Shown here: positions 1 through 64,000 of the stretch, piece by piece | How the letters are laid out: each line of letters begins with the position of its first letter | Numbering within the stretch: the first letter of the stretch is position 1 | Origin: Escherichia phage teqskov | Length of the DNA stretch: 64,000 nt | Sequence record: NC_054934.1 | Reading direction: 5' to 3' (one strand) | Translations under genes and position numbers: made by a program | The notes under the pieces: model-generated | Database searches by the model: none | Told to the model about the DNA's origin: nothing | What the model saw: only the letters and a program-made list of their open reading frames with translations

Positions 1-2542
1 GCAAATCCTTTCCTTTAACCCCACGAATAATTTCGCCTTCAAAACTAGGAAGTCTTTCTGCTTTAACTTCTTGGCCAGCAATTAATCGTCCCAAAAGATT
101 ATGAATAGTTACGGTCCATTGCAATTTACCATTAGAATAGCTTCTTTCTATATAAGTAACATTACATCTTCCTGTAGCTGTATAAATCGTTTGTCCTACT
201 AAGTCTTCAGTCAAAGAATCAGATTGAACGATTATATCATATTCAGTACCAGCCCCAGATTCAATTTCAATTTCAACCTCTTCATTATAAAGAACTTTAA
301 AAAGAAATTTGTATGATGCTTCAATTCCTTTAGTAGAATAAAAATCATAGCTACGTGATTCGAAAAATCTTGCAACAGCATCACGTTTGTCAGCATTTAA
401 ATAAATGTTTCTTTTATATATCTCTGACCACAAATATTCCCATGCATGCTCTTCTCGTGGATATTTGTTACGAATTAAATTTCGTAAATTGTTATACTGA
501 GTTCCATATCCATCAGAAAGATACTGAATATATGCTTCGCAAAATGCCTCAAAATTCGAATCCTGCAACAAATAAGAATCAGGCATCATTGTGCCAATCA
601 ATGGTCTTAAATCAGGGTCAGCCAATCCACGCTCTTCTTCAGGCGACCAAGGAGTTTCATGCTCTTGGTTTTGTAAAAATGCTTTTAAAAATACTTCAGT
701 TGGCTTCCAAATAATTTCTACTGTATCTCTCACGCGATAGTTAAAATCATAGTAAGAAATTATTTCACCAGAGGCTTTATAGAAAAGCATCCCAGATGCA
801 TATTTTTTAAATCCAGTGAATTTAACATTTGGCATTACTATAGTGCAATCGCCATCATCCCAGTATTCATGAACTAATCTATCTGGTGATGTTTCCGGAA
901 TATTTTCTATAACTTTAGTGTATTTTAAATCAGCATAAACTACTACAACCCTATCAGAGTTGTTTATCCAACAACGTGTGTTAGATTTTTTAGACCAGTT
1001 AAAGAATGGTTCTGCATAGTATTTCATCGGCTGAGGAGTAAAAGTTTCCCAATCAGACTTTTCATCTGCTATAAATGCCATCATATGATAATGCTTATCA
1101 GCTAACCATTCACGAGGAAATTCATATTTAACAGCACCGATTAACTGATATTTTGCTGCAGTTTCAGGGTCATTAACAACATTATCACTTAAAAATTTAA
1201 AATTACTCGAAGACAGAGAAACTAATTTACCGTCAGTTGACATATTCGCATATCCGGGTTGAATACGTCTTCTTTCTTCTTCGGTATTACCAAAAACTCT
1301 TTTCCATGTTTTTTCGTCATGATTTAAAACATATATTCCTTTATCAGCGGAATCAATTATTTTTGATGTTCTAGGATTAGCATTTAATGTTTCAACTTCA
1401 CCAATAATAAGAGCAAAAACTTTATCACCGATAGAATCCATTTTATAGCATACTGCTTTAGGATTTCCGGTTATAGTCATTGTATCAGGCTCAAAAAGCC
1501 TTTCCGAATATGTTGGAGATAATGGATCAGAATCTATAGGTGCATTACTCGTTTTTATGTATCTAACTTTGTCTCTGGCGACAACGTAAATGTAATCATC
1601 GGTGCAAGTAATAGCTTCTGCAATGCGATATACATTCGCTGGCAAAGTTGCGTAAGTTGCAAAAATTTCTACATCAAATCCTAAATGTAATTGGTCGCCA
1701 AGTTTAGCGAATGTTATATCCTGAGAACTAAATCTGACATCGTCAGCTGACCATCTAACATCAGTCGATTTGCGGCCATAGAAAATCTTGTCGTATCCTA
1801 GAACGTATGTTGTGTTCGCAGATTGGTAATATACTGTCTTAGATAAAGGATATCCTACGCGGTCATTGAAGAGCTTTACAGCTTTCCAAGTTTGTCCTTT
1901 ATCATTGGATACTTTAACTACAGGTTGATAACGCTCAAAAAGATATAGAATTCCTTCTGATTCCATCAAATAAACTCGGTTAATATCCTTACATACTTGC
2001 TGAATAGAACCTTGTATTTCATGATACTCATTTTCACCAATAATAAAATTACTTATTGATGAAACATCAACATATGATGGGCTGAATTGAAATGATTCAT
2101 TCATCAATGCAGCCATTATAGTGTCATTATTAAAATTAACATAATCAGAATTATTAAGAGTAAATTTTTCCTGAATGAATTTATTGGCTAATTGCATTTC
2201 AATCATGTTTTGAAATGTATAAGCATTTGTAGCAAAAGTTTCAAACTCTTCGGTATAAATCCAATCAGACTGCTCAAAATCTTGTGCAGCTGTAGCTACT
2301 CTAATAACGTATGATGTCAATGGGTCAGCATCATCAAAAAAGAAGCTGTTATTTGCAGTATATCCTAAGTTAATCCATCTGTATTGATTACTCGGGAGAT
2401 TTTCCCCCGAGTTTGTTTTTGTCTCAGCGATTTCTACAAAATAGTAGAAATTAGCACCAACGTCATCCCAGCGTACTTGCACCTGATTTGCGGATAACTT
2501 GGAAATTCTGAGACTAGTGACTGAAGGTGCTTTTACTGTCAT
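1..2542 (-). CDS. 7: Baseplate wedge protein gp7, N-terminal ~847 codons; gene continues past window start
   Basis: Minus-strand ATG at 2542 gives MTVKAPSVTSLRISKLSANQVQVRWDD, matching remembered T4 gp7; ATGA overlap with gene 6 stop; frame stays open to position 1. Confidence 0.9.
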   Translation of the reverse strand, partial: MTVKAPSVTSLRISKLSANQVQVRWDDVGANFYYFVEIAETKTNSGENLPSNQYRWINLGYTANNSFFFDDADPLTSYVIRVATAAQDFEQSDWIYTEEFETFATNAYTFQNMIEMQLANKFIQEKFTLNNSDYVNFNNDTIMAALMNESFQFSPSYVDVSSISNFIIGENEYHEIQGSIQQVCKDINRVYLMESEGILYLFERYQPVVKVSNDKGQTWKAVKLFNDRVGYPLSKTVYYQSANTTYVLGYDKIFYGRKSTDVRWSADDVRFSSQDITFAKLGDQLHLGFDVEIFATYATLPANVYRIAEAITCTDDYIYVVARDKVRYIKTSNAPIDSDPLSPTYSERLFEPDTMTITGNPKAVCYKMDSIGDKVFALIIGEVETLNANPRTSKIIDSADKGIYVLNHDEKTWKRVFGNTEEERRRIQPGYANMSTDGKLVSLSSSNFKFLSDNVVNDPETAAKYQLIGAVKYEFPREWLADKHYHMMAFIADEKSDWETFTPQPMKYYAEPFFNWSKKSNTRCWINNSDRVVVVYADLKYTKVIENIPETSPDRLVHEYWDDGDCTIVMPNVKFTGFKKYASGMLFYKASGEIISYYDFNYRVRDTVEIIWKPTEVFLKAFLQNQEHETPWSPEEERGLADPDLRPLIGTMMPDSYLLQDSNFEAFCEAYIQYLSDGYGTQYNNLRNLIRNKYPREEHAWEYLWSEIYKRNIYLNADKRDAVARFFESRSYDFYSTKGIEASYKFLFKVLYNEEVEIEIESGAGTEYDIIVQSDSLTEDLVGQTIYTATGRCNVTYIERSYSNGKLQWTVTIHNLLGRLIAGQEVKAERLPSFEGEIIRGVKGKDL

Positions 2543-4521
2543 TGTGATATAGGCTCCAAATCGATAGTTAAGTATTGTGGACGTAAGTCATTTTCAAATA
2601 CAATCAGTGAACCGTCGCGAGTAAAGATAACATCATCGGTTGGGTCAGAATATAATTCGATGGTCTGAACTTCAAATTTTTCAGATGTTAAATTAATTTT
2701 AGCGATATTCCAATAAATCACATCAGCTGGATAATTTATTTCACCGATAACATAGTATTTGTCGCGTCCATCAGAATTTGCTAATTTGTTAAAATCGTTG
2801 CCTGTATACGGCTGAATGTTTTCATTTTCTGTAACATCGCCAGAAGCAAATGGACCAATAATAACTTTACCAATTCCTTTAGAATCTCGGTCTGTTGATA
2901 CTATACGAACGTCATATAATACATCTTCTTCTAAACCAGTATCAGGATTTACAACCTTTCGTCCAGAATTAAATGAAAACGTATTAGATTCCATAGAACG
3001 ATCTTTTATTTGATTATTGTATTTAATACCTGCTTCAGGTGTTTTATAGAAGTTTTGTACTTCACGAACAATTTGAATTGTCGCTGATGAACCAATGATA
3101 GAATGATCTGCATCATCTACATATGTCAACATCTTAGACTTGGCAAAAGACGAGTTAAAAATTTCTACATCTTCGGTATAATAACGATCAATTTTATCAA
3201 TTATTTGACCTTCGAGCCACTGTTCGGATTCTTGCAGCTTATTTAAAGCATATGTGACTTTTAAATTAGTCTTAATAAAAAGATAATTAGGAGAAATAAT
3301 TGATGGCGTAATAGGAGCTAAATTATAGTCTTTGAGATAATTTTTAATATCTTCACGTTGCACAGTAGTTAAATACAATCCTGATTTAGGTTTAGCAGCA
3401 ATAAATGCATACCCAGGTTTAGTAGAATCAGTGAAAGTCTGAACAGCTTGAATAATAGAACCAAATCTCTCTGAAACGAATGTATCGTAGTCAGTCGCAG
3501 TTACGCAGCGTTGCTGGGTTTCGCGTTTAATAGTACCCAATTCGCGAATACGCTCAATATCTTCTGGATCACCGCCGCCATCTGCTCCGACAAAATCTGG
3601 GTCGTCGTTTGGATTTTCATTAATATTGATGACAGTTATATTTGTTAATGTATCTGCATATGAAAATCCGACTGCGCCATTCGCATCTGCACCGTTAGTA
3701 CTGATGTACTCAATAACAATCGTAGAGTTCTGGGTAGGTTTAAGACCTCCGATATAATTAGCGGTCAAAGCTCCTTCAGAAGCATTAACAGAAATTTCAC
3801 CTTCGCCAAAATAGAATTCAGTGTTTCCATCAATAGTTTCACGCATATAGTAAATCGTTGATGTTGAACCAGCATGAACCATTGACTTTCTTGTCCAGTT
3901 AATCCATTCCGCTCCATCAACATATAATTTAACCTGGTTTCTATCAATATTTTTATCATAAATGATAATAGGTGTTAATTTATCATAAATGATTTCAGTT
4001 CTTACTATACGTCCCTGGGCCAATTTTAAACGTGGAAAATATTGGTTATTTTTATCACGAATAGCAATAACGTCTTCGGTAGAAACGAAGTTATATGGAT
4101 TAACAGAAGTATCTTTTGCATATGCTAAAAAGCGAGTTCCGCGAGGAATTGTAATGTAATTCCTATTCAATGCGTCGGTGCATGTTAACATAATTTCGGT
4201 CTGCGCAGCGGATTTTGAAGTAGGTAAATATCCGTTATCTTGTGCAGCTTGAACAACTGAACTTCGTAAGTTAGCAGTACGCATAAAGCTTTCATACACA
4301 GCAGCATTACCAAACTGTTGAATGTACAACGTATTATAAGCCAAAAGGTCACACAGAACGTTTAATCTTGAGCCTTCAAAATCATAATCCAAAAATTCAT
4401 TTTGGCCATTAAGCCATTCAATGAGGTTTTGTTTTATTTCAGCAAACGTACCCCCGACGAATATCTCGGGAATAGCATTTGCTGTTCTTGTTAATTGATA
4501 ATTTACAGGGGTATTTGCCAT
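2539..4521 (-). CDS. 6: Baseplate wedge protein gp6
   Basis: 660 aa ORF, same length as T4 gp6; sits between 5.4 and 7 as in T4. Confidence 0.92.
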   Translation of the reverse strand: MANTPVNYQLTRTANAIPEIFVGGTFAEIKQNLIEWLNGQNEFLDYDFEGSRLNVLCDLLAYNTLYIQQFGNAAVYESFMRTANLRSSVVQAAQDNGYLPTSKSAAQTEIMLTCTDALNRNYITIPRGTRFLAYAKDTSVNPYNFVSTEDVIAIRDKNNQYFPRLKLAQGRIVRTEIIYDKLTPIIIYDKNIDRNQVKLYVDGAEWINWTRKSMVHAGSTSTIYYMRETIDGNTEFYFGEGEISVNASEGALTANYIGGLKPTQNSTIVIEYISTNGADANGAVGFSYADTLTNITVININENPNDDPDFVGADGGGDPEDIERIRELGTIKRETQQRCVTATDYDTFVSERFGSIIQAVQTFTDSTKPGYAFIAAKPKSGLYLTTVQREDIKNYLKDYNLAPITPSIISPNYLFIKTNLKVTYALNKLQESEQWLEGQIIDKIDRYYTEDVEIFNSSFAKSKMLTYVDDADHSIIGSSATIQIVREVQNFYKTPEAGIKYNNQIKDRSMESNTFSFNSGRKVVNPDTGLEEDVLYDVRIVSTDRDSKGIGKVIIGPFASGDVTENENIQPYTGNDFNKLANSDGRDKYYVIGEINYPADVIYWNIAKINLTSEKFEVQTIELYSDPTDDVIFTRDGSLIVFENDLRPQYLTIDLEPISQ

Positions 4522-4529
4522 TTTAAATC

Positions 4530-4823
4530 CTATTTAATGAATACTTTAGATGATGCCTGAGCCACAGTATCACCGCATGATATTGGATCAGCCATTTGAA
4601 CAGCTTTCTTTCCAGTGACATATACCTTAGAAGTTCTGGGTTGTGTCACTCCGCCATGTGTTTCATATGGCTTTTTAATTTCTGTATGTTCTGTAATTGG
4701 ATCGCCTGCTACTAGAACAGCAATTCCTCCAGTGAATACTTTGCTTTGTGTAGCATTCACAACTGTTGGAGGCCACGCTTCATGGCCAGCAGTAACACAC
4801 TTATCATAACTTAATCCTGACAT
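4530..4823 (-). CDS. 5.4: PAAR-repeat baseplate spike tip protein gp5.4
   Basis: 97 aa, same size and position as T4 gp5.4, directly downstream of gene 5/5.1. Confidence 0.8.
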
Positions 4824-5381
4824 TTATGGCCTCTCATACACATAGCTTCTCAATTTATTAGCCCAACGACTCCAATTTCCAACTATAGTTTTAGTATAAT
4901 TTTTAACGAGAGTTTTTCTTACTGGAGCAGGAGGATCCGTCGGTTCAGTAGTATCAGAAGATGACCTAGAATTACTGCCAGAACCTCCAGATTCACTTTG
5001 TTCTTGGTAGTCATATATTAATGTTACTTCGTAAGTGAATGTCTTCTGGAGATTTTGAGGAGCTTTCCACAAATACAACTGAGTATCAGAATCAGTAGGA
5101 AGTTCTTCCCATGAAGCAGCAGTTTTAAATTCATCGCCTAAACGATATTTCAACGCGTCATTTCCGAAACCAAATACAGATTCATATGTTCCATATAAGC
5201 GATTTTCTTCTACTAAAACCCCAGGAGTTTCTTCGTAACTAGTTATATTTATAGATACTAACGTTTCACCTGTTTCTAATTGAGCGGTAAAGGTGACGTC
5301 GATAGAAGAACCTTCCATGGATTCTCCTAAATCAGCGCTCATTGGAAGTATATTAGCCAATGTCAATCCTCGATCCATCAA
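4824..5381 (-). CDS. 5.1: Conserved hypothetical protein at the gene 5.1 position; exact start uncertain
   Basis: 185 aa ORF between gene 5 and 5.4; overlaps gene 5 end by 29 nt. Confidence 0.55.
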
Positions 5382-7080
5382 TTGTGTATTGACCAGATGA
5401 AATAGAACTCATAGATGCAATTTTTTCTGTCCAATCACCACCAACGTCCCAATCAACTGTCCCAGCAACTTTCCAAGAAAGATTTCCATTTACTGTATTA
5501 GTCTGATTTCCTTCAACTAAAGTGGTAGCATCTCCTTTAACTGTAATGTCAGCATTACCTTCAACTACAATAGTAACATTACCTTTAACTAGGATAGTTC
5601 CATTACCTTCAACCGTCTTAGTTTCATCGCCTCGAACAAATATCGTATTGCTTCCATCTATTTGGTGAAGACGATTATCCATGTTGTAATAAATTTCTGA
5701 TCCACCGACGTTAGTCTTTTTATCACCGGCTACCAAAAAATTACCATCAGCGTTGGTTATATCATACAAATTATCAACAGTTTTTCTTGTTCTTCTCCCT
5801 GACGGTGATACTTCTTCATAAGTTCCAGTTGGATGAACTAATCTATATCGTTCTTGCCCAGGGGTATCATCAAATTCCTGAATATGTCCACTTTCAGTTT
5901 CCATTGTATGCACATAAGGATATTCGCCTTTATATGAAGAAACTGGTTCTTTGAATAAAATTCTCGAGTCATTTGGAATAGGAGGGTCAGCAGGGTCAGA
6001 AGATTTAGTTACAGTCGCAGCCATTGCCGATAAAGACCTAGCTGGAGTTTTCACTTCAACACCATATGATTCCAAATTCCCCGTAAGAATAATCATGGTA
6101 ACACGGGATGCACGGCCTTTTGTTTGTTGATACCACAATGAATCACGACCGGCTTTATATGCTTTTTCCCAATCTCCTGCTAACATAGCAGTTAACATTG
6201 TGTTAAATTTAGCTACACCGCCAACCCCCATCTGAAATGCCATATTTTCTAATGCCATTTGACGAGAACGGTTGACAGCTTGCCAGACTGGTCCTACTTT
6301 AGAATGCGATTTAATGTCACGTTGCATATCAGCCAAATCACGCTCAAATAAAGTCGTCGCCTCTTCCATTGTAATAGAACCTGGATTTCCTGTAATTTCA
6401 CGACCAACTTGTTTTGATAAAACTTTATTAATTTGAGCCATATCACGAACTGGCTGCTTCATGATAAGATGACCAATACCAATTGTCGGATATCCTTCGG
6501 TATCCCAATAAACTTTTAATCTTAATCCTTCATCACGGCGAAGCATTTCAGCCATTGACATATTTGGATTATCATCAGTTGGAATCTCTGATAGTGGTCT
6601 ATCATCGGGATTTATTGCGGTGTCTAAGTTACTATCTTGAATAACATTAGAAGAGGAATCATATCCTACTTCTCCGCCTTGGTTTAATACGTTAGTATCA
6701 TTTCCTAAACGTCTAGGATACTGCCCAGTTGGGTCAGAAAATCCTTCAAGTCTATTCGGTTTTTCGCGAACTATTCCACCATACGTGCCAAGGACAATTC
6801 CGTTAGTTTTCCATTTGTCTAAAAAATGACCGTAAACTCTAGTTCCTTCTACCGGTCCAGTAACAGAACCTCCAATTCCTGACATTGCTGCAGAAGTTAT
6901 AGGTTGAATAACTGACATCCATGGTAATTTTTCAGTTGGAATACCCATTACATCACCTTGTGCTCTTTGAGGTGGATGCAGACCAACAACACGAACACGA
7001 ACACGACCTAATTTTAATGGGTCCATTCTATCTTCAACAACACCAACAAACCAATTAAGGTTATTACTTATCATTTCCAT
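5353..7080 (-). CDS. 5: Baseplate hub subunit and tail lysozyme gp5
   Basis: 575 aa as T4 gp5; internal lysozyme domain (LRLKVYWDTEGYPTIGIGHLI) paralogous to gene e; C-terminal VxGxxxxx beta-helix repeats. Confidence 0.95.
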   Translation of the reverse strand: MEMISNNLNWFVGVVEDRMDPLKLGRVRVRVVGLHPPQRAQGDVMGIPTEKLPWMSVIQPITSAAMSGIGGSVTGPVEGTRVYGHFLDKWKTNGIVLGTYGGIVREKPNRLEGFSDPTGQYPRRLGNDTNVLNQGGEVGYDSSSNVIQDSNLDTAINPDDRPLSEIPTDDNPNMSMAEMLRRDEGLRLKVYWDTEGYPTIGIGHLIMKQPVRDMAQINKVLSKQVGREITGNPGSITMEEATTLFERDLADMQRDIKSHSKVGPVWQAVNRSRQMALENMAFQMGVGGVAKFNTMLTAMLAGDWEKAYKAGRDSLWYQQTKGRASRVTMIILTGNLESYGVEVKTPARSLSAMAATVTKSSDPADPPIPNDSRILFKEPVSSYKGEYPYVHTMETESGHIQEFDDTPGQERYRLVHPTGTYEEVSPSGRRTRKTVDNLYDITNADGNFLVAGDKKTNVGGSEIYYNMDNRLHQIDGSNTIFVRGDETKTVEGNGTILVKGNVTIVVEGNADITVKGDATTLVEGNQTNTVNGNLSWKVAGTVDWDVGGDWTEKIASMSSISSGQYTIDGSRIDIG

Positions 7081-7654
7081 AAGATTTCTCCATTATACGT
7101 ATAAGGTCGTTCATAAATGAATTAATGTCTGATTTTGCTATTATTTTTATTTGACGAAGTTTTTCATTTTCAAGAACAGCCGCTTCATACGTATCGACCG
7201 CAGCAAGTGCTCCTTCATATTGAGGATATTTTCTAGCTTTATCGCCTTTGTCATACCAAACATATGGATTATCATCGTATGATATTAAATTATAAAATTT
7301 TTCACCGTTCTCATTCACATGATATACTATCTGGTCTCCACCCACATTTTTGTATTTTTGTATAGATGCTTGATAAGCAGCTTCTTGTGAAGTAATCCAT
7401 CCATAATACGGATCATAATTATCATTACACATCAATAAAACCCAATACAACTGTGGATTTCCGTATATAGTATTTGCTAATTCTTCCGGGCGTGGTGAAC
7501 CTTTAATATAATAAGTACGTAAGCGGTATCCCGCAAGAGCACGTTTGAAATAGTCTTTATAGTTTCTAAAAATATCTGTCATAGGAATAGTCGGCGCGTT
7601 TTTATTCACCGTTTTGGCCGCATATTCAATCGGATCAAAAAATGTAAAGAGCAT
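7064..7654 (-). CDS. 53: Baseplate wedge subunit gp53
   Basis: 196 aa as T4 gp53; upstream of gene 5 on the same strand; late promoter upstream. Confidence 0.88.
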   Translation of the reverse strand: MLFTFFDPIEYAAKTVNKNAPTIPMTDIFRNYKDYFKRALAGYRLRTYYIKGSPRPEELANTIYGNPQLYWVLLMCNDNYDPYYGWITSQEAAYQASIQKYKNVGGDQIVYHVNENGEKFYNLISYDDNPYVWYDKGDKARKYPQYEGALAAVDTYEAAVLENEKLRQIKIIAKSDINSFMNDLIRIMEKSYGNDK

Positions 7655-7667
7655 GGGCCCTCCTGTT

Positions 7668-7675
7668 TATAAATA
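7668..7675 (+). promoter_or_regulatory. T4 late promoter core TATAAATA for gene 4
   Basis: Exact TATAAATA about 27 nt upstream of the gene 4 ATG. Confidence 0.6.
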
Positions 7676-7682
7676 TATTATC

Positions 7683-7690
7683 TATTTATA
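7683..7690 (-). promoter_or_regulatory. T4 late promoter core TATAAATA (minus strand) for gene 53
   Basis: Plus-strand tatttata is TATAAATA on the minus strand, about 30 nt upstream of the gene 53 start. Confidence 0.6.
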
Positions 7691-7701
7691 AGGAGAATCC
7701 A

Positions 7702-8154
7702 ATGGCATATTCTGGAAAATGGGTTCCTAAAAATATATCAAAATATAGAGGTGACCCTAAAAAAATTACGTATAGATCAAATTGGGAAAAATTCTTTTTT
7801 GAATGGTTAGATAAAAATCCAGAAATTATTGCATGGGGTAGTGAAACAGCAGTAATTCCTTATTTTTGTAATGCAGAAGGGAAAAAACGTAGATACTTCA
7901 TGGATATTTGGATGAAAGATTCTTCTGGACAAGAATTTTTTATTGAAATAAAACCTAAAAAAGAAACACAACCACCAGTTAAACCAGCACATCTAACAAC
8001 TGCAGCGAAGAAAAGATTTATGAATGAAATTTATACATATTCCGTTAATACCGACAAATGGAAAGCAGCGCAAGCTTTAGCTGAAAAGCGTGGAATAAAA
8101 TTTAGAATTCTAACAGAAGATGGATTACGAGCTCTTGGCTTTAAGGGGGCATAA
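7702..8154 (+). CDS. 4: Head completion protein gp4
   Basis: 150 aa as T4 gp4; AGGAG SD; divergent from gene 53. Confidence 0.88.
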
Positions 8155-8978
8155 TGGCTATTTTTCAAATAATTAATGAAAGCACTCCCCAAGTTCCAAA
8201 GGTTAAGCAATCATTAAACGAAAAGAAATGGATTCAAATAGGTCTTGAATATAAAAAGGCCAAAGCAAAAGGAATGACAGGAAAGCAATTTGCTGAAGAA
8301 AGAGGAATCAAATACTCTACGTTTACTTCAGCAATGTCAAAATATGCTTCAGGAATTAAAACAGCTGAAAAGATTCAAAAGCTTGAATCAAAACCAATGA
8401 ATAAACTCAATAAGCAAGAAAGACAACTGCTTATGATAAATTCATTCAGACAAACATTGCGCGATAAAATTCGTAATGAAGGTGCAGCAATTAATAATAA
8501 AACCAGAAAATGGTTTGCTGAAACTATTAAGCAAGTAAAAGGACATAAAGTTGTTCGCCCGCAGCCGGGACGAATATATGCTTTTGCTTATGACGCTAAA
8601 CACAAGGAAACTCTTCCTTACTGGGATAAATTTCCTTTGATAATTTATCTTGGTTTAGGTAAGCATAACTTAATGTACGGATTAAACTTGCACTATATTC
8701 CACCTAAAGCTCGTCAGCAATTCCTAGAAGAGCTTTTAAAGCAATATGCAAATACACCTACTATTACTAATAAAACGAAATTAAAAATTGATTGGAGTCA
8801 AGTGAAAGGATTTAGGGGTGCAGACCAAATGATTAAGGCATATATACCTGGTAATATTATGGGTAGCCTTGTTGAAATCGCCCCGAAAGACTGGGCGAAC
8901 GTTGTGTTGATGCCACTTCAGCAGTTCGTTTCAAAAGGAAAACGTTTCTCTGCAAACAAAGTCTGGTCAAATATCTAA
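8154..8978 (+). CDS. 2: DNA end protector protein gp2
   Basis: 274 aa as T4 gp2; start overlaps gene 4 stop. Confidence 0.88.
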
Positions 8979-9084
8979 TTCTATTATCTTCCATTCTTTT
9001 CTGTTGTTTGTTCTAAATGGAATTGAATGGAAGGAACTTAGACCCATTATACCACCAACAGTTATAAAGCATTATGAGGAATAT

Positions 9085-9615
9085 ATGTCGCAAGCTCTGC
9101 AGCAAATTTTTAACCAAGCAAATACAACTAATTTTGTAGTATCAATACCACATAGTAATACTACATCTGCTTTTACTTTAAATGCTCAGTCAGTTCCTAT
9201 TCCAGGAATTAGAATACCTGTTACTGATACCGTGACTGGGCCGTTTGGACTAGGCCGAGCACAACGTCCAGGTGTTACATTTGAGTACGACCCACTCATC
9301 GTGAGATTTATAGTTGATGAAGAGCTTAAGTCATGGATAGGAATGTATGAATGGATGCTAGGAACTAGTAACTATCTTACAGGCGAAAATACTGCCCAAA
9401 AAACAGGTCCTGAGTACATTACGCTTTACATTTTAGATAATAGCAAAACTGAAATCGTGATGTCAATAAATTTTTATAAGCCTTGGGTTTCTGACCTGTC
9501 TGAAGTAGAATTTAGCTACACAGAAGATTCAGACCCAGCCTTAGTATGCACAGCAACGATTCCTTATACGTATTTTCAAGTAGAAAAAGATGGAAAAATT
9601 ATAGCAGAAGTTTAA
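9085..9615 (+). CDS. 3: Tail completion and sheath stabilizer protein gp3
   Basis: 176 aa from ATG 9085 (MSQALQQIF) with GAGGA SD; the longer ORF-track version (9004) is an upstream extension. Confidence 0.85.
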   Translation: MSQALQQIFNQANTTNFVVSIPHSNTTSAFTLNAQSVPIPGIRIPVTDTVTGPFGLGRAQRPGVTFEYDPLIVRFIVDEELKSWIGMYEWMLGTSNYLTGENTAQKTGPEYITLYILDNSKTEIVMSINFYKPWVSDLSEVEFSYTEDSDPALVCTATIPYTYFQVEKDGKIIAEV

Positions 9616-9664
9616 TGCTTCAGTTTCATGTGTTATAATCTTAACTAAATTTGAGGAGAAACAT

Positions 9665-10389
9665 ATGAAACTAATCTTTTTAAGTGGTGTAAAGCGTAGT
9701 GGAAAAGATACTACTGCAGATTTTATTATGAATAATTATTCTGCAGTTAAATATCAACTTGCTGGTCCTATTAAGGATGCATTGGCTTATGCATGGGGTG
9801 TATTTGCAGCAAACACTGACTATCCTTGTTTAACTCGTAAAGAGTTTGAAGGAATTGACTATGATCGTGAAACTAATTTAAATCTGACTAAATTAGAAGT
9901 AATTACGATTATGGAACAAGCATTTTGCTATCTTAATAGTAAAAGCCCAATTAAAGGTGTGTTTGTTTTTGATGACGAAGGAAAAGAATCAGTTACTTTC
10001 GTAGCATTTAATAAGATTGCTGACGTTATAAATAATATTGAAGATCAATGGTCAGTCCGTCGTCTGATGCAAGCCCTAGGTACGGATTTGATTGTTAATA
10101 ACTTCGACCGCATGTATTGGGTAAAATTATTTGCTTTAGATTATCTTGATAAATTTAACTCAGGTTATGATTATTATATCGTTCCTGATACTCGTCAAGA
10201 TCATGAAATGGATGCGGCTAGGGCGATGGGTGCTACAGTAATTCATGTAGTTCGTCCTGGTCAAAAATCCAATGATACACATATTACAGAAGCTGGATTG
10301 CCAATTCGTGATGGCGATTTAGTAATTACAAACGATGGTTCTCTTGAAGAACTTTTTTCTAAAATTAAAAATACACTAAAGGTACTATA

Positions 10390-10390
<1 letters not shown>
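9665..10390 (+). CDS. 1: Deoxynucleoside monophosphate kinase gp1
   Basis: 241 aa as T4 gp1; P-loop GVKRSGKDT. Confidence 0.92.
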
Positions 10391-11087
<697 letters not shown>

Positions 11088-11099
11088 CTTCATAAAGTT

Positions 11100-11129
11100 G
11101 TTTACACGCTGATGAGGTAGTGATACTAT
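11100..11129 (+). promoter_or_regulatory. T4 early (sigma70) promoter; -10 lies inside an inverted repeat (PeSL-like cassette)
   Basis: GTTTAC, 18 nt spacer, TGaTACTAT; inverted repeat gatgaggta/tacctcatc at 11111-11138. Confidence 0.6.
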
Positions 11130-11159
11130 TACCTCATCAAAATTAATTAGGAAAATAAA

Positions 11160-11417
11160 ATGAAAACTTATAAAGAGTTTGCTACAGAAACTATTATCAC
11201 TGAATCTTCTCATGGTATGGAAGTAAAGCTTGGAATGGCTTTAGCTGAAGCTGAGCGTCTTTTTTCTCGTATTAAAGAACTTGCTGCTGCAGTCGATCCT
11301 TCATCTTTTAAAGGAGACCAAACTAAAGTTAAAGCACTTTTAGCATTATGCTCTGATGCAGGAGAAATCGCTAAGAACGGTTCTAAGATGAAGAAACGAT
11401 TAGAAGATTTAAAATAA
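11160..11417 (+). CDS. Internal-protein-like ORF with capsid-targeting N-terminus (MKTYKEFATE)
   Basis: 85 aa; N-terminus resembles T4 IP capsid targeting sequence with I/L-x-E cleavage motifs. Confidence 0.55.
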   Translation: MKTYKEFATETIITESSHGMEVKLGMALAEAERLFSRIKELAAAVDPSSFKGDQTKVKALLALCSDAGEIAKNGSKMKKRLEDLK

Positions 11418-11429
11418 TTTCACAAAGTT

Positions 11430-11459
11430 GTTTACACGGGGTTTTAGTAGTGATACTAT
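11430..11459 (+). promoter_or_regulatory. T4 early promoter (PeSL-like cassette copy 2)
   Basis: Same GTTTACAC...GTAGTGATACTATTACC module as at 11100; preceded by duplicated junction gatttaaaataa. Confidence 0.6.
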
Positions 11460-11495
11460 TACCCTATCAAAACAAATGTGAAATTGGAGAATAAA

Positions 11496-11729
11496 ATGAA
11501 AACGTATCAAGAATTTATTGCTGAAGCTGCTGATGTAAAAGTTGAGTTTATTTACATTGGCAAGAAAGATAAAATGGGCGAAATGCCTCATGGAGTTCTT
11601 CGTGATGCATTAGATAATTTCGGTCAACTCGGTGGTGAAGAGTTTGGTGATTATTTTGTTATCTATGGACCAGAAAAAGTCATCGAGAAATGGGCTGATA
11701 AATATAAATCAATTTTTCGTAAAAAATAA
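11496..11729 (+). CDS. Internal-protein-like ORF with canonical capsid-targeting N-terminus MKTYQEFIAEA
   Basis: 77 aa from ATG 11496; GGAGA SD; N-terminus matches the T4 IP targeting sequence as remembered. Confidence 0.6.
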   Translation: MKTYQEFIAEAADVKVEFIYIGKKDKMGEMPHGVLRDALDNFGQLGGEEFGDYFVIYGPEKVIEKWADKYKSIFRKK

Positions 11730-11759
11730 GTTTACTTTTAGATAGGGTAGTGATACTAT
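11730..11759 (+). promoter_or_regulatory. T4 early promoter (PeSL-like cassette copy 3)
   Basis: GTTTAC then TGATACTAT; perfect inverted repeat gatagggta/taccctatc at 11741-11768 flanks the -10. Confidence 0.6.
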
Positions 11760-11787
11760 TACCCTATCTACTACTGAGGAGAATAAA

Positions 11788-11973
11788 ATGAAACGTTGTG
11801 AATTAATTCGAAATGTTGCTATTGCAATTTCTGCTTCCGCTTTTAGTTTTTCAATGTTTGTTGGATTTATATGCGGATTATTAACTACAGCAGAAAATGT
11901 GTTTTCACTTGTAGTAGCATTTTTAATTGGTTTAATCGCTATCGTTATGGATAAAATTTCTAAAGGTGAATAG
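11788..11973 (+). CDS. Small hydrophobic (membrane) protein
   Basis: 61 aa, mostly hydrophobic; GAGGAG SD. Confidence 0.45.
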   Translation: MKRCELIRNVAIAISASAFSFSMFVGFICGLLTTAENVFSLVVAFLIGLIAIVMDKISKGE

Positions 11974-12384
11974 ATGAGTATTAACGAATATTATGTTTAT
12001 GCCGGGGATTATGCAAATCCTTCTCATTTTGAAGGTAATTTAATACCTGATAAAGTTTTTAATACTCCTTTTGAAGCGTGGAGTTGGATTGAAAGTAAAA
12101 ATGGATTTTCTTACCGTTATGTTGAAGTAACTGATTGGAGAGGAACTAAATATCCTAAAGACCATTATTACGTAAATCCATCTAAGGTAAATTTTCTTTT
12201 ATTCGCAGGTGATAATTATTATCCTTGTGGCGGATATGATGATTTAATTGCGTATGCTGAAACAGAAGATAAACTGCGTGATATCATTAAAGAAAATGAA
12301 AATAAACCAGATTATGGTTCCAATCGTTTCGACTGGTGGCAAATCGTAAATGCCCATACTCATGCTATCGTTGATAGAGGCTGA
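11974..12384 (+). CDS. Hypothetical protein
   Basis: 136 aa ORF packed with neighbours; phage-like AT-rich codon usage. Confidence 0.5.
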   Translation: MSINEYYVYAGDYANPSHFEGNLIPDKVFNTPFEAWSWIESKNGFSYRYVEVTDWRGTKYPKDHYYVNPSKVNFLLFAGDNYYPCGGYDDLIAYAETEDKLRDIIKENENKPDYGSNRFDWWQIVNAHTHAIVDRG

Positions 12385-12386
12385 TA

Positions 12387-12680
12387 ATGATTCTTTATGC
12401 TAAAGTATCATCCATTGAAAATGGATATAAATATGATCAAGAAGCAGCTAAAGCCTTGATTGATGATTATGGCATTTTAACATGTTTTGAAGTTGAAAAG
12501 GTTTACATTGACCGTTCATCTTCTCAGGTTAAATTAGTGAAGGAAGACCGTAAATTTAATACAGTAAATTTTGATTTCTTTATTGAAACGGAAAAAGGTC
12601 CTCTTGAATATGATATTTTCAAGAATCCTTTGGGTCTTGAATGTATTGAATATACTTACATTAATATGGTGAGCAAATGA
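12387..12680 (+). CDS. Hypothetical protein
   Basis: 97 aa ORF, tightly packed. Confidence 0.45.
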   Translation: MILYAKVSSIENGYKYDQEAAKALIDDYGILTCFEVEKVYIDRSSSQVKLVKEDRKFNTVNFDFFIETEKGPLEYDIFKNPLGLECIEYTYINMVSK

Positions 12681-13192
12681 ATATTTGTTTAGGTACTACA
12701 ATTCCACAGGGTTACGTAATTGATGTCACTACCTGGGAAAATGATGGTGACAACTATAAAACTAAAACACTGTTTGGCGTAGAAGAGCATGAAATCTTAC
12801 AATTCCAATATCTTTTAAAGAAGTTTAAAAGCAGACATTCTAGTACTAAAGCTGAACGTTATTGTGGTAATGGCTTGTTCAGCGAGCAATCGCTTTTTAT
12901 TTATGAATACTTGGTTGAAGGACTGTTCTCAGAACAACTTTATCCAGAATTCATTAAAAAGGTCTTTGATATAGAAGTTGACCTTGGTAATAAATCCGAA
13001 GAAGACGAAGAACGCATATTTGACTTATTCTTTGTGAATGGTAATAAAGTGCTTGAAGGACTTATTAATATTTTAGGTAATGCTTCTGAGTATTATGATT
13101 ATGATTTTTTGCGTGTAGTTGAGAGTGTTAAATACTCTTATATAGAAGAAGAAATTGTTTTGCCGACCGTTAAAATGTTTAATTTGCTTTAA
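12677..13192 (+). CDS. Hypothetical protein
   Basis: 171 aa ORF, overlaps upstream stop. Confidence 0.5.
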   Translation: MNICLGTTIPQGYVIDVTTWENDGDNYKTKTLFGVEEHEILQFQYLLKKFKSRHSSTKAERYCGNGLFSEQSLFIYEYLVEGLFSEQLYPEFIKKVFDIEVDLGNKSEEDEERIFDLFFVNGNKVLEGLINILGNASEYYDYDFLRVVESVKYSYIEEEIVLPTVKMFNLL

Positions 13193-13278
13193 GAATTATT
13201 TGTTATTATTAACTCATACCGCACTGATTAATACCCTCTATCATCAAGGGTTCTTGTTTGAGAGCCTTTGTTAATAAT

Positions 13279-13351
13279 TGGGAATTAGCCAAGTTGGTAA
13301 GGCATAGCACTTTGACTGCTAGATGCAAAGGTTCGAGTCCTTTATTCCCAG
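13279..13351 (+). tRNA. tRNA-Gln (anticodon UUG)
   Basis: Cloverleaf folded by hand: acceptor tgggaat/attccca, anticodon loop ctTTGac, T-loop ttcgagt. Confidence 0.85.
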
Positions 13352-13352
13352 C

Positions 13353-13439
13353 GCGAGAATGGTCAAATTGGTAAAGGCACAGCACTTAAAATGCTGCGGA
13401 ATGATTTCCTTGTGGGTTCGAGTCCCACTTCTCGCACCA
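13353..13439 (+). tRNA. tRNA-Leu (anticodon UAA), long variable arm, CCA encoded
   Basis: Acceptor gcgagaa/ttctcgc, anticodon loop ctTAAaa, T-loop ttcgagt, ends ACCA. Confidence 0.85.
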
Positions 13440-13444
13440 AATTT

Positions 13445-13518
<74 letters not shown>

Positions 13519-13528
13519 ATTTAATTTA

Positions 13529-13602
13529 CTCCGTGTAGCTCAGTTTGGTAGAGCGTCTGCTTTGGGAGCAGAATGTCGTAGGTTCAAATCCTGCCGCGGA
13601 GA
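13529..13602 (+). tRNA. tRNA-Pro (anticodon UGG)
   Basis: Acceptor ctccgtg/cgcggag with one G-U, anticodon loop ttTGGga, T-loop ttcaaat. Confidence 0.8.
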
Positions 13603-13604
13603 CT

Positions 13605-13694
13605 GGAGGCGTGGCAGAGTGGTTTAATGCACCGGTCTTGAAAACCGGCAGTCGCTCCGGCGACTCATAGGTTCAAATCCTATCGCCTCCGCCA
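13605..13694 (+). tRNA. tRNA-Ser (anticodon UGA), long variable arm, CCA encoded
   Basis: Acceptor ggaggcg/cgcctcc, anticodon loop ctTGAaa, T-loop ttcaaat. Confidence 0.85.
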
Positions 13695-13699
13695 GTTTT

Positions 13700-13775
13700 G
13701 CTGATTTAGCTCAGTAGGTAGAGCAGTTGACTGTTAATCAATTGGTCCATGGTTCGAATCCATGCATGTCCGCCA
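13700..13775 (+). tRNA. tRNA-like element with intact D, anticodon (loop cuGUUaa) and T arms but an acceptor stem that cannot pair; possible hybrid or pseudo-tRNA
   Basis: 5' gctgatt against 3' catgtcc gives only 3 of 7 pairs; first ~26 nt match the remembered T4 tRNA-Thr 5' half; ends GCCA. Confidence 0.5.
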
Positions 13776-13901
13776 AACTTGTGACAGTTGTCACATTAAT
13801 ATCTACTTGACGCGATTATAGGGGTTGAACTGATCACACTTCTCTTAATTTCGTGTGAAGACATCTTGATTGTTGGAGTAGGTATTGCTGTGAACTAATT
13901 A
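13776..13901 (+). other. Non-coding spacer with hairpins (gtgacagttgtcac; cacac...gtgtg); possible small stable RNA
   Basis: No ORF; T4 encodes small stable RNAs in its tRNA region; assignment speculative. Confidence 0.2.
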
Positions 13902-13978
13902 CGGGGTGTAACTCAATTGTATAGAGTAGCGGTCCTCTAAACCGCAGGTTAAAGGTTAGAATCCTTTCACCCTGACCA
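13902..13978 (+). tRNA. tRNA-Arg (anticodon UCU), CCA encoded
   Basis: Acceptor cggggtg/caccctg with one G-U, anticodon loop ccTCTaa, T-loop ttagaat, ends ACCA. Confidence 0.8.
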
Positions 13979-13999
13979 AATTATTGAGAGAATAATATT

Positions 14000-14554
14000 A
14001 TGAGAAGTGATGTAGACTGGGACCAAATTAATTTGGCTATAAAAGCTGGATTAATATACCATGGTAATTTTGAAATAACACAAGAACTAATTGAAAATGT
14101 TGCTTTTCTTAAAATAACAGATAAGAAAAAATTCTTTTCTATGACTGAAGCCAAACGCTTGTCAAAATGGAAAGTATTTTGTAGGACTGCCGCCCTAAAT
14201 CTTTTGAAATTTAAAGATGAATTTGATATAGAAAAAAGCTATCGACAGGCTTTCGTATACATAATGGTAGATACTACAAATCCTAATTATTATAAAATAG
14301 GAAGAAGTATAGAACCTGATGTTAGAGTTATAACAGCAAATACATTTTCACCGTTTAAAAGTTTTAAAATAGTATCATTTAGATATTCCCAGGATGCAGT
14401 AGAACTTGAAAAATATATGCACAGCATTTATAATCAGGACCATATAAATGGTGAATGGTTTTTCTTTCATGACATAAGTTCCATAGTTAAAAAATTAGAT
14501 ACTAAATCTACACAATTTGAAATACCAAATGAGAAACCGGGTCGCTACCGGTAA
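14000..14554 (+). CDS. GIY-YIG superfamily / T5orf172-like domain protein (possible homing-endonuclease relative) in the tRNA region
   Basis: 184 aa; C-terminal half has FVYIMVD...YYKIGRS and GEWFFF motifs typical of T5orf172/GIY-YIG-like domains; sits where T4 carries segB. Confidence 0.5.
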   Translation: MRSDVDWDQINLAIKAGLIYHGNFEITQELIENVAFLKITDKKKFFSMTEAKRLSKWKVFCRTAALNLLKFKDEFDIEKSYRQAFVYIMVDTTNPNYYKIGRSIEPDVRVITANTFSPFKSFKIVSFRYSQDAVELEKYMHSIYNQDHINGEWFFFHDISSIVKKLDTKSTQFEIPNEKPGRYR

Positions 14555-14559
14555 GTCGT

Positions 14560-14837
14560 CGGACTGATGTTCCCTGAGTAAGGAATTGCGTTAATAATCT
14601 TTGCGTTTATTGATGCCCTCTTACATCACAGCAGAAACGGCGCACCGAATTATCGATTCGAGGAAATATCTTTGCCGTAAGCCGAGTAGCGTTTTTGACG
14701 GAACGTTCGGATATGGTCGAGATATGGCCTTTTAAAAATATTGAGTAGCGTCAACTACTTAATAACCGGGTTCAAGTCCCGGCGTTTCGTACAAACACTT
14801 GCCTTAGCAGGTGGAACCCCGACAAGGTTGCCGCAAG
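14560..14837 (+). ncRNA. Structured non-coding region with tRNA-like T-arm motif (ccgGGTTCAAGTCCcgg); candidate small stable RNA
   Basis: ~280 nt without ORF, GC-richer than surroundings, ends at a strong terminator; no full cloverleaf could be folded. Confidence 0.25.
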
Positions 14838-14841
14838 GCTT

Positions 14842-14870
14842 AGCCCCGACCGAAAGGTTGGGGCTTTTTA
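14842..14870 (+). terminator. Rho-independent terminator
   Basis: agccccgacc-gaaa-ggttggggct then TTTTT. Confidence 0.7.
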
Positions 14871-14915
14871 GTATAAATAAGTATATTAAAACCACGAATT
14901 AAAACAGGAAATAAG

Positions 14916-15389
14916 ATGAAATCATATGCTCAATTTTTAAATGAAGCGGTGTTAAATGAAGCATCTAGCACTGAAATTCAAGCTGTTGCAAAAGCTGCCA
15001 TTGCCGCGGGTAAATATTCCTATAAAGATGCTTCCGATGAATCACGATTCCAATTTGCTCGTGATATGAAAGCCGAAGGATTTACAGGGAATGCAGTTAG
15101 TATGGCTTGGAAAAGTTTAGTTGCTACTGGAGCTGCTTTTGCAAAGGCTTCAGGTAAACCTGCTCCTAAGGCTGATCCTAAAGCAGCACAAGAAAAAAAT
15201 ATTGCTAAAGGAATTATCTCTAGGTATGAAGCAATTCTTAAAGAACTTTTGATAATCAAAACTGAAGGCCAAAAGCTAGCTCGTGCTTATAGTTTCAAAG
15301 ATAACCCACATGTTCACTCTCTTGAATATGTTGAAGACATCCAAAAAATTATTAAAGACCGCATTTGGTCTGCTAAACAAATCAAATAA
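14916..15389 (+). CDS. Internal-protein-like ORF with capsid-targeting-like N-terminus (MKSYAQFLNEAVLNEA), Ala/Lys-rich
   Basis: 157 aa; N-terminus resembles the IP targeting sequence with two L-x-E sites; flanked by near-identical terminators. Confidence 0.5.
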   Translation: MKSYAQFLNEAVLNEASSTEIQAVAKAAIAAGKYSYKDASDESRFQFARDMKAEGFTGNAVSMAWKSLVATGAAFAKASGKPAPKADPKAAQEKNIAKGIISRYEAILKELLIIKTEGQKLARAYSFKDNPHVHSLEYVEDIQKIIKDRIWSAKQIK

Positions 15390-15396
15390 CATTCTT

Positions 15397-15425
15397 AGCC
15401 CCAGCCGAAAGGTTGGGGCTTTTTG
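15397..15425 (+). terminator. Rho-independent terminator, near-identical copy of the one at 14842
   Basis: agccccagcc-gaaa-ggttggggct then TTTTT. Confidence 0.7.
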
Positions 15426-15558
15426 GTATCTAGGCCTTTCCGGGCCTCTCTGGGCATCATTTAGTTTATACCCTTTATAATATATTATCCTACCTTTTAA
15501 TTGTCCCTCCTGACCCTAGAATTCCCTAAAACTTTTTAAAAAATTTTTTCACAAAACT

Positions 15559-15589
15559 GTTTACATCCCTGTTCTTCCATGGTACTATA
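15559..15589 (+). promoter_or_regulatory. T4 early promoter with conserved upstream and leader module
   Basis: tttttcacaaaactGTTTACa...TGgTACTATacaactatcaactactgatacag. Confidence 0.65.
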
Positions 15590-15631
15590 CAACTATCAAC
15601 TACTGATACAGAAAACAATTTGGAGAATGAA

Positions 15632-15895
15632 ATGGATAATTACGGCGAACTGTTCAACTTCTTTATGAAATGTGTTTCAGAAGATTTCGGTCGTACAGTG
15701 AATGATATTAAAGTTATCGGTCCTGATCATCCGATGTTTGAAACTTACGCAGTAATGGGTAATGAAGACGGTCAGTGGTATACTGTAAAGGTTGTGATTA
15801 ACATGTTCACGGCAGAAGGTTATGTTAAACTGTCTTCTAAAGTTTACCATGATAACGACGAAATCGCAGAAGAATATTTCAATAATATGAAATAA
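15632..15895 (+). CDS. Hypothetical protein
   Basis: 87 aa from ATG 15632 with GGAGA SD in the conserved leader. Confidence 0.5.
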   Translation: MDNYGELFNFFMKCVSEDFGRTVNDIKVIGPDHPMFETYAVMGNEDGQWYTVKVVINMFTAEGYVKLSSKVYHDNDEIAEEYFNNMK

Positions 15896-15964
15896 TTGTG
15901 TACAAACACCAAGGACGGTGTTATTATAGACTTATCAAAAACAAATACAGAAACGGAGAAATAA

Positions 15965-16177
15965 ATGACTACTTTAATTATTTGGTTCGACGAAAATGAA
16001 GAAACATACTGCGTGAACATTGGCGAAAGCCCAATGCCAGAATTTGAATCTTCAGATAAAAACTCGGTTGTATCTTGGGCTGAAGGTTATAAAGCAGCAA
16101 AAGGCGATGTTGAAATAGTTTACAAACTCTTGGGAGTAGAGTATAATACTCCCACGGATTATAAAACCCTTAATTAA
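15965..16177 (+). CDS. Hypothetical protein
   Basis: 70 aa ORF with GGAGA SD. Confidence 0.45.
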
Positions 16178-16191
16178 CTAAAGGAAATGCT

Positions 16192-16785
16192 ATGAACATG
16201 CTGAAGAAAATTGTTGAGTTTATTCGCACTAAACTTGGTTCTGCTATGGCTAAAAATTTATCTGTTGAAGAACAGTATACTGCTGCGGCAGCAAAACTAC
16301 TTGATAAGATTAAAGATCTAAAAACTGCTTCTGTTAAATCTATTAATGAAGAAAAACGTATTCGTGAACTTATTGTCGAAAAGAATCGACAGGCCGAATC
16401 AAAAGAGCGTGAAATTCGCAAGCTTCTTTCTGAAGGTCAAGATGTAACAATGCATGCTAAACTCGGCTTGCTATATCGTCGAACAGCTGAACAGTTGACT
16501 ACTAAAGCTGATGGTTATGCTGAAATGCGAATTGAAATCGCCAAGAAAGTAGTTGAATTGGATGATGCTCGCCAAGAACTTGCAGTTAAATTGGAATATA
16601 TCCGTGAAACTCGTGCAGCAAATGCCCTTGGAATTAGTACTGCTGATGATGTAGTTGAAATTGCAGCGCTAACTAAAGTTGATATTGAAGATACTCTCGC
16701 CCGAGTTGAAACCTTTAATGGTAATATTTCTGGGGTTGAAACTACCTCTGCCGATGTTCAGGAATATATTAATTCTCTGAAATAA
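16192..16785 (+). CDS. Coiled-coil protein (possible PspA/IM30-like architecture)
   Basis: 197 aa, heptad-rich charged helices; similarity to PspA is by eye only. Confidence 0.45.
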
Positions 16786-16791
16786 TGATAA

Positions 16792-16805
16792 GGGGCTTCG
16801 GCCCC
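16792..16805 (+). terminator. GC stem with UUCG tetraloop (ggggc-ttcg-gcccc); stabilising hairpin or weak terminator
   Basis: Perfect 5 bp GC stem immediately after the stop codon; no clear T-run. Confidence 0.4.
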
Positions 16806-16826
16806 TATTACTTGGAGTAAGTAGGA

Positions 16827-17432
16827 ATGAAAATGCAAAGTGATTTCAATTCAATGTTTGAAGAGTTCCAAAGACAGGTTGATGTTCCAGACCAATTACT
16901 AAATGCTCTTAAACGCATGGCAGAAGGACGTAATTACTATTGGGGGTCTTCATATGAAACTGATGAAAGTCTTTCTGGATTTTATAAAGGTAAAAAGTCT
17001 TTAATACGTCCTGGAATACTTATTAACAGTATTGAATCAATTCATTTATTAACATGCGATTTTGACGTTGAATTTACTGATTTTGTTTCTCCTGAATGGA
17101 CGGTCTGTTATTTAAACGACGATTATGATTATCTTGGCGTTTATAGTTTAAGTGATGCATGGTTTAAACGTAATTTACAAAAGTCAAATTTATTCTATAT
17201 TGATACTACTGTAAAATTTCAGGGCAAGAAATATTTCTTTACTCTTATAGTTGATTCTGAAACGAAGCATGAAAATAAACGTATTCTTAGTAAAAAGAAT
17301 ATCTTAACTATTGTCGATGTTCTTTTTGATAAATTCGTAGAAAATCCTAATTTTGAAAGCGATTTATTATTAGAAAAATTTGTTAAGGAATGTAGAGAAT
17401 ATGTCAAAGCCATCACTATACCTTCCAAGTAA
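16827..17432 (+). CDS. Hypothetical protein; first of four tandem genes sharing a C-terminal FVKECR motif
   Basis: 201 aa; C-terminus EKFVKECREY. Confidence 0.5.
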   Translation: MKMQSDFNSMFEEFQRQVDVPDQLLNALKRMAEGRNYYWGSSYETDESLSGFYKGKKSLIRPGILINSIESIHLLTCDFDVEFTDFVSPEWTVCYLNDDYDYLGVYSLSDAWFKRNLQKSNLFYIDTTVKFQGKKYFFTLIVDSETKHENKRILSKKNILTIVDVLFDKFVENPNFESDLLLEKFVKECREYVKAITIPSK

Positions 17433-17793
17433 ACCCTTAAAGTATGAATTAAAGCGTCAGATAATTTCTACTGATGTGTTAATAGGTCCTGTGGTAGCTG
17501 TATCATTTGTGATTCTGCTGATTGCTGGAATGGTTATAGACGTTATGACTGATATTGAATCTGGTGCAATATTTGGAGCAACACTAATTCTTCCATTGGT
17601 AGTTCCGCTTTTATTAGTACCTATAAATTGGATAGGATATTGGTATCAAGGAAGACACTATCGTAAACGTGTACGTGATTGGAAAGCTCAGTGTAAAAAG
17701 ATTAAAAAGGAACATCAGCTTAAACTTGCTGCGCATGAATTTGATGAAATTATGAAATTTGTTAAGGAATCACGATGCAAAAGCCAAAACTAA
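17401..17793 (+). CDS. Small membrane protein (two predicted TM helices), C-terminal FVKESRCK
   Basis: ATG 17401; hydrophobic core VVAVSFVILLIAGMVIDV and ILPLVVPLLLVPI. Confidence 0.5.
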   Translation: MSKPSLYLPSKPLKYELKRQIISTDVLIGPVVAVSFVILLIAGMVIDVMTDIESGAIFGATLILPLVVPLLLVPINWIGYWYQGRHYRKRVRDWKAQCKKIKKEHQLKLAAHEFDEIMKFVKESRCKSQN

Positions 17794-18137
17794 ATAAAGT
17801 CAAATATTCTCTTCCTGAGGCACTATTAATTCTTGCCGTATCAGCATTTGCAGCTCTTGCAGGTAGTCTTATTGGATTGTTAATTGACTGTTTTATTTTA
17901 AACATCGACGGCACAGTAATTATAACAGAGGTTTGGAGTGAACTTCGTTTTACTATAGCGATTTCATTATTTTCATTCTTTGGTACAATGTTATATTTTC
18001 ATTATGATAATTTTAAAATAAATTGGCAAAGAAAAAAGGATTACAAAATACAATTAAAGGAATATAATAGCTACATGTCTTATATTGAAAAAGAATCAAT
18101 GGAAGAGTTTGTGAGTGATTGTAGGAAAATTAAATGA
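17775..18137 (+). CDS. Small membrane protein, C-terminal FVSDCRKIK
   Basis: 120 aa; TM segments; stop overlaps next start. Confidence 0.5.
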   Translation: MQKPKLNKVKYSLPEALLILAVSAFAALAGSLIGLLIDCFILNIDGTVIITEVWSELRFTIAISLFSFFGTMLYFHYDNFKINWQRKKDYKIQLKEYNSYMSYIEKESMEEFVSDCRKIK

Positions 18138-18622
18138 TTTTAAAAACTCGCTGGTATGATTTAGATGATGGGGACGATGGCATTTCAGTTGATAGAGTTG
18201 ATTGGAGTGGCTGTTCTGAAGATACAAAGAAACGATTAATTAGGGAGTTTAGAATGGGATATCAAGCAGCTAAGCCATCTACTGTAACAGATGATAAATT
18301 CGTGTGTATTCAAAATGGTCGTGCTAAGTTAACGAACGCTGATTGGTTCACAGATAAGAAGGTTATTCTGTGGTATATTATTAGTTTTCCTGTGACATCA
18401 TTTGTATTTTGCTTCTTTGGAGAAAGTCCAGTAGGCAGAACGGAAGATTGGATTCTTTTAATTATACTTGTTAATATTTTTACAGCAACAGTACTATCAG
18501 GAATATGGTGCGTGTTCATTGAAATGCCATGGCGGTTACGTAGGCAGCAAAAGATTTTTGATGAAAAGAAATATACTCAAAATTTAAATAATTTTATCAC
18601 TGAATGCAGGAAATTAAAATGA
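18134..18622 (+). CDS. Membrane protein, C-terminal FITECRKLK
   Basis: 162 aa; TM segments; stop overlaps nudE start. Confidence 0.5.
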   Translation: MILKTRWYDLDDGDDGISVDRVDWSGCSEDTKKRLIREFRMGYQAAKPSTVTDDKFVCIQNGRAKLTNADWFTDKKVILWYIISFPVTSFVFCFFGESPVGRTEDWILLIILVNIFTATVLSGIWCVFIEMPWRLRRQQKIFDEKKYTQNLNNFITECRKLK

Positions 18623-19059
18623 AAACATTATCAGCTGGTATTATCTTTATGACAGAAGATAAAGATTTATTTATGGGACGAGTTACTGGTTCTCGTAAGC
18701 CTGGAATGATGGCACATCGCTGGGATATTCCAAAGGGGCGTGTAGAAAATTCTGATTTAAGCGCATTAGATGCAGCACGAAGAGAATGCTCAGAAGAGAC
18801 TGGTTTTAACAATTATAATCCAGACCTTCTAGAAGACCTAGGTGTATTTAAATATTCTAGTAATAAAGACTTACAGTTATTTTATTATACGATTCCAGTA
18901 GAGCATGAGATGTTCAGAAATTGCCATTGCGAGTCTTATTTTGAAAATAAAGATGGTGTTATGATTCCAGAGATGGATGCTTTTGCCCTTATTCCTCGTA
19001 CTCAGTGGCAATATGTGATGGGTCCTTCACTTTACCGAATAATGAACAGCCTCTTTTAA
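18619..19059 (+). CDS. nudE: Nudix hydrolase NudE (e.1)
   Basis: Nudix box GRVENSDLSALDAARRECSEETGF; ATG 18619 with AGGAAA SD; directly upstream of e as in T4. Confidence 0.8.
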   Translation: MKTLSAGIIFMTEDKDLFMGRVTGSRKPGMMAHRWDIPKGRVENSDLSALDAARRECSEETGFNNYNPDLLEDLGVFKYSSNKDLQLFYYTIPVEHEMFRNCHCESYFENKDGVMIPEMDAFALIPRTQWQYVMGPSLYRIMNSLF

Positions 19060-19590
<531 letters not shown>

Positions 19591-19594
19591 AGTT

Positions 19595-19624
19595 GTTTAC
19601 TTTCTCCTAGAATTGTGATAGTAT
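19595..19624 (+). promoter_or_regulatory. T4 early promoter upstream of denV
   Basis: GTTTAC ... TGaTAGTAT. Confidence 0.55.
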
Positions 19625-19649
19625 ATTCACAGTTACTTGGAGGGATAAA

Positions 19650-20066
19650 ATGACTCGTATTAATTTGACTTTAGTATCTGAACTTGCTGATCAACATTTA
19701 ATCGCAGAATACCGTGAATTGCCACGTGTTTTTGGTATAGTTCGTAAGCATGTGGCAAACGGTAAGCGCGTTAAAGATTTTAAAATATCTTCCGAGTTTA
19801 TTTTAGGTTCTGGTCATGTTACGTTCTTTTACGATAAGTTAGAATTTTTGCGAAAGCGTCAATTAGACATTATAACGGAATGCTTAAAACGAGGGTTCAG
19901 TATAAAAGATACTGAAGTTCCTGACATCAGCGATATTCCAGTAGAATGGAAAAATGATTATAATCCATGCAAATCAGCTATTAAATTGAGTCAACAACGA
20001 CTTGATGAAAAAATTTTAATGAAACCACATTGGTATAAGTATTACGGTAAAAATATTTACATTTAA
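19650..20066 (+). CDS. denV: Endonuclease V (pyrimidine dimer DNA glycosylase)
   Basis: 138 aa; [17 protein letters not shown]...WYKYYGK matches remembered T4 DenV. Confidence 0.93.
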
Positions 20067-20075
20067 AGGAAACAT

Positions 20076-20549
20076 ATGAAAACATATCAAGAATTTATCA
20101 CTGAAGCAGCTATTAATTCTCAAATTATTGCTGAATCTTTTACCGATCTTTTGAAATTTAAAAAAGGTCAAAAAATCACTGCTGTATTGGATGATGGTAC
20201 AGAAGTTGAGATGGATGTACAGGGATATAATTATGCAGTAGATGGAAAACTGTATAATAAATCTCATGCTAAATTTGATTCATTTGACGACTTTGTTAAT
20301 ACAGTTGAAGATGAAAAAACTCGTAGATCCATTGCAACTGGTGATGCTAAGGTTCTTATGGCACATGGTCATGAACGCATTCGCGCTAAACAGAATAAAA
20401 TGGGTGAAGATAATTTTGCATTAGTTGGTTATCAATCTGGTAAACAAACTTATGGCTATCAACGTACTGCTACCATGTATAATAAAAATGGTAAAATCGC
20501 TTTCGTGAATAGTAAAGGTTCTATTCAGTACGTTAAATCGTTCAAATAA
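20076..20549 (+). CDS. Internal-protein-like ORF with capsid-targeting N-terminus MKTYQEFITEA
   Basis: 157 aa; basic; ipII/ipIII locus next to denV, but size differs from T4 IPII (100 aa) and IPIII (194 aa). Confidence 0.6.
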   Translation: MKTYQEFITEAAINSQIIAESFTDLLKFKKGQKITAVLDDGTEVEMDVQGYNYAVDGKLYNKSHAKFDSFDDFVNTVEDEKTRRSIATGDAKVLMAHGHERIRAKQNKMGEDNFALVGYQSGKQTYGYQRTATMYNKNGKIAFVNSKGSIQYVKSFK

Positions 20550-20690
20550 TATGGGAACAACCTGGACCTCATGATTCTATGAGGGATTCCCGCCAACCTG
20601 TAATAAGGTCGAGCCTGAGTGCGGTAATGGGTAAATACAGAAATGGACAATTCATGCGCCACGGAATGGCCCAAATTTAGAGAGAATAAA

Positions 20691-21230
20691 ATGAGAACAT
20701 TTTTAACTGGTCCTTATCTATCCCTGATGAATGCTTTTACACACCATTCTGACGCTAGAGTAGAAGAAATTTGTAAAAACGAATATATCCCGCCATTTGA
20801 AGAATTACTTAAACAGTACTGCACACTTCGACTAGATGGTGGACGTCAATCTGGTAAATCAACTGCAGTAACTAATTTTGCCGCTAATTGGTTGTATGAC
20901 GGTGGAACAGTTATTGTTCTTTCTAATACTTCAGCTTACGCTAAAATTTCTGCAAATAACATTAAAAAGGAATTTTCGCGTTATTCTAATGATGATATAC
21001 GTTTTCGTTTATTTACTGATTCTGTACGCAGTTTTATTGGTAATAAAGGAAGTAAGTTCAGAGGTTTATCGCTTTCGCGAATTTTGTATATAATTGACGA
21101 GCCTGTCAAATCTCCTGATATGGATAAGATTTATAGTGTCCATATTGACACTGTACACTGCTGCTGTAATATTAAATGTTGTATTGGTGGTATTACTCGT
21201 CCACAGTTTTTCGTAATCGGAATGCAATGA
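20691..21230 (+). CDS. P-loop (Walker A) NTPase-like hypothetical protein
   Basis: ATG 20691 with gagaataaaATG context; GGRQSGKST motif. Confidence 0.45.
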   Translation: MRTFLTGPYLSLMNAFTHHSDARVEEICKNEYIPPFEELLKQYCTLRLDGGRQSGKSTAVTNFAANWLYDGGTVIVLSNTSAYAKISANNIKKEFSRYSNDDIRFRLFTDSVRSFIGNKGSKFRGLSLSRILYIIDEPVKSPDMDKIYSVHIDTVHCCCNIKCCIGGITRPQFFVIGMQ

Positions 21231-21556
21231 TGACAGACACTCAGCTTTTCGAATATCTTTATTTTTCGCCAAAAACTATTAAAAATAAATTGGTGAATCA
21301 TTTTGAAATTTTGGCAAATAATAACACTTTGAGCGAATTTTATCCCAAGCAATACAAATTACAAAAAGGTATATTCAAAGGATGCAGAGTTTTGTGCACT
21401 GCTCCTAATGCACGGCTAATGAATAAAATTCCATATTTTACCATGGAATTTATTGATGGACCTTTTAAAGGATTAATTACCCAAAGTTTAATGGCATATG
21501 ATTCTGAGCCATTTTTAATTAAAGAACAATCTTGGATAAATTTATTTTCTAATTGA
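21227..21556 (+). CDS. Hypothetical protein
   Basis: ~109 aa from ATG 21227 overlapping upstream stop. Confidence 0.4.
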
Positions 21557-21563
21557 GGTTTAT

Positions 21564-21926
21564 ATGAAAGCATATCAAATTCTTGAAGGCACACATAAAG
21601 GCACTATTTATTTTGAAGATGGTATTCAAGCACGAATTATTGTCTCTAAAACCTTTAAAGAGGACTCTTTTGTAGACCCAGAAATTTTCTACGGTTTGCA
21701 TGCCCGTGAAATTGAAATTGAGCCACAGCCTACAGTTAAAATTGAAGGTGGTCAACACCTGAACGTTAACGTTCTGCGTCGTGAAACTCTGGAAGATGCA
21801 GTTAAGCATCCGGAAAAATATCCGCAGCTGACCATCCGTGTATCCGGTTATGCAGTTCGCTTTAACTCTCTGACTCCGGAACAGCAGCGCGACGTTATCG
21901 CTCGTACCTTCACCGAGAGTTTGTAA
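21564..21926 (+). CDS. Autonomous glycyl radical cofactor (GrcA/YfiD-like; T4 Y06I-type)
   Basis: 120 aa; C-terminal ~60 aa ([61 protein letters not shown]) matches remembered E. coli GrcA, with RVSGY glycyl-radical motif. Confidence 0.85.
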
Positions 21927-22147
21927 TGGCAAAGATAATTATTGAAGGTTCTAAAGATGTGCTAAATGCTTTCGCCGAGTGGTTTAGTAATTCAGGCGAA
22001 CAGCAATTTAACGAAGCGTGGAATATGGGTGATATTGATGGAATTTATCCTACTACAGAAATTTCTGTTCAGGGATATGGCATTCATGAACCTATTCGTT
22101 TAGTTGAATACGATTTATGTACTGGTGAGGAAGTCAAATATGATTGA
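21926..22147 (+). CDS. Hypothetical protein
   Basis: 73 aa ORF, stop/start coupled to neighbours. Confidence 0.4.
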   Translation: MAKIIIEGSKDVLNAFAEWFSNSGEQQFNEAWNMGDIDGIYPTTEISVQGYGIHEPIRLVEYDLCTGEEVKYD

Positions 22148-22436
22148 AGATATTAAAGGTTATAAGCCACATACCGACGAAAAAATCGGTAAAGTAAATG
22201 CTATTAAAGACGCTGAAGTTCGTTTAGGACTTATCTTTGATGCTTTATACGATGAATTTTGGGAAGCATTTGATAGCTGTGAAGATGATGAACTCGCGAA
22301 GAATTACGCCGAAAGCCTCGATCAGTTAACTATTGCTAAACGAAACTCAAAGAAGCCAGTATGTGGGCTTGTCGTGCAGTGTTCCAACCAGAGGAAAAAT
22401 ACTAATGGCTCAATTAAGTGCAGGGTTTGGTTATGA
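22140..22436 (+). CDS. Hypothetical protein
   Basis: ~98 aa from ATG 22140 (ATGA overlap). Confidence 0.4.
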
Positions 22437-22683
22437 GTATTATACTGCCCCTCGTCGTGTATCTGTCGCTCCTAAGAAAATTCAAAGTCTTGATGACTTC
22501 CAGGAAGTAGTCCGTAAAGCTTTCCAGGACTATGCACGTTATCTTAAAGAAGATTCACAGGACTGTCTCGAAGAAGATGAAATTGCTTACTATGAGCAGC
22601 GTCTTGAACAGCTTAAAAACTTACATGAGGTTCGTGCAGAAGTTTCAAAGTCTATGAATAAATTGATTAGATTTAAAGAATAA
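22405..22683 (+). CDS. Hypothetical protein
   Basis: ~92 aa from ATG 22405 with GAGGAAA SD. Confidence 0.4.
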
Positions 22684-22685
22684 CT

Positions 22686-22715
22686 GTTTACTTTTCCTCT
22701 TGACTGTGGTATAAT
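22686..22715 (+). promoter_or_regulatory. T4 early promoter upstream of regB
   Basis: GTTTAC ... TGgTATAAT, then AGAGGAG SD. Confidence 0.65.
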
Positions 22716-22742
22716 TTTTCTATCAGTTAAGAGGAGAATAAC

Positions 22743-23204
22743 ATGACTATCAATACAGAAGTTTTTATCCGTCGAAATAAGCTTCGTCGTCACTTTGAGT
22801 CGGAGTTTCGTCAAATTAACAATGAGATTCGTGAGGCATCAAAAGCAGCAGGAGTCTCATCGTTTCATCTAAAATATTCTCAACATCTTCTTGATCGTGC
22901 AATTCAACGGGAGATTGATGAGACATATGTTTTTGAATTATTCCATAAAATAAAAGACCATGTTTTAGAAGTTAATGAATTCCTGAGTATGCCTCCGCGT
23001 CCTGACATTGACGAGGATTTTATTGATGGGGTTGAATATCGTCCTGGACGTTTAGAAATCACAGATGGAAATCTTTGGCTTGGATTTACGGTTTGTAAGC
23101 CTAATGAGAAGTTCAAAAACCCGTCACTTCAATGCAGGATGGCAATTATCAACAGTCGTCGTTTACCAGGAAAGGCTTCTAAAGCAGTAATTAAAACTCA
23201 ATGA
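22743..23204 (+). CDS. regB: Site-specific endoribonuclease RegB
   Basis: 153 aa; matches remembered T4 RegB in sequence and length. Confidence 0.88.
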   Translation: MTINTEVFIRRNKLRRHFESEFRQINNEIREASKAAGVSSFHLKYSQHLLDRAIQREIDETYVFELFHKIKDHVLEVNEFLSMPPRPDIDEDFIDGVEYRPGRLEITDGNLWLGFTVCKPNEKFKNPSLQCRMAIINSRRLPGKASKAVIKTQ

Positions 23205-23211
23205 GGTAAGC

Positions 23212-23757
23212 ATGAGAAAAGCACTACTCGCTGGTCTATTGGCCATTTCAATGATGGCACATAGCTCCGAGCATACTTTCAGTAATGTCCAACTCGATAA
23301 CATGCGTTACGCGTATCAATTCGGGGAACAATTTTCTAAGGATGGAAAATATAAAACACACAAAAATATCCACAAGAGCGGATTAGGTCATATAATGGCT
23401 GCTATTTTATGGCAAGAAAGCTCTGGCGGAGTTAATTTAAAATCTAAACCAAAGCATCACGCCTACGGAATGTTCCAAAATTATTTGCCTACTATGCGAG
23501 CAAGAGTTAAGGAACTTGGTTATAATATGACCGATGCTGAAATAAAAAGAATGTTGAATAAACGGTCCAATTCAGCTTCCTGGGCGTACATTGAACTTTC
23601 TTATTGGTTAAATATACATAAGGGCGATATAAGAAAAGCAATATCCTCTTATAATTCGGGATGGAATGTTAAAGCAGGTTCTAAATATGCTTCTGAAGTC
23701 CTAGAAAAGGCTAATTACCTTAAAAATAATAAACTTTTGGAAATAGTAAATGACTAA
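23212..23757 (+). CDS. Secreted lytic-transglycosylase-like protein (vs.1 position)
   Basis: 181 aa; signal peptide; WQESSGG and YGMFQ motifs resemble the SLT domain. Confidence 0.55.
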   Translation: MRKALLAGLLAISMMAHSSEHTFSNVQLDNMRYAYQFGEQFSKDGKYKTHKNIHKSGLGHIMAAILWQESSGGVNLKSKPKHHAYGMFQNYLPTMRARVKELGYNMTDAEIKRMLNKRSNSASWAYIELSYWLNIHKGDIRKAISSYNSGWNVKAGSKYASEVLEKANYLKNNKLLEIVND

Positions 23758-24091
23758 AATTTTGGTTTTATGTATAGGATTAATTTCATTTTCTGCGTTA
23801 GCAGATACATCATATACTGAAATTAGAGAGTATGTAAACCGTACTGCCGCGGATTATTGTGGGAAAAATAAAGCATGCCAAGCTGAATTTGCGCAGAAAT
23901 TAATATATGCATATAAAGACGGAGAAAGAGATAAATCAAGCAGATACAAAAATGATACATTGTTAAAACGATATGCTAAAAAGTGGAATACCTTAGAATG
24001 TTCAGTTGCGGAGGAGAAAGATAAAGCCGCTTGTCATTCAATGGTTGACCGTTTAGTAGATTCTTATAATCGAGGATTGAGTACTAGATGA
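23750..24091 (+). CDS. Small secreted protein at the vs locus (possible vs homolog)
   Basis: 113 aa; N-terminal signal peptide; assignment by position only. Confidence 0.4.
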   Translation: MTKILVLCIGLISFSALADTSYTEIREYVNRTAADYCGKNKACQAEFAQKLIYAYKDGERDKSSRYKNDTLLKRYAKKWNTLECSVAEEKDKAACHSMVDRLVDSYNRGLSTR

Positions 24092-24567
24092 TTGTAAAAT
24101 ATATCAAGGGCGATATTGTCGCCCTATTTCTTCAAGGTAATATTATTGCGCATGGGTGCAATTGCTTCCACACAATGGACTCTGGCGTAGCAGGTCAATT
24201 AGCAAGAGCCTATCCTAAAATTTTGGAAATAGATAAAACCACTACCGAGTACGGTTCTCGTGATAAATTAGGCGATATGTCTATTGTTTTTAAACATAAT
24301 CCTACAGGATTTGGTATATGCTATAACCTGTATACGCAATATGAACCGGGTCCTAATCTTGATTATGGTGCTTTAGTAAACTGCATGATAGAATTAAATC
24401 TACAGGCAGAAACCCTTTTGTTTAAACCAGTAATTTACATTCCACGCATAGGTTGCGGTATTGCTGGCGGCGATTGGGATAAGGTTTCTAAATTAATCGA
24501 CATGTTTACTCCTGATATTGATTTAATAGTGGTGGATTATGAAAGTACATTACCCGCATCCGTTTGA
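24088..24567 (+). CDS. Macro-domain protein (putative ADP-ribose binding/hydrolase)
   Basis: 159 aa; GDIV...IAHGCNCF..MDSGVAGQL and IPRIGCGIAGG motifs resemble macro domains (by eye). Confidence 0.55.
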   Translation: MIVKYIKGDIVALFLQGNIIAHGCNCFHTMDSGVAGQLARAYPKILEIDKTTTEYGSRDKLGDMSIVFKHNPTGFGICYNLYTQYEPGPNLDYGALVNCMIELNLQAETLLFKPVIYIPRIGCGIAGGDWDKVSKLIDMFTPDIDLIVVDYESTLPASV

Positions 24568-24751
24568 TCCTAAAAACAAAGTGGAAATTATTCGTCAATG
24601 GGAACGCATTTGCCGTACTAAATGTCCAATTAATAGTCCGCATGATGTAGATAAAGACTATATTGGAACATTCGTTGAATATACCTTTATTGATAAGAAA
24701 GGTCGTAAACAGCACGTAGAAGAATATTGCTTAAAGGTTACATGGTTATGA
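24539..24751 (+). CDS. Hypothetical protein
   Basis: 70 aa ORF. Confidence 0.4.
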   Translation: MKVHYPHPFDPKNKVEIIRQWERICRTKCPINSPHDVDKDYIGTFVEYTFIDKKGRKQHVEEYCLKVTWL

Positions 24752-24954
24752 GCCAAACAAGTATTCTTAAAAATGCCCACTGCGAAAAGTGTGAATGGCC
24801 GGTTGTTTTTGCTTTATGTAATGATGAAATGGCTTGTGATTTCGATTATTGGTGCTATTGTTCTAATAAAGGATGCATCAATCATAAAGGTGAAGGATTT
24901 TATTCAGGATTTTATCCTTATCCTGATTTCGTTAAAGAAGGTAAACCAAAATGA
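24727..24954 (+). CDS. Cys-rich small protein (putative zinc-binding)
   Basis: 75 aa with CxxC pairs (CEKCEW, CYCSNKGC). Confidence 0.4.
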   Translation: MLKGYMVMSQTSILKNAHCEKCEWPVVFALCNDEMACDFDYWCYCSNKGCINHKGEGFYSGFYPYPDFVKEGKPK

Positions 24955-25124
24955 ATAGTTTTGAGTTACAATATGAAGTGTTACGTGAGCTTGATAATTT
25001 AATTGAACTCGCTGTCAATAAAGGTTTTGCCATTGGAATCGGTCAAAAAGATACTGGTCATTTAACCATGGAAATATTTAAGCAAAAGCGAATTATTTTA
25101 AAACTCCTGGAAATTAATATATGA
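24951..25124 (+). CDS. Small hypothetical protein (57 aa)
   Basis: ATG overlaps upstream stop and stop overlaps downstream ATG; below the ORF-track size cutoff. Confidence 0.35.
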   Translation: MNSFELQYEVLRELDNLIELAVNKGFAIGIGQKDTGHLTMEIFKQKRIILKLLEINI

Positions 25125-25306
25125 GTCTGAGTAAAGAACAAAAAGATAAATTGTTTGAGCTTATCCATGAACTTCTAGATGAGCATACAGAAGCAAACAC
25201 CTTTTATGATGAATACGGCCCGCTATCTCCCGAACAACAGGAAGAATTTGCTGATCGGTTTGATAAGAAAGAAAACGAATTAATAGCTTATGTGAATACG
25301 CTTTAA
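25121..25306 (+). CDS. Hypothetical protein
   Basis: 61 aa acidic ORF upstream of tk. Confidence 0.4.
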   Translation: MSLSKEQKDKLFELIHELLDEHTEANTFYDEYGPLSPEQQEEFADRFDKKENELIAYVNTL

Positions 25307-25315
25307 GAAGGTGAT

Positions 25316-25897
25316 ATGGCGAGTTTAATTTTTACTTATGCAGCAATGAATGCTGGAAAATCTGCTTCTCTTTTGACTGCTGCGCATAATTATAAAGAAC
25401 GCGGAATGGGTGTATTAGTTCTTAAGCCTGCTATTGATACTCGCGATTCTGTCTGTGAAGTCGTTTCTCGCATTGGAATTAAACAGGAAGCGAATATTAT
25501 TACGGATGATATGGATATTTTTGAGTTCTATAAATGGGCTGAAGCACAAAAAGATATTCATTGCGTATTTGTAGATGAAGCCCAATTTTTAAAAACTGAA
25601 CAAGTGCATCAATTGAGCCGAATTGTTGATACATATAATGTTCCTGTTATGGCTTATGGATTAAGGACTGATTTCGCTGGAAAATTGTTTGAAGGTTCTA
25701 AAGAACTTTTAGCGATTGCAGATAAACTTATTGAACTAAAAGCAGTTTGTCATTGTGGTAAAAAAGCGATTATGACAGCTCGATTAATGGAAGATGGAAC
25801 ACCAGTTAAAGAAGGTAATCAAATCTGTATTGGTGATGAAATTTATGTTTCTTTGTGTAGAAAACACTGGAATGAATTAACTAAAAAGCTCGGTTAG
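25316..25897 (+). CDS. tk: Thymidine kinase
   Basis: 193 aa; P-loop AMNAGKS; C-terminal zinc-ribbon cysteines; matches T4 Tk. Confidence 0.93.
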   Translation: MASLIFTYAAMNAGKSASLLTAAHNYKERGMGVLVLKPAIDTRDSVCEVVSRIGIKQEANIITDDMDIFEFYKWAEAQKDIHCVFVDEAQFLKTEQVHQLSRIVDTYNVPVMAYGLRTDFAGKLFEGSKELLAIADKLIELKAVCHCGKKAIMTARLMEDGTPVKEGNQICIGDEIYVSLCRKHWNELTKKLG

Positions 25898-25939
25898 TGC
25901 AAAAGTTATAAATAGGTTTATCTAACTAAAGGGGTATAT

Positions 25940-26152
25940 ATGCTACAATTAACTGAAAAGCAACTTCGCAATCTTACTGTTCTTCAATTAGATGAAATTC
26001 GTAGGGAAGTTGGAAATGTTATTTCAGCTTTGCGTCGAGAAGTATCACTCAACCAATCTCCGGCAGACTATACTAGATTGCGAAATTTTGAAAAATACCT
26101 TGATAAAGTTAAGGCCGTGCATCGGCATAAAGTAAATACAGGACAAAAATGA
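25940..26152 (+). CDS. Hypothetical protein
   Basis: 70 aa ORF. Confidence 0.4.
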
Positions 26153-26164
26153 TAGGAGGCCTTT

Positions 26165-26458
26165 ATGGCCTTAAAAGCAACGGCACTATTTGCCATGCTA
26201 GGATTGTCATTTGTTTTATCTCCATCGATTGAAGCGAATGTCGATCCTCATTTTGATAAATTTATGGAATCTGGTATTAGGCACGTTTATATGCTTTTTG
26301 AAAATAAAAGCGTAGAATCGTCTGAACAATTCTATAGTTTTATGAGAACGACCTATAAAAATGACCCGTGCTCTTCTGATTTTGAATGTATAGAACGAGG
26401 CGCGGAGATGGCACAATCATACGCTAGAATTATGAACATTAAATTGGAGACTGAATGA
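26165..26458 (+). CDS. rI: Lysis inhibition regulator (antiholin) RI
   Basis: 97 aa with N-terminal signal-anchor; sequence matches remembered T4 RI. Confidence 0.85.
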   Translation: MALKATALFAMLGLSFVLSPSIEANVDPHFDKFMESGIRHVYMLFENKSVESSEQFYSFMRTTYKNDPCSSDFECIERGAEMAQSYARIMNIKLETE

Positions 26459-26841
26459 AATTCAGCGACTTTTCACAAAGTGGAAAACCTTCAAAGGCAG
26501 ATGAATACTTAGGTTTATTAATGGCTGCACAAGCTTATTTTCATTCTGCACATTTTGAAACTAAAAGTTATGCTAGACACAAAGCATACGATTTTATTTT
26601 CTCCGAGTTGCCAGATTTGATTGATAAATTTGGTGAGCAATATTTGGGGTATTCTGGTAGAAAATACACACCTTCAATTCCAGATGCCAGTAAACTTCCT
26701 ACCGACACAATTAAAATGATTGATCGCATACTAGACCAATCTAACAGCATTTATAAAGAAATGCCTCCAGCCATTCAAAGCACGATAGATGATATTACTG
26801 GAATGTTTTACCAGAGTAAGTATCTTCTTTCCCTCGAATAA
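26455..26841 (+). CDS. Hypothetical protein (rI.-1 position)
   Basis: 128 aa ORF overlapping rI stop. Confidence 0.55.
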
Positions 26842-26845
26842 CATT

Positions 26846-26869
26846 AGTCTCCTTCGGGAGACTTTTTTC
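26846..26869 (+). terminator. Rho-independent terminator
   Basis: agtctcc-ttcg-ggagact then TTTTTT. Confidence 0.7.
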
Positions 26870-26878
26870 ATTTTACCG

Positions 26879-26909
26879 GTTTACTTTCCGTTTGAGCTGT
26901 GGTACTATA
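26879..26909 (+). promoter_or_regulatory. T4 early promoter
   Basis: GTTTAC ... TGgTACTATacaac, shared with other copies. Confidence 0.6.
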
Positions 26910-26936
26910 CAACCATCGGATAAAGAGGAGAACATC

Positions 26937-27125
26937 ATGAAAATTGAAGCACTCAATCAAGAAGGAAATATCTACGTCATCATTAATGGTGATTTTTTCG
27001 TCGACATGGATGAAGTTACTAGTGAAGAACTTGTAGAATTTCTTAAGAAACGTTATAATATGTGTGATGAAGTTGCAACTCACATGGCGTGTGCAATATT
27101 CTCTCTTTCATATGTGGTGGAATAA
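26937..27125 (+). CDS. Hypothetical protein
   Basis: 62 aa from ATG 26937 with AGAGGAG SD. Confidence 0.45.
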
Positions 27126-27328
27126 TGATTAGTATCGAACAAGCGGATAAAATTAAGGAATTGGTAGCTTTAATTCGTAAAGCAGACGAGGAACGCATTA
27201 ACTTTGCTTGGTATTCATCGGGTATTTCGAATAAAGGCATTAAAGACTTTGAAGCTAAAGTTGATAATGCTTTAGAAGCGTTAGATATGTTTCTTGATGA
27301 AATTATCGATCATAATACGAGAGTTTAA
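27125..27328 (+). CDS. Hypothetical protein
   Basis: 67 aa from ATG 27125 (TAATG overlap). Confidence 0.4.
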   Translation: MISIEQADKIKELVALIRKADEERINFAWYSSGISNKGIKDFEAKVDNALEALDMFLDEIIDHNTRV

Positions 27329-27330
27329 GT

Positions 27331-27525
27331 ATGCTAACACGCGAACAGTTTGAAAAAATCATTAAATTAGCACGTGATATTGAAATAGATTCATATCAAT
27401 TAGCAGTTGAGCATTGTGAAGGATATTCATACGACGGTATAGAAGCAGCTAAAAAGGATTTGGATAAATCCAAAGCTAAGTTAGTTCAATATCTTGAAAT
27501 GATTAGGTGGAATAATGAAAACTGA
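27331..27525 (+). CDS. Hypothetical protein
   Basis: 64 aa ORF. Confidence 0.4.
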   Translation: MLTREQFEKIIKLARDIEIDSYQLAVEHCEGYSYDGIEAAKKDLDKSKAKLVQYLEMIRWNNEN

Positions 27526-27688
27526 AAAGCAGATGTTTTTAATGAAGCTAATTGAAGAATATGCTAATGCAGTTTCTGACTATGAGTATTCTGCTCGGGA
27601 AAGAGGTACAGCTTTCGCAAAGGAAGAAATGAAAATCATGGTTGATGCTCATACAAAGCTTCAGAATTTTATCGAAAACGTCATTTAA
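27515..27688 (+). CDS. Small hypothetical protein (57 aa)
   Basis: ATG 27515 overlapping upstream gene; below the ORF-track cutoff. Confidence 0.3.
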   Translation: MKTEKQMFLMKLIEEYANAVSDYEYSARERGTAFAKEEMKIMVDAHTKLQNFIENVI

Positions 27689-27690
27689 TG

Positions 27691-27720
27691 GTTTACAAGT
27701 TGGCAAGGTTATGGTATAGT
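27691..27720 (+). promoter_or_regulatory. T4 early promoter
   Basis: GTTTAC ... TGgTATAGT, same module as at 62544. Confidence 0.55.
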
Positions 27721-27852
27721 AATCTTGTCAACTGCCAAGGAGAAGAGAATGAAAGTTTTGTTTGTTGTGTATGTGATGATTCAATATAATTACCCAATGT
27801 TTACTTATAATCTGGTGAACAACATTATTGATATGATTCAGAGGAGTATGTA

Positions 27853-28398
27853 ATGATGGGCGAGGCGAAACGATTAGTATTAGAAGTTAGTTCACTTTTT
27901 GGTGAATTGGCTATAGAAAAAGTAAATAATATGTATCGTTTGACACAAGAAGACGATATGCTATATTTTACTCCTAACGAAATTATTCATTTAACCCAAA
28001 TTGAAAATTCTTATACTGATAAAATTGTAAGCATTAATGATGAGCATAAAATTCATTTTTATTCTTTATGCCCAGGATTTAACATTGAAAGCGAGTCAAT
28101 ATGCTTATCAATTAATAATTGGGATAATTTTATAACTAAGATTAAATATTTTTATTATTCTAATGAAAGAAAACACAGTTTAAAATGGCTTAAAAATTGC
28201 AATGCTATTATTACTAACGCTTGCGATCAGAATGATGAAACTGTTTTAAATGTATCAAAATGTTATGAAGATGGAGATGTCTTAACTATTCGTCAAATTG
28301 ATGATTTTCGAGCGCATATTGTCACATTTACCAAAGACGAAGCTATTGCACTAAAGACTTATCTTGATTCTGTTATTCCAACTATGATTTCAAAGTGA
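27853..28398 (+). CDS. Hypothetical protein, paralog A of a tandem pair
   Basis: 181 aa; shares GFNIE(S/D)E and C-terminal EAxAxxxYLxxVxPxM motifs with the next gene. Confidence 0.5.
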   Translation: MMGEAKRLVLEVSSLFGELAIEKVNNMYRLTQEDDMLYFTPNEIIHLTQIENSYTDKIVSINDEHKIHFYSLCPGFNIESESICLSINNWDNFITKIKYFYYSNERKHSLKWLKNCNAIITNACDQNDETVLNVSKCYEDGDVLTIRQIDDFRAHIVTFTKDEAIALKTYLDSVIPTMISK

Positions 28399-28404
28399 GG
28401 AAAT

Positions 28405-28926
28405 ATGTTTATTTCAAGTGGAAGCGGTTTAATTCGTGTTGAATTTAAAAATGACATCTTCCTTAGTCAAGGAGATGATATTATTAAAATGAGTTATGAC
28501 GAAATCAAGAAAATTTGTCATGCTCTTGAAAGTCATGGAAAAGTGAACGCTGTTATTGATATTGGCGATTTATGGGTGACACTTTATGAAGTATCCGAAG
28601 GATTTAACATTGAAGATGAAAATAACATTTTAGCTATTGATAAAAGAAGTGATTTGTTTGATGTATTAAAAGTTTATGAACAGTCAAATGGCGGAAGAAA
28701 AGCTGCATTGATTTATCAAAAACCGCATTCATGTGGAACTGCTTCAATCATTTCAAATATTGAAGATGAAGTTGATACTTATATGTGTGTTTTAAAAGCT
28801 GGTGGTGACCGTCATCCGGATTTTATTTCTATTCGTCAAAACAATGGAGAAATTTCATTATCAAAATCAGAAGCTGAAGCTATGATTAAGTATTTAACAA
28901 CTGTTACGCCTTCAATGAAAGGATAA
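28405..28926 (+). CDS. Hypothetical protein, paralog B of a tandem pair
   Basis: 173 aa; same motifs as 27853. Confidence 0.5.
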   Translation: MFISSGSGLIRVEFKNDIFLSQGDDIIKMSYDEIKKICHALESHGKVNAVIDIGDLWVTLYEVSEGFNIEDENNILAIDKRSDLFDVLKVYEQSNGGRKAALIYQKPHSCGTASIISNIEDEVDTYMCVLKAGGDRHPDFISIRQNNGEISLSKSEAEAMIKYLTTVTPSMKG

Positions 28927-28928
28927 TT

Positions 28929-29390
28929 ATGATTATTAATGAAAACTCTTGGCACTATAAATTATTCAAATTGTTTAACGATGAATGGCAACGACCTAAG
29001 ACACTATGCGCATATTTTTGGTCTATTGCCATTCCTACATTTTTCGTTTCTATTTTTGGATGTGCTATACTCGTAGGGCTAACAATTATTTGTGCAGAAA
29101 GCCTACAACGTTGGCTTATTTTTGGTAGTTTATGGACTTTGCTTCCATCAGCATTTATACTTGCGCTTTTGGTTGTTTTACTTATTATCGGTTCATTTGT
29201 TATTCCTGCACATTTGCGTGAAAAATATAAAGATTATAAATGGAAAAAGGATTATGCTTTACACGTAGAAAATATTGATAGGGCGTATAAAGGTTTACCT
29301 CCTATTCAACCTAAGAAATCGATTATCGTCGAATTTTTAAAAGCTCGTAAAGCTAAAGTATGTCCTGTTATTGAATATAAGGCTGAATGA
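28929..29390 (+). CDS. Membrane protein (two TM helices)
   Basis: 153 aa; hydrophobic stretches. Confidence 0.5.
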   Translation: MIINENSWHYKLFKLFNDEWQRPKTLCAYFWSIAIPTFFVSIFGCAILVGLTIICAESLQRWLIFGSLWTLLPSAFILALLVVLLIIGSFVIPAHLREKYKDYKWKKDYALHVENIDRAYKGLPPIQPKKSIIVEFLKARKAKVCPVIEYKAE

Positions 29391-30400
29391 TGAAAACAGT
29401 AATGAAAAGCTATTTTGGTAGTCATCTTTATGGAACTTCTACCCCAGAATCTGATGTAGATTTTAAAGAAATCTTTGTTCCTCCTGCTCGCGATATTCTT
29501 ATCGGAAATGTCAAAGAGCACATGAGTAAAAACACTAACAATACATCATCTAAAAACACTAAAGATGATATTGACCATGAACTATACAGTCTTAAATATT
29601 TCTTTAAATTAGCAGCAGATGGTGAAACTGTAGCATTGGATATGCTTCACACTCCACCTGAACTAGTGGTTAAATCTGATTTGCCTGATGTGTGGAAGTT
29701 TATTCAAGACAACCGTTCTCGTTTTTATACGACTAACATGAAATCCTATTTAGGATATGTCCGCAAGCAAGCTTCTAAATACGGTGTCAAGGGTTCTCGT
29801 TTGGCTGCATTACGCGATGTATTGAAAGTAGTTAATCAAATCCCTGAGCAATGGGTTGATTACCAAGAAGACGGTTCCATTAAGCAGCGTCGTACTAAAG
29901 TTGAAGATATTAAGCATCGTCTTCCAGAAAACGAATTCTGTGAATGGGTGTTCCATAATCATGAGAAAACAGGCCCACAGACGTTTTACACAGTGTTGGG
30001 TCGTAAATATCAGACAACGCTTTCTCTTATTGAGCTTAAGCAGTCACTGAACAAATTAGATGCTGAATACGGTGAACGTGCTCGTAAGGCTGAAGCCAAT
30101 GAAGGTATTGATTGGAAAGCACTAAGTCATGCTTGTCGTGGTGGACTTCAACTATTGGAAATTTACAAAACTGGCGACTTGATTTATCCACTCCAAGATG
30201 CTCCATTTATTCTCGACGTGAAGTTGGGTAAACATCCATTTAAAACAGTTCAAGAGTTTTTGGAAGATGTGGTCGATCAAGTAGAAGCAGCATCTACTGA
30301 AGCTTCTAAGAACGGTATGCAGCAAAAAGTAGACATGAGTTTCTGGGATGACTTCCTTGAGAAGGTCTATCTTGAAAACCACCGAAGTTATTATAAATGA
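29387..30400 (+). CDS. Nucleotidyltransferase-fold protein (Pol-beta superfamily motif GS-x9-SDVD)
   Basis: 337 aa; N-terminal GSHLYGTSTPESDVDFKEIF matches the NTase signature. Confidence 0.55.
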   Translation: MMKTVMKSYFGSHLYGTSTPESDVDFKEIFVPPARDILIGNVKEHMSKNTNNTSSKNTKDDIDHELYSLKYFFKLAADGETVALDMLHTPPELVVKSDLPDVWKFIQDNRSRFYTTNMKSYLGYVRKQASKYGVKGSRLAALRDVLKVVNQIPEQWVDYQEDGSIKQRRTKVEDIKHRLPENEFCEWVFHNHEKTGPQTFYTVLGRKYQTTLSLIELKQSLNKLDAEYGERARKAEANEGIDWKALSHACRGGLQLLEIYKTGDLIYPLQDAPFILDVKLGKHPFKTVQEFLEDVVDQVEAASTEASKNGMQQKVDMSFWDDFLEKVYLENHRSYYK

Positions 30401-30402
30401 TA

Positions 30403-30426
30403 GGGAGCCTTCGGGCTCCCTTTTTT
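30403..30426 (+). terminator. Rho-independent terminator
   Basis: gggagcc-ttcg-ggctccc then TTTTTT. Confidence 0.75.
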
Positions 30427-30448
30427 ATTTAAATTTTTTCACAAAATG

Positions 30449-30479
30449 GTTTACAAGCATAAAGCTTTGTGGTACTATA
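30449..30479 (+). promoter_or_regulatory. T4 early promoter with conserved leader module
   Basis: tttttcacaaaatgGTTTACa...TGgTACTATacaactatcaact. Confidence 0.65.
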
Positions 30480-30512
30480 CAACTATCAACTGATACGGAT
30501 TTGGAGAATAAA

Positions 30513-31481
30513 ATGAAAACTGTAACTATCAATAAGGGTATCTACTTCGGTAAAGAAATCTCTGGAACTTTTGAGCTCTTAGGCGAATGGTTCCCAGATA
30601 ATGCTCCGGTAGATGCACAAGGAGATGGTAAAGTTTTTGTTGAAATTGACGGTAAGCGTCGCGGTGTTTGGGTTTACAAATCAGACATTTCATATGATGG
30701 TGTAAAAGTTGAAGAAGTTAAAGAATCGTATGAAGATATGAAAACCCGCATTAATAAAAGATTTAATGTTATGGGAATGATGACGAATGGTATTATTAAT
30801 GGAAATATTCGTTCATTAATTATCTCTGGCGCAGCAGGTATCGGTAAAACGTATTCTTTAGATAAAGCTTTAAATAAAGCAAATGATATTGGATACATTG
30901 AATATAAAAGCATTAACGGTAAAATCTCCGGTATCGGTCTTTATGAACAGCTTTGGAATAATCGTGAAGAGAATTCTGTCCTTTTGATTGATGATGTGGA
31001 TGTTTTCTCTGATATGGACATTCTTAATCTTCTGAAAGCTGCTCTGGACACTGGAGAGACCCGTAAAGTCTGCTGGAGCACTGCATCTTCTTACTTGGAA
31101 GAAAAAGGCATTGACCGTGAGTTTGAATTTAAAGGAACGATTGTTTTTATCACAAACGTTGACATTGACCGCGAATTAGACCGTGGTACTAAACTTGCTC
31201 CACATTTACAAGCATTAGTGTCCCGCTCGGTTTATTTGGATTTGGGTGTTCACACTAATGAAGAAATTATGGTCAGGGTTGAAGATGTTATTCTTTCAAC
31301 TGACATGATGCAAAAGCGCGGTCTTTCTGATGAAGAAACTTATAAAGCATTATCATGGATGAAAGTCAATGTTAATCGTTTACGCAATGTTTCACTGCGT
31401 ACTGCTCTTTATCTTGCTGACTTTATTATGACCGACAAAAATGGTTGGGAAGAAATTGCTGAGGTTACTCTTCTGAAATAA
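30513..31481 (+). CDS. AAA+/P-loop ATPase
   Basis: 322 aa from ATG 30513; Walker A GAAGIGKT, Walker B LLIDDVD. Confidence 0.65.
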   Translation: MKTVTINKGIYFGKEISGTFELLGEWFPDNAPVDAQGDGKVFVEIDGKRRGVWVYKSDISYDGVKVEEVKESYEDMKTRINKRFNVMGMMTNGIINGNIRSLIISGAAGIGKTYSLDKALNKANDIGYIEYKSINGKISGIGLYEQLWNNREENSVLLIDDVDVFSDMDILNLLKAALDTGETRKVCWSTASSYLEEKGIDREFEFKGTIVFITNVDIDRELDRGTKLAPHLQALVSRSVYLDLGVHTNEEIMVRVEDVILSTDMMQKRGLSDEETYKALSWMKVNVNRLRNVSLRTALYLADFIMTDKNGWEEIAEVTLLK

Positions 31482-31570
31482 TTCATAAGAGGCCTTCTAT
31501 GACAAAAAGGCAGTTCAGAAATAGATTATATGGACTGCCATCAAAAAGATGACTAGAATTAAACTGGTAA

Positions 31571-31885
31571 ATGGAGGTAATGATGTTATACTCAAAGGCT
31601 CGTGAAATTTACGAAACTAAAATTAAAGAAGCAGTATTTCAGTTCGCAACGACAATGCGTTGGACAAATGACTGGGAGTATTCAAAAAATCATAAGAAGC
31701 CCATGGTGACAAGAAAGGCTCATATGTTAGTGTTAATAGACCGTGAGCAGATTAAAGCCCGAGAAGCCCTCCAGAATCATAAAAAGGCTGCCTTTGAATG
31801 GTTTATGGATAACACTGCTCCTGAGACTAAGAAAGCGGTAAGTGCATGGTTCAGTGGAAAAAATTGTGAAAGAAGTTTCTTTTAG
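31571..31885 (+). CDS. Hypothetical protein; start ambiguous (31571/31580/31583)
   Basis: ~100 aa ORF; GGAGG just before the ATG cluster. Confidence 0.45.
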   Translation: MEVMMLYSKAREIYETKIKEAVFQFATTMRWTNDWEYSKNHKKPMVTRKAHMLVLIDREQIKAREALQNHKKAAFEWFMDNTAPETKKAVSAWFSGKNCERSFF

Positions 31886-31887
31886 TG

Positions 31888-31918
31888 GTTTACAAGACTG
31901 TTCCTCTGTGGTACTATA
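31888..31918 (+). promoter_or_regulatory. T4 early promoter, near-identical to the copy at 56825
   Basis: GTTTACaagactgttcctctgTGgTACTATacaactatcaactac. Confidence 0.65.
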
Positions 31919-31945
31919 CAACTATCAACTACGGAGGAACACAAA

Positions 31946-32473
31946 ATGAACGCTAAAGATATTTTCAACCTGGTAAATTACAACGATGGTAAATTTAAAT
32001 CAGAAGCACAAAGAAAGTTCTTTAATGACATCTCAATCGGAGGTGAAATCACTGTTGATGGAGGACAAATTTACAAATCTCGTTGGAATTGGATCGTTAT
32101 TATCGATGAGATTGGTATTGTAGAAATTTACAAGAATACGAATAAAAATCGTACATTACACTGGTCTCGTGATACTAACGAACAGTACAAAAAGGATAAA
32201 GCATCTAAATTATCTCGTGTAACTCAAGAAGATATTGAGTTCATCAAGAAAGATATTTTGATGTATGATAACTTAATTGCTGAAGAGCAAGCTGTTATTG
32301 ATAAATTTGACGAGATTAAAGCTTCTCGTGAAATTCCTGATTTTATGAAAGAATCAGTAAATGAACGATACACTCTCATTTCAGAGCGTATTGAAACTTA
32401 CAAAAAGCAAAGAGCTGAACGCCAAAATACTCTTCGGAAGTTTGAAGAACGGTTAAAGACGGTACTCGCATAA
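31946..32473 (+). CDS. Hypothetical protein
   Basis: 175 aa ORF with GGAGG SD. Confidence 0.5.
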   Translation: MNAKDIFNLVNYNDGKFKSEAQRKFFNDISIGGEITVDGGQIYKSRWNWIVIIDEIGIVEIYKNTNKNRTLHWSRDTNEQYKKDKASKLSRVTQEDIEFIKKDILMYDNLIAEEQAVIDKFDEIKASREIPDFMKESVNERYTLISERIETYKKQRAERQNTLRKFEERLKTVLA

Positions 32474-32528
32474 CCGCTTTATACCAAGGATGGTATAATG
32501 GTTCTAAGCCCTTTTAATTGAGATTATT

Positions 32529-32936
32529 ATGAAACAGTTGATAATTAAAAGATTGAATTTATTGATATGTTGTTTATGTATAGTAATTGCATATGGTTAT
32601 TACGCAATTAATGATTATATGCATTATAAAGATTATGATGTTACTGTAGTTAATACCCTTACAGGAACTCAAGGAAAGGGGTCTAGTTTATCGTTTATTG
32701 CTGTATATGAACTCAAAGACGGTTATAGATTTAGTGAATATATTTCCCCAGAGATGTATTCATCAATAGAAAAAGGCGATAATATTACTGTAAGTTTACG
32801 TCCTTTCGACGTAAAACAGACATTGTTTGATAATATTGTTTGGTTCTTTGGAATGGTATTAGTTCAATCTGTGTGTGGTGCTTATATAGTCTGTTCTATC
32901 TTATTCTGTATATTTAGTAAAATTGAAATTGAGTGA
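32529..32936 (+). CDS. Membrane protein
   Basis: 135 aa; N- and C-terminal hydrophobic helices. Confidence 0.5.
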   Translation: MKQLIIKRLNLLICCLCIVIAYGYYAINDYMHYKDYDVTVVNTLTGTQGKGSSLSFIAVYELKDGYRFSEYISPEMYSSIEKGDNITVSLRPFDVKQTLFDNIVWFFGMVLVQSVCGAYIVCSILFCIFSKIEIE

Positions 32937-32943
32937 GGAAAAT

Positions 32944-33834
32944 ATGTCAGTAGTAATTAATAATGTCAATGCAGTAATTAAATCTTTAGTTAATAAGAAA
33001 ATGATGAATGAATGGACTGTACTTCGTCGTGGAGAGCCAGATAAATTTTTTCATAGATTTAACCCAACTTTGGATTTGAATGTTATTGATAAAGATGTTC
33101 ATGCAGAAATTTTAGATAAGTTTAAAGTTGATATTGGATTTGGATTAGAAAAACATTTACAGCGAACAAACGGATCTGGAATGAGTTTATCTAATCGCAT
33201 TATGAAAGCACTTAATAAAATTGGAGCATTGTCTCGTATTAACGCGAGTGAAATCCTTCGCAATTATAATAAAGGATACGACCTTTATGGTCGACTAATG
33301 CCGAAATTATCATTTGACCAAATGATTGCGGATTTGTGGGAAAATCAACGACGATTATTAGCATTAGGCGCTCGATTAGCTAAAGGTCTAGATAAACAAA
33401 TGATTTTTAAGACCAATAATACAGAAGACCTTAAATGCTTTAAATTTAGTATTCGCGGAGATGATTATTACATCAGAGCTCGCTCTACAGATTATGTTAA
33501 TATGGGGCATCATCTCTGTTTAGCTTTTGAAGTTTTAAAAGAAGTCGGAACATTAGAATATTCATCTGGTGCAAAATGTCCAATTGGTTCAAGTTGTATT
33601 TTAATTTATCGCCCGGATGAATCCAGTTCAACTAAATTGCCTACAAAACCTGTACCAGTTCGTAGTAACGAAAAACATTCTGAACAAATTGATTATTTTA
33701 ATAAGCAAATTGAAGAGCTGAATATTTCTATTCAACAGTATGACGATGAAATTTTCAGACTATCTGGATTGAGTAGTAAAGCTAAATCTGAGCGTGAAAA
33801 ATTAATTAAAATTGTTGATTTACTTAAATCTTAA
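32944..33834 (+). CDS. Hypothetical protein, member 1 of four tandem ~300 aa genes with C-terminal coiled coil
   Basis: 296 aa from ATG 32944 with GAGGAAA SD. Confidence 0.5.
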   Translation: MSVVINNVNAVIKSLVNKKMMNEWTVLRRGEPDKFFHRFNPTLDLNVIDKDVHAEILDKFKVDIGFGLEKHLQRTNGSGMSLSNRIMKALNKIGALSRINASEILRNYNKGYDLYGRLMPKLSFDQMIADLWENQRRLLALGARLAKGLDKQMIFKTNNTEDLKCFKFSIRGDDYYIRARSTDYVNMGHHLCLAFEVLKEVGTLEYSSGAKCPIGSSCILIYRPDESSSTKLPTKPVPVRSNEKHSEQIDYFNKQIEELNISIQQYDDEIFRLSGLSSKAKSEREKLIKIVDLLKS

Positions 33835-33842
33835 GGAACACT

Positions 33843-34868
33843 ATGAAAACTCGTTCTCAAATTGAAGATATGGTTCGTAATGCCAGCTATACTCGTGATG
33901 TTATGACATTTTTGTGCCAAAATAATTTAGACCCTGATAAAGTTAATCGTGATATTCACTTTAAGTATATGAATAGCAGTGAATGGTTACGTCATTTTGA
34001 TAAAGCTGGATATATTACACAAATGACTGCTCGTGAGCAGCTCACCGATTTCTGTAAAACTATTGATTATAAAAATCCTCTATTTGTTCAAGGCGTCGGT
34101 CAGAGTAAGGTTGATTTATCAACAGGATTTTTTAATCCAAATCATTATCGTCTTGAATGGAGATTTATTGCTCTATTCCGTAAACAATTAAAGCAAATTT
34201 TGTCTACTGCTAGTCGATTAAAAGGCTCTGATATTAACTTAAAGAATTTGAAATTTGATGGTTATACTCTTCAGATGGAAGTAAGACCGTTAAAAGAAAA
34301 TAATAGAACTGCACGAATTAGCTTTAAACCTAATACAAAAAATTCTCTTTCAATTTGTGAATGTCTTAAATCACAGTTGACAGAAGCATTTAAGTATATG
34401 GATGTTGTTGCTGCTGTTCAATCTAAGATTTTACCTCGTTTTGAACGATTTAAATTAGACACAACAACATATGAACTTGATATGGTTGTTTCATTTAAAT
34501 ATGATTTTTTGAGAAAGGACGAAGTCCCGCAAGAGAAAAAGCAGGAAGTACAAGATAACTTAAATTTAAATTTATCCAATTACTTATCAAACGATCCTAA
34601 ATTTTGGATGTATAGTTCAGGTAATAAAGATGCATGGAAATTTAATAAAGTGAATTTTCTTCCTATTGAAAATCCGAGTCTTAAACCTGTTGAAAAATGG
34701 CACGCGGATGCGATTGAGAAGTCTATCAAGGCAGTAGATGATGAACTCGTTAAAGCTACCAATGAAGTGTTAGAAGCTGAAAAGATGCTAGAAAAAGCAC
34801 AAGAAAAAGTCAAAAATCTGACAAAGCAACGTTCTAAACTGAACAATGCACTAAATGCACTAAACTAG
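33843..34868 (+). CDS. Hypothetical protein, member 2 of the tandem family
   Basis: 341 aa; C-terminal heptad coiled coil. Confidence 0.5.
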   Translation: MKTRSQIEDMVRNASYTRDVMTFLCQNNLDPDKVNRDIHFKYMNSSEWLRHFDKAGYITQMTAREQLTDFCKTIDYKNPLFVQGVGQSKVDLSTGFFNPNHYRLEWRFIALFRKQLKQILSTASRLKGSDINLKNLKFDGYTLQMEVRPLKENNRTARISFKPNTKNSLSICECLKSQLTEAFKYMDVVAAVQSKILPRFERFKLDTTTYELDMVVSFKYDFLRKDEVPQEKKQEVQDNLNLNLSNYLSNDPKFWMYSSGNKDAWKFNKVNFLPIENPSLKPVEKWHADAIEKSIKAVDDELVKATNEVLEAEKMLEKAQEKVKNLTKQRSKLNNALNALN

Positions 34869-34897
34869 TTTACTTTGCCACAAGGATGTGGTATAAT
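34868..34897 (+). promoter_or_regulatory. T4 early promoter
   Basis: GTTTAC ... TGgTATAAT. Confidence 0.6.
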
Positions 34898-34925
34898 GTT
34901 CTTACTTTCTACTGAGGAGATTATT

Positions 34926-35927
34926 ATGACTCGTAACGAATATATCAAATCATTCAATAGCGTTATTGATGATAAAGCTATACCGATGTTTGGTCAAAAT
35001 ATCATTCTTTCTATTATCAATCAATGGCTCAATAGTGTTGATGCAAGTATTGTTTCTTCTACTAAATTTATTCATGAAATTCGTAAAATTTCTAGCCGTG
35101 TAGATAAAGATGTTATCAAGAAAACTTTTAAAGAGTCTCGTCTTCTTTCATATTTGGTTAATCGGGATATTCTTGGTAATTTTGGGAAAGAAATTAAACG
35201 AACCAAAGATGTAGTAGGATATAATTGGTTCGGTGATGTTAATTCTTATCATCTTAATAATAAAGAAGACCCTGAGAATATTTTTACTCGTCGTTGGATT
35301 AGTAATTTCAGACTTTTCAAAGGACAAATTCTAAAATCAGCTTCTAAATTATGTTATGGCGATTATCGTCAAATTCATCCTTTGGCTTCTGATATGATTA
35401 TCGTAAAAGAATATGAGCTTGATGAAAATAAAGTAGCTATTTTTGTGAATTATGGATTTTTTACACCAAACGCTAACCAAAAGAATATTAATAAATTTTT
35501 CTCAATTGCTAGCACTATAACTCGTCAGTTAGAGACTGCATTACTTTGTATGGAAACAGTAGAAAATATTCATACATATCCTTTTAAGAATATATGCGGA
35601 TGGGAAGGATATAAAATTGTAATTAGTCTTCGTGAAGTGAAATGTGCTTATTCACCTACTGATAAAGAAATTTATCAACAAAAATGTGAGGAAATTGTGA
35701 ATACTCCTAAAGAAGAAACTACTCTTGAGGAACTAATGGATAATCTTGATGATTCGCCTGAACCGGTAGAAATTCGTCCAGAAGTTATTGCATTAGAAAA
35801 AGCTTATAAAGAAGTTCTAGAAATTTCTAATAAAGCGCAGAAAGAATATGAGCAGGCTAAAAAGATTTGGGAAGAATCCGTTAATCGTCTTGATCGTCTT
35901 GAACAAGCTTTACAGTTAATTAAGTAA
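34926..35927 (+). CDS. Hypothetical protein, member 3 of the tandem family
   Basis: 333 aa from ATG 34926 with GAGGAG SD; C-terminal coiled coil. Confidence 0.5.
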   Translation: MTRNEYIKSFNSVIDDKAIPMFGQNIILSIINQWLNSVDASIVSSTKFIHEIRKISSRVDKDVIKKTFKESRLLSYLVNRDILGNFGKEIKRTKDVVGYNWFGDVNSYHLNNKEDPENIFTRRWISNFRLFKGQILKSASKLCYGDYRQIHPLASDMIIVKEYELDENKVAIFVNYGFFTPNANQKNINKFFSIASTITRQLETALLCMETVENIHTYPFKNICGWEGYKIVISLREVKCAYSPTDKEIYQQKCEEIVNTPKEETTLEELMDNLDDSPEPVEIRPEVIALEKAYKEVLEISNKAQKEYEQAKKIWEESVNRLDRLEQALQLIK

Positions 35928-35979
35928 TTTAAAGCCAAGGATGGCTCGGAGTATAAATCATTAACCAAGTGAGAAGAAC

Positions 35980-36906
35980 ATGAAAACTCGTAAACATTAT
36001 ATTGATTATTTTGACAGTCTTATTACTAAACATCGTGATTATCAGAAAGGACATAGAGAAGTAATCAATAATATTCTTCGTGATTTTTTAGACTATATTG
36101 GATGGGAAAACCATATTTGTAAAGATACACAAAATGCGTATTCACATTCTCTTGGTTCTTTGCTCGAGTGGTTCAAACGTTCCCGATTACTATCTTCTGT
36201 GATAGCTGTTAATAATGTTAAAAAATTTATGTATCCAAGCTACATTGAGACTAATGTATCAAATGCTAGTGTTGTTACATTTAATATTATTAACGACGTG
36301 AAAAGAACTTATTTAGAAGAATGGTTTTCTAAAGATAGTAAAGAAAAATTTGCTAGTGAATTTTCACACGAATTCAATAATAACGTGAATATGCTTTTTA
36401 AGCATTCTCGTAGACTGTTTTGTCATGGTGATAACCGTACTATTAATGTGAATGTAAAAGACTGGGTTACGGCTAAATTCACTCCATCGTCCCAGAATGG
36501 ACAATTTGAATTGTCAATTATCGTTTGCGCTCCGCACGAGATATATAAAAATCTTCCGTATATGAAACCACGCGAAGCTAATAAACACAATGAAACTATT
36601 AGTTCTTTGGCTTATAATTTGCGCGTGTTATTATCTGATATGGATGTAGTCAAATCCTTTGATGATAATACGAATTATGGTCTTTCACTGTTTGAAACTA
36701 AATTTGTTATTAAATTAAAGGACCCTAGTGAATTTAAACCTACGCCAAAATTCAATCATGGGAATGATACTATGAAAGAAGAACGCGAATATCTCAATGC
36801 TCGTTTGATTGAAGTTGAAAAACAAATTGAAGAGCATACTAAAGTTCTTAAGGTTTTAACCGCCAAAGCAAATGGTTTACGTAATGCTATTGAGGTATTG
36901 AAATGA
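35980..36906 (+). CDS. Hypothetical protein, member 4 of the tandem family
   Basis: 308 aa; N-terminal MKTRKHY like member 2 (MKTRSQI); C-terminal coiled coil. Confidence 0.5.
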   Translation: MKTRKHYIDYFDSLITKHRDYQKGHREVINNILRDFLDYIGWENHICKDTQNAYSHSLGSLLEWFKRSRLLSSVIAVNNVKKFMYPSYIETNVSNASVVTFNIINDVKRTYLEEWFSKDSKEKFASEFSHEFNNNVNMLFKHSRRLFCHGDNRTINVNVKDWVTAKFTPSSQNGQFELSIIVCAPHEIYKNLPYMKPREANKHNETISSLAYNLRVLLSDMDVVKSFDDNTNYGLSLFETKFVIKLKDPSEFKPTPKFNHGNDTMKEEREYLNARLIEVEKQIEEHTKVLKVLTAKANGLRNAIEVLK

Positions 36907-37199
36907 AAAAGCGTCTATTAGAAGACATTGCAGAAGCTTCAGATTTTCCTGAATGGACTCCATGCGCCGGGTTTGATAAAGGACTGCTAGTTACTGACGA
37001 TTTAGATTTTAAACCTCCAGCATGGGATGCCATTATGGCTATGGTTAAACGTCGCGAAAGGGCTTCTAAAAACGTTCCTAATTGCCCTGAATGTGGAACT
37101 GAACAGGTGCAATTGGTCCATTGGCAGACTAGTAATCTTCGTTATAAATGCCGCCATTGTAAACACCGATTTGACCGAGAAGAAAATGACAAAGCGTAA
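36903..37199 (+). CDS. Zinc-ribbon protein
   Basis: 98 aa with CPECG...CRHCKH four-Cys motif. Confidence 0.45.
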
Positions 37200-37428
37200 A
37201 GAATATATGGAGACTGCTGAAAAGGCAGTCCGTGAATTAGCAATAGCGTATTATAATGAACATGGTAAATTTCCTGATAGATACAGCGTGCTTAAATCTG
37301 CTTTAACTCGTTCATATAAAAATATGCTATCAGAAGTAAGTGATATTATATACAAACATAAAGAACAAACGGGCCAAAGTCTTGATTACGATGAGACTTT
37401 TAAACAAGTACTAGGAATTAAGGAATAA
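37186..37428 (+). CDS. Hypothetical protein
   Basis: 80 aa from ATG 37186; the longer ORF-track version is an upstream extension. Confidence 0.4.
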
Positions 37429-37429
37429 T

Positions 37430-37693
37430 ATGTTTAAAGTATATGGTTATGATAGCAACATCCATAAATGCGTGTATTGCGATAATGCAAAACGTCTTTT
37501 GACTGTAAAGAAACAGCCATTTGAATTTATCAACATTATGCCGGAAAAAGGTGTTTTTGATGATGAGAAAATCGCTGAGCTTCTAACGAAACTAGGTCGT
37601 GATACTCAAATTGGTTTGACGATGCCACAAGTATTTGCTCCTGATGGAAGTCATATTGGTGGATTTGACCAATTGCGGGAATACTTTAAATGA
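37430..37693 (+). CDS. nrdC: Thioredoxin (glutaredoxin-like) NrdC
   Basis: 87 aa; CVYC active site; sequence matches remembered T4 thioredoxin. Confidence 0.9.
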   Translation: MFKVYGYDSNIHKCVYCDNAKRLLTVKKQPFEFINIMPEKGVFDDEKIAELLTKLGRDTQIGLTMPQVFAPDGSHIGGFDQLREYFK

Positions 37694-37905
37694 TTCTCGA
37701 AGGAACTGATTATATCCATGATTATCGCGGAAGCGCGGTATATGTAGGTGATGAAGTTGCAGTTTACTATGGGTATGGAACTTTGATGACAGCCAAGGTT
37801 ATTCAAATTAAAAATAATCGTGCTAAACTCGAAGTTTATTATTCTAACGGCGAAAAGTCTATTTCTAAATGGAAATACGGCGATTGCATGGTCAAACTGG
37901 GGTAA
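37690..37905 (+). CDS. Hypothetical protein
   Basis: 71 aa ORF overlapping nrdC stop. Confidence 0.4.
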   Translation: MILEGTDYIHDYRGSAVYVGDEVAVYYGYGTLMTAKVIQIKNNRAKLEVYYSNGEKSISKWKYGDCMVKLG

Positions 37906-37907
37906 AT

Positions 37908-38078
37908 ATGATTTACGATATTAGTGCAGCAAGAGCTCCATCAATGGTTACTATTCCAGCTGAAGAATTAGATCGTCTTCATAAAATTGAAGAACTTCTT
38001 TGGGAAATTGAATCTGATTTGCCATCAGGATTAGAATCCTGGATTGATTATGAAGAACTTAATAAATTGCGAAATTAA
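37908..38078 (+). CDS. Small hypothetical protein
   Basis: 56 aa from ATG 37908. Confidence 0.35.
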   Translation: MIYDISAARAPSMVTIPAEELDRLHKIEELLWEIESDLPSGLESWIDYEELNKLRN

Positions 38079-38089
38079 TTGGTGAAAAA

Positions 38090-38410
38090 ATGAATACTGA
38101 AAATAAATTAGATGTTGATGCAGTTCTGAGCGAAATCATTGAAGACCATGATGCATTTTCGGAAAACTATGATTTCGATTTTTCCGATTATCTTAAACCT
38201 GTCGAAATAGAAGACTGGGTGCAAGATGGTAAATGTCAATATCGTCAGTGTGTTTACTTTAGTCCAAAACATAATGTACATGTGGCTGTAAATGAATCTC
38301 GTTCAGGTTCTTACCATTCTGACTGGTATTATGCAGTTCCTACCGTTGAACTGGTTGAGCTTCGAGAACGCGTAGTAACTCAGACAGTAAGAGAATGGAT
38401 TACGTTATAA
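38090..38410 (+). CDS. Hypothetical protein
   Basis: 106 aa acidic ORF. Confidence 0.45.
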   Translation: MNTENKLDVDAVLSEIIEDHDAFSENYDFDFSDYLKPVEIEDWVQDGKCQYRQCVYFSPKHNVHVAVNESRSGSYHSDWYYAVPTVELVELRERVVTQTVREWITL

Positions 38411-38533
38411 AACCTTGGTGGGCGGCTAGATGGGAAACTGTAGAGCCAGAGCCGGAAGAACCGGTTTACACTGATGAAGAAACAGTATATAATGAACCAA
38501 CGATAAATGACTTAATTGATATGGAGATGGGAC

Positions 38534-39019
38534 ATGATTACAGTAGATAAGTGGTTTAGAATTAATCGTGTTGATACAGGGCTATGTAATTACTGGCCGG
38601 AACTTAGTGCAGGTACTGTCTTTAAAGTTCGTGAACTTGCAAAAGAATGTGAAGATGATATAGAACCTGATACTGGAATTATTGAAATTGAACTTTCTGA
38701 TGGAAAGATTATTAACATCTACGATAAGCCAATTACGTATTGGTGTTTGTGGAATACTGAATCAGTAGAAAATGGCGAAATTGAAGAAGTTGTAGAGCGA
38801 ACTAATCAAGTTGTTCAGAAGCCTAAAGCCGATTTTCAAGGTGAACGTATTTCATACGCATTAGCTAAATTAGCTGCACAAGAAAATAACGATGGCTATG
38901 AAGGAAATTTGATGCAAGCTGCGGCAGAATATATTGAATGGCTTGAAACCCAAATTTCTTTTTCTGACCAAAAGATTCGGCAATATAAGCGATTGAATCA
39001 AATGTTTTACAATACTTGA
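38534..39019 (+). CDS. pin: Putative protease inhibitor Pin (by position and size)
   Basis: 161 aa from ATG 38534; directly upstream of gene 49 as T4 pin; sequence not independently recognised. Confidence 0.5.
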   Translation: MITVDKWFRINRVDTGLCNYWPELSAGTVFKVRELAKECEDDIEPDTGIIEIELSDGKIINIYDKPITYWCLWNTESVENGEIEEVVERTNQVVQKPKADFQGERISYALAKLAAQENNDGYEGNLMQAAAEYIEWLETQISFSDQKIRQYKRLNQMFYNT

Positions 39020-39031
39020 AAAATAATAAAT

Positions 39032-39056
39032 ACCCTTATCTATTTAAGGTAAGGGT
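39032..39056 (+). promoter_or_regulatory. Hairpin immediately upstream of the gene 49 start; possible translational control
   Basis: accctta ... taagggt inverted repeat ending 5 nt before the ATG. Confidence 0.35.
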
Positions 39057-39061
39057 TTATT

Positions 39062-39535
39062 ATGTTATTGACTGGCAAATTATATAAAGAAGAAAAACAA
39101 AAATTTTATAATGCACAAAACGGTAAATGCTTAATTTGCCAACGAGAACTAAATCCTGATGTTCAAGCTAATCACCTCGATCATGACCATGAATTAAATG
39201 GACCAAAAGCAGGAAAGGTACGTGGATTGCTTTGTAATCTCTGCAATGCTGCAGAAGGTCAAATGAAGCACAAATTTAATCGTTCTGGCTTAAAGGGACA
39301 AGGTGTTGATTATCTTGAATGGTTAGAAAATTTACTTACTTATTTAAAATCCGATTACACCCAAAATAATATTCACCCTAACTTTGTTGGAGATAAATCA
39401 AAGGAATTTTCTCGTTTAGGAAAAGAGGAAATGATGGCCGAGATGCTTCAAAGAGGATTTGAATATAATGAATCTGACACCAAAACACAATTAATAGCTT
39501 CATTCAAGAAGCAGCTTAGAAAGAGTTTAAAATGA
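39062..39535 (+). CDS. 49: Recombination endonuclease VII (Holliday junction resolvase)
   Basis: 157 aa; matches remembered T4 endo VII. Confidence 0.92.
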   Translation: MLLTGKLYKEEKQKFYNAQNGKCLICQRELNPDVQANHLDHDHELNGPKAGKVRGLLCNLCNAAEGQMKHKFNRSGLKGQGVDYLEWLENLLTYLKSDYTQNNIHPNFVGDKSKEFSRLGKEEMMAEMLQRGFEYNESDTKTQLIASFKKQLRKSLK

Positions 39536-41349
39536 CAATTGAAAAAGAAATTGAAGGATTGATTCATAAAACTAATAAAGACCTTTTAAACGAGAATGCT
39601 AATAAAGATTCTCGTGTTTTTCCAACTCAACGGGACCTTATGGCTGGTATTGTGTCTAAACACATTGCCAAAAATATGGTCCCGTCTTTTATTATGAAAG
39701 CGCATGAAAGCGGAATTATTCATTTCCATGATATTGATTATTCCCCTGCTCTTCCATTTACTAATTGTTGTTTAGTAGATTTAAAAGGAATGCTTGAAAA
39801 CGGATTTAAGCTAGGTAATGCGCAGATTGAAACTCCTAAATCAATTGGAGTTGCTACTGCAATTATGGCACAAATTACTGCGCAAGTTGCTTCTCACCAA
39901 TACGGCGGAACGACTTTTGCGAATGTAGATAAAGTACTTTCTCCTTATGTTAAACGCACCTATGCAAAACATATTGAGGATGCAGAAAAATGGCAAATCG
40001 CTGATGCGTTGAATTATGCTCAATCTAAAACAGAAAAAGACGTATACGATGCATTTCAAGCTTATGAATATGAAGTAAATACTCTCTTTAGTTCAAACGG
40101 ACAAACGCCTTTTGTAACAATTACATTTGGTACAGGAACTGACTGGACTGAACGAATGATTCAGAAAGCAATTCTGAAAAATCGTATTAAAGGTCTTGGT
40201 CGTGATGGGATAACTCCTATTTTCCCTAAGCTTGTTATGTTTGTTGAAGAAGGTGTTAATCTTTATAAAGACGATCCGAACTATGATATTAAACAGCTTG
40301 CTCTAGAGTGCGCAAGCAAAAGAATGTATCCTGATATTATTTCAGCTAAGAACAATAAAGCTATCACTGGTTCATCTATTCCTGTTTCTCCGATGGGATG
40401 CCGTAGTTTCTTGAGCGTATGGAAAGATTCGACTGGTAATGAAATTCTTGATGGACGTAATAATCTTGGTGTTGTAACACTGAATCTTCCTCGCATCGCG
40501 TTAGATTCTTATATTGGAACACAATTCAATGAACAGAAATTTATCGAATTGTTCAATGAACGAATGGATTTATGTTTTGAAGCATTGATGTGTAGAATTA
40601 GTTCCTTAAAAGGAGTTAAAGCGACTGTTGCTCCTATTCTTTACCAAGAAGGTGCATTCGGGGTTCGTCTTAAACCTGATGACGATATAATTGAGTTATT
40701 TAAAAACGGCAGAAGTTCAGTGTCTCTAGGATACATTGGTATTCACGAATTAAATATTCTTGTCGGTCGTGATATTGGACAAGAAATTTTAACTAAAATG
40801 AATGCTCATCTTAAGCAGTGGACTGAAAGAACCGGATTTGCTTTTAGTTTGTATTCTACTCCTGCTGAAAACCTTTGTTATCGCTTCTGTAAACTTGATA
40901 CAGAAAAATATGGAAGTGTAAAGGATGTTACTGATAAAGGCTGGTACACTAACAGTTTTCATGTTTCAGTAGAAGAAAATATTACTCCGTTTGAAAAGAT
41001 TTCTCGTGAAGCGCCATATCATTTCATTGCGACAGGTGGTCACATTTCTTATGTTGAACTTCCTGATATGAAAAATAACTTAAAAGGTCTTGAGGCCGTG
41101 TGGGATTATGCTGCACAGCATTTAGATTATTTTGGTGTTAATATGCCAGTAGATAAGTGTTTTACATGCGGAAGCACCCATGAAATGACTCCTACTGAAA
41201 ACGGATTTGTTTGTTCTATTTGTGGAGAAACTGATCCTAAAAAGATGAACACAATAAGAAGAACATGTGGTTATTTGGGAAATCCGAACGAACGCGGATT
41301 TAATCTCGGTAAAAATAAAGAAATCATGCATAGGGTTAAACACCAATGA
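39532..41349 (+). CDS. nrdD: Anaerobic ribonucleoside-triphosphate reductase NrdD, uninterrupted
   Basis: 605 aa continuous ORF; MTIEKEIEGLIHKTNKDL N-terminus; C-terminal Cys cluster and glycyl-radical region. Confidence 0.92.
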   Translation: MTIEKEIEGLIHKTNKDLLNENANKDSRVFPTQRDLMAGIVSKHIAKNMVPSFIMKAHESGIIHFHDIDYSPALPFTNCCLVDLKGMLENGFKLGNAQIETPKSIGVATAIMAQITAQVASHQYGGTTFANVDKVLSPYVKRTYAKHIEDAEKWQIADALNYAQSKTEKDVYDAFQAYEYEVNTLFSSNGQTPFVTITFGTGTDWTERMIQKAILKNRIKGLGRDGITPIFPKLVMFVEEGVNLYKDDPNYDIKQLALECASKRMYPDIISAKNNKAITGSSIPVSPMGCRSFLSVWKDSTGNEILDGRNNLGVVTLNLPRIALDSYIGTQFNEQKFIELFNERMDLCFEALMCRISSLKGVKATVAPILYQEGAFGVRLKPDDDIIELFKNGRSSVSLGYIGIHELNILVGRDIGQEILTKMNAHLKQWTERTGFAFSLYSTPAENLCYRFCKLDTEKYGSVKDVTDKGWYTNSFHVSVEENITPFEKISREAPYHFIATGGHISYVELPDMKNNLKGLEAVWDYAAQHLDYFGVNMPVDKCFTCGSTHEMTPTENGFVCSICGETDPKKMNTIRRTCGYLGNPNERGFNLGKNKEIMHRVKHQ

Positions 41350-41816
41350 ATTATGATAGATTTTATCCCTGTGATTTTGTGAACGGCCCTGGATGCAGGG
41401 CCGTTCTTTTCGTTACAGGTTGTTTGCATAAATGCGAAGGGTGTTATAATAAATCAACATGGAATGCTAGAAATGGTATTCCATTTACTGGTGAAACACT
41501 AGAACAATTGATTGAATGTTTGAATAATGATTATATAGAAGGATTGACTATAACTGGAGGTGACCCTCTCTATCCTGATAACCGAGATGTTATTCATTGC
41601 ATTGTTCAAACTATTAAAAATCTTTATCCCAATAAAAGCATTTGGTTGTGGACAGGATATAAGTTTGAAGATATTAAACAACTAGAAATGCTTAAATATG
41701 TTGATGTTATTATTGATGGGAAGTATGAGAAAAATCTTCCGACCAAAAAGCTGTGGCGAGGATCAGATAATCAGCGACTTTGGTCAAATACCGATGGGGT
41801 GTGGACACATGATTAA
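41346..41816 (+). CDS. nrdG: Anaerobic RNR activating protein (radical SAM) NrdG
   Basis: 156 aa; CxxxCxxC cluster (CLHKCEGC). Confidence 0.88.
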   Translation: MNYDRFYPCDFVNGPGCRAVLFVTGCLHKCEGCYNKSTWNARNGIPFTGETLEQLIECLNNDYIEGLTITGGDPLYPDNRDVIHCIVQTIKNLYPNKSIWLWTGYKFEDIKQLEMLKYVDVIIDGKYEKNLPTKKLWRGSDNQRLWSNTDGVWTHD

Positions 41817-41931
41817 ATTGAATTACATTATGGATACTATAAATGATATGATTTTTCATTTTGGTCCAGAATTTTATTCGCAATATAGTTTAGTGCTTAT
41901 CAATGCTTGGTTAATCAATTAAGGGTAAAAT

Positions 41932-42144
41932 ATGTATAAATTTCGTAAAGGTTTAGCTGATTTTCTTACAACTGTAACATTCTTTCTGTTTATGGCAGTT
42001 GGAGCTATTTTCCTTATTCCTTTTATTGCTATATTTTTCGTGATTAGTTTAATTTCTCCAGAAAAGGGCTTATCTTCTAGTGAGTTCAATGAGCGTCTGG
42101 ATAAAATTACTAACAAGCTGAATGCTGCTCTTAGTAAGGAATAG
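41932..42144 (+). CDS. Small membrane protein
   Basis: 70 aa, one long hydrophobic segment. Confidence 0.45.
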   Translation: MYKFRKGLADFLTTVTFFLFMAVGAIFLIPFIAIFFVISLISPEKGLSSSEFNERLDKITNKLNAALSKE

Positions 42145-42146
42145 TT

Positions 42147-42455
42147 GTGAAACAAAATAAGATTGAAGTCTATGGAATTCCAGATGAAGTAGGTCGTTGT
42201 CCTGGATGTCAATCAGTTACAAAACTTCTAAAGGAGCTCAATGCTCCTTTTACTTTCTATAAAGTTCTTACTAATAATGGTAAGATTGAGTATGATCGTC
42301 CACTGATTGTATCTCTTGCCAAACGCGCCGGATTCACATCTCTTAATATTCGGTATCCGGTCATTTTCATTAATGATTCTAGGCAAAAGAACATTAAACA
42401 CTTCAAAGAAACTCTCATTTCACTTGGATATGATAGAGATATCATAGAAGATTAA
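42147..42455 (+). CDS. nrdH: Glutaredoxin-like protein NrdH
   Basis: 102 aa, GTG start with AAGGA SD; CPGC active site. Confidence 0.7.
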   Translation: MKQNKIEVYGIPDEVGRCPGCQSVTKLLKELNAPFTFYKVLTNNGKIEYDRPLIVSLAKRAGFTSLNIRYPVIFINDSRQKNIKHFKETLISLGYDRDIIED

Positions 42456-42458
42456 GAC

Positions 42459-42480
42459 GGGCCCTCTGGGCCTTTCTTTC
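42459..42480 (+). terminator. Rho-independent terminator
   Basis: ggccc-tct-gggcc then T-rich tract. Confidence 0.55.
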
Positions 42481-42552
42481 TCGCATTCTGTATATTACCA
42501 TTCTAAGCTATCGTTCCCTTCTTGTCATTCCCTAAAATATTTTCACAAAGTT

Positions 42553-42582
42553 GTTTACAAGAAGTTCAAACCGTGGTATTAT
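42553..42582 (+). promoter_or_regulatory. T4 early promoter with conserved upstream module
   Basis: ccctaaaatattttcacaaagttGTTTACa...TGgTATTAT. Confidence 0.6.
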
Positions 42583-42612
42583 TAACATATGAATTACCTT
42601 TGAGGAATTGAT

Positions 42613-42789
42613 ATGGTTGATAAAGAGATTAAAATTGACCAGTACTATCGTGTTAACGGACATATCGTTATTGTTACAGCAGTCGATGATTTAGATGTTC
42701 ATTATACTGTGATTAAATGGAACAAACGTATGATTTGTGATCGTGCTGTATTTAGTTCAGTTGCTAAGGAAATTAAACTCCATGGGTAA
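42613..42789 (+). CDS. Small hypothetical protein (58 aa)
   Basis: ATG 42613 with GAGGAA SD. Confidence 0.4.
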   Translation: MVDKEIKIDQYYRVNGHIVIVTAVDDLDVHYTVIKWNKRMICDRAVFSSVAKEIKLHG

Positions 42790-43075
42790 AACGTATCGTC
42801 GTAAAGACTTAAAAGTGCGTGATTATGACTATTTCGGAAAGCGTAAAGCTCCTGATGGGGTAAGTCATAAAGATATGGTTGAAAACATTTTTCGCTCAGA
42901 TAAATGGCGTAGAATGAAAGGTATTGATTCAGAAGTTAAAGATGAGTTAAATCGTCAATTACGTGGTGAAGTAAGAAAGTTGAAAAAATCAGTTTACATT
43001 GACGATGATTTTGATTATAATACTTCTCAACGAGTTGCTAAGCGCAAATCAAACGAATGTTATCGTTACAGCTGA
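42782..43075 (+). CDS. Basic hypothetical protein
   Basis: 97 aa, Lys/Arg-rich, from ATG 42782. Confidence 0.45.
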   Translation: MGKTYRRKDLKVRDYDYFGKRKAPDGVSHKDMVENIFRSDKWRRMKGIDSEVKDELNRQLRGEVRKLKKSVYIDDDFDYNTSQRVAKRKSNECYRYS

Positions 43076-43214
43076 GGAAAATATGAATATCAAACGAATG
43101 CTTTTTAAGCAGGGGTTATACACTTTAAATGTTACTCCAAAAGGTGATACAACTAAGTGGTCAGTAAATGACTGGATTAAATTTATTGATGAAAACGGTA
43201 ACTGGAAAATTTAA

Positions 43215-43415
43215 ATGAATCCTGAATCTATGTTATCGCAAAAGCTTCGTGAAGAACGCGCCAAATTTTTCCAGAACATGAAACACAATGGTATTGAGGA
43301 TGAAGTTTTTCTAAATTGGTTCTGGAATAATAAGTACACAGCATGTGAAGGAGCTTTGTTATTGTCAGTCGCAATGATGTACGAAGGCTGGAAGGGTGCC
43401 AAACAGTTTAGCTAA
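43215..43415 (+). CDS. Hypothetical protein
   Basis: 66 aa ORF followed by a terminator. Confidence 0.4.
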   Translation: MNPESMLSQKLREERAKFFQNMKHNGIEDEVFLNWFWNNKYTACEGALLLSVAMMYEGWKGAKQFS

Positions 43416-43433
43416 GGGCTTCGGCCCTTTTTT
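43416..43433 (+). terminator. Rho-independent terminator (gggc-ttcg-gccc, then TTTTTT)
   Basis: Perfect GC stem, UUCG loop, T-run. Confidence 0.75.
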
Positions 43434-43468
43434 GGATAATAAAATTTTAATGCAATTGAGGATAATGT

Positions 43469-43795
43469 ATGACTATTCAAATTAAAAACGCCATCAATTC
43501 TTATGCATATGATAAAGTAGTTTCTTTGCTAGAAAAAGGCGATATTGTAACTCCTCAAAGTTTGGATAAATGGGAAAAAGAGCTTCATCAGACGATGAAA
43601 CAGAATGATCAGAAGATTGGACGCAATACTGTCCGTGAATTGTTGGTTCAATATATCTTGTCAGAATTTGATGTTAAAGCTTTTGGCGTAGAATCTAAAG
43701 CTTATCAAAAGCATGAAATTTCCGATAAAACTATTCGTCGTATGAAAAATCAACGCAAGAAAAAATTTGCAGACCTGAAAATTACTAAGGTATAA
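43469..43795 (+). CDS. Hypothetical protein
   Basis: 108 aa ORF. Confidence 0.45.
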   Translation: MTIQIKNAINSYAYDKVVSLLEKGDIVTPQSLDKWEKELHQTMKQNDQKIGRNTVRELLVQYILSEFDVKAFGVESKAYQKHEISDKTIRRMKNQRKKKFADLKITKV

Positions 43796-43797
43796 TT

Positions 43798-44013
43798 ATG
43801 AACGAAGCTCTTATTAACGATTTACGTCTTGCTGGGTATGAAGTAAATACAAACGGCAATGGTTTAACTCAAATTGAAGGAAATGGATTCATCCTTGAGT
43901 ATGAATTTAGCCAATGGTGGTTATATGCCAATTACGGCGAATTGATTGAATATGTTGACCAATTTGATTCACTAGATGCAGCTCTTGGAGCGGCTAAGTT
44001 GATGAATGTATGA
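43798..44013 (+). CDS. Hypothetical protein
   Basis: 71 aa ORF. Confidence 0.4.
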   Translation: MNEALINDLRLAGYEVNTNGNGLTQIEGNGFILEYEFSQWWLYANYGELIEYVDQFDSLDAALGAAKLMNV

Positions 44014-44279
44014 AATTTATTAATATTTCTATTACTATTGAAAATTATGGCATTTTCTATGTTGACCAATACATGAAAATTTCATTTTTCCCAAATAAGA
44101 CTGGTGTTGGATATTGGGAAAGCCATGTTTCTGAATTAAATGAAAGCGAATATGTTAGCACACATGAAAAGTTTTTAGACTTTTTATATCATGCTGATCT
44201 AACTAGTCATTATATAGATATTCATGAATTTAAAAAGATGATGGAGAAAGTATTCCAAGCATACTGCTTACTTAGATAA
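44010..44279 (+). CDS. Hypothetical protein
   Basis: 89 aa ORF. Confidence 0.4.
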   Translation: MKFINISITIENYGIFYVDQYMKISFFPNKTGVGYWESHVSELNESEYVSTHEKFLDFLYHADLTSHYIDIHEFKKMMEKVFQAYCLLR

Positions 44280-44292
44280 CTGATATCCTCTA

Positions 44293-44321
44293 TGCTTTAA
44301 GATAGATCTTCAAATATTATG
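44293..44321 (+). promoter_or_regulatory. Candidate T4 middle promoter (MotA box TGCTTTA) upstream of gene 55; -10 region inside an 8 bp inverted repeat
   Basis: atGCTTtA then A/T-rich -10 candidates; atagatct/agatctat inverted repeat at 44302-44337. Confidence 0.35.
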
Positions 44322-44357
44322 ATATAATAGATCTATGAATTGAGCTAAGAGGTGAAA

Positions 44358-44915
44358 ATGTCAGAAACTAAGCCTAAATATAATTACGTAAACAATAAAG
44401 AGCTTTTACAAGCTATTATTGATTGGAAAACAGAATTAGCAAATAATAAAGACCCAAATAAAGTAGTTCGTCAGAATGATACTATCGGATTAGCCATTAT
44501 GCTTATTGCAGAAGGCTTATCTAAGCGTTTCAACTTTTCAGGATACACCCAGTCTTGGAAACAAGAAATGATTGCAGATGGTATAGAAGCTTCTATTAAG
44601 GGGCTTCACAATTTTGATGAAACGAAATATAAAAACCCACATGCATATATAACTCAAGCTTGTTTTAATGCATTCGTCCAACGTATTAAAAAAGAACGTA
44701 AGGAAGTTGCAAAGAAATATAGTTACTTCGTTCACAATGTCTATGACAGTCGTGACGACGATATGGTTGCGTTAGTAGATGAAACTTTTATTCAAGACAT
44801 CTACGATAAAATGACGCATTACGAAGAATCAACCTATAGAACACCGGGGGCTGAAAAGAAAAGTGTTGTAGACGATTCTCCTAGTTTGGATTTTTTATAT
44901 GAGGCTAACGATTAA
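44358..44915 (+). CDS. 55: Late-transcription sigma factor gp55
   Basis: 185 aa from ATG 44358 ([20 protein letters not shown]); matches remembered T4 gp55. Confidence 0.92.
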
Positions 44916-45117
44916 CCTCTCCGGATTCTTGGAAGAAATACCTGAAGTTGAAGCTATTCCCTATTTACTTAAAATGTATCTCAGGGAAGTTTTAGCTCTT
45001 GACATTGATATTGATCCAGAAAATCCGTATGATACCGCTTTTAAATCTAATGGTGTAGAATTAAATTACAGGTATCATTTAACAGATGATGATTTTTATT
45101 TTATATTAGAGAAATAA
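44899..45117 (+). CDS. Hypothetical protein
   Basis: 72 aa ORF overlapping gene 55 end. Confidence 0.35.
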
Positions 45118-45118
45118 T

Positions 45119-45436
45119 ATGACTGATAAACCCGAAATTAATGATGAAGTGGAAAAGCTTATTTCTTCTATTGAAGAAAAGAACCGTCTTGAAGCAGAAA
45201 GAAAAGCAAATAAGTTATTGTCTAAAAACAAACGCGAACTGAATCGTCTTTATAAGCACGCTCAGACTGCAGCTGAAAACAATAATTTTGCTCAATACGA
45301 ATATGCTATCAAGAAAAGTCGGGATATTCTAAAACAGCCATATAACGATGAACTCATCAGTATTCTTTGGAAGACTACTAGATCGCAAATTGAGGATATG
45401 ATTGATGCTTACACACGTAAAATTCAAGCGTCTTAA
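45119..45436 (+). CDS. Hypothetical protein
   Basis: 105 aa ORF. Confidence 0.4.
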   Translation: MTDKPEINDEVEKLISSIEEKNRLEAERKANKLLSKNKRELNRLYKHAQTAAENNNFAQYEYAIKKSRDILKQPYNDELISILWKTTRSQIEDMIDAYTRKIQAS

Positions 45437-45608
45437 AATTAATGCAGGATTTACTGAATCTTTGAATGGTCATCTTTGTGTGAAAATTTCTGAAAAAGAA
45501 TACCATGATAGTTCAATTAAAGAAGTTAATCCTCCTATTGTAAGAGCAGACCCTAATATGAAAGTGTGGGTTGATTCTTATCAAGTCAAAAAATGGTGGC
45601 AGTTATGA
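45402..45608 (+). CDS. Hypothetical protein
   Basis: 68 aa ORF. Confidence 0.35.
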   Translation: MMLTHVKFKRLKINAGFTESLNGHLCVKISEKEYHDSSIKEVNPPIVRADPNMKVWVDSYQVKKWWQL

Positions 45609-45784
45609 AAGATGAACACCCAGACTTCTGAAATAGATTATAATAAAATTCGTTCCTCTAAAGAGGAAATGATGAGACTCTTTAAAGCGTCTCATGATAA
45701 AGCTAAAGCAGAAGGAACTATAAAATATAAGCGCATAAAATTTAAAAGTTCTAACGAGCCTCTGTATGGCGTATTATGTGGATA

Positions 45785-45798
45785 GGAGCTTCGGCTCC
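45785..45798 (+). terminator. GC stem with UUCG tetraloop (ggagc-ttcg-gctcc)
   Basis: Hairpin after a 38-codon ORF; no strong T-run. Confidence 0.35.
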
Positions 45799-45851
45799 TA
45801 TATTGCTTTATAAATTTTTGGTAAAATAAACCAAAACAAAGAGGATATTAA

Positions 45852-47054
45852 ATGAAAGTATGTATTTTTATGGCTCGAGGTCTTGAAGGTTGTGGTGTAA
45901 CTAAATTTTCTCTTGAGCAACGTGATTGGTTTATTAAGAATGGTCATGAAGTAACTTTGGTTTATGCTAAAGATAAATCATTTACTCGTAATTGCGCGCA
46001 TGATTATAAATCATTTTCAATTCCGGTTTTATTGGCAAAAGAATATGATAAAACACTTAAGCTGGTAAATGATTGTGATATTCTAATTATCAATTCAGTT
46101 CCTGCTACTTCGGTTGAAGAAGACACTATTAATAACTATAAAAAAATTATTGATAACATTAAACCTTCTGTTCGTGTTGTAGTTTATCAACATGACCATT
46201 CTTCTCTTTCTTTGCGCCGAAATTTGGGATTAGAAGAAACTGTTCGTCGAGCTGATGTTATTTTTAGCCATTCTGATAATGGTGATTTTAATAAAGTTCT
46301 GATGAAAGAATGGTATCCTGAAACAGTTTCTCTGTTTGATGATATTGAAGAAGCACCGACAGTATATAACTTTCAGCCTCCTATGGATATTGCGAAGGTT
46401 CGGTCAACCTACTGGAAAGATGTTTCTGAAATTAACATGAATATCAACCGTTGGATTGGTCGTACGACTACATGGAAAGGTTTTTATCAGATGTTTGATT
46501 TTCATGAAAAACATCTTAAACCTGCAGGACTAAGTACTATTATGGAAGGTCTGGAACGTTCTCCAGCGTTCATTCCTATTAAAGAAAAAGGAATTCCATA
46601 CGAGTATTATCGTCTTCATCAAGTAGACCAAATTAAAATTGCTCCTAATTTGCCAACGCAAATTCTTGACCGTTATGTAAATAGCGAAATGCTTGAACGT
46701 ATGAGTAAATCCGGTTTTGGTTATCAGCTGAGTAAGTTGGATAAAAAATATCTACAGCGCTCTTTAGAATATACTCATCTCGAGCTTGGTGCATGTGGAA
46801 CAATTCCGGTATTTTGGAAATCTACTGGCGAAAATTTAAAATTCCGTGTTGATAATACTCCTTTGACCTCGCATGATAGCGGTATCATTTGGTTTGATGA
46901 AAATGACATGGAATCAACATTTGAACGTATTAAAGAACTGTCATCTGATCGAACTCTTTATGACCGCGAACGCGAAAAAGCTTATGAATTTTTGTATCAG
47001 CATCAAGATTCAAGCTTCTGCTTTAAAGAACAGTTTGACATTATTACAAAATAA
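45852..47054 (+). CDS. agt: DNA alpha-glucosyltransferase
   Basis: 400 aa; close match to remembered T4 alpha-gt across its length. Confidence 0.9.
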   Translation: MKVCIFMARGLEGCGVTKFSLEQRDWFIKNGHEVTLVYAKDKSFTRNCAHDYKSFSIPVLLAKEYDKTLKLVNDCDILIINSVPATSVEEDTINNYKKIIDNIKPSVRVVVYQHDHSSLSLRRNLGLEETVRRADVIFSHSDNGDFNKVLMKEWYPETVSLFDDIEEAPTVYNFQPPMDIAKVRSTYWKDVSEINMNINRWIGRTTTWKGFYQMFDFHEKHLKPAGLSTIMEGLERSPAFIPIKEKGIPYEYYRLHQVDQIKIAPNLPTQILDRYVNSEMLERMSKSGFGYQLSKLDKKYLQRSLEYTHLELGACGTIPVFWKSTGENLKFRVDNTPLTSHDSGIIWFDENDMESTFERIKELSSDRTLYDREREKAYEFLYQHQDSSFCFKEQFDIITK

Positions 47055-47055
47055 A

Positions 47056-47070
47056 GGGCTTCGGCCCTTT
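47056..47070 (+). terminator. Rho-independent terminator (gggc-ttcg-gccc-ttt)
   Basis: Immediately after the agt stop. Confidence 0.6.
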
Positions 47071-47093
47071 AGCTTTATACGGAGTTTGATATA

Positions 47094-47234
47094 ATGATAT
47101 TTCTTGGATATGTGATACTTTTTCTCGCATTTTATCTATTCACTAGAGCATGTTGGATTGGATTCTTTAGCACTCCAGATGGATTTATTTCAATAATTTT
47201 ATTTTGCATTTCAATGACGGTTCTTGATATATGA
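47094..47234 (+). CDS. Small hydrophobic membrane peptide (46 aa)
   Basis: ATG 47094; stop overlaps gene 47 ATG (ATGA); below the ORF-track cutoff. Confidence 0.35.
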   Translation: MIFLGYVILFLAFYLFTRACWIGFFSTPDGFISIILFCISMTVLDI

Positions 47235-48250
47235 AAATTTTAAATTTAGGTGATTGGCATTTAGGCGTTAAAGCCGATGATGAGTGGGTTCAATCTATTC
47301 AGTTGGATGGAATTAAACAAGCAATAGAATATTCTAAGAAAAATGGAATTACTACATGGATTCAATATGGTGATATTTTTGATGTGCGAAAAGCAATCAC
47401 ACATAAAACTATGGAGTTCGCTCGTGAAATAGTTCAAATGCTTGATGATGTTGGTATTACCCTGCATACTGTTGTAGGAAACCATGATATGCACTTTAAA
47501 AATACTTTAACTCCAAATGCCTCTACTGAGCTTTTGGCTAAATATCCTAATGTTAAAGTATATGATAAGCCTACTACAGTAGATTTTGACGGATGTTTAA
47601 TTGATTTAATTCCTTGGATGTGTGAAGAAAATACTGGTGAAATTCTCGAGCACATAAAAACTTCTTCTGCTTCTTTTTGTGTTGGTCACTGGGAACTGAA
47701 TGGATTTTATTTTTATAAAGGAATGAAATCTCACGGTCTTGAACCTGATTTCCTTAAGACTTATAAAGAGGTGTGGTCTGGTCACTTCCATACTATTTCT
47801 GAGGCTGCAAACGTCAGATATATTGGGACACCATGGACACTAACTGCAGGTGACGAGAATGACCCTCGCGGGTTCTGGATGTTTGATACAGAAACAGAAC
47901 GAATGGAATTTATTCCAAACAACACTACCTGGCATCGTAGAATTCATTATCCATTTAAAGGAAAAATTGACTATAAAGATTTTACAAATCTATCAGTACG
48001 TGTTATAGTAACTGAAGTAGACAAAAATCTAACGAAGTTCGAATCTGAACTAGAAAAAGTTGTGCATTCGTTACGAGTTGTGTCAAAGATTGATAACTCT
48101 GTCGAGTCAGATGACAGCGAAGAGGTTGAAGTTCAATCGCTTCAGACATTGATGGAAGAATACATTAATGCAATTCCAGACATCACTGATTCTGACCGTG
48201 AAGCACTTATTCAATATGCAAATCAGCTATATGTAGAGGCAACACAATGA
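47231..48250 (+). CDS. 47: Recombination endonuclease subunit gp47 (Mre11-like)
   Basis: 339 aa; phosphoesterase motifs (GDWHLG, GNHD). Confidence 0.92.
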   Translation: MKILNLGDWHLGVKADDEWVQSIQLDGIKQAIEYSKKNGITTWIQYGDIFDVRKAITHKTMEFAREIVQMLDDVGITLHTVVGNHDMHFKNTLTPNASTELLAKYPNVKVYDKPTTVDFDGCLIDLIPWMCEENTGEILEHIKTSSASFCVGHWELNGFYFYKGMKSHGLEPDFLKTYKEVWSGHFHTISEAANVRYIGTPWTLTAGDENDPRGFWMFDTETERMEFIPNNTTWHRRIHYPFKGKIDYKDFTNLSVRVIVTEVDKNLTKFESELEKVVHSLRVVSKIDNSVESDDSEEVEVQSLQTLMEEYINAIPDITDSDREALIQYANQLYVEATQ

Positions 48251-48510
48251 CTTTTGATGAATTTAAAAATGTTATGATGAGTCAGCATTTTGAATGCGAA
48301 GTAAAAGATGATATTGGTCATAAAGAAATTATTGAATATTGGTTTGAACCGCTAGAGGTTGAAGATAATTGTATTAAAAAGGTTACAGTCTGCACTGACT
48401 GGGCTGTATCTTTTAACTTCAACATTTTAGATAATGACACACCTAAATCATTACGAGATATGGCTGTATCTTGTATTAAGGATGCATACTGTGAAGTTTT
48501 CGACATTTGA
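48247..48510 (+). CDS. Hypothetical protein
   Basis: 87 aa ORF between genes 47 and 46. Confidence 0.45.
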   Translation: MTFDEFKNVMMSQHFECEVKDDIGHKEIIEYWFEPLEVEDNCIKKVTVCTDWAVSFNFNILDNDTPKSLRDMAVSCIKDAYCEVFDI

Positions 48511-48697
48511 CATTAATGATGAATTCATAGCAAACATTGATTATACCGAAGAAGATTCTAGATATGTTGGAATAATTTATATTACATCAAAAACAGCACA
48601 AGGTGTTGTTTGCATGGCTGAATTTGATGAATACTTTTTAGATTATGATGATATGATAGAATGGTCTAAAAGATACATTAAAAGGAATCTTTTGTGA
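48434..48697 (+). CDS. Hypothetical protein; start uncertain (possibly GTG near 48491)
   Basis: ORF overlapping the previous one in another frame; ends at gene 46 start. Confidence 0.3.
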   Translation: MTHLNHYEIWLYLVLRMHTVKFSTFDINDEFIANIDYTEEDSRYVGIIYITSKTAQGVVCMAEFDEYFLDYDDMIEWSKRYIKRNLL

Positions 48698-50376
48698 AGA
48701 ATTTTAAACTAAACCGAGTTAGGTATCAAAATATAATGTCAGTAGGTGGAAATCCTATTGACATTCAATTAGATAAGGTTCAAAAAACTCTTATTACTGG
48801 CCGAAATGGCGGTGGTAAGTCTACTATGTTAGAAGCCATCACATTTGGGCTTTTTGGCAAGCCATTTCGTGATGTAAAGAAAGGTCAATTAATAAACAGC
48901 ACAAATAAGAAAGAACTTTTAGTTGAATTGTGGATGGAATATGATGAGAAAAAGTACTATATCAAAAGAGGACAAAAACCAAACGTTTTCGAAATCACCG
49001 TTAACGGTACACGTCTTAATGAATCTGCCAGCAGTAAAGATTTCCAAGCAGAATTTGAACAGCTTATCGGAATGTCATATGCCAGTTTCAAGCAGATTGT
49101 TGTTCTTGGTACAGCAGGGTATACCCCTTTCATGGGTTTGTCTACCCCTGCGCGAAGAAAGCTTGTGGAAGACCTGCTTGAGGTAGGAACATTAGCTGAA
49201 ATGGATAAGCTTAATAAAGCACTAATACGTGAATTAAATTCACAAAACCAAGTGCTTGATGTTAAAAAAGATAGTATTATCCAACAGATTAAAATATATA
49301 ATGATAACGTTGAACGCCAGAAAAAATTAACTGGTGACAATCTTACTCGTCTGCAAAATATGTATGATGATTTGGCAAAAGAAGCTAGAACGCTAAAATC
49401 GGAAATAGAAGAAGCTAATGAAAGATTAGTTAATATTGTTTTAGACGAAGACCCGACTGATGCATTTAATAAAATCGGTCAAGAAGCAGTTTTAATTAAA
49501 TCAAAAATTGACTCGTACAATAAAGTCATTAATATGTATCACGAAGGTGGATTATGTCCAACCTGTTTGTCACAATTAAGTTCCGGTGATAAAGTTGTTT
49601 CTAAAATTAAAGATAAAGTTTCTGAATGTACGCATTCGTTTGAACAGCTTTCAACACATCGTGATAATTTAAAAGTTCTTGTTGATGAATACCGAGATAA
49701 TATTAAAACCCAACAGTCGTTGGCAAATGATATTCGCAATAAAAAGCAATCTCTAATCACGACGGTAGATAAAGCCAAAAAAGTTAAAGCAGCTATAGAA
49801 AAAGCATCTTCTGAGTTTATTGACCATGCTGATGAAATAGCACTGCTTCAAGAAGAACTTGATAAAATTGTTAAGACAAAAACTAATTTAGTAATGGAAA
49901 AATACCACCGAGGAATTTTGACTGATATGCTCAAAGATTCTGGTATTAAAGGTGCTATTATTAAAAAGTACATTCCATTATTTAATAAGCAGATTAACCA
50001 TTATCTTAAAATAATGGAAGCGGATTATGTGTTTACATTAGATGAAGAATTTAATGAGACAATTAAATCCCGTGGTCGTGAAGATTTTAGTTATGCTTCA
50101 TTCAGTCAAGGTGAAAAAGCACGAATTGATATTGCTCTTTTATTTACTTGGCGTGATATTGCTGAAAAAGTTTCAGGTGTTAAAATAAACACGTTAATTC
50201 TTGACGAAGTTTTTGATTCAGCGACCGATGTTGAAGGTGTAAAAGCTATTTCAACTATTTTAGATAGTTTAAAAAATACTAATGTTTTTGTTATTTCGCA
50301 TAGAGACCATGACCCACAAGCATATGGTCAGCACCTTCAAATGAAGAAAGTTGGTCGATTTACTGTAATGGTTTAA
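48694..50376 (+). CDS. 46: Recombination endonuclease subunit gp46 (Rad50-like)
   Basis: 560 aa; Walker A GRNGGGKST; coiled-coil middle with CPTC zinc hook; C-terminal signature and Walker B. Confidence 0.92.
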   Translation: MKNFKLNRVRYQNIMSVGGNPIDIQLDKVQKTLITGRNGGGKSTMLEAITFGLFGKPFRDVKKGQLINSTNKKELLVELWMEYDEKKYYIKRGQKPNVFEITVNGTRLNESASSKDFQAEFEQLIGMSYASFKQIVVLGTAGYTPFMGLSTPARRKLVEDLLEVGTLAEMDKLNKALIRELNSQNQVLDVKKDSIIQQIKIYNDNVERQKKLTGDNLTRLQNMYDDLAKEARTLKSEIEEANERLVNIVLDEDPTDAFNKIGQEAVLIKSKIDSYNKVINMYHEGGLCPTCLSQLSSGDKVVSKIKDKVSECTHSFEQLSTHRDNLKVLVDEYRDNIKTQQSLANDIRNKKQSLITTVDKAKKVKAAIEKASSEFIDHADEIALLQEELDKIVKTKTNLVMEKYHRGILTDMLKDSGIKGAIIKKYIPLFNKQINHYLKIMEADYVFTLDEEFNETIKSRGREDFSYASFSQGEKARIDIALLFTWRDIAEKVSGVKINTLILDEVFDSATDVEGVKAISTILDSLKNTNVFVISHRDHDPQAYGQHLQMKKVGRFTVMV

Positions 50377-50387
50377 TTTATAAGAGA

Positions 50388-50415
50388 TTATGCTTTAATT
50401 TATTAGAGTATAATC
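50388..50415 (+). promoter_or_regulatory. Candidate T4 middle promoter (MotA box aTGCTTtA, then TATAAT) inside a 9 bp inverted repeat
   Basis: agagattat-gctttaatttattagagt-ataatctct. Confidence 0.4.
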
Positions 50416-50431
50416 TCTATGGAGGAAAAAC

Positions 50432-50620
50432 ATGGAATATTCAACTGGACAGCATCTATTAACTATTCCTGAAATAAAACGATATATTCTGAGAAATAAT
50501 TTTTCTAATGAAGAGCATATAGTTACTGAATCTATGCTTAGGAATGCATTTAAAGCAGAATATACAAAAATAATGTCCAATAGAAATGAAGCTTGGACTG
50601 TTACTGATTATTATGACTAA
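50432..50620 (+). CDS. Hypothetical protein
   Basis: 62 aa ORF with GGAGG SD. Confidence 0.45.
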   Translation: MEYSTGQHLLTIPEIKRYILRNNFSNEEHIVTESMLRNAFKAEYTKIMSNRNEAWTVTDYYD

Positions 50621-50629
50621 AGGTGTATT

Positions 50630-51019
50630 ATGACTAAAATTACTGTGAATTATACTGTTGATGTAAAAGATATTCAGCCAAAACACGTGCGTTCTGAATC
50701 AAATCCACAAAACCAAAATAAAATCCGTCGAGCATGGGTTTTGTCTCTTTCTGATAACGCAATGGAAGTTATTCAGAACAAAATTAAATCTGCACCTGCT
50801 CGTCATGCGTATTATGAAGCTATCGATCGTGAAGTAAGTAATAAATGGATTGAACTAATGCGCAAACATACTACAGAATCCCTAAACGCCGGTGCTAAAT
50901 TTATTATGACTTCATGCGGTGAACGTCTTGAAGATGATTATTGCGGTAATGCAGATGAACGTCTAATTGTTGCTGCTCAAATTGTTGCGGAAACAATTGC
51001 GGCTGATTTTAATCGTTAA
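50630..51019 (+). CDS. rpbA: RNA polymerase binding protein RpbA
   Basis: 129 aa; position between 46 and 45 as T4 rpbA. Confidence 0.75.
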
Positions 51020-51074
51020 TTGCTTTATTAAATTAGTTATAAAATTAAATCTCATTTGAATTGAAGGAAATTAC

Positions 51075-51761
51075 ATGAAACTGTCTAAAGATACTACTGC
51101 TCTGCTTAAAAATTTCGCTACTATTAACTCCGGTATTATGCTTAAATCCGGTCAATTTATTATGACTCGCGCAGTTAATGGTACAACTTATGCGGAAGCA
51201 AATATTTCTGACGTTATTGATTTTGATGTAGCAATTTACGATTTGAACGGTTTTCTCGGTATTCTGTCTCTAGTTAATGATGATGCAGAAATTTCCCAGT
51301 CAGAAGATGGAAATATTAAAATTGCTGATGCTCGTTCAACAATTTTTTGGCCAGCAGCCGATCCGAGTACAGTAGTTGCTCCTAATAAACCAATTCCATT
51401 CCCGGTAGCATCTGTTGTTACTGAAATTAAAGCTGAAGACCTTCAACAACTGTTGCGTGTATCTCGTGGTCTGCAAATTGATACAATTGCTATCACGGTA
51501 AAAGAAGGTAAAATCGTAATTAACGGTTTTAATAAAGTAGAAGATTCTGCTCTGACCCGTGTTAAATATTCTTTGACTCTTGGTGATTATGATGGTGAAA
51601 ATACATTTAATTTCATTATCAATATGGCAAATATGAAAATGCAACCAGGAAATTATAAACTTCTGCTTTGGGCAAAAGGTAAACAAGGCGCTGCTAAATT
51701 TGAAGGTGAACATGCGAATTATGTAGTAGCTCTTGAAGCTGATTCTACCCACGATTTTTAA
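51075..51761 (+). CDS. 45: Sliding clamp gp45
   Basis: 228 aa; matches remembered T4 gp45. Confidence 0.95.
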   Translation: MKLSKDTTALLKNFATINSGIMLKSGQFIMTRAVNGTTYAEANISDVIDFDVAIYDLNGFLGILSLVNDDAEISQSEDGNIKIADARSTIFWPAADPSTVVAPNKPIPFPVASVVTEIKAEDLQQLLRVSRGLQIDTIAITVKEGKIVINGFNKVEDSALTRVKYSLTLGDYDGENTFNFIINMANMKMQPGNYKLLLWAKGKQGAAKFEGEHANYVVALEADSTHDF

Positions 51762-51765
51762 TAAA

Positions 51766-51780
51766 GGGCTTCGGCCCTTT
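51766..51780 (+). terminator. Hairpin/terminator gggc-ttcg-gccc-ttt
   Basis: Immediately after the gene 45 stop. Confidence 0.55.
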
Positions 51781-51812
51781 ATAATTTACACTAAAACTTG
51801 AATGAGGAAATT

Positions 51813-52772
51813 ATGATTACCGTAAATGAAAAAGAACACATTCTTGAACAGAAATATCGTCCATCTACTATCGATGAATGTATTCTTCCCGCCTTTGATA
51901 AAGAAACCTTTAAATCTATTACAAGTAAAGGTAAGATTCCACATATTATTCTTCATTCTCCTTCTCCAGGAACAGGTAAAACAACTGTAGCGAAAGCATT
52001 GTGTCATGATGTAAATGCTGATATGATGTTTGTGAATGGGTCAGATTGTAAAATTGATTTCGTTCGTGGTCCTTTGACTAATTTTGCCAGTGCAGCTTCA
52101 TTTGATGGTCGTCAAAAAGTAATCGTTATTGATGAATTTGACCGCTCAGGGTTAGCAGAGTCTCAGCGACATCTTCGTTCCTTTATGGAAGCTTATAGTT
52201 CAAACTGTAGTATTATTATTACTGCTAACAATATTGATGGTATTATTAAACCGCTTCAGTCACGCTGCCGAGTTATTACATTCGGTCAACCGACCGATGA
52301 AGATAAAATTGAAATGATGAAGCAGATGATTCGTCGATTGACTGAAATCTGCAAGCATGAAGGAATTGCTATAGCTGATATGAAAGTTGTAGCAGCTTTA
52401 GTTAAAAAGAATTTTCCTGATTTTCGTAAAACTATTGGCGAGCTCGATAGTTATTCATCTAAAGGTGTTTTGGATGCTGGTATTTTATCATTGGTTACTA
52501 ACGATCGTGGTGCTATTGATGATGTTCTTGAGTCTCTCAAAAATAAAGATGTTAAACAACTCAGAGCTTTAGCACCAAAATATGCAGCTGATTATTCGTG
52601 GTTCGTGGGTAAACTTGCCGAAGAAATCTATTCACGTGTAACTCCACAAAGTATTATTCGTATGTACGAAATTGTTGGTGAAAATAATCAGTATCATGGT
52701 ATTGCAGCTAATACTGAATTGCATTTAGCTTATCTTTTCATTCAATTAGCATGTGAAATGCAGTGGAAGTGA
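51813..52772 (+). CDS. 44: Clamp loader large subunit gp44
   Basis: 319 aa from ATG 51813 with GAGGAA SD; Walker [11 protein letters not shown]. Confidence 0.95.
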
Positions 52773-52773
52773 T

Positions 52774-53337
52774 ATGAGCTTATTTCAAGATGATATTCAA
52801 TTAAACGAGCATCAAGTTGCTTGGTATTCTAAAGATTGGACAGCTGTCCAATCTGCTGCTGATACTTTTAAAGAAAAAGCTGAAAATGAATTTTTTGAAA
52901 TAATTGGAGCTATTAATAATAAAACTAAATGCTCTATTGCTCAAAAAGATTATTCAAAATTCATGGTTGAAAATGCATTATCACAATTTCCAGAGTGCAT
53001 GTCAGCTGTATATGCTATGAATTTAATTGGATCAGGCTTAAGTGATGAAGCTCATTTTAATTATCTAATGGCTGCAGTTCCTCGTGGTAAAAGATATGGT
53101 AAATGGGCAAAACTAGTTGAAGATTCCACCGAAGTATTGATTATTAAGTTACTTGCTAAGCGGTATCAAGTTAATACAAATGATGCAATTAACTATAAAT
53201 CAATTCTTACTAAAAATGGAAAACTACCTTTAGTATTAAAAGAACTTAAAGGATTAGTCACGGATGATTTTTTGAAAGAAGTGACTAAGAACGTAAAAGA
53301 ACAGAAACAACTCAAAAAACTAGCATTGGAATGGTAA
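52774..53337 (+). CDS. 62: Clamp loader small subunit gp62
   Basis: 187 aa from ATG 52774, directly after gene 44 stop. Confidence 0.92.
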
Positions 53338-53338
53338 A

Positions 53339-53707
53339 ATGATTGAAATTACTCTTAAAAAACCTGAAGATTTTCTGAAAGTAAAAGAAACTTTGACTCG
53401 TATGGGAATTGCTAATAATAAAGATAAAGTTCTGTATCAGTCCTGTCATATTCTTCAGAAAAAAGGACTATACTATATCGTTCATTTTAAAGAAATGCTT
53501 CGTATGGATGGTCGCCAGGTTGAAATGACAGAAGAAGATGAAGTTCGTCGTGATTCGATTGCATGGCTATTAGAAGATTGGGGACTGATTGAAATCGTCC
53601 CTGGTCAAAGAACTTTTATGAAAGATTTAACTAATAACTTCCGAGTTATTTCTTTTAAACAAAAACATGAATGGAAACTCGTTCCTAAATATACGATTGG
53701 TAATTAA
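53339..53707 (+). CDS. regA: Translational repressor RegA
   Basis: 122 aa; matches remembered T4 RegA. Confidence 0.92.
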   Translation: MIEITLKKPEDFLKVKETLTRMGIANNKDKVLYQSCHILQKKGLYYIVHFKEMLRMDGRQVEMTEEDEVRRDSIAWLLEDWGLIEIVPGQRTFMKDLTNNFRVISFKQKHEWKLVPKYTIGN

Positions 53708-53708
53708 T

Positions 53709-53930
53709 ATGACTGCTATAACTCCACAAGAATACATGGCGTCTCTTAAAGAAAAATATAATCTTTCTGCAACAGAAACACTTTTTGATTTACCAGAAAA
53801 CCTCCAACTAAAATTTCAGGTAGAATTTCAAAAATTAATTCATCCAGAACAAAAACACTTTACCGCAGTCGTTAAGTCAATTAATGCAGATGGAATGACA
53901 ATTTTTCACCGACAAATAGTACTAATTTAA
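53709..53930 (+). CDS. Hypothetical protein between regA and 43
   Basis: 73 aa from ATG 53709; followed by a GC hairpin. Confidence 0.45.
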   Translation: MTAITPQEYMASLKEKYNLSATETLFDLPENLQLKFQVEFQKLIHPEQKHFTAVVKSINADGMTIFHRQIVLI

Positions 53931-53934
53931 GCAA

Positions 53935-53953
53935 GGGGCTTCGGCCCCTTATT
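53935..53953 (+). terminator. Hairpin/terminator ggggc-ttcg-gcccc
   Basis: Perfect GC stem with UUCG loop, then T-rich tract. Confidence 0.55.
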
Positions 53954-53971
53954 TGGAGTATAATATATATC

Positions 53972-54010
53972 AAGAGCCTAATAACTCGGGCTATAAACTA
54001 AGGAATATCT
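53972..54010 (+). promoter_or_regulatory. gp43 translational operator (hairpin with AAUAACUC loop next to the SD)
   Basis: gagccu-AAUAACUC-gggcu then AAGGAA SD; this loop is the known T4 gene 43 operator. Confidence 0.7.
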
Positions 54011-56707
54011 ATGAAAGAATTTTATATCTCTATTGAAACAGTCGGAAATAACATTGTTGAACGTTATATTGATGAAAACGGAAAGGAACGTACCCGTGAA
54101 GTAGAATATCTTCCGACTATGTTTAGGCATTGTAAGGAAGAGTCAAAATACAAAGACATCTATGGTAAAAACTGCGCTCCTCAAAAATTTCCATCAATGA
54201 AAGATGCTCGAGATTGGATGAAGCGAATGGAAGACATCGGTCTCGAAGCTCTCGGTATGAACGATTTTAAACTCGCTTATATCAGTGATACATATGGTTC
54301 AGAAATTGTTTATGACCGAAAATTTGTTCGTGTAGCTAACTGTGACATTGAGGTTACTGGTGATAAATTTCCTGACCCAATGAAAGCTGAATATGAAATT
54401 GATGCTATCACTCATTACGATTCAATTGATGACCGTTTTTATGTTTTCGACCTTTTGAATTCAATGTACGGTTCAGTATCAAAATGGGATGCAAAGTTAG
54501 CTGCTAAGCTTGACTGTGAAGGTGGTGATGAAGTTCCTCAAGAAATTCTTGACCGAGTAATTTATATGCCATTCGATAATGAGCGTGATATGCTCATGGA
54601 ATATATCAATCTCTGGGAACAGAAACGACCTGCTATTTTTACTGGTTGGAATATTGAGGGATTTGACGTTCCGTATATCATGAATCGCGTTAAAATGGTT
54701 CTCGGTGAACGTAGTATGAAACGCTTCTCTCCAATCGGTCGAGTAAAATCTAAACTAATTCAAAATATGTACGGTAGCAAAGAAATTTATTCTATTGATG
54801 GCGTATCTATTCTTGATTATTTAGATTTGTACAAGAAATTCGCTTTTACTAATTTGCCGTCATTCTCTTTGGAATCAGTTGCTCAACATGAAACCAAAAA
54901 AGGTAAATTACCATACGACGGTCCTATTAATAAACTTCGTGAGACTAATCATCAACGATACATTAGTTATAACATCATTGACGTAGAATCAGTTCAAGCA
55001 ATTGATAAAATTCGCGGGTTTATCGATCTAGTTTTAAGTATGTCTTATTACGCTAAAATGCCTTTTTCCGGTGTAATGAGTCCTATTAAAACCTGGGATG
55101 CCATTATTTTTAACTCATTGAAAGGTGAACATAAGGTTATTCCTCAACAAGGTTCGCACGTTAAACAGAGTTTTCCGGGTGCATTCGTATTTGAACCTAA
55201 ACCAATTGCTCGTCGATATATTATGAGTTTTGACTTGACGTCTCTGTATCCGAGCATTATTCGTCAGGTTAACATTAGTCCTGAGACTATTCGTGGTCAG
55301 TTTAAAGTTCATCCAATTCATGAATATATCGCAGGAACAGCTCCTAAACCGAGTGATGAATATTCTTGTTCTCCGAATGGATGGATGTACGATAAGCATC
55401 AAGAAGGTATCATTCCAAAGGAAATCGCTAAAGTATTTTTCCAGCGTAAAGATTGGAAAAAGAAAATGTTCGCTGAAGAAATGAATGCCGAAGCTATTAA
55501 AAAGATTATTATGAAAGGCGCAGGGTCTTGTTCAACTAAACCTGAAGTTGAACGATATGTTAAGTTCAGTGATGATTTCTTAAATGAACTATCGAATTAT
55601 ACTGAATCTGTTCTCAATAGTTTGATTGAAGAATGTGAAAAAGCGGCTACACTTGCTAACACAAATCAGCTGAACCGTAAAATTCTTATTAACAGCCTTT
55701 ACGGTGCTCTTGGTAATATTCATTTCCGTTACTATGATTTGCGAAATGCTACTGCTATCACAATTTTCGGCCAAGTTGGTATTCAGTGGATTGCTCGTAA
55801 AATTAATGAGTATCTGAATAAAGTATGTGGAACTAATGGCGAAGATTTCATCGCAGCAGGTGATACTGATTCGGTATATGTTTGTGTAGATAAAGTTATT
55901 GAAAAAGTTGGTCTTGACCGATTCAAAGAGCAGAACGATTTAGTTGAATTCATGAATCAGTTCGGTAAGAAAAAGATGGAACCTATGATTGATGTTGCAT
56001 ATCGTGAGTTATGTGATTATATGAATAACCGCGAGCATCTGATGCATATGGACCGTGAAGCTATTTCTTGCCCTCCACTTGGTTCAAAGGGCGTTGGTGG
56101 ATTTTGGAAAGCGAAAAAGCGTTATGCTCTGAACGTATATGATATGGAAGATAAGCGATTTGCTGAACCGCATTTAAAAATCATGGGTATGGAAACTCAG
56201 CAGAGTTCAACGCCTAAAGCGGTCCAAGAAGCTCTCGAAGAAAGTATTCGTCGTATTCTTCAGGAAGGTGAAGAGTCTGTCCAAGAATATTACAAGAACT
56301 TCGAGAAAGAATATCGTCAACTTGACTATAAAGTTATTGCTGAAGTAAAAACTGCGAACGATATAGCGAAATATGATGATAAAGGTTGGCCAGGATTTAA
56401 ATGTCCGTTCCATATTCGTGGTGTGCTAACTTATCGTCGAGCTGTTAGCGGTTTAGGTGTAGCTCCAATTTTGGATGGAAATAAAGTAATGGTTCTTCCA
56501 TTGCGTGAAGGAAATCCATTTGGTGACAAATGCATTGCTTGGCCGTCGGGTACAGAACTTCCAAAAGAAATTCGTTCTGACGTACTGTCTTGGATTGACT
56601 ACTCAACTTTGTTCCAAAAATCGTTTGTTAAACCGCTTGCAGGCATGTGTGAATCGGCTGGTATGGACTATGAAGAAAAAGCTTCGTTAGACTTCCTGTT
56701 TGGCTGA
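54011..56707 (+). CDS. 43: DNA polymerase gp43
   Basis: 898 aa; exonuclease and polymerase motifs (GDTDS); extensive match to remembered T4 gp43. Confidence 0.97.
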   Translation: MKEFYISIETVGNNIVERYIDENGKERTREVEYLPTMFRHCKEESKYKDIYGKNCAPQKFPSMKDARDWMKRMEDIGLEALGMNDFKLAYISDTYGSEIVYDRKFVRVANCDIEVTGDKFPDPMKAEYEIDAITHYDSIDDRFYVFDLLNSMYGSVSKWDAKLAAKLDCEGGDEVPQEILDRVIYMPFDNERDMLMEYINLWEQKRPAIFTGWNIEGFDVPYIMNRVKMVLGERSMKRFSPIGRVKSKLIQNMYGSKEIYSIDGVSILDYLDLYKKFAFTNLPSFSLESVAQHETKKGKLPYDGPINKLRETNHQRYISYNIIDVESVQAIDKIRGFIDLVLSMSYYAKMPFSGVMSPIKTWDAIIFNSLKGEHKVIPQQGSHVKQSFPGAFVFEPKPIARRYIMSFDLTSLYPSIIRQVNISPETIRGQFKVHPIHEYIAGTAPKPSDEYSCSPNGWMYDKHQEGIIPKEIAKVFFQRKDWKKKMFAEEMNAEAIKKIIMKGAGSCSTKPEVERYVKFSDDFLNELSNYTESVLNSLIEECEKAATLANTNQLNRKILINSLYGALGNIHFRYYDLRNATAITIFGQVGIQWIARKINEYLNKVCGTNGEDFIAAGDTDSVYVCVDKVIEKVGLDRFKEQNDLVEFMNQFGKKKMEPMIDVAYRELCDYMNNREHLMHMDREAISCPPLGSKGVGGFWKAKKRYALNVYDMEDKRFAEPHLKIMGMETQQSSTPKAVQEALEESIRRILQEGEESVQEYYKNFEKEYRQLDYKVIAEVKTANDIAKYDDKGWPGFKCPFHIRGVLTYRRAVSGLGVAPILDGNKVMVLPLREGNPFGDKCIAWPSGTELPKEIRSDVLSWIDYSTLFQKSFVKPLAGMCESAGMDYEEKASLDFLFG

Positions 56708-56720
56708 TAGAATAAATCTA

Positions 56721-56741
56721 GGGACCTCCGGGTCCCTTTTT
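56721..56741 (+). terminator. Rho-independent terminator
   Basis: gggacc-tccg-ggtccc then TTTTT. Confidence 0.75.
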
Positions 56742-56824
56742 CATACAAGTAATATAAATCTATACTTATGAAAAACAGATGATTCTGGACCTTTAGAATT
56801 CCCTAAAAAATTTTTCACAAAACT

Positions 56825-56855
56825 GTTTACAAGACTGTTCCTCTGTGGTATTATA
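56825..56855 (+). promoter_or_regulatory. T4 early promoter, near-identical to the copy at 31888
   Basis: tttttcacaaaactGTTTACaagactgttcctctgTGgTATTATacaactatcaactactgatacag. Confidence 0.65.
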
Positions 56856-56891
56856 CAACTATCAACTACTGATACAGATTTGGAGAATAAA

Positions 56892-57128
56892 ATGAAAATT
56901 GTTATGGGATGCTTAGCAGTTTGTTTAGTTGCATTAGCAGCAGTTCCATTTGTTAGTGTTGAAAATGATACTCAACCTGTGATTGAATCTAGCACCGTTA
57001 TTCACACTAATGGTAAAATATCAGTTAAAATTGATGATAATCTTCATGTGAATACAAATGGATCTTTAGGTGTGCAAATGGGTAATACCTGCATAAGCAC
57101 TACTGGAGTAATTACTACTTGCATTTGA
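56892..57128 (+). CDS. Small membrane or secreted protein
   Basis: 78 aa from ATG 56892; hydrophobic N-terminus; GGAGA SD in the conserved leader. Confidence 0.45.
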   Translation: MKIVMGCLAVCLVALAAVPFVSVENDTQPVIESSTVIHTNGKISVKIDDNLHVNTNGSLGVQMGNTCISTTGVITTCI

Positions 57129-57138
57129 GGAAATTATT

Positions 57139-57519
57139 ATGAAAATCGCTATTTTGGTTATTGCATTAGGTCTTACTGGTTGTGTAGCTCAAGGACCGGT
57201 AGTAAATCAGTCTGATGTAGGAAAAATTGTAAACTGTTCAAGCAAATTTTATAATCCTAATGTCAAGTGTTATAAAGAAGCTCCAAAGCAAACAGTCGAA
57301 CAAATGCAGGCGAATTTTGACGAAGCTATTCGTCCAGATGAATCTGCTCAAGCATATCGTAATTCTGATGTAATTACACGCGAAGAAAAAATTGAAAACT
57401 ACTGCGCCGAAATTTGGGCTAATTGGGCTAATAATTACCAATGGCGTACTGGTAAAAATGCTCCGATGGAGTATGTAGTGAATTCTTATAATTCATGTGT
57501 AAAAAATTTGACTAAGTGA
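57139..57519 (+). CDS. Putative lipoprotein
   Basis: 126 aa; signal peptide with lipobox LTGC; GAGGAAA SD. Confidence 0.55.
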   Translation: MKIAILVIALGLTGCVAQGPVVNQSDVGKIVNCSSKFYNPNVKCYKEAPKQTVEQMQANFDEAIRPDESAQAYRNSDVITREEKIENYCAEIWANWANNYQWRTGKNAPMEYVVNSYNSCVKNLTK

Positions 57520-57526
57520 GGAAAAC

Positions 57527-57778
57527 ATGGAAACTTTAGTAGCAGGTTCAATTTTTATGGTTTTAGTTTCAGGCGTGTTGGCTATTATTATATACATGCT
57601 TCCATGGTTTATCGCCTTGATGCGTGGGTCAAAATCGACAGTAGGAATCTTTTTCACATCTTTACTGTTTAACTGGTCAATTATTGGTTGGTTTATTACA
57701 TTTATTTGGTCAATTGCGGGTGAAACTAAAAAATCTGTACAGCAAAATCAAGTAATTATCATCAGAGAGAAGGAATGA
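57527..57778 (+). CDS. imm: Superinfection immunity membrane protein Imm
   Basis: 83 aa, two TM helices; size and position as T4 imm. Confidence 0.75.
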   Translation: METLVAGSIFMVLVSGVLAIIIYMLPWFIALMRGSKSTVGIFFTSLLFNWSIIGWFITFIWSIAGETKKSVQQNQVIIIREKE

Positions 57779-57924
57779 AAAGCAAAATTTTAGCAGTATT
57801 GCTTTTAATCTTGATGATTATAATAAGTATATACTATAGCGTAACAGTTCCTCTTATGATTCCGCCACTTATTATAGGTTGGAGTTTATTACTGTTACAA
57901 GTTAAATATGAATGCATCAATTGA
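57775..57924 (+). CDS. Small hydrophobic membrane peptide (49 aa)
   Basis: ATG overlaps imm stop (ATGA); below the ORF-track cutoff. Confidence 0.35.
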   Translation: MKSKILAVLLLILMIIISIYYSVTVPLMIPPLIIGWSLLLLQVKYECIN

Positions 57925-57931
57925 GGTTTAA

Positions 57932-58672
57932 ATGATTAACGATTATATGACAGTTGAAGAAATCCGTCTTGATTTGGGTCTTGCATTAAAGGAAAAAGAT
58001 TTCGTAATTGATAAAACCGGTGTTAAAACTATTGAAATTATTGGTGCATCATTTGTAGCAGATGAACCTTTTATTTTTGGCGCTCTTAATGATGAATACA
58101 TTCAGCGTGAACTTGAATGGTATAAATCTAAGAGCTTGTTTGTTAAAGATATTCCAGGTGAAACACCAAAGATTTGGCAGCAGGTAGCATCTTCTAAAGG
58201 CGAAATTAATTCGAATTATGGTTGGGCCATCTGGTCAGAAGATAACTATGCCCAATATGATATGTGTTTAGCTGAACTTGGTCAAAATCCTGATTCTCGA
58301 CGTGGTATCATGATTTATACTCGTCCATCTATGCAGTTTGACTACAACAAAGACGGCATGTCAGATTTCATGTGTACGAATACAGTACAGTACCTGATTC
58401 GTGATAAGAAAGTTAATGCAGTAGTAAGCATGCGTTCAAATGACGTGGTCTTCGGATTCCGTAATGATTATGCATGGCAAAAATACGTATTAGATAAATT
58501 AGTATCTGATTTGAATGCAGGCGATTCAACTCGTCAGTATAAAGCAGGTTCTATTATATGGAATGTTGGAAGTCTTCATGTATATTCTCGTCATTTTTAC
58601 TTGGTTGATCATTGGTGGAATACTGGCGAAACTCATATTGTGAAAAAAGATTATAACGGTGAGTGGAAATGA
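57932..58672 (+). CDS. 42: dCMP hydroxymethylase gp42
   Basis: 246 aa; thymidylate-synthase-like fold motifs; matches remembered T4 gp42. Confidence 0.9.
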   Translation: MINDYMTVEEIRLDLGLALKEKDFVIDKTGVKTIEIIGASFVADEPFIFGALNDEYIQRELEWYKSKSLFVKDIPGETPKIWQQVASSKGEINSNYGWAIWSEDNYAQYDMCLAELGQNPDSRRGIMIYTRPSMQFDYNKDGMSDFMCTNTVQYLIRDKKVNAVVSMRSNDVVFGFRNDYAWQKYVLDKLVSDLNAGDSTRQYKAGSIIWNVGSLHVYSRHFYLVDHWWNTGETHIVKKDYNGEWK

Positions 58673-59511
58673 TTCAATTCGTAATTCCGAGCTATCAACG
58701 TGTAGGGGCAGTTTCTGCCCTTGATATGTTTCCGACTGATTATGAACCTCATATCGTAGTACGTGAACATGAAGAAAAAGCTTATTATGACGCCTATGGG
58801 TCTAGAGCTAAAATTATAACTATTCCTGATGATGTAAACGGAATTGCCGGTACTCGTAAAGCAATTACTGATATGTATGCAGGTCAACGAATCTGGATGA
58901 TTGACGATGATACTACTATTCGTATGAGTTCAATGCGAAAAAGAGATGATCGTCGTTGCGTAGATAAAGTCAATCAATTGACTCGTGAACAGTTCTATGA
59001 ATTGATTCAATATGTTGAGGATGCCATGGATTGTGGGTATTATCATGGCCATGCTCGTCTACCTATTTTTAAAATTACTTCATCTTGGGGTAATTATCGT
59101 GAAAATTCATATGGATTCACGAATACATGGTATGACCTTGGAAAACTTACTACAGAACAAATTGGGTATGGAAAAATTGATTTATGCGAAGATATGTATG
59201 CATTTCTCAATTTAATTAATCAAGGTTATCCGCATTTGGCCTTGTTCAAATATCTAGTTGTATCTGGAAAAGCACAAGCTCCTGGCGGGTGCAGTTCAAT
59301 TCGCAGTAATTCTAAACATAATAGAGCGCTTGAGCAAATCAATATAGAGTTTCCAGAGCAAGCTCGTTGGAAAACTTCTAATATTGAAAAACGAAAATCG
59401 TTGGGTGAAGAAGACGAGCCATTAAAGGTTCTTCGCATGTGTGTTTCGCGCAAAGAAAAATCAGAAGCATTTCATAAGTTTAATGCTATTCATCCAATAG
59501 CAGTTGATTAA
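58669..59511 (+). CDS. Putative GT-A glycosyltransferase (DxD motif) at the beta-gt locus; not T4 beta-gt-like
   Basis: 280 aa from ATG 58669 (ATGA overlap with 42); IWMIDDDTTI DxD motif; T4 has the 351 aa beta-gt here. Confidence 0.5.
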   Translation: MIQFVIPSYQRVGAVSALDMFPTDYEPHIVVREHEEKAYYDAYGSRAKIITIPDDVNGIAGTRKAITDMYAGQRIWMIDDDTTIRMSSMRKRDDRRCVDKVNQLTREQFYELIQYVEDAMDCGYYHGHARLPIFKITSSWGNYRENSYGFTNTWYDLGKLTTEQIGYGKIDLCEDMYAFLNLINQGYPHLALFKYLVVSGKAQAPGGCSSIRSNSKHNRALEQINIEFPEQARWKTSNIEKRKSLGEEDEPLKVLRMCVSRKEKSEAFHKFNAIHPIAVD

Positions 59512-59566
59512 TGCCTAAATTTATTGTGTTATAATTACTCTATCTTTAACCAGTGAGGAAAATATA

Positions 59567-59623
59567 ATGATGCCTATGGAAAAAATGAATGTCTATTGCA
59601 GATTTAAAATCCCGTTTGATTAA
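59567..59623 (+). CDS. Candidate 18-codon upstream ORF overlapping the uvsX start
   Basis: GAGGAA SD at 59555-59560, 6 nt before ATG 59567; the uvsX ATG at 59589 lies inside this ORF. Confidence 0.25.
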   Translation: MMPMEKMNVYCRFKIPFD

Positions 59624-60770
59624 AGCTTCCACTTCTAAAATGACTGCTGAACTGACTACATCTAAATTCTTTAATGAAAAGGATGTAATCCGTACAAAAA
59701 TCCCAATGCTTAATATTGCTATTTCTGGTGCGATTGATGGCGGCATGCAGTCTGGTTTAACTATTTTCGCAGGGCCTTCTAAACACTTTAAATCAAATAT
59801 GTCTTTGACTATGGTTGCGGCATATTTGAACAAATATCCTGACGCGGTTTGTCTATTCTATGATAGCGAATTTGGTATTACTCCAGCTTATTTGCGATCC
59901 ATGGGAGTTGACCCGGAACGTGTAATTCATACGCCAATCCAGTCAGTTGAACAGCTGAAAATTGATATGGTGAACCAGCTTGAAGCTATTGAGCGTGGTG
60001 AAAAGGTTATTGTATTCATCGATTCAATCGGTAATATGGCTTCCAAGAAAGAAACTGAAGATGCTTTGAATGAAAAATCTGTAGCAGATATGACTCGTGC
60101 TAAATCACTGAAGTCATTATTCCGTATTGTTACTCCTTATTTTAGCATTAAAAATATTCCGTGCGTTGCGGTTAACCATACAATTGAAACAATTGAAATG
60201 TTTAGTAAAACCGTGATGACAGGTGGTACAGGCGTAATGTATTCGGCTGATACCGTATTCATTATCGGTAAACGCCAGATTAAAGATGGTTCTGATCTTC
60301 AGGGGTATCAATTTGTTCTAAATGTAGAAAAATCTCGTACCGTTAAAGAAAAAAGTAAATTCTTTATTGATGTTAAATTTGATGGTGGTATCGATCCTTA
60401 TTCTGGATTGTTAGATATGGCTCTAGAATTAGGATTCGTGGTAAAACCCAAAAATGGTTGGTATGCTCGTGAATTTCTTGATGAAGAAACCGGCGAGATG
60501 ATTCGCGAAGAAAAATCTTGGCGTGCAAAAGATACCAACTGCACTACATTCTGGGGTCCTTTATTTAAGCATCAACCATTCCGAGATGCTATTAAACGTG
60601 CTTATCAGTTAGGTGCTATTGATAGTAATGAAATTGTTGAAGCTGAAGTTGATGAATTGATTAACTCAAAGGTTGAAAAATTTAAATCTCCAGAAAGTAA
60701 AAGTAAATCAGCTGCTGATTTAGAAACTGACCTCGAGCAGTTAAGTGATATGGAAGAATTTAATGAGTAA
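59589..60770 (+). CDS. uvsX: RecA-like recombinase UvsX
   Basis: 393 aa; Walker A GPSKHFKS; close match to remembered T4 UvsX. Confidence 0.95.
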   Translation: MSIADLKSRLIKASTSKMTAELTTSKFFNEKDVIRTKIPMLNIAISGAIDGGMQSGLTIFAGPSKHFKSNMSLTMVAAYLNKYPDAVCLFYDSEFGITPAYLRSMGVDPERVIHTPIQSVEQLKIDMVNQLEAIERGEKVIVFIDSIGNMASKKETEDALNEKSVADMTRAKSLKSLFRIVTPYFSIKNIPCVAVNHTIETIEMFSKTVMTGGTGVMYSADTVFIIGKRQIKDGSDLQGYQFVLNVEKSRTVKEKSKFFIDVKFDGGIDPYSGLLDMALELGFVVKPKNGWYAREFLDEETGEMIREEKSWRAKDTNCTTFWGPLFKHQPFRDAIKRAYQLGAIDSNEIVEAEVDELINSKVEKFKSPESKSKSAADLETDLEQLSDMEEFNE

Positions 60771-61107
60771 AGATGATTTAGATTTAGATCTAGAAATTAT
60801 CGATGAATCCCCCTCTTCGGAGGGGGAAGAAGAAAGAAAAGAACGTCTTTTTAATGAGTCTCTTAAGATAATTAAATCTGCCATGGAAAATGTTATCCAG
60901 GAGATTGTCATTAAACTAGAAGATGGTTCTACACATATAGTGTATGTAACTAAACTGGATTGGGTTGATGGAAAGGTTGTAATGGACTTTGCTGTTCTTG
61001 ACCAAGAAAGAAAAGCTGAGTTAGCTCCTCATGTAGAAAAATGTATTACAATGCAACTACAAGATGCATTTAATAAAAGGTCAAAGAAAAAATTTAAATT
61101 CTTTTAA
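60763..61107 (+). CDS. 40: Head vertex assembly chaperone gp40 (by position)
   Basis: 114 aa from ATG 60763 overlapping uvsX stop; sits between uvsX and 41 as T4 gene 40. Confidence 0.6.
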   Translation: MSKDDLDLDLEIIDESPSSEGEEERKERLFNESLKIIKSAMENVIQEIVIKLEDGSTHIVYVTKLDWVDGKVVMDFAVLDQERKAELAPHVEKCITMQLQDAFNKRSKKKFKFF

Positions 61108-61116
61108 GGAGTAAGT

Positions 61117-62544
61117 GTGGTAGAAATTATTCTTTCTCATCTCATATTTGATCAAGCTTATTTTTCAAAAGTTTGGCCATATATGGATTCAGAATATTTT
61201 GAAAGTGGTCCAGCTAAAAATACATTCAAATTAATTAAATCTCATGTTAATGAGTATCATAGCGTTCCATCTATTAATGCGTTAAATGTTGCATTAGAAA
61301 ATAGTTCATTTACTGAAACAGAATATTCTGGTGTAAAAACACTTATTTCAAAACTGGCTGATTCTCCGGAAGACCACAGCTGGTTAATAAAAGAAACAGA
61401 AAAATATGTTCAGCAAAGGGCGATGTTTAATGCTACGTCTAAAATAATCGAAATTCAAACTAATGCTGAGCTTCCTCCGGAAAAACGAAATAAGAAAATG
61501 CCGGATGTTGGTGCTATTCCTGACATTATGCGTCAAGCATTATCAATTTCATTTGATAGTTACGTTGGTCATGATTGGATGGATGACTATGAAGCACGTT
61601 GGCTATCTTATATGAATAAAGCTCGTAAGGTTCCATTTAAACTCAGAATTCTAAACAAAATTACGAAAGGCGGAGCTGAAACTGGAACGCTGAACGTTTT
61701 AATGGCTGGCGTTAACGTTGGTAAGTCATTAGGATTGTGTTCATTGGCAGCAGATTATTTGCAGCTCGGACATAATGTTCTTTACATCTCCATGGAAATG
61801 GCAGAAGAAGTCTGTGCTAAGCGTATTGATGCTAATATGCTTGATGTTTCTCTTGATGACATTGATGATGGGCATATTTCTTACGCTGAGTATAAAGGAA
61901 AAATGGAAAAATGGCGTGAGAAATCTACCCTTGGTCGTTTAATCGTTAAGCAATATCCTACTGGTGGAGCAGACGCTAATACATTTCGATCACTTTTAAA
62001 TGAATTAAAGCTCAAGAAGAATTTTGTTCCAACAATCATTATTGTCGACTATCTAGGTATTTGTAAATCTTGCCGCATTAGAGTTTATTCAGAAAATAGT
62101 TACACAACTGTTAAAGCTATCGCAGAGGAATTGCGTGCTCTTGCTGTTGAAACCGAAACTGTTCTTTGGACCGCAGCACAAGTTGGTAAGCAAGCTTGGG
62201 ATTCTTCTGATGTTAACATGAGCGATATTGCAGAATCTGCCGGTCTTCCAGCAACAGCCGATTTTATGCTTGCGGTCATTGAAACCGAGGAGTTAGCAGC
62301 TGCTGAACAGCAACTCATTAAGCAAATCAAATCACGATATGGTGATAAGAATAAGTGGAATAAGTTTTTGATGGGTGTTCAAAAAGGAAATCAAAAATGG
62401 GTAGAAATTGAACAAGATTCTACTCCAACTGAAGTGAGTGAAGTAGCAGGTTCACAACAGATTCAGGCTGAGCAGAATCGCTATCAAAGAAATGAATCCA
62501 CTCGAGCTCAGTTAGATGCTTTGGCAAATGAATTAAAATTTTAG
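61117..62544 (+). CDS. 41: Replicative DNA helicase gp41
   Basis: 475 aa, GTG start; Walker A GVNVGKS; DnaB-like. Confidence 0.95.
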   Translation: MVEIILSHLIFDQAYFSKVWPYMDSEYFESGPAKNTFKLIKSHVNEYHSVPSINALNVALENSSFTETEYSGVKTLISKLADSPEDHSWLIKETEKYVQQRAMFNATSKIIEIQTNAELPPEKRNKKMPDVGAIPDIMRQALSISFDSYVGHDWMDDYEARWLSYMNKARKVPFKLRILNKITKGGAETGTLNVLMAGVNVGKSLGLCSLAADYLQLGHNVLYISMEMAEEVCAKRIDANMLDVSLDDIDDGHISYAEYKGKMEKWREKSTLGRLIVKQYPTGGADANTFRSLLNELKLKKNFVPTIIIVDYLGICKSCRIRVYSENSYTTVKAIAEELRALAVETETVLWTAAQVGKQAWDSSDVNMSDIAESAGLPATADFMLAVIETEELAAAEQQLIKQIKSRYGDKNKWNKFLMGVQKGNQKWVEIEQDSTPTEVSEVAGSQQIQAEQNRYQRNESTRAQLDALANELKF

Positions 62545-62573
62545 TTTACAAGCTGACAAGACTATGGTATAGT
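62544..62573 (+). promoter_or_regulatory. T4 early promoter with -10 inside an 8 bp inverted repeat
   Basis: GTTTACaag...TGgTATAGT; caagacta/tagtcttg inverted repeat at 62557-62580. Confidence 0.6.
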
Positions 62574-62602
62574 AGTCTTGTTGGTTAAATGAGGAGATTG
62601 TT

Positions 62603-62785
62603 ATGGAATTGGTAAAGGTAGTTTTTATGGGGTGGTTTAAGAATGAAAGCATGTTTACTAAAGAAATCACAATGATGAAAGATGACGTTCAATGGGCTAC
62701 TACTCAATATGCTGAAGTTAATAAAGCATTAGTTGAAGCTTTCATTGATGACAAGAAAGTATGTGAAGTAGATTGCCGAGGATAA
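62603..62785 (+). CDS. dmd: Dmd (61.5), antitoxin against RnlA/LsoA
   Basis: 60 aa directly downstream of gene 41; sequence consistent with remembered T4 Dmd. Confidence 0.75.
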   Translation: MELVKVVFMGWFKNESMFTKEITMMKDDVQWATTQYAEVNKALVEAFIDDKKVCEVDCRG

Positions 62786-62786
62786 T

Positions 62787-63044
62787 ATGCATATTGTTTT
62801 ATTTAAACCTACTCCGTATAACGTCAGGAAAAATACTCAATTCAAAGCACTTATTGCAGATACGTGGGAATTGGTGCTAGATATTCCAGCAGAAGAAAGT
62901 CCTCCATTTGGTCGAGTGGAATTTATTAAGTTTGCTGTACGTCCTACGAAGCGACAGATTCGTCAGTGTAAAAGGTATTTTCGTAAGATCGTTAAGCTAG
63001 AGAAACAGTTTGTAACATGTGATTACGCAGAAGTTTTAAAATAA
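62787..63044 (+). CDS. Hypothetical protein (61.4 position)
   Basis: 85 aa ORF. Confidence 0.5.
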   Translation: MHIVLFKPTPYNVRKNTQFKALIADTWELVLDIPAEESPPFGRVEFIKFAVRPTKRQIRQCKRYFRKIVKLEKQFVTCDYAEVLK

Positions 63045-63046
63045 CT

Positions 63047-63076
63047 GTTTACTTTTGTTGGAAATTGAGATACTAT
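63047..63076 (+). promoter_or_regulatory. T4 early promoter upstream of sp
   Basis: GTTTAC ... gaTACTAT, then GAGGAG SD. Confidence 0.55.
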
Positions 63077-63104
63077 ATAAACATAAATTACTGAGGAGAT
63101 TATC

Positions 63105-63398
63105 ATGAAAAAATTTATCTTTGCCACAATTTTTGCTTTAGCTTCTTGTGCTGCTCAGCCTGCTATGGCAGGTTATGATAAAGATTTGTGCGAATGGTCT
63201 ATGACTGCGGATCAGACTGAAGTTGAAACTCAAATTGAAGCAGATATTATGAATATCGTTGAGCGCGATCGCCCTGAAATGAAAGCTGAAGTGCAAAAAC
63301 AACTTAAGTCTGGTGGTGTAATGCAGTATAATTATGTTCTGTATTGCGATAAAAACTTTAATAACAAAAATATCATCGCTGAAGTGGTAGGTGAATAA
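63105..63398 (+). CDS. sp: Spackle (61.3), periplasmic inhibitor of the gp5 lysozyme
   Basis: 97 aa with signal peptide; size and position as T4 sp. Confidence 0.75.
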   Translation: MKKFIFATIFALASCAAQPAMAGYDKDLCEWSMTADQTEVETQIEADIMNIVERDRPEMKAEVQKQLKSGGVMQYNYVLYCDKNFNNKNIIAEVVGE

Positions 63399-64000
63399 TG
63401 CTCTATCAAATGCACAAGTGCAAAGATACATACAAATATAAAGGTGCCCAGTGTTATATCATTAATCGTGAAAACGCGGGTCCAGGTCATTCGCATCAAT
63501 CACGGTTTGTATTCGTTAAAAACAATGAAATTATAGCAGTTGCTAATTACATGCTTGTGACTAATGATGTTAATCCGGTGCCTTTTACATATTATAATCT
63601 AATGGATTTGGCGTACGATTATAATTGGTTTAATCATGACACTTTGGCTCATATCGAAGGTGTAGGATTTGACATCTCTTATTCTAGTTACTCGTTGTGT
63701 CCTATGAGCCGAGCTCATAAAGAGCCTGAATATTTTTCATTTCGTCGGCGTGTAGACTTTAAACGCAGTACAGAGTATGTCGGTGGAATATTTGTTAAAG
63801 ATAATCGAATTACTCGCATTATTTATCCTTTGGGCTGTGGTCAAAAAGATATTGATGTCGATTTAGACTTCACTGAAAATATCATTAATCATATTGCTTC
63901 TGTGTATTTTGATATTGATCATAAAATTGTAATATGTGGATATGAATTGCCATCTGAAAAACAGTCTAAAGTAAATGTTTCTATTGATGACCAAATTTTT
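63398..64000 (+). CDS. Hypothetical protein (61.2 position), C-terminus beyond window end
   Basis: ATG 63398 overlaps sp stop; frame open to position 64000. Confidence 0.55.
   Translation, partial: MLYQMHKCKDTYKYKGAQCYIINRENAGPGHSHQSRFVFVKNNEIIAVANYMLVTNDVNPVPFTYYNLMDLAYDYNWFNHDTLAHIEGVGFDISYSSYSLCPMSRAHKEPEYFSFRRRVDFKRSTEYVGGIFVKDNRITRIIYPLGCGQKDIDVDLDFTENIINHIASVYFDIDHKIVICGYELPSEKQSKVNVSIDDQIF

Follow-up and report, generated by a model that had tools for sequence, protein, structure and literature searches.

The window (the whole stretch of 64,000 nucleotides analysed, sequence record NC_054934.1) derives from Escherichia phage teqskov, a T4-like coliphage, and represents its tRNA region. 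The part studied here is composed of the following features:

13902..13978, + strand: tRNA-Arg(UCU), 'W' allele (ARAGORN; Rfam tRNA, 60.7 bits)
13979..13999, + strand: ORF leader of 21 nt, AATTATTGAGAGAATAATATT, beginning right after the CCA end of the tRNA
14000..14554, + strand: 184-aa ORF with a T5orf172/MUG113 domain (ORF list, Pfam)
14528..14646, + strand: rnaD, the T4 species 2 RNA (coordinates carried over from the T4 and Aplg8 annotations)
14653..14791, + strand: rnaC, the T4 species 1 RNA, cloverleaf-like (T4 and Aplg8 annotations)
14792..14841, + strand: 3' trailer from rnaC to the terminator with small hairpins (fold; kept in T4)
14842..14870, + strand: intrinsic terminator copy 1 (terminator scan), identical to the single terminator of T4
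14872..14879, + strand: TATAAATA, a T4 late-promoter-like motif (pattern search)
14916..15389, + strand: 157-aa internal-protein-like gene (ORF lists, phrog_2280)
15397..15425, + strand: intrinsic terminator copy 2 (terminator scan)

The gene order Arg-ORF-rnaD-rnaC contrasts with Ile-segB-Arg-rnaD-rnaC in T4. A preliminary description, whose four observed features are all present in the sequence, had correctly placed tRNA-Arg upstream of the ORF (21 nt before its start codon), but erred in assigning the ORF to the place of T4 segB: segB occupies the Ile/Arg gap, whereas the ORF resides in the Arg/rnaD gap, a junction of 1 nt in T4. From the synteny comparison with T4, the difference in terminators and cassette (see below) stands, while the segB slot does not. 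Two features had escaped that description, i.e., the replacement of another cassette by tRNA-Arg plus ORF and the loss of four tRNA genes from the window. Overall, three kinds of turnover are apparent within 2 kb: tRNA deletion between D-arm repeats, the swap of a tRNA-plus-ORF cassette, and a further cassette with a terminator repeated on either side.

The 184-aa ORF consists of a helical N-terminal domain of no known family (residues 1 to ~80) and a T5orf172/MUG113 domain of the GIY-YIG superfamily (residues ~84–169). The latter contains the motifs on which a T5orf172-type, GIY-YIG-related assignment had been based (FVYIMVD, residues 85–91; YYKIGRS, 97–103; GEWFFF, 151–156), and the assignment is borne out by the Pfam profiles MUG113 (PF13455; 38.0 bits, gathering threshold 22.3) and T5orf172 (PF10544; 27.9 bits, threshold 20), with relatives of the ORF scoring 31–69 bits. 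The GIY-YIG profile (PF01541) remained below its threshold (13.1 vs 22.6 bits, E = 0.13). The AlphaFold model is confident and displays an α/β fold of the GIY-YIG type; its best matches are GIY-YIG nucleases, and the catalytic domain matches no structures other than those of DNA nucleases. The core motif set of T5orf172 proteins is complete (strand-1 Tyr in FVYIM, YKIG, R109, E137 and GEWF), and Y87, K99, G101, R109, E137, H141 and E152-W153-F154 are invariant across seven divergent T4-like and T5-like members; the second Tyr of the GIY-YIG motif varies within the family. The order of secondary-structure elements, rather than a superposition, suggests E137 to be the catalytic Glu. The protein possesses a single Cys and no Zn finger. 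The ORF is related over its full length to the ORFs in the tRNA region of T5/BF23, from which the name T5orf172 derives.

Profile comparison (hhalign) with SegB and I-TevI detected no similarity (probabilities of 0.1 % and 0.3 %, respectively), and membership in the Seg family was therefore dismissed. A sequence search against solved structures retrieved no match, and NCBIfam none for either ORF. Weak domain-level matches in PADLOC (PDC-S57 and PD-Lambda-1) reflect the shared nuclease domain; a role as defence system was discarded, since the context is that of a phage and partner genes are absent.

The ORF fills exactly one inter-RNA spacer, extending from 21 nt past the CCA end of tRNA-Arg to 27 nt inside rnaD, which contributes its stop codon and the nine codons before it. 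Co-transcription with the tRNAs is therefore probable. A dedicated promoter is not evident, the sigma-70 scan being at chance level (11 found vs 10.2 expected). The leader harbours a Shine-Dalgarno-like GAGAG element and is conserved between the window and VR7, ESh27, KpV477 and two further loci (L056 and L058); the predicted ribosome-binding site is weak. The 5' hairpin of rnaD (14536–14552) ends at the ORF stop codon, and 5' processing of rnaD would remove this codon and thereby lead to low expression, as proposed for segB. The C-terminal tail, read from rnaD, varies between contexts. In T4 and Aplg8-type genomes, the tRNA-Arg ACCA end aligns with the final codons of this tail (ATA CCA); origin from a tRNA 3'-end remnant was not adopted, since (I/L/M)-P at this position is also present where the codons mismatch the ACCA end.

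The structured stretch downstream, previously delimited as non-coding at 14560–14837, is not new but comprises the long-known small RNAs rnaD and rnaC of T4 and begins already at 14528, inside the ORF. Identity to the T4 locus amounts to 97.5 % over 354 nt (rnaD 99 %, rnaC 97.8 %), and both RNAs were reported as stable processed transcripts in T4 by Northern blot (PMC9697503). Conservation of secondary structure is evident from compensatory changes among eight phages in 9 of 29 predicted pairs of rnaD and from compensatory changes in 13 of 45 predicted pairs of rnaC, including its T-arm-like and acceptor-like stems. The minimum free energy of rnaC is -50.2 kcal/mol (z = -4.5); the fold of 14792–14870 (z = -4.3) owes most to the terminator. 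The T-arm-like hairpin motif noticed earlier (ccgGGTTCAAGTCCcgg, 14766–14782) is part of rnaC. Two short TTG-start ORFs (44 and 53 aa) do exist within 14560–14837, but are not credible as genes, since they overlie RNA genes with covarying structures. An Rfam scan of 12500–16500 at permissive thresholds yielded only tRNAs and weak chance matches and no family for 14528–14791, which is due to the absence of rnaC/rnaD models and not of structure. Many GenBank records list 14528–14791 as hypothetical proteins; annotation as rnaD and rnaC would be appropriate.

Terminator copy 1 closes the tRNA/rnaD/rnaC transcription unit. The presence of a near-identical second copy, as well as of an internal-protein-like gene bracketed by the two, was confirmed: each hairpin (14842–14865 and 15397–15420) combines a 10-bp stem capped by GAAA with a T run, and both are embedded in a 36-nt direct repeat (14839–14874 and 15394–15429; 92 % identity). 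A 30-nt pattern with three mismatches allowed occurs exactly twice in the 64 kb (0 expected), and the GA/AG difference between the hairpins preserves pairing (G-U/A-U vs A-U/G-U). The direct repeat delimits a 555-bp cassette absent from T4, where a single terminator joins the left and right flanks of the window exactly. Gain or loss of the cassette could occur by recombination between the repeated terminators. The encoded 157-aa protein resembles internal proteins by its N-terminus (MKSYAQFLNE), which is similar to those of the two other internal-protein-like genes of the window (MKTYKEFATE at 11160 and MKTYQEFIAE at 11496); the MKTYQEFIAE-type leader is the established capsid-targeting consensus of T4-type internal proteins. 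The gene belongs to phrog_2280 (E = 4.8e-60), a family without assigned function, and is found in 510 phage records, while missing at the corresponding position of T4. By its position 37 nt upstream of this gene, TATAAATA is a candidate late promoter, the motif occurring in the window at chance level (9 vs 10.9 expected). An early-type promoter (TTTACA-N17-TACTAT) is located ~140 nt after terminator copy 2.

The ORF is sporadically distributed and rare among T4-like phages: 807 phage records match the region, yet only 7 hold all of it, and only 14 records encode the ORF at ≥90 % amino-acid identity. The arrangements at the locus are alternatives with clean boundaries. In T4, tRNA-Arg abuts rnaD with no ORF between them. 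In Sf21, the flanks are 98.5–99.8 % identical to those of the window, yet His, Arg and orf116 take the place of Arg(W) and the ORF, so that tRNA-Arg plus ORF represents the replacement of another cassette (Sf21 type, His-Arg-orf116). The segment 13901–14869 of the window is 93.8 % identical to VR7 and 13901–14528 is 95.7 % identical to VR26, whereas the flanking genes share 75–81 %. Since the identity of the block exceeds that of its flanks, the tRNA-Arg/ORF block looks to have been horizontally transferred between genera.

Association with tRNA genes extends to relatives sharing the N-terminal domain: 21 of 21 such loci are part of a tRNA cluster and have the orientation of its tRNAs, a partly inherited association corresponding to ~10 independent contexts rather than 21. 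Fourteen of these ORFs stop at the border of the next tRNA or within it (0–39 nt), and 14 begin 15–25 nt past a tRNA; in three additional metagenomic contexts, tRNA-Arg is located directly 5' of the ORF. No tRNA is present within 1.5 kb of 21 loci encoding relatives with the T5orf172 domain only.

The accompanying tRNA-Arg is a distinctive allele. Its identity is 99 % to those of VR7 and VR26, 58 % to that of Aplg8 and 40 % to that of T4. This 'W' allele has the T-loop TTAGAAT (A56) and the D-loop AATTGTATA (U19), where A56 would pair with U19 as G56 would with C19 in sister alleles; A56 is rare, C56 being present in 134 of 143 phage tRNAs scored. The T-loop stretch reads GGTTAGAATCC. The 'W' tRNA-Arg accompanies the ORF in coliphage-type relatives, and all nine phage records matching most of a 13780–14010 query (spacer, tRNA-Arg and ORF start) possess the ORF as well.

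On balance, the ORF is rather likely to be a free-standing, putative homing-endonuclease-like gene specialised for tRNA clusters. By analogy to SegB and Odn, the N-terminal domain would guide the nuclease to tRNA-gene DNA, the nuclease would cut a co-infecting phage devoid of the gene in or near the tRNA-Arg region, and the genome that was cut would, on repair of the break, receive a copy of the ORF and of the neighbouring tRNA-Arg allele. As is typical of homing genes, close relatives may lack the ORF although the locus is collinear in other respects (Sf21 flanks; 7 of 807 records), and between genomes the ORF is more alike than its flanks (VR7, VR26). Family and fold, the invariant residues, purifying selection (dN/dS 0.11–0.12), the sporadic distribution and the tRNA-cluster association likewise speak for this reading; the variable second Tyr, the indirect assignment of E137 and the partly inherited nature of the association speak against it.

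Alternatively, the ORF could encode a retained beneficial rather than selfish factor, either a DNA-binding regulator or a nuclease whose breaks in the tRNA cluster aid recombination, amplification or competitor exclusion, as recently shown for SegB; this appears possible, if clearly less probable. The family is labelled 'DNA-binding' in UniProt, and SegB amplifies tRNA genes, enabling escape from the Septu defence system (PMC13096335). Purifying selection (dN/dS ~0.12) and the fixed positions of paralogues in many T5-like phages (one context for loci L015–L018, another for L022–L025) also fit a retained beneficial function and, to that extent, count against homing. However, the sporadic distribution among T4-like phages and the apparently recent exchange of the block between genera speak against retention for benefit, and a purely DNA-binding role is disfavoured by the invariance of R109 and E137, residues of catalytic type. 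Moreover, this alternative is not a clean one, as a benefit via recombination would itself stem from endonuclease activity.

An action of the protein on RNA, e.g., in processing or binding of tRNA, rnaD or rnaC precursors, is very unlikely. It would accord with the strict confinement of the family to tRNA/stable-RNA clusters, the overlap of its ORFs with the 5' ends of downstream RNAs, and an N-terminal domain of no known type; however, the catalytic domain matches DNA nucleases exclusively, the characterised T5orf172 protein cleaves DNA (PMC8263062), and rnaD and rnaC mostly occur without the ORF in T4-like phages (793 records vs ~14). Finally, a decaying, functionless remnant, as the context-dependent tail read from rnaD and the weak predicted ribosome-binding site might indicate, is hardly credible given a dN/dS of 0.11–0.12 (purifying selection), an ORF intact in every relative down to 39 % identity, and a confidently predicted fold.

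Following the preferred reading of a homing-endonuclease-like gene, one may speculate that the family combining the N-terminal and T5orf172 domains forms a tRNA-gene-specialised homing endonuclease lineage common to T4-like and T5-like phages, which inserts exactly in inter-tRNA spacers and, in the coliphage clade, travels with a replacement tRNA-Arg(UCU); loss of the near-universal C56 would render the donor allele immune to T-arm-reading nucleases, while compensation in the D-loop would keep the tRNA functional. This extended scenario as a whole is rather improbable. If true, a second, unrelated nuclease family would reside at tRNA clusters of T4-like and T5-like phages, implying that such nucleases generally shape tRNA content. 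tRNA clusters are now known as anti-defence loci that can be amplified by SegB. Most of the present finding is ordinary, since rnaD and rnaC are known and the ORF is a further member of the T5orf172 family; current concepts are modestly extended rather than changed. For annotation, the ORF is best named T5orf172-family putative homing endonuclease.

Among known systems, the rnaD/rnaC locus of T4 agrees with that of the window in order and in position relative to the terminator; differences are few substitutions (e.g., the T-loop-like UUCAAGU vs UUCGAAU in T4) and the ORF, rather than tRNA-Arg, preceding rnaD. The repeated terminators recall the PeSL-type regulatory repeats through which genes are shuffled in the hyperplastic regions of T4-like phages (PMC2839356, PMC4122927), inasmuch as copies of a stem-loop regulatory element border a gene that some phages have and others lack, within a variable region. 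However, the stem-loop of the window is a strong intrinsic terminator, followed by the late-type TATAAATA after copy 1 and by the early-type promoter only ~140 nt after copy 2, and therefore does not seem to constitute a compact promoter-plus-stem-loop PeSL unit.

T5orf172 genes are regarded as homing-endonuclease genes (PMC10448857), and Odn (Gp88), a T5orf172 protein of phage ICP1, is a DNA nuclease inactivated by the Glu-to-Ala exchange E180A (PMC8263062). The ICP1 proteins share with the window ORF a T5orf172 catalytic domain with conserved Arg and Glu as well as a modular build with a targeting domain at the N-terminus (PMC8263062, PMC10448857). In contrast to the helical domain of the window protein, most of them employ CapR-like Zn-finger or RepA_N DNA-binding domains, and their genes are found near essential-gene modules or satellite origins instead of tRNA clusters.

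SegB of T4, which cleaves tRNA genes at the T-arm motif, drives the inheritance of the tRNA region of this phage (PMC2330249). Like the window ORF, segB is a free-standing nuclease gene of the GIY-YIG fold superfamily that adjoins tRNA-Arg in the same tRNA cluster; it is tied to tRNA genes across phages (PMC13096335), and RNA processing parts it from its stop codon (PMC2330249), as is predicted for the window ORF. The two differ in slot (Ile-segB-Arg vs Arg-ORF-rnaD) and in their DNA-binding part, sharing no detectable sequence similarity, and the activity of SegB and its target GGTTCRANTCC in tRNA-Asn are proven, whereas the window ORF encodes a putative nuclease.

The closest counterparts are found in the Demerecviridae, i.e., BF23 ORF trn 2.8 (172 aa) and ORF trn 2.12.1, the 172-aa ORF of a contig of phage T5 length (L023), and gp078 of Epseptimavirus RN29. 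Despite only 25–42 % identity to the window protein, they have the same two-domain architecture, with F.IT..LI and AALNLLKFK in the N-terminal part followed by the T5orf172 domain, and lie inside tRNA clusters with their 3' ends overlapping the next tRNA. In the closest T5-like relatives, tRNA-Arg(UCU) is located downstream of the ORF and overlaps it, whereas it is upstream in the window. The existing annotation of the VR7 orthologue of the window ORF reads 'similar to BF23 ORF172c'.

The segment 13200-15600 represents the tRNA region of a phage of T-even type. Identity reaches 99.9 % with Tequatrovirus BCH953P2 and 98.8 % with Escherichia phage LF82-9; of 807 matching T4-like phage records, only 7 cover at least 80 % of the region. 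All features named in the preliminary description were found at the coordinates it gave, arranged as follows:

First in order, + strand: genes for tRNA-Gln, Leu, Gly, Pro and Ser
Between tRNA-Ser and tRNA-Arg(UCU), + strand: defective hybrid tRNA
13902-13978, + strand: tRNA-Arg(UCU), directly before the ORF in gene order
14000-14554, + strand: the ORF (184 aa), between tRNA-Arg and the non-coding stretch
Between the ORF and the 157-aa ORF, + strand: non-coding stretch, then a terminator
14528-14646, + strand: rnaD (species 2 RNA; coordinates from T4 and Aplg8 annotations)
14653-14791, + strand: rnaC (species 1 RNA; coordinates from T4 and Aplg8 annotations)
14872-14879, + strand: TATAAATA, late-promoter-like motif of putative function
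After the first terminator, + strand: 157-aa ORF, then the second terminator
Beyond the second terminator, + strand: homologues of T4 e.8 and downstream genes

The translated ORF contains FVYIMVD, YYKIGRS and GEWFFF, previously read as marks of a GIY-YIG/T5orf172 fold. It passes the curated Pfam thresholds of MUG113 (38.0 bits; threshold 22.3) and T5orf172 (27.9 bits; threshold 20) but misses that of GIY-YIG (13.1 versus 22.6 bits); the ORF belongs to phrog_5032 (E = 3e-59). A confident AlphaFold2 model built from 12 homologues (pLDDT 91.6, pTM 0.86) predicts an N-terminal domain of four helices (residues 7-74) and a beta-beta-alpha-beta-alpha C-terminal domain. Residues invariant across seven divergent members include Y87, K99, G101, R109, E137, H141 and E152-W153-F154; judged from secondary-structure order rather than superposition, R109 and E137 may occupy the places expected of the GIY-YIG catalytic Arg and Glu. 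Sequence similarity to SegB or I-TevI was not detectable, and the relation to Seg proteins is therefore one of fold only. A dN/dS of 0.11-0.12 (versus VR7, VR26 and ESh27) demonstrates functional constraint on the protein, and it is unlikely that the ORF is a dead remnant.

At least 90 % identity to the ORF protein is found in only 14 phage records (tblastn). Versions with 78 % identity occur in a few Mosigvirus phages, those with 50-59 % in T4-like phages of Klebsiella and Serratia, and full-length relatives with 25-42 % in T5-like phages. For the VR7 orthologue, the annotation reads 'similar to bacteriophage BF23 ORF172c'. Since the BF23 tRNA-region record contains two relatives, trn 2.8 (172 aa) and trn 2.12.1, and a 172-aa version is also present on a 121,750-bp contig (L023), the family appears to be the namesake of the T5orf172 domain. 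Both the family and this kind of location are known; the ORF itself is uncharacterised. The BF23 tRNA region (L009) also contains several annotated stable or tRNA-like RNAs without assigned function (3020-3380, 4056-4227, 5371-5473, 5701-5825, 6619-6692, 13651-14434); its 784-nt 'RNAX', upstream of tRNA-Arg, is at the place of the T5orf172 ORF in related Epseptimavirus (RN29 gp078).

The ORF was thought to sit where T4 has segB. However, the order in T4 is tRNA-Ile, segB, tRNA-Arg, rnaD and rnaC, a single nucleotide separating tRNA-Arg from rnaD, whereas the ORF lies between tRNA-Arg and rnaD, and so does not replace segB. Homology to T4 restarts at ATACCAAATGAGAAACCGGG, which in T4 is the 3' end of tRNA-Arg plus one base and rnaD, and in the window ORF codons 174 onward, of which the final 9 plus the stop lie in rnaD sequence. 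The codons ATA CCA (Ile-Pro) plus AAT equal the T4 tRNA-Arg 3' end (ATACCA + A) before rnaD (window 14516-14532; L008 about 2520-2545; L004 about 2665-2680, minus strand). In ESh27, ATACCA stands at the place of the GACCA end of tRNA-Arg in Aplg8-type phages, and a 7-bp direct repeat, ACCAAAT, borders the ORF unit (13975-13981 and 14523-14529). These matches may reflect junction microhomology or a leftover tRNA end.

Most close relatives resemble Sf21, Aplg8 and wV7, whose flanks are 98.5-99.8 % identical to those of the window, but which have, within the same boundaries (about 13892 and 14528-14532), tRNA-His, another tRNA-Arg and an unrelated ORF of 116 aa. The slot therefore takes alternative cassettes. 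The 116-aa ORF (MKGNVYLVVHDL...) occupies it in most close relatives (e.g., L002:2618-2968, L048:1620-1970, L008:2542-2886); in ESh27 it comes after the T5orf172 ORF. In case of VR7 (genus Gaprivervirus), flanking genes are only 78-81 % identical, while block 13901-14869 shares 93.8 %; with VR26 the block is smaller (13901-14528, 95.7 %), the smallest common unit therefore being tRNA-Arg plus ORF. Judged from these identities, this unit has passed between genera after the divergence of the genes around it.

The tRNA-Arg allele itself is 99 % identical among window, VR7 and VR26, as compared to only 40 % with that of T4 and 58 % with that of Aplg8. All 9 phage records matching most of a 13780-14010 query (spacer, tRNA-Arg and ORF start) contain the ORF. 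The linked tRNA-Arg(UCU) lacks the near-universal C56, which 134 of the 143 distinct phage tRNAs compared possess. In its place, A56 occurs together with U19 in the window, VR7 and VR26, and G56 together with C19 in the sister alleles of two metagenomic phages (L056:1406-1482, L058:1406-1482); hence the tertiary 19-56 elbow pair covaries. Its DNA motif GGTTAGAATCC departs from the SegB core recognition motif GGTTCRANTCC.

Upstream, a hybrid pseudo-tRNA was observed at 13700-13775. Compared to BCH953P2 and LF82-9, the window lacks 262 bp, so that tRNA-Met and tRNA-Tyr are missing entirely, tRNA-Thr has lost its 3' part and tRNA-Asn its 5' part, with the crossover in D-arm sequence GGTAGAGCA common to tRNA-Thr and tRNA-Asn (13717-13725). 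The acceptor stem of the chimera has lost pairing; ARAGORN finds no tRNA at 13700-13775, and Rfam only a partial match (13707-13764). Four tRNA genes have therefore been lost, among them tRNA-Tyr, which aids T6 in escaping the Septu defence system (PMC13096335).

The association with tRNAs was surveyed at 38 viral-contig loci with relatives plus annotated loci, the N-terminal domain being called present at a profile E of 1e-7 or better. All 21 loci with this domain lie inside tRNA clusters on the tRNA strand; the ORF starts 15-25 nt past the preceding tRNA in 14/21, and its 3' end abuts or extends 0-39 nt into the next tRNA gene, likewise in 14/21. At 21 loci whose relatives have the T5orf172 domain only, no tRNA was found within 1.5 kb. 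L041, matching residues 52-164 without an N-terminal-domain profile match, is also in a tRNA cluster. Three further metagenomic contexts have tRNA-Arg(UCU) right before the ORF. About ten independent arrangements are left once inherited contexts are removed. Of 11 contexts in the T4-like clade, 10 have tRNA-Arg(UCU) as the upstream neighbour of the ORF; in the closest T5-like relatives it overlaps the ORF 3' end. In one of the three metagenomic contexts, a T4-like contig, a second, divergent 175-aa ORF (L058:2860-3387; N-terminal region, then T5orf172 domain) exactly fills the gap from tRNA-Lys (starting 15 nt past it) to tRNA-Asn (ending 1 nt before it), suggesting family expansion inside one tRNA cluster. 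The strict tie of this two-domain family to inter-tRNA spacers, seen in two families of phages, as well as its linkage with an unusual tRNA-Arg allele, goes modestly beyond the literature searched.

The non-coding stretch has been known for decades: rnaC and rnaD are transcribed in T4 (PMC3014915, PMC9697503). It is 97.5 % identical to T4 over 354 nt; 793 phage records contain the pair, and some genera have rnaC or rnaD singly between tRNA genes. Rfam has no model for either. The proposed conserved structure is borne out by compensatory changes in 13 of 45 consensus pairs of rnaC, which folds far below shuffled controls (z = -4.5), and in 9 of 29 predicted pairs of rnaD. Covarying rnaC elements include a 10-bp central hairpin, an acceptor-like closing stem and a T-arm-like stem (CCGGG/CCCGG to CCTGG/CCAGG); the suspected T-arm motif ccgGGTTCAAGTCCcgg (14766-14782) is thus confirmed and belongs to a cloverleaf-like RNA. 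The 'hypothetical protein' CDSs annotated across rnaD and rnaC in many GenBank records (e.g., UFV-AREG1, slur02, KIT03) probably correspond to spurious TTG-start ORFs (window 14601-14735 and 14741-14902).

Both hairpins (14842 and 15397; 10-bp stem, GAAA loop, T run) lie within a 36-nt direct repeat (92 % identical) present in exactly 2 copies in 64 kb, with none expected by chance. T4 has one copy of the terminator, its upstream side corresponding to the window before copy 1 and its downstream side to the window after copy 2; the window therefore differs by a 555-bp unit absent from T4, consistent with the presumed cassette. The unit comprises the late-promoter-like motif, a ribosome-binding site, the 157-aa gene (phrog_2280; 510 phage records) and the second terminator. 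The product begins MKSYAQFLNE, resembling the leaders of the two internal-protein-like genes at 11160 (MKTYKEFATE) and 11496 (MKTYQEFIAE). If the unit is gained or lost through recombination of the repeated stem-loops, this fits the general notion of gene shuffling mediated by regulatory repeats in T4-type hyperplastic regions (PMC2839356, PMC4122927). The repeat does not appear to form a compact PeSL (promoter-early stem-loop) unit. The cassette represents ordinary turnover of such a region.

For the ORF, three points are established: its product is a constrained two-domain protein with predicted nuclease fold; the gene is present in some relatives and absent from others, with clean boundaries; and it has spread laterally with the adjacent tRNA. 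Because of these and of close precedents (SegB, Odn), a homing-endonuclease-like role is rather probable. The main rival, that a nuclease or DNA-binding function has been kept for its benefit, is possible but doubtful, and an RNA-directed product is unlikely. By analogy, the ORF would act in homing as does SegB, encoded in the same tRNA cluster of T4, which recognises the T-arm motif GGTTCRANTCC of tRNA genes, cuts the tRNA-Asn gene of T2L and causes the T4 tRNA region to be inherited preferentially; there, segB loses its stop codon when tRNA-Arg matures, a proposed brake on expression (PMC2330249). In case of the T5orf172 nuclease Odn of phage ICP1, DNA is cut and the E180A change abolishes activity (PMC8263062).

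Follow-up and report, generated by a model that had tools for sequence, protein, structure and literature searches.

Dispersed cassettes of putative early promoter, leader and start codon in the T4-like Escherichia phage teqskov

Location of the cassettes

The stretch analysed here (the window) comprises 64,000 nt of Escherichia phage teqskov (NC_054934.1), a Tequatrovirus whose DNA aligns to that of T4 with 92–98 % identity and matches the T4 map span from 85.6 to 19.2 kb. Five stretches of the window had been described in an earlier note as copies of one recurring module; all five were found as described, and a repeat finder places the same five in a single family. The full copies precede the orthologues of T4 e.8, nrdC.10, nrdC.8 and imm.1, and the copy at 42528 precedes the orthologue of 55.6 (Table 1). 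The T4 orthologues e.8, nrdC.10, nrdC.8, 55.6 and imm.1 are classed as early at both the RNA and the protein level. Each copy has the same orientation as the gene downstream.

The repeat finder also returned a related copy missing from the earlier list, at 26879–26939 (beginning with GTGGTACTATACAACCATC). A second sub-family is present at the internal-protein locus, with a hairpin centred on the −10 of every cassette, and two of the three carry the 3′ block GGAGAATAAAATGAAAA. This cassette type is also present at the nrdC.10 locus of phages fPS-65 and JE01.

Table 1. Positions of the cassettes and of their predicted elements in the window
Cassette	Span	Strand	Upstream features	Promoter elements	Leader and start codon	Remarks
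e.8 orthologue (cassette upstream of it)	15521–15634	+	terminator 15397–15420, 139 nt upstream; ATTCCCTAAAA 15521–15531 (far upstream); UP-like TTTTCACAAAACT 15546–15558	−35 GTTTAC 15559–15564; TGG 15580–15582; −10 TACTAT 15583–15588; predicted +1 ~15595	GGAGAATGAAA 15622–15632 (10/11 against RegB/S1 consensus); ATG 15632–15634	
nrdC.10 orthologue	30402–30515	+	intrinsic terminator 30402–30421; UP-like 30436–30448	−35 30449–30454; −10 30473–30478; predicted +1 ~30485	GGAGAATAAAA 30503–30513 (exact RegB/S1 consensus); ATG 30513–30515	relatives have junctions at 30489 and 30501–30521
nrdC.8 orthologue	31868–31948	+	upstream half inside 3′ end of nrdC.9 coding sequence	−35 31888–31893; −10 31912–31917; predicted +1 ~31924	GGAGG 31933–31937; ATG 31946–31948	spacer arm 31899–31912 pairs with leader/Shine–Dalgarno arm 31928–31941
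imm.1 locus, after gene 43	56720–56894	+	terminator 56720–56737; ATTCCCTAAAA 56798–56808; UP-like 56812–56824	−35 56825–56830; −10 TATTAT 56849–56854; predicted +1 ~56861	GGAGAATAAAA 56882–56892 (exact RegB/S1 consensus); ATG 56892–56894	ATG opens an ORF of 78 aa with signal peptide, absent from T4
55.6 orthologue, early promoter	42459–42615	+	terminator-like stem 42459–42473; ATTCCCTAAAA 42527–42537	−35 42553–42558; −10 TATTAT 42577–42582	GAGG-type Shine–Dalgarno; ATG 42613–42615; leader unlike other copies	shares only upstream module and extended −10 with the others
mobD.5 orthologue, related copy	26846–26939	+	terminator 26846–26863	−35 26879–26884; TGGTACTAT ACAACCATC	GAGGAG Shine–Dalgarno; ATG 26937–26939	
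Internal-protein locus, second sub-family	11072–11790	+		−35 at 11100, 11430 and 11730		three tandem cassettes

Extent of the repeated sequence

The window contains the 16-mer TATACAACTATCAACT exactly four times, always on the + strand (15586, 30476, 31915 and 56852), where 0.10 would be expected even if up to 2 mismatches were tolerated. Likewise, TTTTCACAAARNKGTTTAC occurs five times where 0.10 would be expected, and GGAGAATAAAATGAAAA five times where 0.01 would be expected. The near-identity noted earlier between the 31888 and 56825 copies was confirmed; these lie 24,937 bp apart and agree at 44 of 45 bases from GTTTAC to CAACTAC, with their 14-nt spacers identical at 14/14 positions.

A set of 14 early-promoter-like sites in the window was used for comparison. 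Over the 22 nt that follow the −10 the four full copies are 64–100 % identical to one another, versus mostly 23–59 % for the other pairs of the 14 sites, although several unrelated pairs reach 64–68 %. Alignment, which could have returned a generic consensus only, thus revealed extended identity beyond the generic promoter consensus. The ‘partial copy’ at 42528 is a partial copy in its upstream half, where ATTCCCTAAAA, TTTTCACAAAGTTGTTTAC and TGGTATTAT are common to it and the others; its leader, however, is unrelated, and by its sequence this copy belongs to the generic/upstream class only.

Promoter elements, leader and RegB site

All five sites have GTTTACA at the −35, and on the coding strand present TTTACA, a 17-nt spacer, a TGn extended −10, and TACTAT or TATTAT. 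T4 early promoters are described as being of the UP/−35/TGn/−10 type plus extra consensus regions, and every copy conforms to the early consensus published for PST/T4, TTTACW-N17-TAYWAT (PMC2839356, PMC4122927). When both strands of the window were searched with the stringent pattern TTTACN-N14-TGn-TAnnnT, 15 matches were found on the + strand and 0 on the − strand, with 0.56 expected per strand. The A/T-rich UP-like TTTTCACAAARNKGTTTAC is located at 15546, 30436, 42540 and 56812; the 31868 copy, whose upstream part lies in a coding sequence, lacks it. The orthologous sites in Yersinia phage fPS-65 are annotated ‘predicted early promoter’, and motA in other T4-like contigs is driven by the same promoter core. 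Consensus fit, strand bias, the fPS-65 annotation and the early T4 orthologues all point to the early-promoter role proposed previously, and the cassettes are probably T4-type early promoters, given the early class of their T4 orthologues and the motif matches. The transcription start positions and the strength of these promoters are putative.

That the cassettes also provide the Shine–Dalgarno and the start codon is directly visible in all copies; in each, the ATG is located 28–46 nt past the −10 with GGAG or GAGG ahead of it. The leaders are unstructured, folding no better than shuffled sequence (z +0.7 to +0.85). The block ACAACTATCAACT does not vary among some 60 copies from 8 loci in 14 genomes while adjoining spacers do, and past +8 the leader differs between genomes by indels and substitutions.

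The optimal 11-nt RegB/S1 site is GGAGRAYARAA, its commonest form being GGAGAAUAAAA (Durand 2006, PMC1702504). GGAGRAYARAA is found 4 times in the window versus 0.4 expected, each time as GGAGAATAAAA directly before a cassette ATG. The match is exact in two of the four full copies (30503 and 56882) and weaker in the other two, at 15622 (10/11, e.8) and 31933 (8/11, nrdC.8); the GGAG of T4 nrdC.8 is reported to undergo only moderate RegB cleavage (Durand 2006, PMC1702504). From motif match and orthology we infer that RegB would cleave these leaders in phage teqskov.

Stem loops and terminators

Four copies have a terminator ahead of the −35, at distances of 28, 80, 88 and 139 nt. Around the four full copies, a search for inverted repeats returned the nrdC.8 hairpin, A/T palindromes and terminators and nothing else; neither terminal inverted repeats nor target-site duplications were found for any of the four. 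No hairpin occurs within the 15541 or 56805 cassette proper. A hairpin across the −10 and the Shine–Dalgarno is restricted to the 31868 copy, in which the spacer pairs with the Shine–Dalgarno region in a 14-bp stem (−22.4 kcal/mol, z −4.66). Given that the predicted start of this copy is in the hairpin loop, only read-through RNA would be blocked. In transcripts of T4 gene e, soc and gene 49 that start upstream, a hairpin masks the ribosome-binding site, and the promoter is inside this hairpin. Rfam covariance models matched only seven tRNAs within the window (13279–13975).

Mosaic alleles and breakpoints in related phages

Related phages provide specific junctions and mosaic alleles that support the suggestion of the cassettes as sites of recombination, but breakpoints are not enriched there over other gene junctions. 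At the nrdC.10 locus of fPS-65 and TH09, different gene modules are joined right after ...TATACAACTATCAA, while in JE01 an insertion at this locus is flanked by the 21-nt repeat TTGGAGAATAAAATGAAAACT; the module at this locus in fPS-65 and JE01 ends with the internal-protein-type cassette. The spacer at the imm.1 locus is mosaic: among 14 genomes, patches of the e.8 type and of the nrdC.8 type occur in all four possible combinations. At this locus the spacer of the window and of teqhad is identical to the nrdC.8 type, and that of CJY920 to the e.8 type. Likewise, in the e.8 cassette of fPS-65 both the upstream part and the spacer are of the imm.1 type. Between the window and T4 the imm.1 locus differs in a patch of 4 changes in 6 nt, each changed base being the nrdC.8 base; this patch pairs with the Shine–Dalgarno region at nrdC.8 and has no partner arm at 56825. 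The nrdC.10-type spacer is locus-specific across 10 genomes and has not been homogenised.

Indel breakpoints were determined against 8 relatives (n=65). Under a uniform null, 5 of the 65 are located at cassettes versus 1.2 expected (p=0.006). Gene junctions of any kind hold 46 of the 65, and against the fairer null of gene junctions no cassette enrichment is apparent (3/7 cassette junctions versus 30/90 others, p=0.45; the heuristic gene calls covered 7 of the 10 cassette junctions). In this sample the cassettes are therefore usable, not privileged, recombination sites.

Proposed explanation and alternatives

The cassettes are very probably sigma-70-dependent T4-like early promoters joined to a short leader and a translation start, shaped by function and by occasional recombination. 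Each cassette would be a stack of short functional blocks: the A/T-rich UP-like TTTTCACAAA, the −35 GTTTAC, a 17-nt spacer and the extended −10 TGGTAYTAT, then the invariant ACAACTATCAACT as discriminator and initial transcribed block, and a variable stretch. GGAGAATAAAATG, present in the best copies, would serve as Shine–Dalgarno, optimal RegB/S1 cleavage site and start codon at once. Host RNA polymerase would fire these promoters at once upon infection and the leader would allow ribosome loading; minutes later RegB would cut in the GGAG, silencing the early messages. Similarity of the blocks would be kept mainly by selection on promoter, ribosome and RegB functions. As near-identical stretches of 20–45 bp are dispersed in the early regions, they are probably also a substrate for phage homologous recombination, which would swap patches between copies and place one and the same cassette beside different gene modules, in line with the published model for promoter-early stem-loop (PeSL) cassettes.

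Function alone might account for the similarity, through convergence or conserved binding of RNA polymerase, ribosome and RegB with no recombination between copies. Nearly every conserved block is indeed a known element (UP, −35, TGn/−10, RegB/Shine–Dalgarno/ATG), and the locus-specific nrdC.10-type spacer and the lack of breakpoint enrichment at cassettes relative to other gene junctions agree with this explanation. However, the 15-nt spacer has no known sequence requirement, yet at the imm.1 locus it is identical to the types of other loci and all four block haplotypes are present; the patch distinguishing the window from T4 matches nrdC.8 even though its partner arm is missing at 56825, and the joints between different gene modules fall inside the leader. 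Function without exchange is thus unlikely. That the conserved leader ACAACTATCAACTACTGATAC is instead a structured regulatory RNA, or the target of a small RNA or protein, is suggested by the invariance of ACAACTATCAACT next to differing spacers, and the literature found ascribes no function to this block; but the leaders are unstructured, Rfam matched only tRNAs, half of the block is upstream of the predicted +1 and the stretch after +8 varies between genomes, all of which make such a role quite improbable.

The dispersal of the copies beside variable genes could also reflect a small mobile element, either transposon- or MITE-like or integron-like and moved by a dedicated recombinase. Site-specific recombination was left open by the PeSL authors, and mini-circles were detected in RB49 and phi1 (PMC2839356, PMC4122927). 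Against this, terminal inverted repeats and target-site duplications were not found around the copies, every copy points in the direction of the gene it would drive, and the junctions vary (after +5, in the Shine–Dalgarno/ATG block, in the spacer), which fits homologous exchange and not a fixed site; a mobile origin is extremely improbable. As a speculative addition to the reading as early promoters subject to occasional recombination, the invariant 22-nt TGGTACTATACAACTATCAACT, which runs from the extended −10 through the discriminator to the seventh transcribed base, might mark a distinct immediate-early subclass comprising motA, the imm.1 locus, e.8, nrdC.10, nrdC.8 and one further gene. 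This subclass would respond differently to a phage factor, for example Alt ADP-ribosylation of RNA polymerase, and its copies would trade patches of ~5–25 nt by ectopic gene conversion over 25–41 kb; we regard this as doubtful.

Significance and comparison with known systems

Since the features match published T4 early promoters and PeSL cassettes, they are already known and of low interest as such. Early promoters, RegB-sensitive ribosome-binding sites and PeSL shuffling have all been published and the copies are orthologous to those of T4 itself, leaving little weight as discovery. For annotation, TTTACN-N14-TGn-TAnnnT yields 14 plausible early promoters in the window and none on the opposite strand, and GGAGAATAAAA flags the messages likeliest to undergo RegB shut-off. 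The mosaic alleles provide a small, clean case of a lytic phage whose dispersed regulatory repeats exchange sequence ectopically, and the null result at gene junctions indicates that module swaps are not confined to cassettes and perhaps do not even prefer them.

The spacer/Shine–Dalgarno stem of the 31868 copy, with its predicted start in the loop, may be comparable to the hairpin-hidden ribosome-binding sites of T4 e, soc and 49, although its internal promoter is early, not late, and the other three copies have no such hairpin. Like the RegB/S1 sites of T4 early mRNAs, GGAGAATAAAA directly before the ATG is the optimal site and is located in unstructured early-gene leaders (PMC1702504), but the exact match is limited to 30503 and 56882. 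With T4 early promoters the cassettes share the −35 GTTTAC, 17-nt spacer, TGn, −10 TAnnnT, A/T-rich UP and early-gene orientation, and they are direct orthologues of the T4 regions before e.8, nrdC.10, nrdC.8, 55.6 and imm.1. Nothing essential differs; the imm.1-locus allele of the window has an nrdC.8-type spacer, a TATTAT −10 and the extra 78-aa ORF.

Unlike the PeSL cassettes of T4-type phages, those described here have no constant stem loop (three copies have a terminator 28–139 nt upstream and one has the −10/Shine–Dalgarno hairpin), and in the sample of 8 relatives breakpoints are not more frequent at them than at gene junctions elsewhere. They nevertheless resemble PeSL cassettes in combining an AT-rich region, early promoter, Shine–Dalgarno and ATG beside variable small ORFs (Arbiol 2010, PMC2839356; Comeau 2014, PMC4122927). 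Published PeSL crossovers are located between the −10 and the Shine–Dalgarno/ATG region (PMC2839356, PMC4122927), and the junctions between the window and its relatives fall in this same zone.

Genomic setting

Searches with 6-kb and 13-kb pieces of the window gave 95–98 % identity to hundreds of Tequatrovirus genomes. Aligned to T4, the window runs in reverse complement from ~85.6 kb to 19.2 kb of that genome; the alignment is 92–98 % identical and is interrupted by ~18 indels or replacements. Nearly all of its genes from ~11 kb on lie on the + strand. The cassettes are orthologous in position to regions 5′ of T4 e.8, nrdC.10, nrdC.8, 55.6 and imm.1; no promoter features are annotated in the T4 GenBank and RefSeq records.

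The T4 mobD, I-TevII intron in nrdD, mobC, mobB and segA/beta-glucosyltransferase block are missing from the window (40067–40070, 41346–41366, 45836–45861 and, where other sequence replaces T4 content, 28423–29386 and 58654–59601). Beside a cluster of seven tRNA matches (13279–13975), the stretch 13761–14524 differs from all seven relatives covering it; in T4 this tRNA region holds segB, a homing endonuclease gene. Between regA and gene 43, 219 bp (53707–53927) are missing in six of eight relatives; in fPS-65 and teqhad they correspond to a small annotated ORF.

Repeat identity and block structure

The dispersed cassettes described in the earlier note read as described at all five stretches, and a repeat finder placed them in one family. 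There are exactly four instances of the core 16-mer TATACAACTATCAACT, all in + orientation; the expectation is 0.10 even when two mismatches are permitted. Near-identity of the cassettes with −35 starts at 31888 and 56825 was likewise borne out: 44 of 45 positions are the same from GTTTAC to CAACTAC, including the whole 14-nt spacer, at a distance of 24,937 bp. Over the coordinates first assigned to them, the four full copies are 61–82 % identical in gapped pairwise alignment, with longest exact common blocks of 18–27 nt.

Whether only a generic promoter consensus is shared was checked against 14 early-promoter-like sites. In the first 22 nt 3′ of the −10 the four copies are 64–100 % identical, versus mostly 23–59 % for other pairs, a few unrelated pairs also reaching 64–68 %. 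Because the identity extends beyond generic consensus, the repeat observation stands and is confirmed. The partial copy at 42528 holds in so far as it has ATTCCCTAAAA, TTTTCACAAAGTTGTTTAC and TGGTATTAT in common with the rest; its leader shows no relation to theirs. A further related copy, absent from the earlier note, lies at 26879 (TGGTACTATACAACCATC).

A generic sigma-70 scan returned 80 sites versus 80 expected, with similar results in two other segments, and so gave no discrimination in this A/T-rich genome; it was therefore replaced by a stringent T4-type pattern (TTTACN, 14 nt, TGn, TAnnnT), every match to which in the window was collected. This yielded 15 matches on the + strand versus 0 on the −, where first-order Markov simulations predict 0.56 per strand. 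In 14 of the 15, a G precedes TTTAC, the spacer is exactly 17 nt, and the Shine-Dalgarno and ATG of a real ORF lie 28–46 nt past the −10, in agreement with the earlier proposal that the cassette supplies both to the downstream gene.

The cassettes are stacks of short blocks whose combinations differ among promoters. The 31868 copy differs in its upstream half because that half lies inside the final stretch of nrdC.9 coding sequence. The −10/discriminator/initial transcribed block is invariant across ~60 copies, taken from 8 loci in 14 genomes.

Cassettes, component blocks and related repeats in the window
Feature	Position	Remark
e.8 cassette	15541–15634	full copy
nrdC.10 cassette	30426–30515	full copy
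nrdC.8 cassette	31868–31948	full copy
imm.1-locus cassette	56805–56894	full copy, after gene 43
55.6 site	42528–42615	partial copy
Core 16-mer	15586, 30476, 31915, 56852	
Block ATTCCCTAAAA	15521, 42527, 56798	
Block TTTTCACAAA + GTTTAC	11417, 15546, 30436, 42540, 56812	
Spacer		next block; a few discrete types
Block TGGTAYTAT + ACAACTATCAACT		after spacer, in the four copies; then variable stretch
Block GGAGAATAAAATGAAAA	11486, 11778, 30503, 56882	one mismatch at 11778
Intrinsic terminators	15397–15420, 30402–30421, 42459–42473, 56720–56737	upstream of 4/5 sites
Internal-protein-type cassettes	11072–11800	−35 at 11100, 11430, 11730
Paired terminators	14839–14874, 15394–15429	
Early-promoter-like pair	27691–27728, 62544–62581	
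GGGCTTCGGCCC-type stem-loops	16788–16813, 43401–43432, 47041–47076, 51751–51786, 53921–53956	UUCG loop; between genes

Predicted early expression and the 3′ end

T4 early promoters are described as UP/−35/TGn/−10 promoters with additional consensus regions, and the PST/T4 early consensus, TTTACW-N17-TAYWAT, is fitted by all five sites. In Yersinia phage fPS-65 a ‘predicted early promoter’ is annotated at each orthologous site, and a time-resolved study of T4 infection places e.8, nrdC.10, nrdC.8, 55.6 and imm.1 among the early genes at both RNA and protein level. Together with the search pattern, these lines of evidence support the claim that the cassettes are early promoters. Other T4-like contigs have the same core 5′ of motA, an ORF with matches to the two MotA Pfam domains. 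Literature searches found nothing usable on T4 transcription-start mapping by RNA-seq and nothing relevant on ‘imm.1’. With +1 taken as the A seven bases past the −10, leaders are 22–37 nt long.

The RegB endoribonuclease cuts early mRNAs within GGAG, as given in a review and in the primary paper (PMC1702504); the complete RegB/S1 site comprises 11 nt, GGAGRAYARAA, and efficient cleavage in T4 needs GGAGAAUAAAA (PMC1702504). The window contains four matches to the 11-mer versus 0.4 expected. All four are GGAGAATAAAA directly 5′ of a cassette gene ATG, two of them being those of the nrdC.10 and imm.1-locus copies (30503 and 56882). Agreement is 10/11 for the e.8 copy and 8/11 for the nrdC.8 copy; the T4 nrdC.8 site is only moderately cleaved (PMC1702504). 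Given this consensus before the ATG, the conserved 3′ end of the cassette is predicted to serve at once as ribosome-binding site, RegB shut-off site and start codon.

In the nrdC.8 cassette the spacer (31899–31912) pairs with the leader and Shine-Dalgarno (31928–31941) in a hairpin with a 14-bp stem (RNA energy −22.4 kcal/mol, z −4.66, 0 of 200 shuffles folding as well). Its putative start (~31924) falls in the loop, so the ribosome-binding site would be masked only in transcripts that read through from further upstream. At 56825 the same patch of spacer lacks a partner arm (z −0.32), which suggests an nrdC.8-type cassette as the source of the copied patch. In T4 (~65,360–65,430), visual inspection of the cassette GTTTACATCTCCTGTAGGTATGATACTATAGACCTATCAACTACAGGAGA 5′ of denV suggests a similar pairing of spacer and Shine-Dalgarno region, and the denV GGAG is cleavage-resistant in T4 (PMC1702504). 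The window denV allele is only 78 % identical to that of T4 and is preceded by a different cassette type.

Exchange at the cassettes

The window was compared with eight relatives (T4, fPS-65, TH09, CJY920, teqhad, RB6, JE01 and G10400) and with IMG/VR contigs, in which a core-motif scan gave only 20 stretches from a few T4-like contigs; these helped in comparing alleles but were not enough to support statistics. The genes inserted at the nrdC.10 locus are not the same in fPS-65 and TH09, and both genomes diverge from the window right after ...TATACAACTATCAA, at ~+5. The fPS-65 and JE01 inserts there end in a second cassette of the internal-protein type, with the leader of window cassette 11430, and the JE01 insert has a 21-nt repeat of the Shine-Dalgarno/ATG block on both flanks. 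A 78-aa ORF following the 56805 cassette is absent in T4, RB6 and JE01, the junction being the repeated ATGAAAAT. This ORF (56892–57128) lies between the cassette and imm.1, is found in most relatives and has a signal-peptide-like start (MKIVMGCLAVCLVALAA...) and no Pfam match.

Within the gene 43/imm.1 spacer, T4 and the window differ in a patch with four changes in six bases, all four matching the nrdC.8 cassette, and across 14 genomes e.8-type and nrdC.8-type halves occur in each of the four possible combinations. Likewise, the fPS-65 e.8 cassette has an upstream part and spacer of imm.1 type. Selection of similar sequences purely through shared function accounts for most of the blocks; such convergence leaves the common spacer patches and joined modules unexplained, and is improbable as the whole source of the similarity. 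These patches and modules are also hard to explain by point mutation, and the patterns fit exchange between copies 25–41 kb apart. A transposon-like element was rejected, as the copies have no terminal repeats around them and the junction points vary. Structured leader RNA was rejected too: the leaders fold no better than shuffled sequence and have no Rfam match.

Exchange between copies was also viewed through the 65 distinct breakpoints found between the window and the eight relatives from 13.6 to 59 kb. Five fall in the cassette zone (−35 to ATG+20), versus 1.2 expected if breakpoints were spread uniformly (p=0.006). Of the 65, 46 are at a gene junction of one kind or another, and against a gene-junction null, in a rough test whose heuristic gene calls recognised 7 of 10 cassette junctions, there is no enrichment (3/7 cassette junctions broken versus 30/90 others, odds ratio 1.5, p=0.45). 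Breakpoint enrichment, significant against the uniform null only, was thus rejected. Many events away from the cassettes reflect homing endonuclease genes present in one genome and missing from another, and such differences from T4 account for many of the breakpoints outside cassettes. The suggestion that the cassettes are likely sites of homologous recombination is therefore upheld for exchange inside them in several relatives, but not for an excess of breakpoints over other gene junctions. Judged from the aligned genomes, the cassettes are demonstrably used for exchange; a preference for them is not seen in the eight-relative sample.

Related repeats

Spacings of 330 and 300 bp separate the three tandem cassettes of the second, internal-protein sub-family. 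Folding, done for 11100 and 11730, gave strong hairpins with the −10 at their centre (z −5.0 and −3.9). The ORFs following these cassettes have a common MKTY(K/Q)EF start, found again at 20075 (20061–20108), and gene content between the same cassettes differs in T4 and RB6.

Two terminators, 92 % identical, bracket a 520-bp segment upstream of the e.8 cassette that is absent in T4, RB6 and JE01; fPS-65 and TH09 have a ~660-bp insert at the same terminator. Terminator stem-loops are thus exchange points as well. The GGGCTTCGGCCC-type stem-loops are probably terminators or RNA-stabilising hairpins. The members of the early-promoter-like pair are 87 % identical over 38 nt, lie 34.9 kb apart, and each have an inverted repeat around a TATAGT −10.

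Comparison with known systems

The earlier interpretation of the cassettes is supported, and the feature is already known. Only three points are mildly new: the imm.1 locus as a mosaic of four haplotypes, a −10/discriminator/initial transcribed block that stays invariant over so many copies, and the nrdC.8 hairpin. All essential features match those of T4 early promoters, and the essential features of RegB-sensitive translation initiation regions and of the PeSL (promoter-early stem-loop) cassettes of RB49/phi1 and PST/T4 match as well. Three PeSL features are shared by the cassettes of this sub-family, in which the stem-loop varies from copy to copy. The published description of PeSLs explicitly includes the 3′ Shine-Dalgarno and start codon and a role in modular shuffling, and places crossovers in the interval from the −10 to the Shine-Dalgarno/ATG region (PMC2839356, PMC4122927), the same zone in which exchange is seen in the relatives of the window.

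Follow-up and report, generated by a model that had tools for sequence, protein, structure and literature searches.

The four open reading frames (ORFs) analyzed here lie within a 64-kb window, the stretch of 64,000 nucleotides of the genome of Escherichia phage teqskov (NC_054934.1; genus Tequatrovirus), and correspond to the genes e.5, e.4, e.3 and a full-length version of e.2 of phage T4. They belong to the gene string e.6-e.5-e.4-e.3-e.2-nudE-e, which has the same order in the window as in T4 (NC_000866). Upstream of e.6, there is a candidate early promoter for the e.6-e.5-e.4-e.3-e.2-nudE string (16119..16147, plus strand; TTTACA and TATAAT separated by 17 nucleotides), predicted solely from an 11 of 12 match to the consensus; promoter-like matches in the region as a whole are not enriched over shuffled sequences. 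The intergenic region between e.6 and e.5 contains a GC-rich hairpin (AGGGGC-TTCG-GCCCCT; 16791..16806, plus strand). From e.5 on, the genes overlap, by 32, 19, 4 and 4 nt at the e.5/e.4, e.4/e.3, e.3/e.2 and e.2/nudE junctions, respectively, the latter two being ATGA overlaps; the overlapping string is closed by nudE (18619..19059, plus strand), which encodes a Nudix hydrolase.

Near their 3' ends, e.5, e.4, e.3 and e.2 encode a common peptide motif that nudE lacks; the preliminary description of this locus is confirmed in its coordinates and sequences, with one correction each for e.5 and e.4 (see below). The description was also right in noting that the shared DNA contains the Shine-Dalgarno (SD) sequence and the overlapping start of the next gene. 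The SD of the downstream gene is embedded in motif codons, namely AAGGAA (K-E) in e.5 and e.4 and AGGAAA (R-K) in e.3 and e.2. One or the other of these hexamers is found 5-9 nt 5' of every ATG, so that all four junctions qualify as translationally coupled and are of the same type as those of known coupled, overlapping genes with an ATGA and an SD in the upstream coding sequence. An exact 16-nt repeat, AAATTTGTTAAGGAAT, occurs at 17376..17391 (plus strand), where it spans the codons K-F-V-K-E and holds the SD for e.4, and again at 17755..17770 (plus strand), where it holds the SD for e.3.

The e.5 gene (16827..17432, plus strand) encodes a soluble protein of 201 aa that ends with LLLEKFVKECREYVKAITIPSK, with the last 32 nt of the gene located within e.4. 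Its motif, FVKECRE, is encoded at 17379-17399 and is followed by 11 residues before the stop, which corrects the preliminary description. The protein is a full-length match to PHROG 2607 (E 4e-107) and corresponds to PF26876 (Phage_T4_Y06P); this and the other Pfam names given below come from precomputed matches on a locus with an identical architecture. Direct searches of Pfam-A, NCBIfam and PADLOC with the four proteins and 33 motif proteins identified no family. All matches in a word-indexed homolog search with e.5 are T4-type relatives, mostly more than 93% identical, with one at 47%; an exhaustive HMMER search with the e.5 profile over 1.84 billion representatives yielded five matches, all of them close relatives or fragments, and there was no match to the e.5-family profile in the PDB. 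In an alignment of 11 e.5-like sequences from nine genera, the only invariant columns are the F and the C of the motif. The AF2 model of e.5 has a mean pLDDT of 58 and places the motif within a predicted C-terminal helix (residues 180-195); because this model is poor, it lends only weak support to a helical state of the motif. Foldseek pointed to small alarmone synthetases, a resemblance that we distrust, given TM-scores of about 0.14, probabilities below 0.5 and the low-confidence model.

The products of the other three genes had been described as small membrane proteins, in agreement with the Kyte-Doolittle profiles, in which e.4 and e.2 each have two strong hydrophobic segments and e.3 one strong and one weaker segment. 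The e.4 gene (17401..17793, plus strand) encodes a protein of 130 aa that ends with EIMKFVKESRCKSQN, with predicted transmembrane (TM) segments at approximately aa 31-49 and 57-75, a basic tail, and the motif FVKESRCK encoded at 17758-17781. As the second correction, this copy is degenerate: the Cys is replaced by Ser, after which comes R-C-K. In e.4 orthologs, I or V takes the place of the Cys. The e.3 gene (17775..18137, plus strand) encodes a protein of 120 aa that ends with MEEFVSDCRKIK, with TM1 at approximately aa 19-37, a weaker TM2 at approximately aa 59-77, a basic tail and the motif FVSDCRK (18108-18128). In 40 sequences from four genera, F112 and C116 are among the few invariant residues of e.3; its matches in the word-indexed homolog search are all T4-type relatives at least 75% identical to it. 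The full-length e.2 gene (18134..18622, plus strand; shortened by paired indels in the T4 reference) encodes a protein of 162 aa that ends with NLNNFITECRKLK, with a soluble N-terminal part of approximately 76 aa, TM segments at approximately aa 77-95 and 106-124 and the motif FITECRK (18593-18613). All three are full-length PHROG matches (e.4, PHROG 2604, E 5e-70; e.3, PHROG 2330, E 5e-58; e.2, PHROG 2203, E 1e-77), and e.4 and e.2 correspond to PF26873 (Phage_T4_Y06O) and PF26896 (Phage_T4_Y06M), respectively. According to the positive-inside rule, basic tails remain on the cytoplasmic side. The three proteins are accordingly predicted to be 2-TM hairpins with both the N-terminus and the basic C-terminal tail in the cytoplasm, and therefore every copy of the motif is expected to face the cytoplasm.

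The only neighbor conserved for all the motif genes is e.6 (16192..16785, plus strand), which encodes a coiled-coil protein of 197 aa without a single cysteine. Its AF2 model (mean pLDDT 75.5) contains helices at residues 2-22, 25-80 and 86-144, with pLDDT of 83-95 over the hairpin, and the modeled fold follows the plan of the PspA/Vipp1/ESCRT-III superfamily, namely an N-terminal amphipathic helix, a long alpha1-alpha2/3 hairpin and further helices. In a Foldseek comparison with the PDB, Vipp1 structures take the first 11 places (best E 4e-4), and CdvB and PspA come next. HMMER against the PDB gives weak, collinear Vipp1 matches (E 0.4-4.7), and a Pfam-A search shows no PspA_IM30 match. A published HHpred run with a homolog of e.6 gave 99.9% to PspA (4WHE; PMC7862958). 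On the strength of the structural model, the weak profile matches and the literature, e.6, which is present in 1105 phage records, is assigned as a PspA/Vipp1/ESCRT-III-like protein. Our literature search turned up no paper on e.2-e.5 or the motif, the sole mention being one genome announcement in which e.6 is called PspA-like.

As read from the sequences, the shared C-terminal peptide comprises approximately 10 residues of the form hydrophobic, E/D/N, x, F, I/V, x, x, C, R. In a six-frame translation of the window, the pattern F[VI].[ED]CR[KE] has three matches, at the ends of e.5, e.3 and e.2, against a mean of 0.01 in 100 shuffles; a relaxed pattern, sought in the last 25 residues of 174 ORFs of at least 50 aa in the window, was found in the four genes and two antisense ORFs only. 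In the complete genome of the Tequatrovirus KNP1 (166 kb), F[VI]..CR matches e.5, e.3 and e.2 only. In the window and two whole genomes, the motif is limited to the gene ends of the e.5-e.2 array, far above chance expectation. Orthologs at approximately 40% identity retain it, and proteins that look unrelated but are encoded 3' of e.6 and carry the motif are found in Mosigvirus, Dhakavirus, Gaprivervirus, Kanagawavirus, Marfavirus, Ishigurovirus, Moonvirus, Karamvirus, Tulanevirus and Pseudotevenvirus. The motif is spread far beyond the four genes, which the preliminary description had missed.

The same distribution is seen in 40 metagenomic loci from IMG/VR anchored on e.6, with 7 kb on each side and ORFs of at least 50 aa considered. 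Nearly all pattern matches in these loci (120 of 127) are encoded by the gene strand at a distance of 0.6-6.2 kb downstream of e.6, at most 30 aa from the C-terminus; on the upstream side, there is no match at a C-terminus. In 35 of 38 loci, the motif is present in the first ORF of at least 100 aa that follows e.6, and two of the remaining three loci have the variant F[IV]NYCI. Karamvirus PG7 has no motif in the two ORFs directly after e.6. Altogether, 137 distinct motif proteins from these 40 loci, 10 phage loci and the window fall, after removal of the motif, into 24 BLAST families, 12 with TM segments and 12 without, ranging from soluble proteins of 80-316 aa to 2-TM hairpins. The motif is the hallmark of arrays of one to five genes directly 3' of e.6 in T4-type phages of many genera, in which a soluble e.5-type protein is combined with several small 2-TM hairpins. 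When IMG/VR was scanned at the DNA level with the degenerate pattern h-E-x-F-I-K-E-C-R, where h is hydrophobic, 16 stretches were retrieved. Five have a C-terminal motif in an ORF, and all of these are T4-type; another five encode an unrelated marine-phage protein with the peptide in mid-chain, next to capsid-like genes and without e.6, and the remaining ones are chance matches.

The embedding of SD sequences in the motif raises the question whether translational coupling alone has produced the shared residues, with the 3' ends constrained to encode the next SD and start. All four junctions in the window place the SD in motif codons (AAG GAA or AGG AAA), two of them with ATGA overlaps, and e.3 and e.2 use the rare Arg codon AGG, all as this explanation would have it. 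Coupling, however, accounts for the choice of the K-E and R-K codons and not for the conservation of F, I/V, C and R, of which F, I/V and C are unrelated to the SD, and the peptide is absent both from the other overlapping junctions of the window and from the 7 kb upstream of e.6 in the 40 loci. Among 103 distinct DNA instances of the motif, all synonymous codons are used (TTT 71 and TTC 32; TGC 52 and TGT 51; all six Arg codons), an SD-like tetramer is present in only 48, and between 0 and 25 residues separate the motif from the stop. Coupling also leaves unexplained the copies of the motif that, in other genera, are located far from the next start. Because every codon is used, an SD-like tetramer is seen in only 48 of the 103 instances and the distance to the stop is variable, a ribosome-binding site (RBS) constraint fails to explain the motif; we reject the RBS-only reading on the codon and distance data and regard a by-product of coupling as highly improbable. 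Positions -3 and -2 are conserved as well, even though they lie outside the search pattern. These sequence comparisons indicate that the selection that keeps the peptide acts on the protein and not on the mRNA; in the window, the motif codons AAG GAA and AGG AAA would have been additionally recruited as the SD of the next, coupled gene.

The tandem duplication of a gene-junction unit that had been suggested for this locus is one form of a broader explanation, whereby the motif is a remnant of a common ancestor. The genes would then be tandem paralogs diverged past recognition, whose last helix has persisted because it is needed for, e.g., folding, stability or membrane-surface contact of the protein itself, and not for a shared partner. 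Pairwise BLAST and MAFFT comparisons of the four proteins show only marginal similarity. The best case for kinship is the e.4-e.3 pair, in which both proteins have M-x-K-P-x-L at the N-terminus, a 2-TM layout and some weak similarity in the tail, and for which hhalign gives P=6e-6 with the motif, a score unmatched by any permutation control, and P=0.0045 without it; the latter score exceeds the maximum of 100 column shuffles of the full-length e.3 alignment, from which the motif had not been removed. The location of all motif genes within approximately 6 kb, the exact 16-mer common to the e.5/e.4 and e.4/e.3 junctions and the two adjacent e.5-like paralogs in Ishigurovirus are also compatible with descent from a common ancestor. 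Beyond the e.4-e.3 pair, the signal fades: without the motif, hhalign finds no significant similarity for e.3-e.2 (P=0.057) or e.4-e.2, and e.5, which belongs to a different, soluble fold class, has nothing but the motif in common with e.4, e.3 and e.2. The 16-nt identity of the e.5 and e.4 ends is not conserved in Mosigvirus. Of the two findings that the preliminary description named as refuting its reading, one is observed, namely the weakness of any similarity beyond the last 10 or so residues, and the other is not, as RBS constraints fail to account for the residues in common. Duplication is thus only weakly supported, by e.4 and e.3. Moreover, the carriers of the motif range from soluble proteins to 2-TM hairpins, and an intrinsic role leaves unexplained why one short segment should be the best conserved part of such different architectures. 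Common descent as the full explanation hence appears rather doubtful, although it deserves serious consideration. We also considered e.2 as a TM-containing version of the small soluble motif proteins and dropped this idea when phmmer against the other motif proteins aligned the tail only.

The presence of the same tail on many different gene bodies within one variable region could also mean that the conserved 3' segment serves chiefly as a linker for recombination, such that small genes swapped or inserted in this region inherit the resident tail. The hyperplastic regions of T4-type phages have been described as undergoing modular shuffling at conserved boundary elements, and the exact 16-nt repeat at two junctions of this phage would suit such a role. 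The peptide is kept between genera, however, whereas the DNA identity is not; since homologous recombination requires DNA identity, a linker can explain the spread of the tail but not its maintenance, and we consider it unlikely to be the main function of the segment.

The location of the small membrane proteins next to the lysis genes had been taken as compatible with superinfection exclusion or envelope functions. In that case, these proteins would act alone, and their tail would have no connection with e.6 but be a Cys-Arg element that is regulatory or responds to redox state. Their size and 2-TM topology resemble those of known small phage exclusion proteins, and T4 Imm and Sp and P22 SieA are, likewise, small phage-encoded inner-membrane proteins from early regions; the strong conservation of the Cys-Arg pair would fit as well. 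Yet the sole match to an exclusion family is that of e.3 to a SieA-like PHROG (E=0.076), which is not significant, PADLOC finds none, and no exclusion or defense family in PHROG or PADLOC shows significant similarity. To our knowledge, Imm, Sp and SieA have neither a shared C-terminal motif nor soluble relatives, whereas soluble cytoplasmic proteins carry the phage motif equally. The adjacency to the lysozyme gene e is specific to Tequatrovirus: in other genera, the motif genes are not located beside e but are always downstream of e.6, so that the proposed link to the lysis genes is not sustained. Altogether, exclusion or envelope modification by these proteins alone seems improbable.

The tail marks approximately two dozen otherwise unrelated families, and only just 3' of e.6, which argues for a common docking tail over a by-product of the RBS. 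Specifically, the motif could be an amphipathic tail on the cytoplasmic side by which accessory proteins, whether soluble or anchored in the membrane, are connected to one common partner, most plausibly e.6. We would give this interpretation of the sequence patterns somewhat less than an even chance. The motif residues at positions -3, 0, +1 and +4 would line one side of an amphipathic helix, followed by a basic residue, and, through this docking or assembly element, varied membrane anchors and the soluble e.5-type protein would bind one shared partner. The likeliest candidate for that partner is the putative e.6 polymer; alternatively, the motif proteins might bind each other. As a result, a membrane-maintenance or membrane-remodeling activity might be recruited to the inner membrane of the infected cell.

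Several observations count against docking. As e.6 contains no cysteine, neither a disulfide nor a metal site shared with it accounts for the near-invariant Cys-Arg pair. Strict retention of a Cys is seldom seen from simple helix packing, the e.4 family has S, I or V at this position, the two ORFs after e.6 in Karamvirus PG7 are devoid of the motif, and the clustering beside e.6 may equally reflect a local history of duplication.

If the docking reading holds, the closest analogs would be bacterial. Genes for PspA-family proteins are commonly accompanied by genes for small membrane proteins to which the PspA-family protein is bound and anchored, such as PspB and PspC for PspA and LiaI for LiaH (PMC9239133). 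As in the PspA-PspB/PspC systems of E. coli and Yersinia and the LiaH-LiaI system of Bacillus, the PspA/Vipp1-like e.6 gene is located directly 5' of genes for small inner-membrane proteins (117-162 aa) with cytoplasmic tails, in a gene order that is conserved across genera. The phage system differs in being phage-encoded, in having several partner families per genome along with the soluble e.5-type protein, and in the C-terminal motif shared by the partners, which has no bacterial counterpart; searches of Pfam-A (at E up to 1) and NCBIfam relate none of e.4, e.3 and e.2 to PspB, PspC or LiaI. Another likeness is to the MIM motifs of ESCRT-III, which dock onto the MIT domain of Vps4 and also are short C-terminal amphipathic helices with acidic, hydrophobic and basic positions, present in several proteins of one membrane-remodeling system. 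The MIMs, however, reside on the ESCRT-III subunits themselves, whereas the phage motif is found on the neighbors of e.6 and not on e.6; the consensus sequences are unlike, and no MIT or AAA partner was found for the phage system. We know of no Cys in MIM1 or MIM2.

For decades, the T4 genes between e and the tRNA cluster have been labeled "hypothetical" and filed in databases as separate families. One short tail now unites roughly two dozen of these families and connects them with the sole neighbor with a recognizable fold, which makes them a testable system. Should the tail be a docking peptide, three point mutations would provide a handle on the role of the phage PspA homolog in infection and, likewise, on how partner proteins target ESCRT-III-type polymers; should it not be, a strictly conserved cytoplasmic Cys-Arg on unrelated proteins would still call for an explanation. 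A bolder possibility, which we put forward as speculative and rather unlikely, is that the hydrophobic-E-x-F-I-x-x-C-R helix is a portable e.6-binding or co-assembly "address tail", grafted onto at least 24 families of anchors and soluble factors, that directs the polymer-forming e.6 of a phage-own membrane system of the ESCRT-III/PspA type. Each phage would then set the place and time of action of its PspA-like protein on the inner membrane of the host, for example, in holding the proton-motive force until lysis or in resisting membrane-targeting host defenses.

The four genes that share the C-terminal motif lie in a region (16700-18700) that shows 99.3% identity to Escherichia phage AndreasVesalius in the database comparison and matches 503 phage records, nearly all of them from Tequatrovirus. 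As assigned via annotated relatives and T4 (NC_000866), the gene order on the + strand is e.6 (16192-16785), e.5 (16827-17432), e.4 (17401-17793), e.3 (17775-18137), e.2 (18134-18622), nudE (18619-19059), the lysozyme gene e (19096-19590) and denV (19650-20066). The e.5, e.4, e.3 and e.2 products give full-length matches to PHROGs 2607, 2604, 2330 and 2203, respectively (E-values from 1e-58 to 1e-107), none of which has a known function, and have no match in local Pfam-A, NCBIfam or PADLOC; in a newer Pfam release, three of the four genes correspond to Phage_T4_Y06P, Y06O and Y06M, families named only after UniProt placeholders. We found no publication dealing with e.2-e.5 or with the motif.

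The occurrence of the motif in the window is far above chance. The pattern F[VI].[ED]CR[KE] has three matches in all six frames of the 64 kb, one each at the end of e.5, e.3 and e.2 (shuffle mean 0.01); of the 174 ORFs with 50 aa or more, a looser pattern within 25 residues of the end picks out the four genes and otherwise just two antisense ORFs. The C-terminal sequences in the preliminary description are accurate, with two corrections: in e.5, FVKECRE is followed by 11 further residues, and e.4 carries the variant FVKESRCK, its family lacking the motif Cys. Over the whole genome of Tequatrovirus KNP1, F[VI]..CR occurs in e.5, e.3 and e.2 only, and in Moonvirus KM16 every C-terminal match falls inside one 5-kb cluster.

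The gene junctions are built as previously described, with the SD of the next gene within the motif codons (AAG GAA in e.5 and e.4, AGG AAA in e.3 and e.2) and overlapping starts (32, 19, 4 and 4 nt successively along e.5-e.4-e.3-e.2-nudE). An exact 16-nt repeat is present at 17376-17391 and 17755-17770. Such an arrangement could make the shared residues a by-product of ribosome-binding-site constraints, but this explanation is contradicted by the codons of 103 distinct motif DNA instances from 50 loci and the window. Phe is encoded by TTT in 71 and TTC in 32, Cys by TGC in 52 and TGT in 51, and Arg by all six codons; an SD-like tetramer is present in just 48 of the 103, and the distance from motif to stop varies from 0 to 25 residues. 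Furthermore, position -3 (counting from Phe as 0) is hydrophobic in 91 of the 103 and position -2 is mostly E, N or D, neither being part of the search pattern. It is thus the peptide that is under selection, and in this phage its codons have been made to accommodate the SD. Separately, e.6 and e.5 are 41 nt apart, and this gap contains a stable GC-rich hairpin (AGGGGC-TTCG-GCCCCT, UUCG loop; 16791-16806, + strand) with no T-run after it.

Tandem duplication of a junction unit, proposed in the preliminary description, is weakly supported. When anchored on Phe, the information content is high from -3 to +5 only. Profile-profile comparison with the motif included links e.4 to e.3 (P=6e-6 over a 43-residue tail) and e.3 to e.2 (P=3e-5), scores reached by no column-shuffle control; with the motif removed, the values are 0.0045 for e.4-e.3 and 0.057 for e.3-e.2, and e.4-e.2 is not significant. 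Because e.4 and e.3 share an N-terminal M-x-K-P-x-L in addition to the tail similarity, they are plausibly old paralogues; e.2 and e.5 have the tail alone in common with the others, which argues against the motif being solely a relic of tandem duplication. A recombination linker is another rival reading. Across genera, the e.5-type proteins are mutually related (hhalign gives 96% and 84% between their subgroups), and the motif F and C are the sole invariant columns of their alignment; likewise, the few residues that never vary in 40 e.3 sequences include F112 and C116.

The phenomenon is more general than originally noted. The motif is retained in Mosigvirus orthologues (~40-47% identity) and in unrelated-looking proteins of nine further genera, including a run of three soluble proteins encoded one after another in an Aeromonas phage and, in Pseudotevenvirus, a protein of 316 aa. 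Around e.6 homologues in 40 IMG/VR loci (7 kb each side), ORFs with 50 aa or more contain 127 matches to F[VIL]..C[RK]. Of these, 120 lie on the same strand as the genes, at 0.6-6.2 kb downstream of e.6 and no more than 30 residues from the C-terminus; no C-terminal motif is present in the 7 kb upstream. The number of motif genes is three or four at most of these loci, and in 35 of 38 the motif is carried by the first sizeable ORF after e.6; of the three exceptions, two have the variant F[IV]NYCI. With the motif cut off, 137 distinct proteins from the 40 IMG/VR loci, 10 phage loci and the window fall into 24 BLAST families, 12 with TM segments and 12 soluble; an earlier sample of 33 motif proteins spanned more than 20 PHROGs and matched no Pfam-A family. 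This is a protein-level C-terminal motif, specific to an array of genes that follows a PspA/Vipp1-like gene; previously unremarked, it brings orphan gene families together around a PspA homologue of the phage.

The e.6 gene is found in 1105 phage records and is often labelled 'host specificity protein' in GenBank. In its AF2 model (mean pLDDT 75.5, hairpin 83-95), a helix at the N-terminus precedes a long helical hairpin and additional helices. Vipp1 structures take the first 11 places among the Foldseek matches in PDB (best E 4e-4), ahead of archaeal CdvB and PspA, and an e.6 profile gives weak, collinear Vipp1 matches. The e.6 product is a PspA/Vipp1/ESCRT-III-like protein. The only mention of this likeness that we found is in a genome announcement, reporting 99.9% in HHpred for an e.6 homologue against E. 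coli PspA (PMC7862958). The protein contains no cysteines.

Hydropathy agrees with the proposal that e.4, e.3 and e.2 encode small membrane proteins: e.4 and e.2 have two hydrophobic segments each, e.3 has one strong and one weaker, and e.5 and e.6 have none. The N-termini and the tails after TM2 are K/R-rich and the short loops acidic, so that, by the positive-inside rule, these proteins are likely N-in/C-in hairpins with the motif in the cytoplasm; the motif is carried by membrane hairpins and soluble proteins alike. Our hypothesis for its function is that residues -3, 0, +1 and +4 would line one side of a helix, with a basic residue after them, and that this helix could be a common docking or assembly tail. 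PspA-family proteins pair with small membrane partners, PspB/PspC and, for LiaH, LiaI (PMC9239133); this is the closest working analogy, and by it e.6 would be the favoured partner of the tail, the 2-TM proteins possibly acting as anchors. Docking to e.6 does not account for the strict Cys-Arg pair. The alternative that the membrane proteins have an independent superinfection-exclusion function, suggested by the adjacent lysis genes, is unsupported: PADLOC gives no match, and the Pseudotevenvirus motif gene is next to nrdD/nrdG rather than the lysozyme gene. The initial interpretation was partly right, on junction anatomy.

Several observations concern individual genes. The model of e.5 is of low confidence (pLDDT 58), and its 13 best PDB matches, to the small alarmone synthetase (RelP/RelQ) fold, have TM-scores of ~0.14 and probabilities below 0.5; the e.5-family profile has no match in PDB, and this fold match is probably meaningless. 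An exhaustive HMMER search with the e.5 profile recovered five proteins only. In Karamvirus PG7 (locus L011, 4156-4679), two short ORFs (79 and 95 aa) without the motif follow e.6 where e.5 would be expected, and they resemble an e.5-type gene that has split or decayed; farther downstream are three genes with the motif. Four e.3 relatives (P0001, P0006, P0013 and P0020) carry the public names 'sulfurtransferase' or 'DNA primase', probably propagated misannotations that the sequences do not support. The T4 reference e.2 (~1991-2461 of locus L003) encodes 102 aa, a truncated version of the 162-aa protein at 18134-18622: a -1 and a +1 indel separated by ~77 nt bring a stop codon into frame, and the 3' part, with its motif codons and the ATGA overlap into nudE, is intact as DNA. 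Either the gene has become a pseudogene in the laboratory strain, or the short form is an old sequencing error.

Scanning IMG/VR with a degenerate DNA pattern yielded 16 stretches, the C-terminal ones being T4-type. Five marine viral contigs (L025, L033, L034, L037 and L038) encode a 114-125-aa protein with ALE[NG]FIKECRG mid-chain, 40-42 residues from the end; its gene lies between capsid-like genes, with no e.6 nearby, and it is an unrelated protein that shares the nine residues with the motif. A second tandem family of three to five small soluble proteins, absent from the window, is located just downstream of the motif genes in Mosigvirus (L004, 3357-4151), Dhakavirus (L005, 3165-4410), Gaprivervirus (L006, 5364-5937), Kanagawavirus (L007, 5216-6054), Marfavirus (L008, 5067-5871) and Karamvirus (L011, 4802-5328). 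Most members end in W-[VIL]-S-S-S-x-x-C before the stop, and others have a shorter ending, such as W-x-P-S-S-C or W-Y-T-S-S-C. Finally, three ORFs of the window, starting at 11496, 14916 and 20076 (+), the last in the ipII position, begin with MK[ST]Y-x-x-F-[LI]-x-E, a sequence resembling the N-terminus that targets T4 internal head proteins to the capsid.
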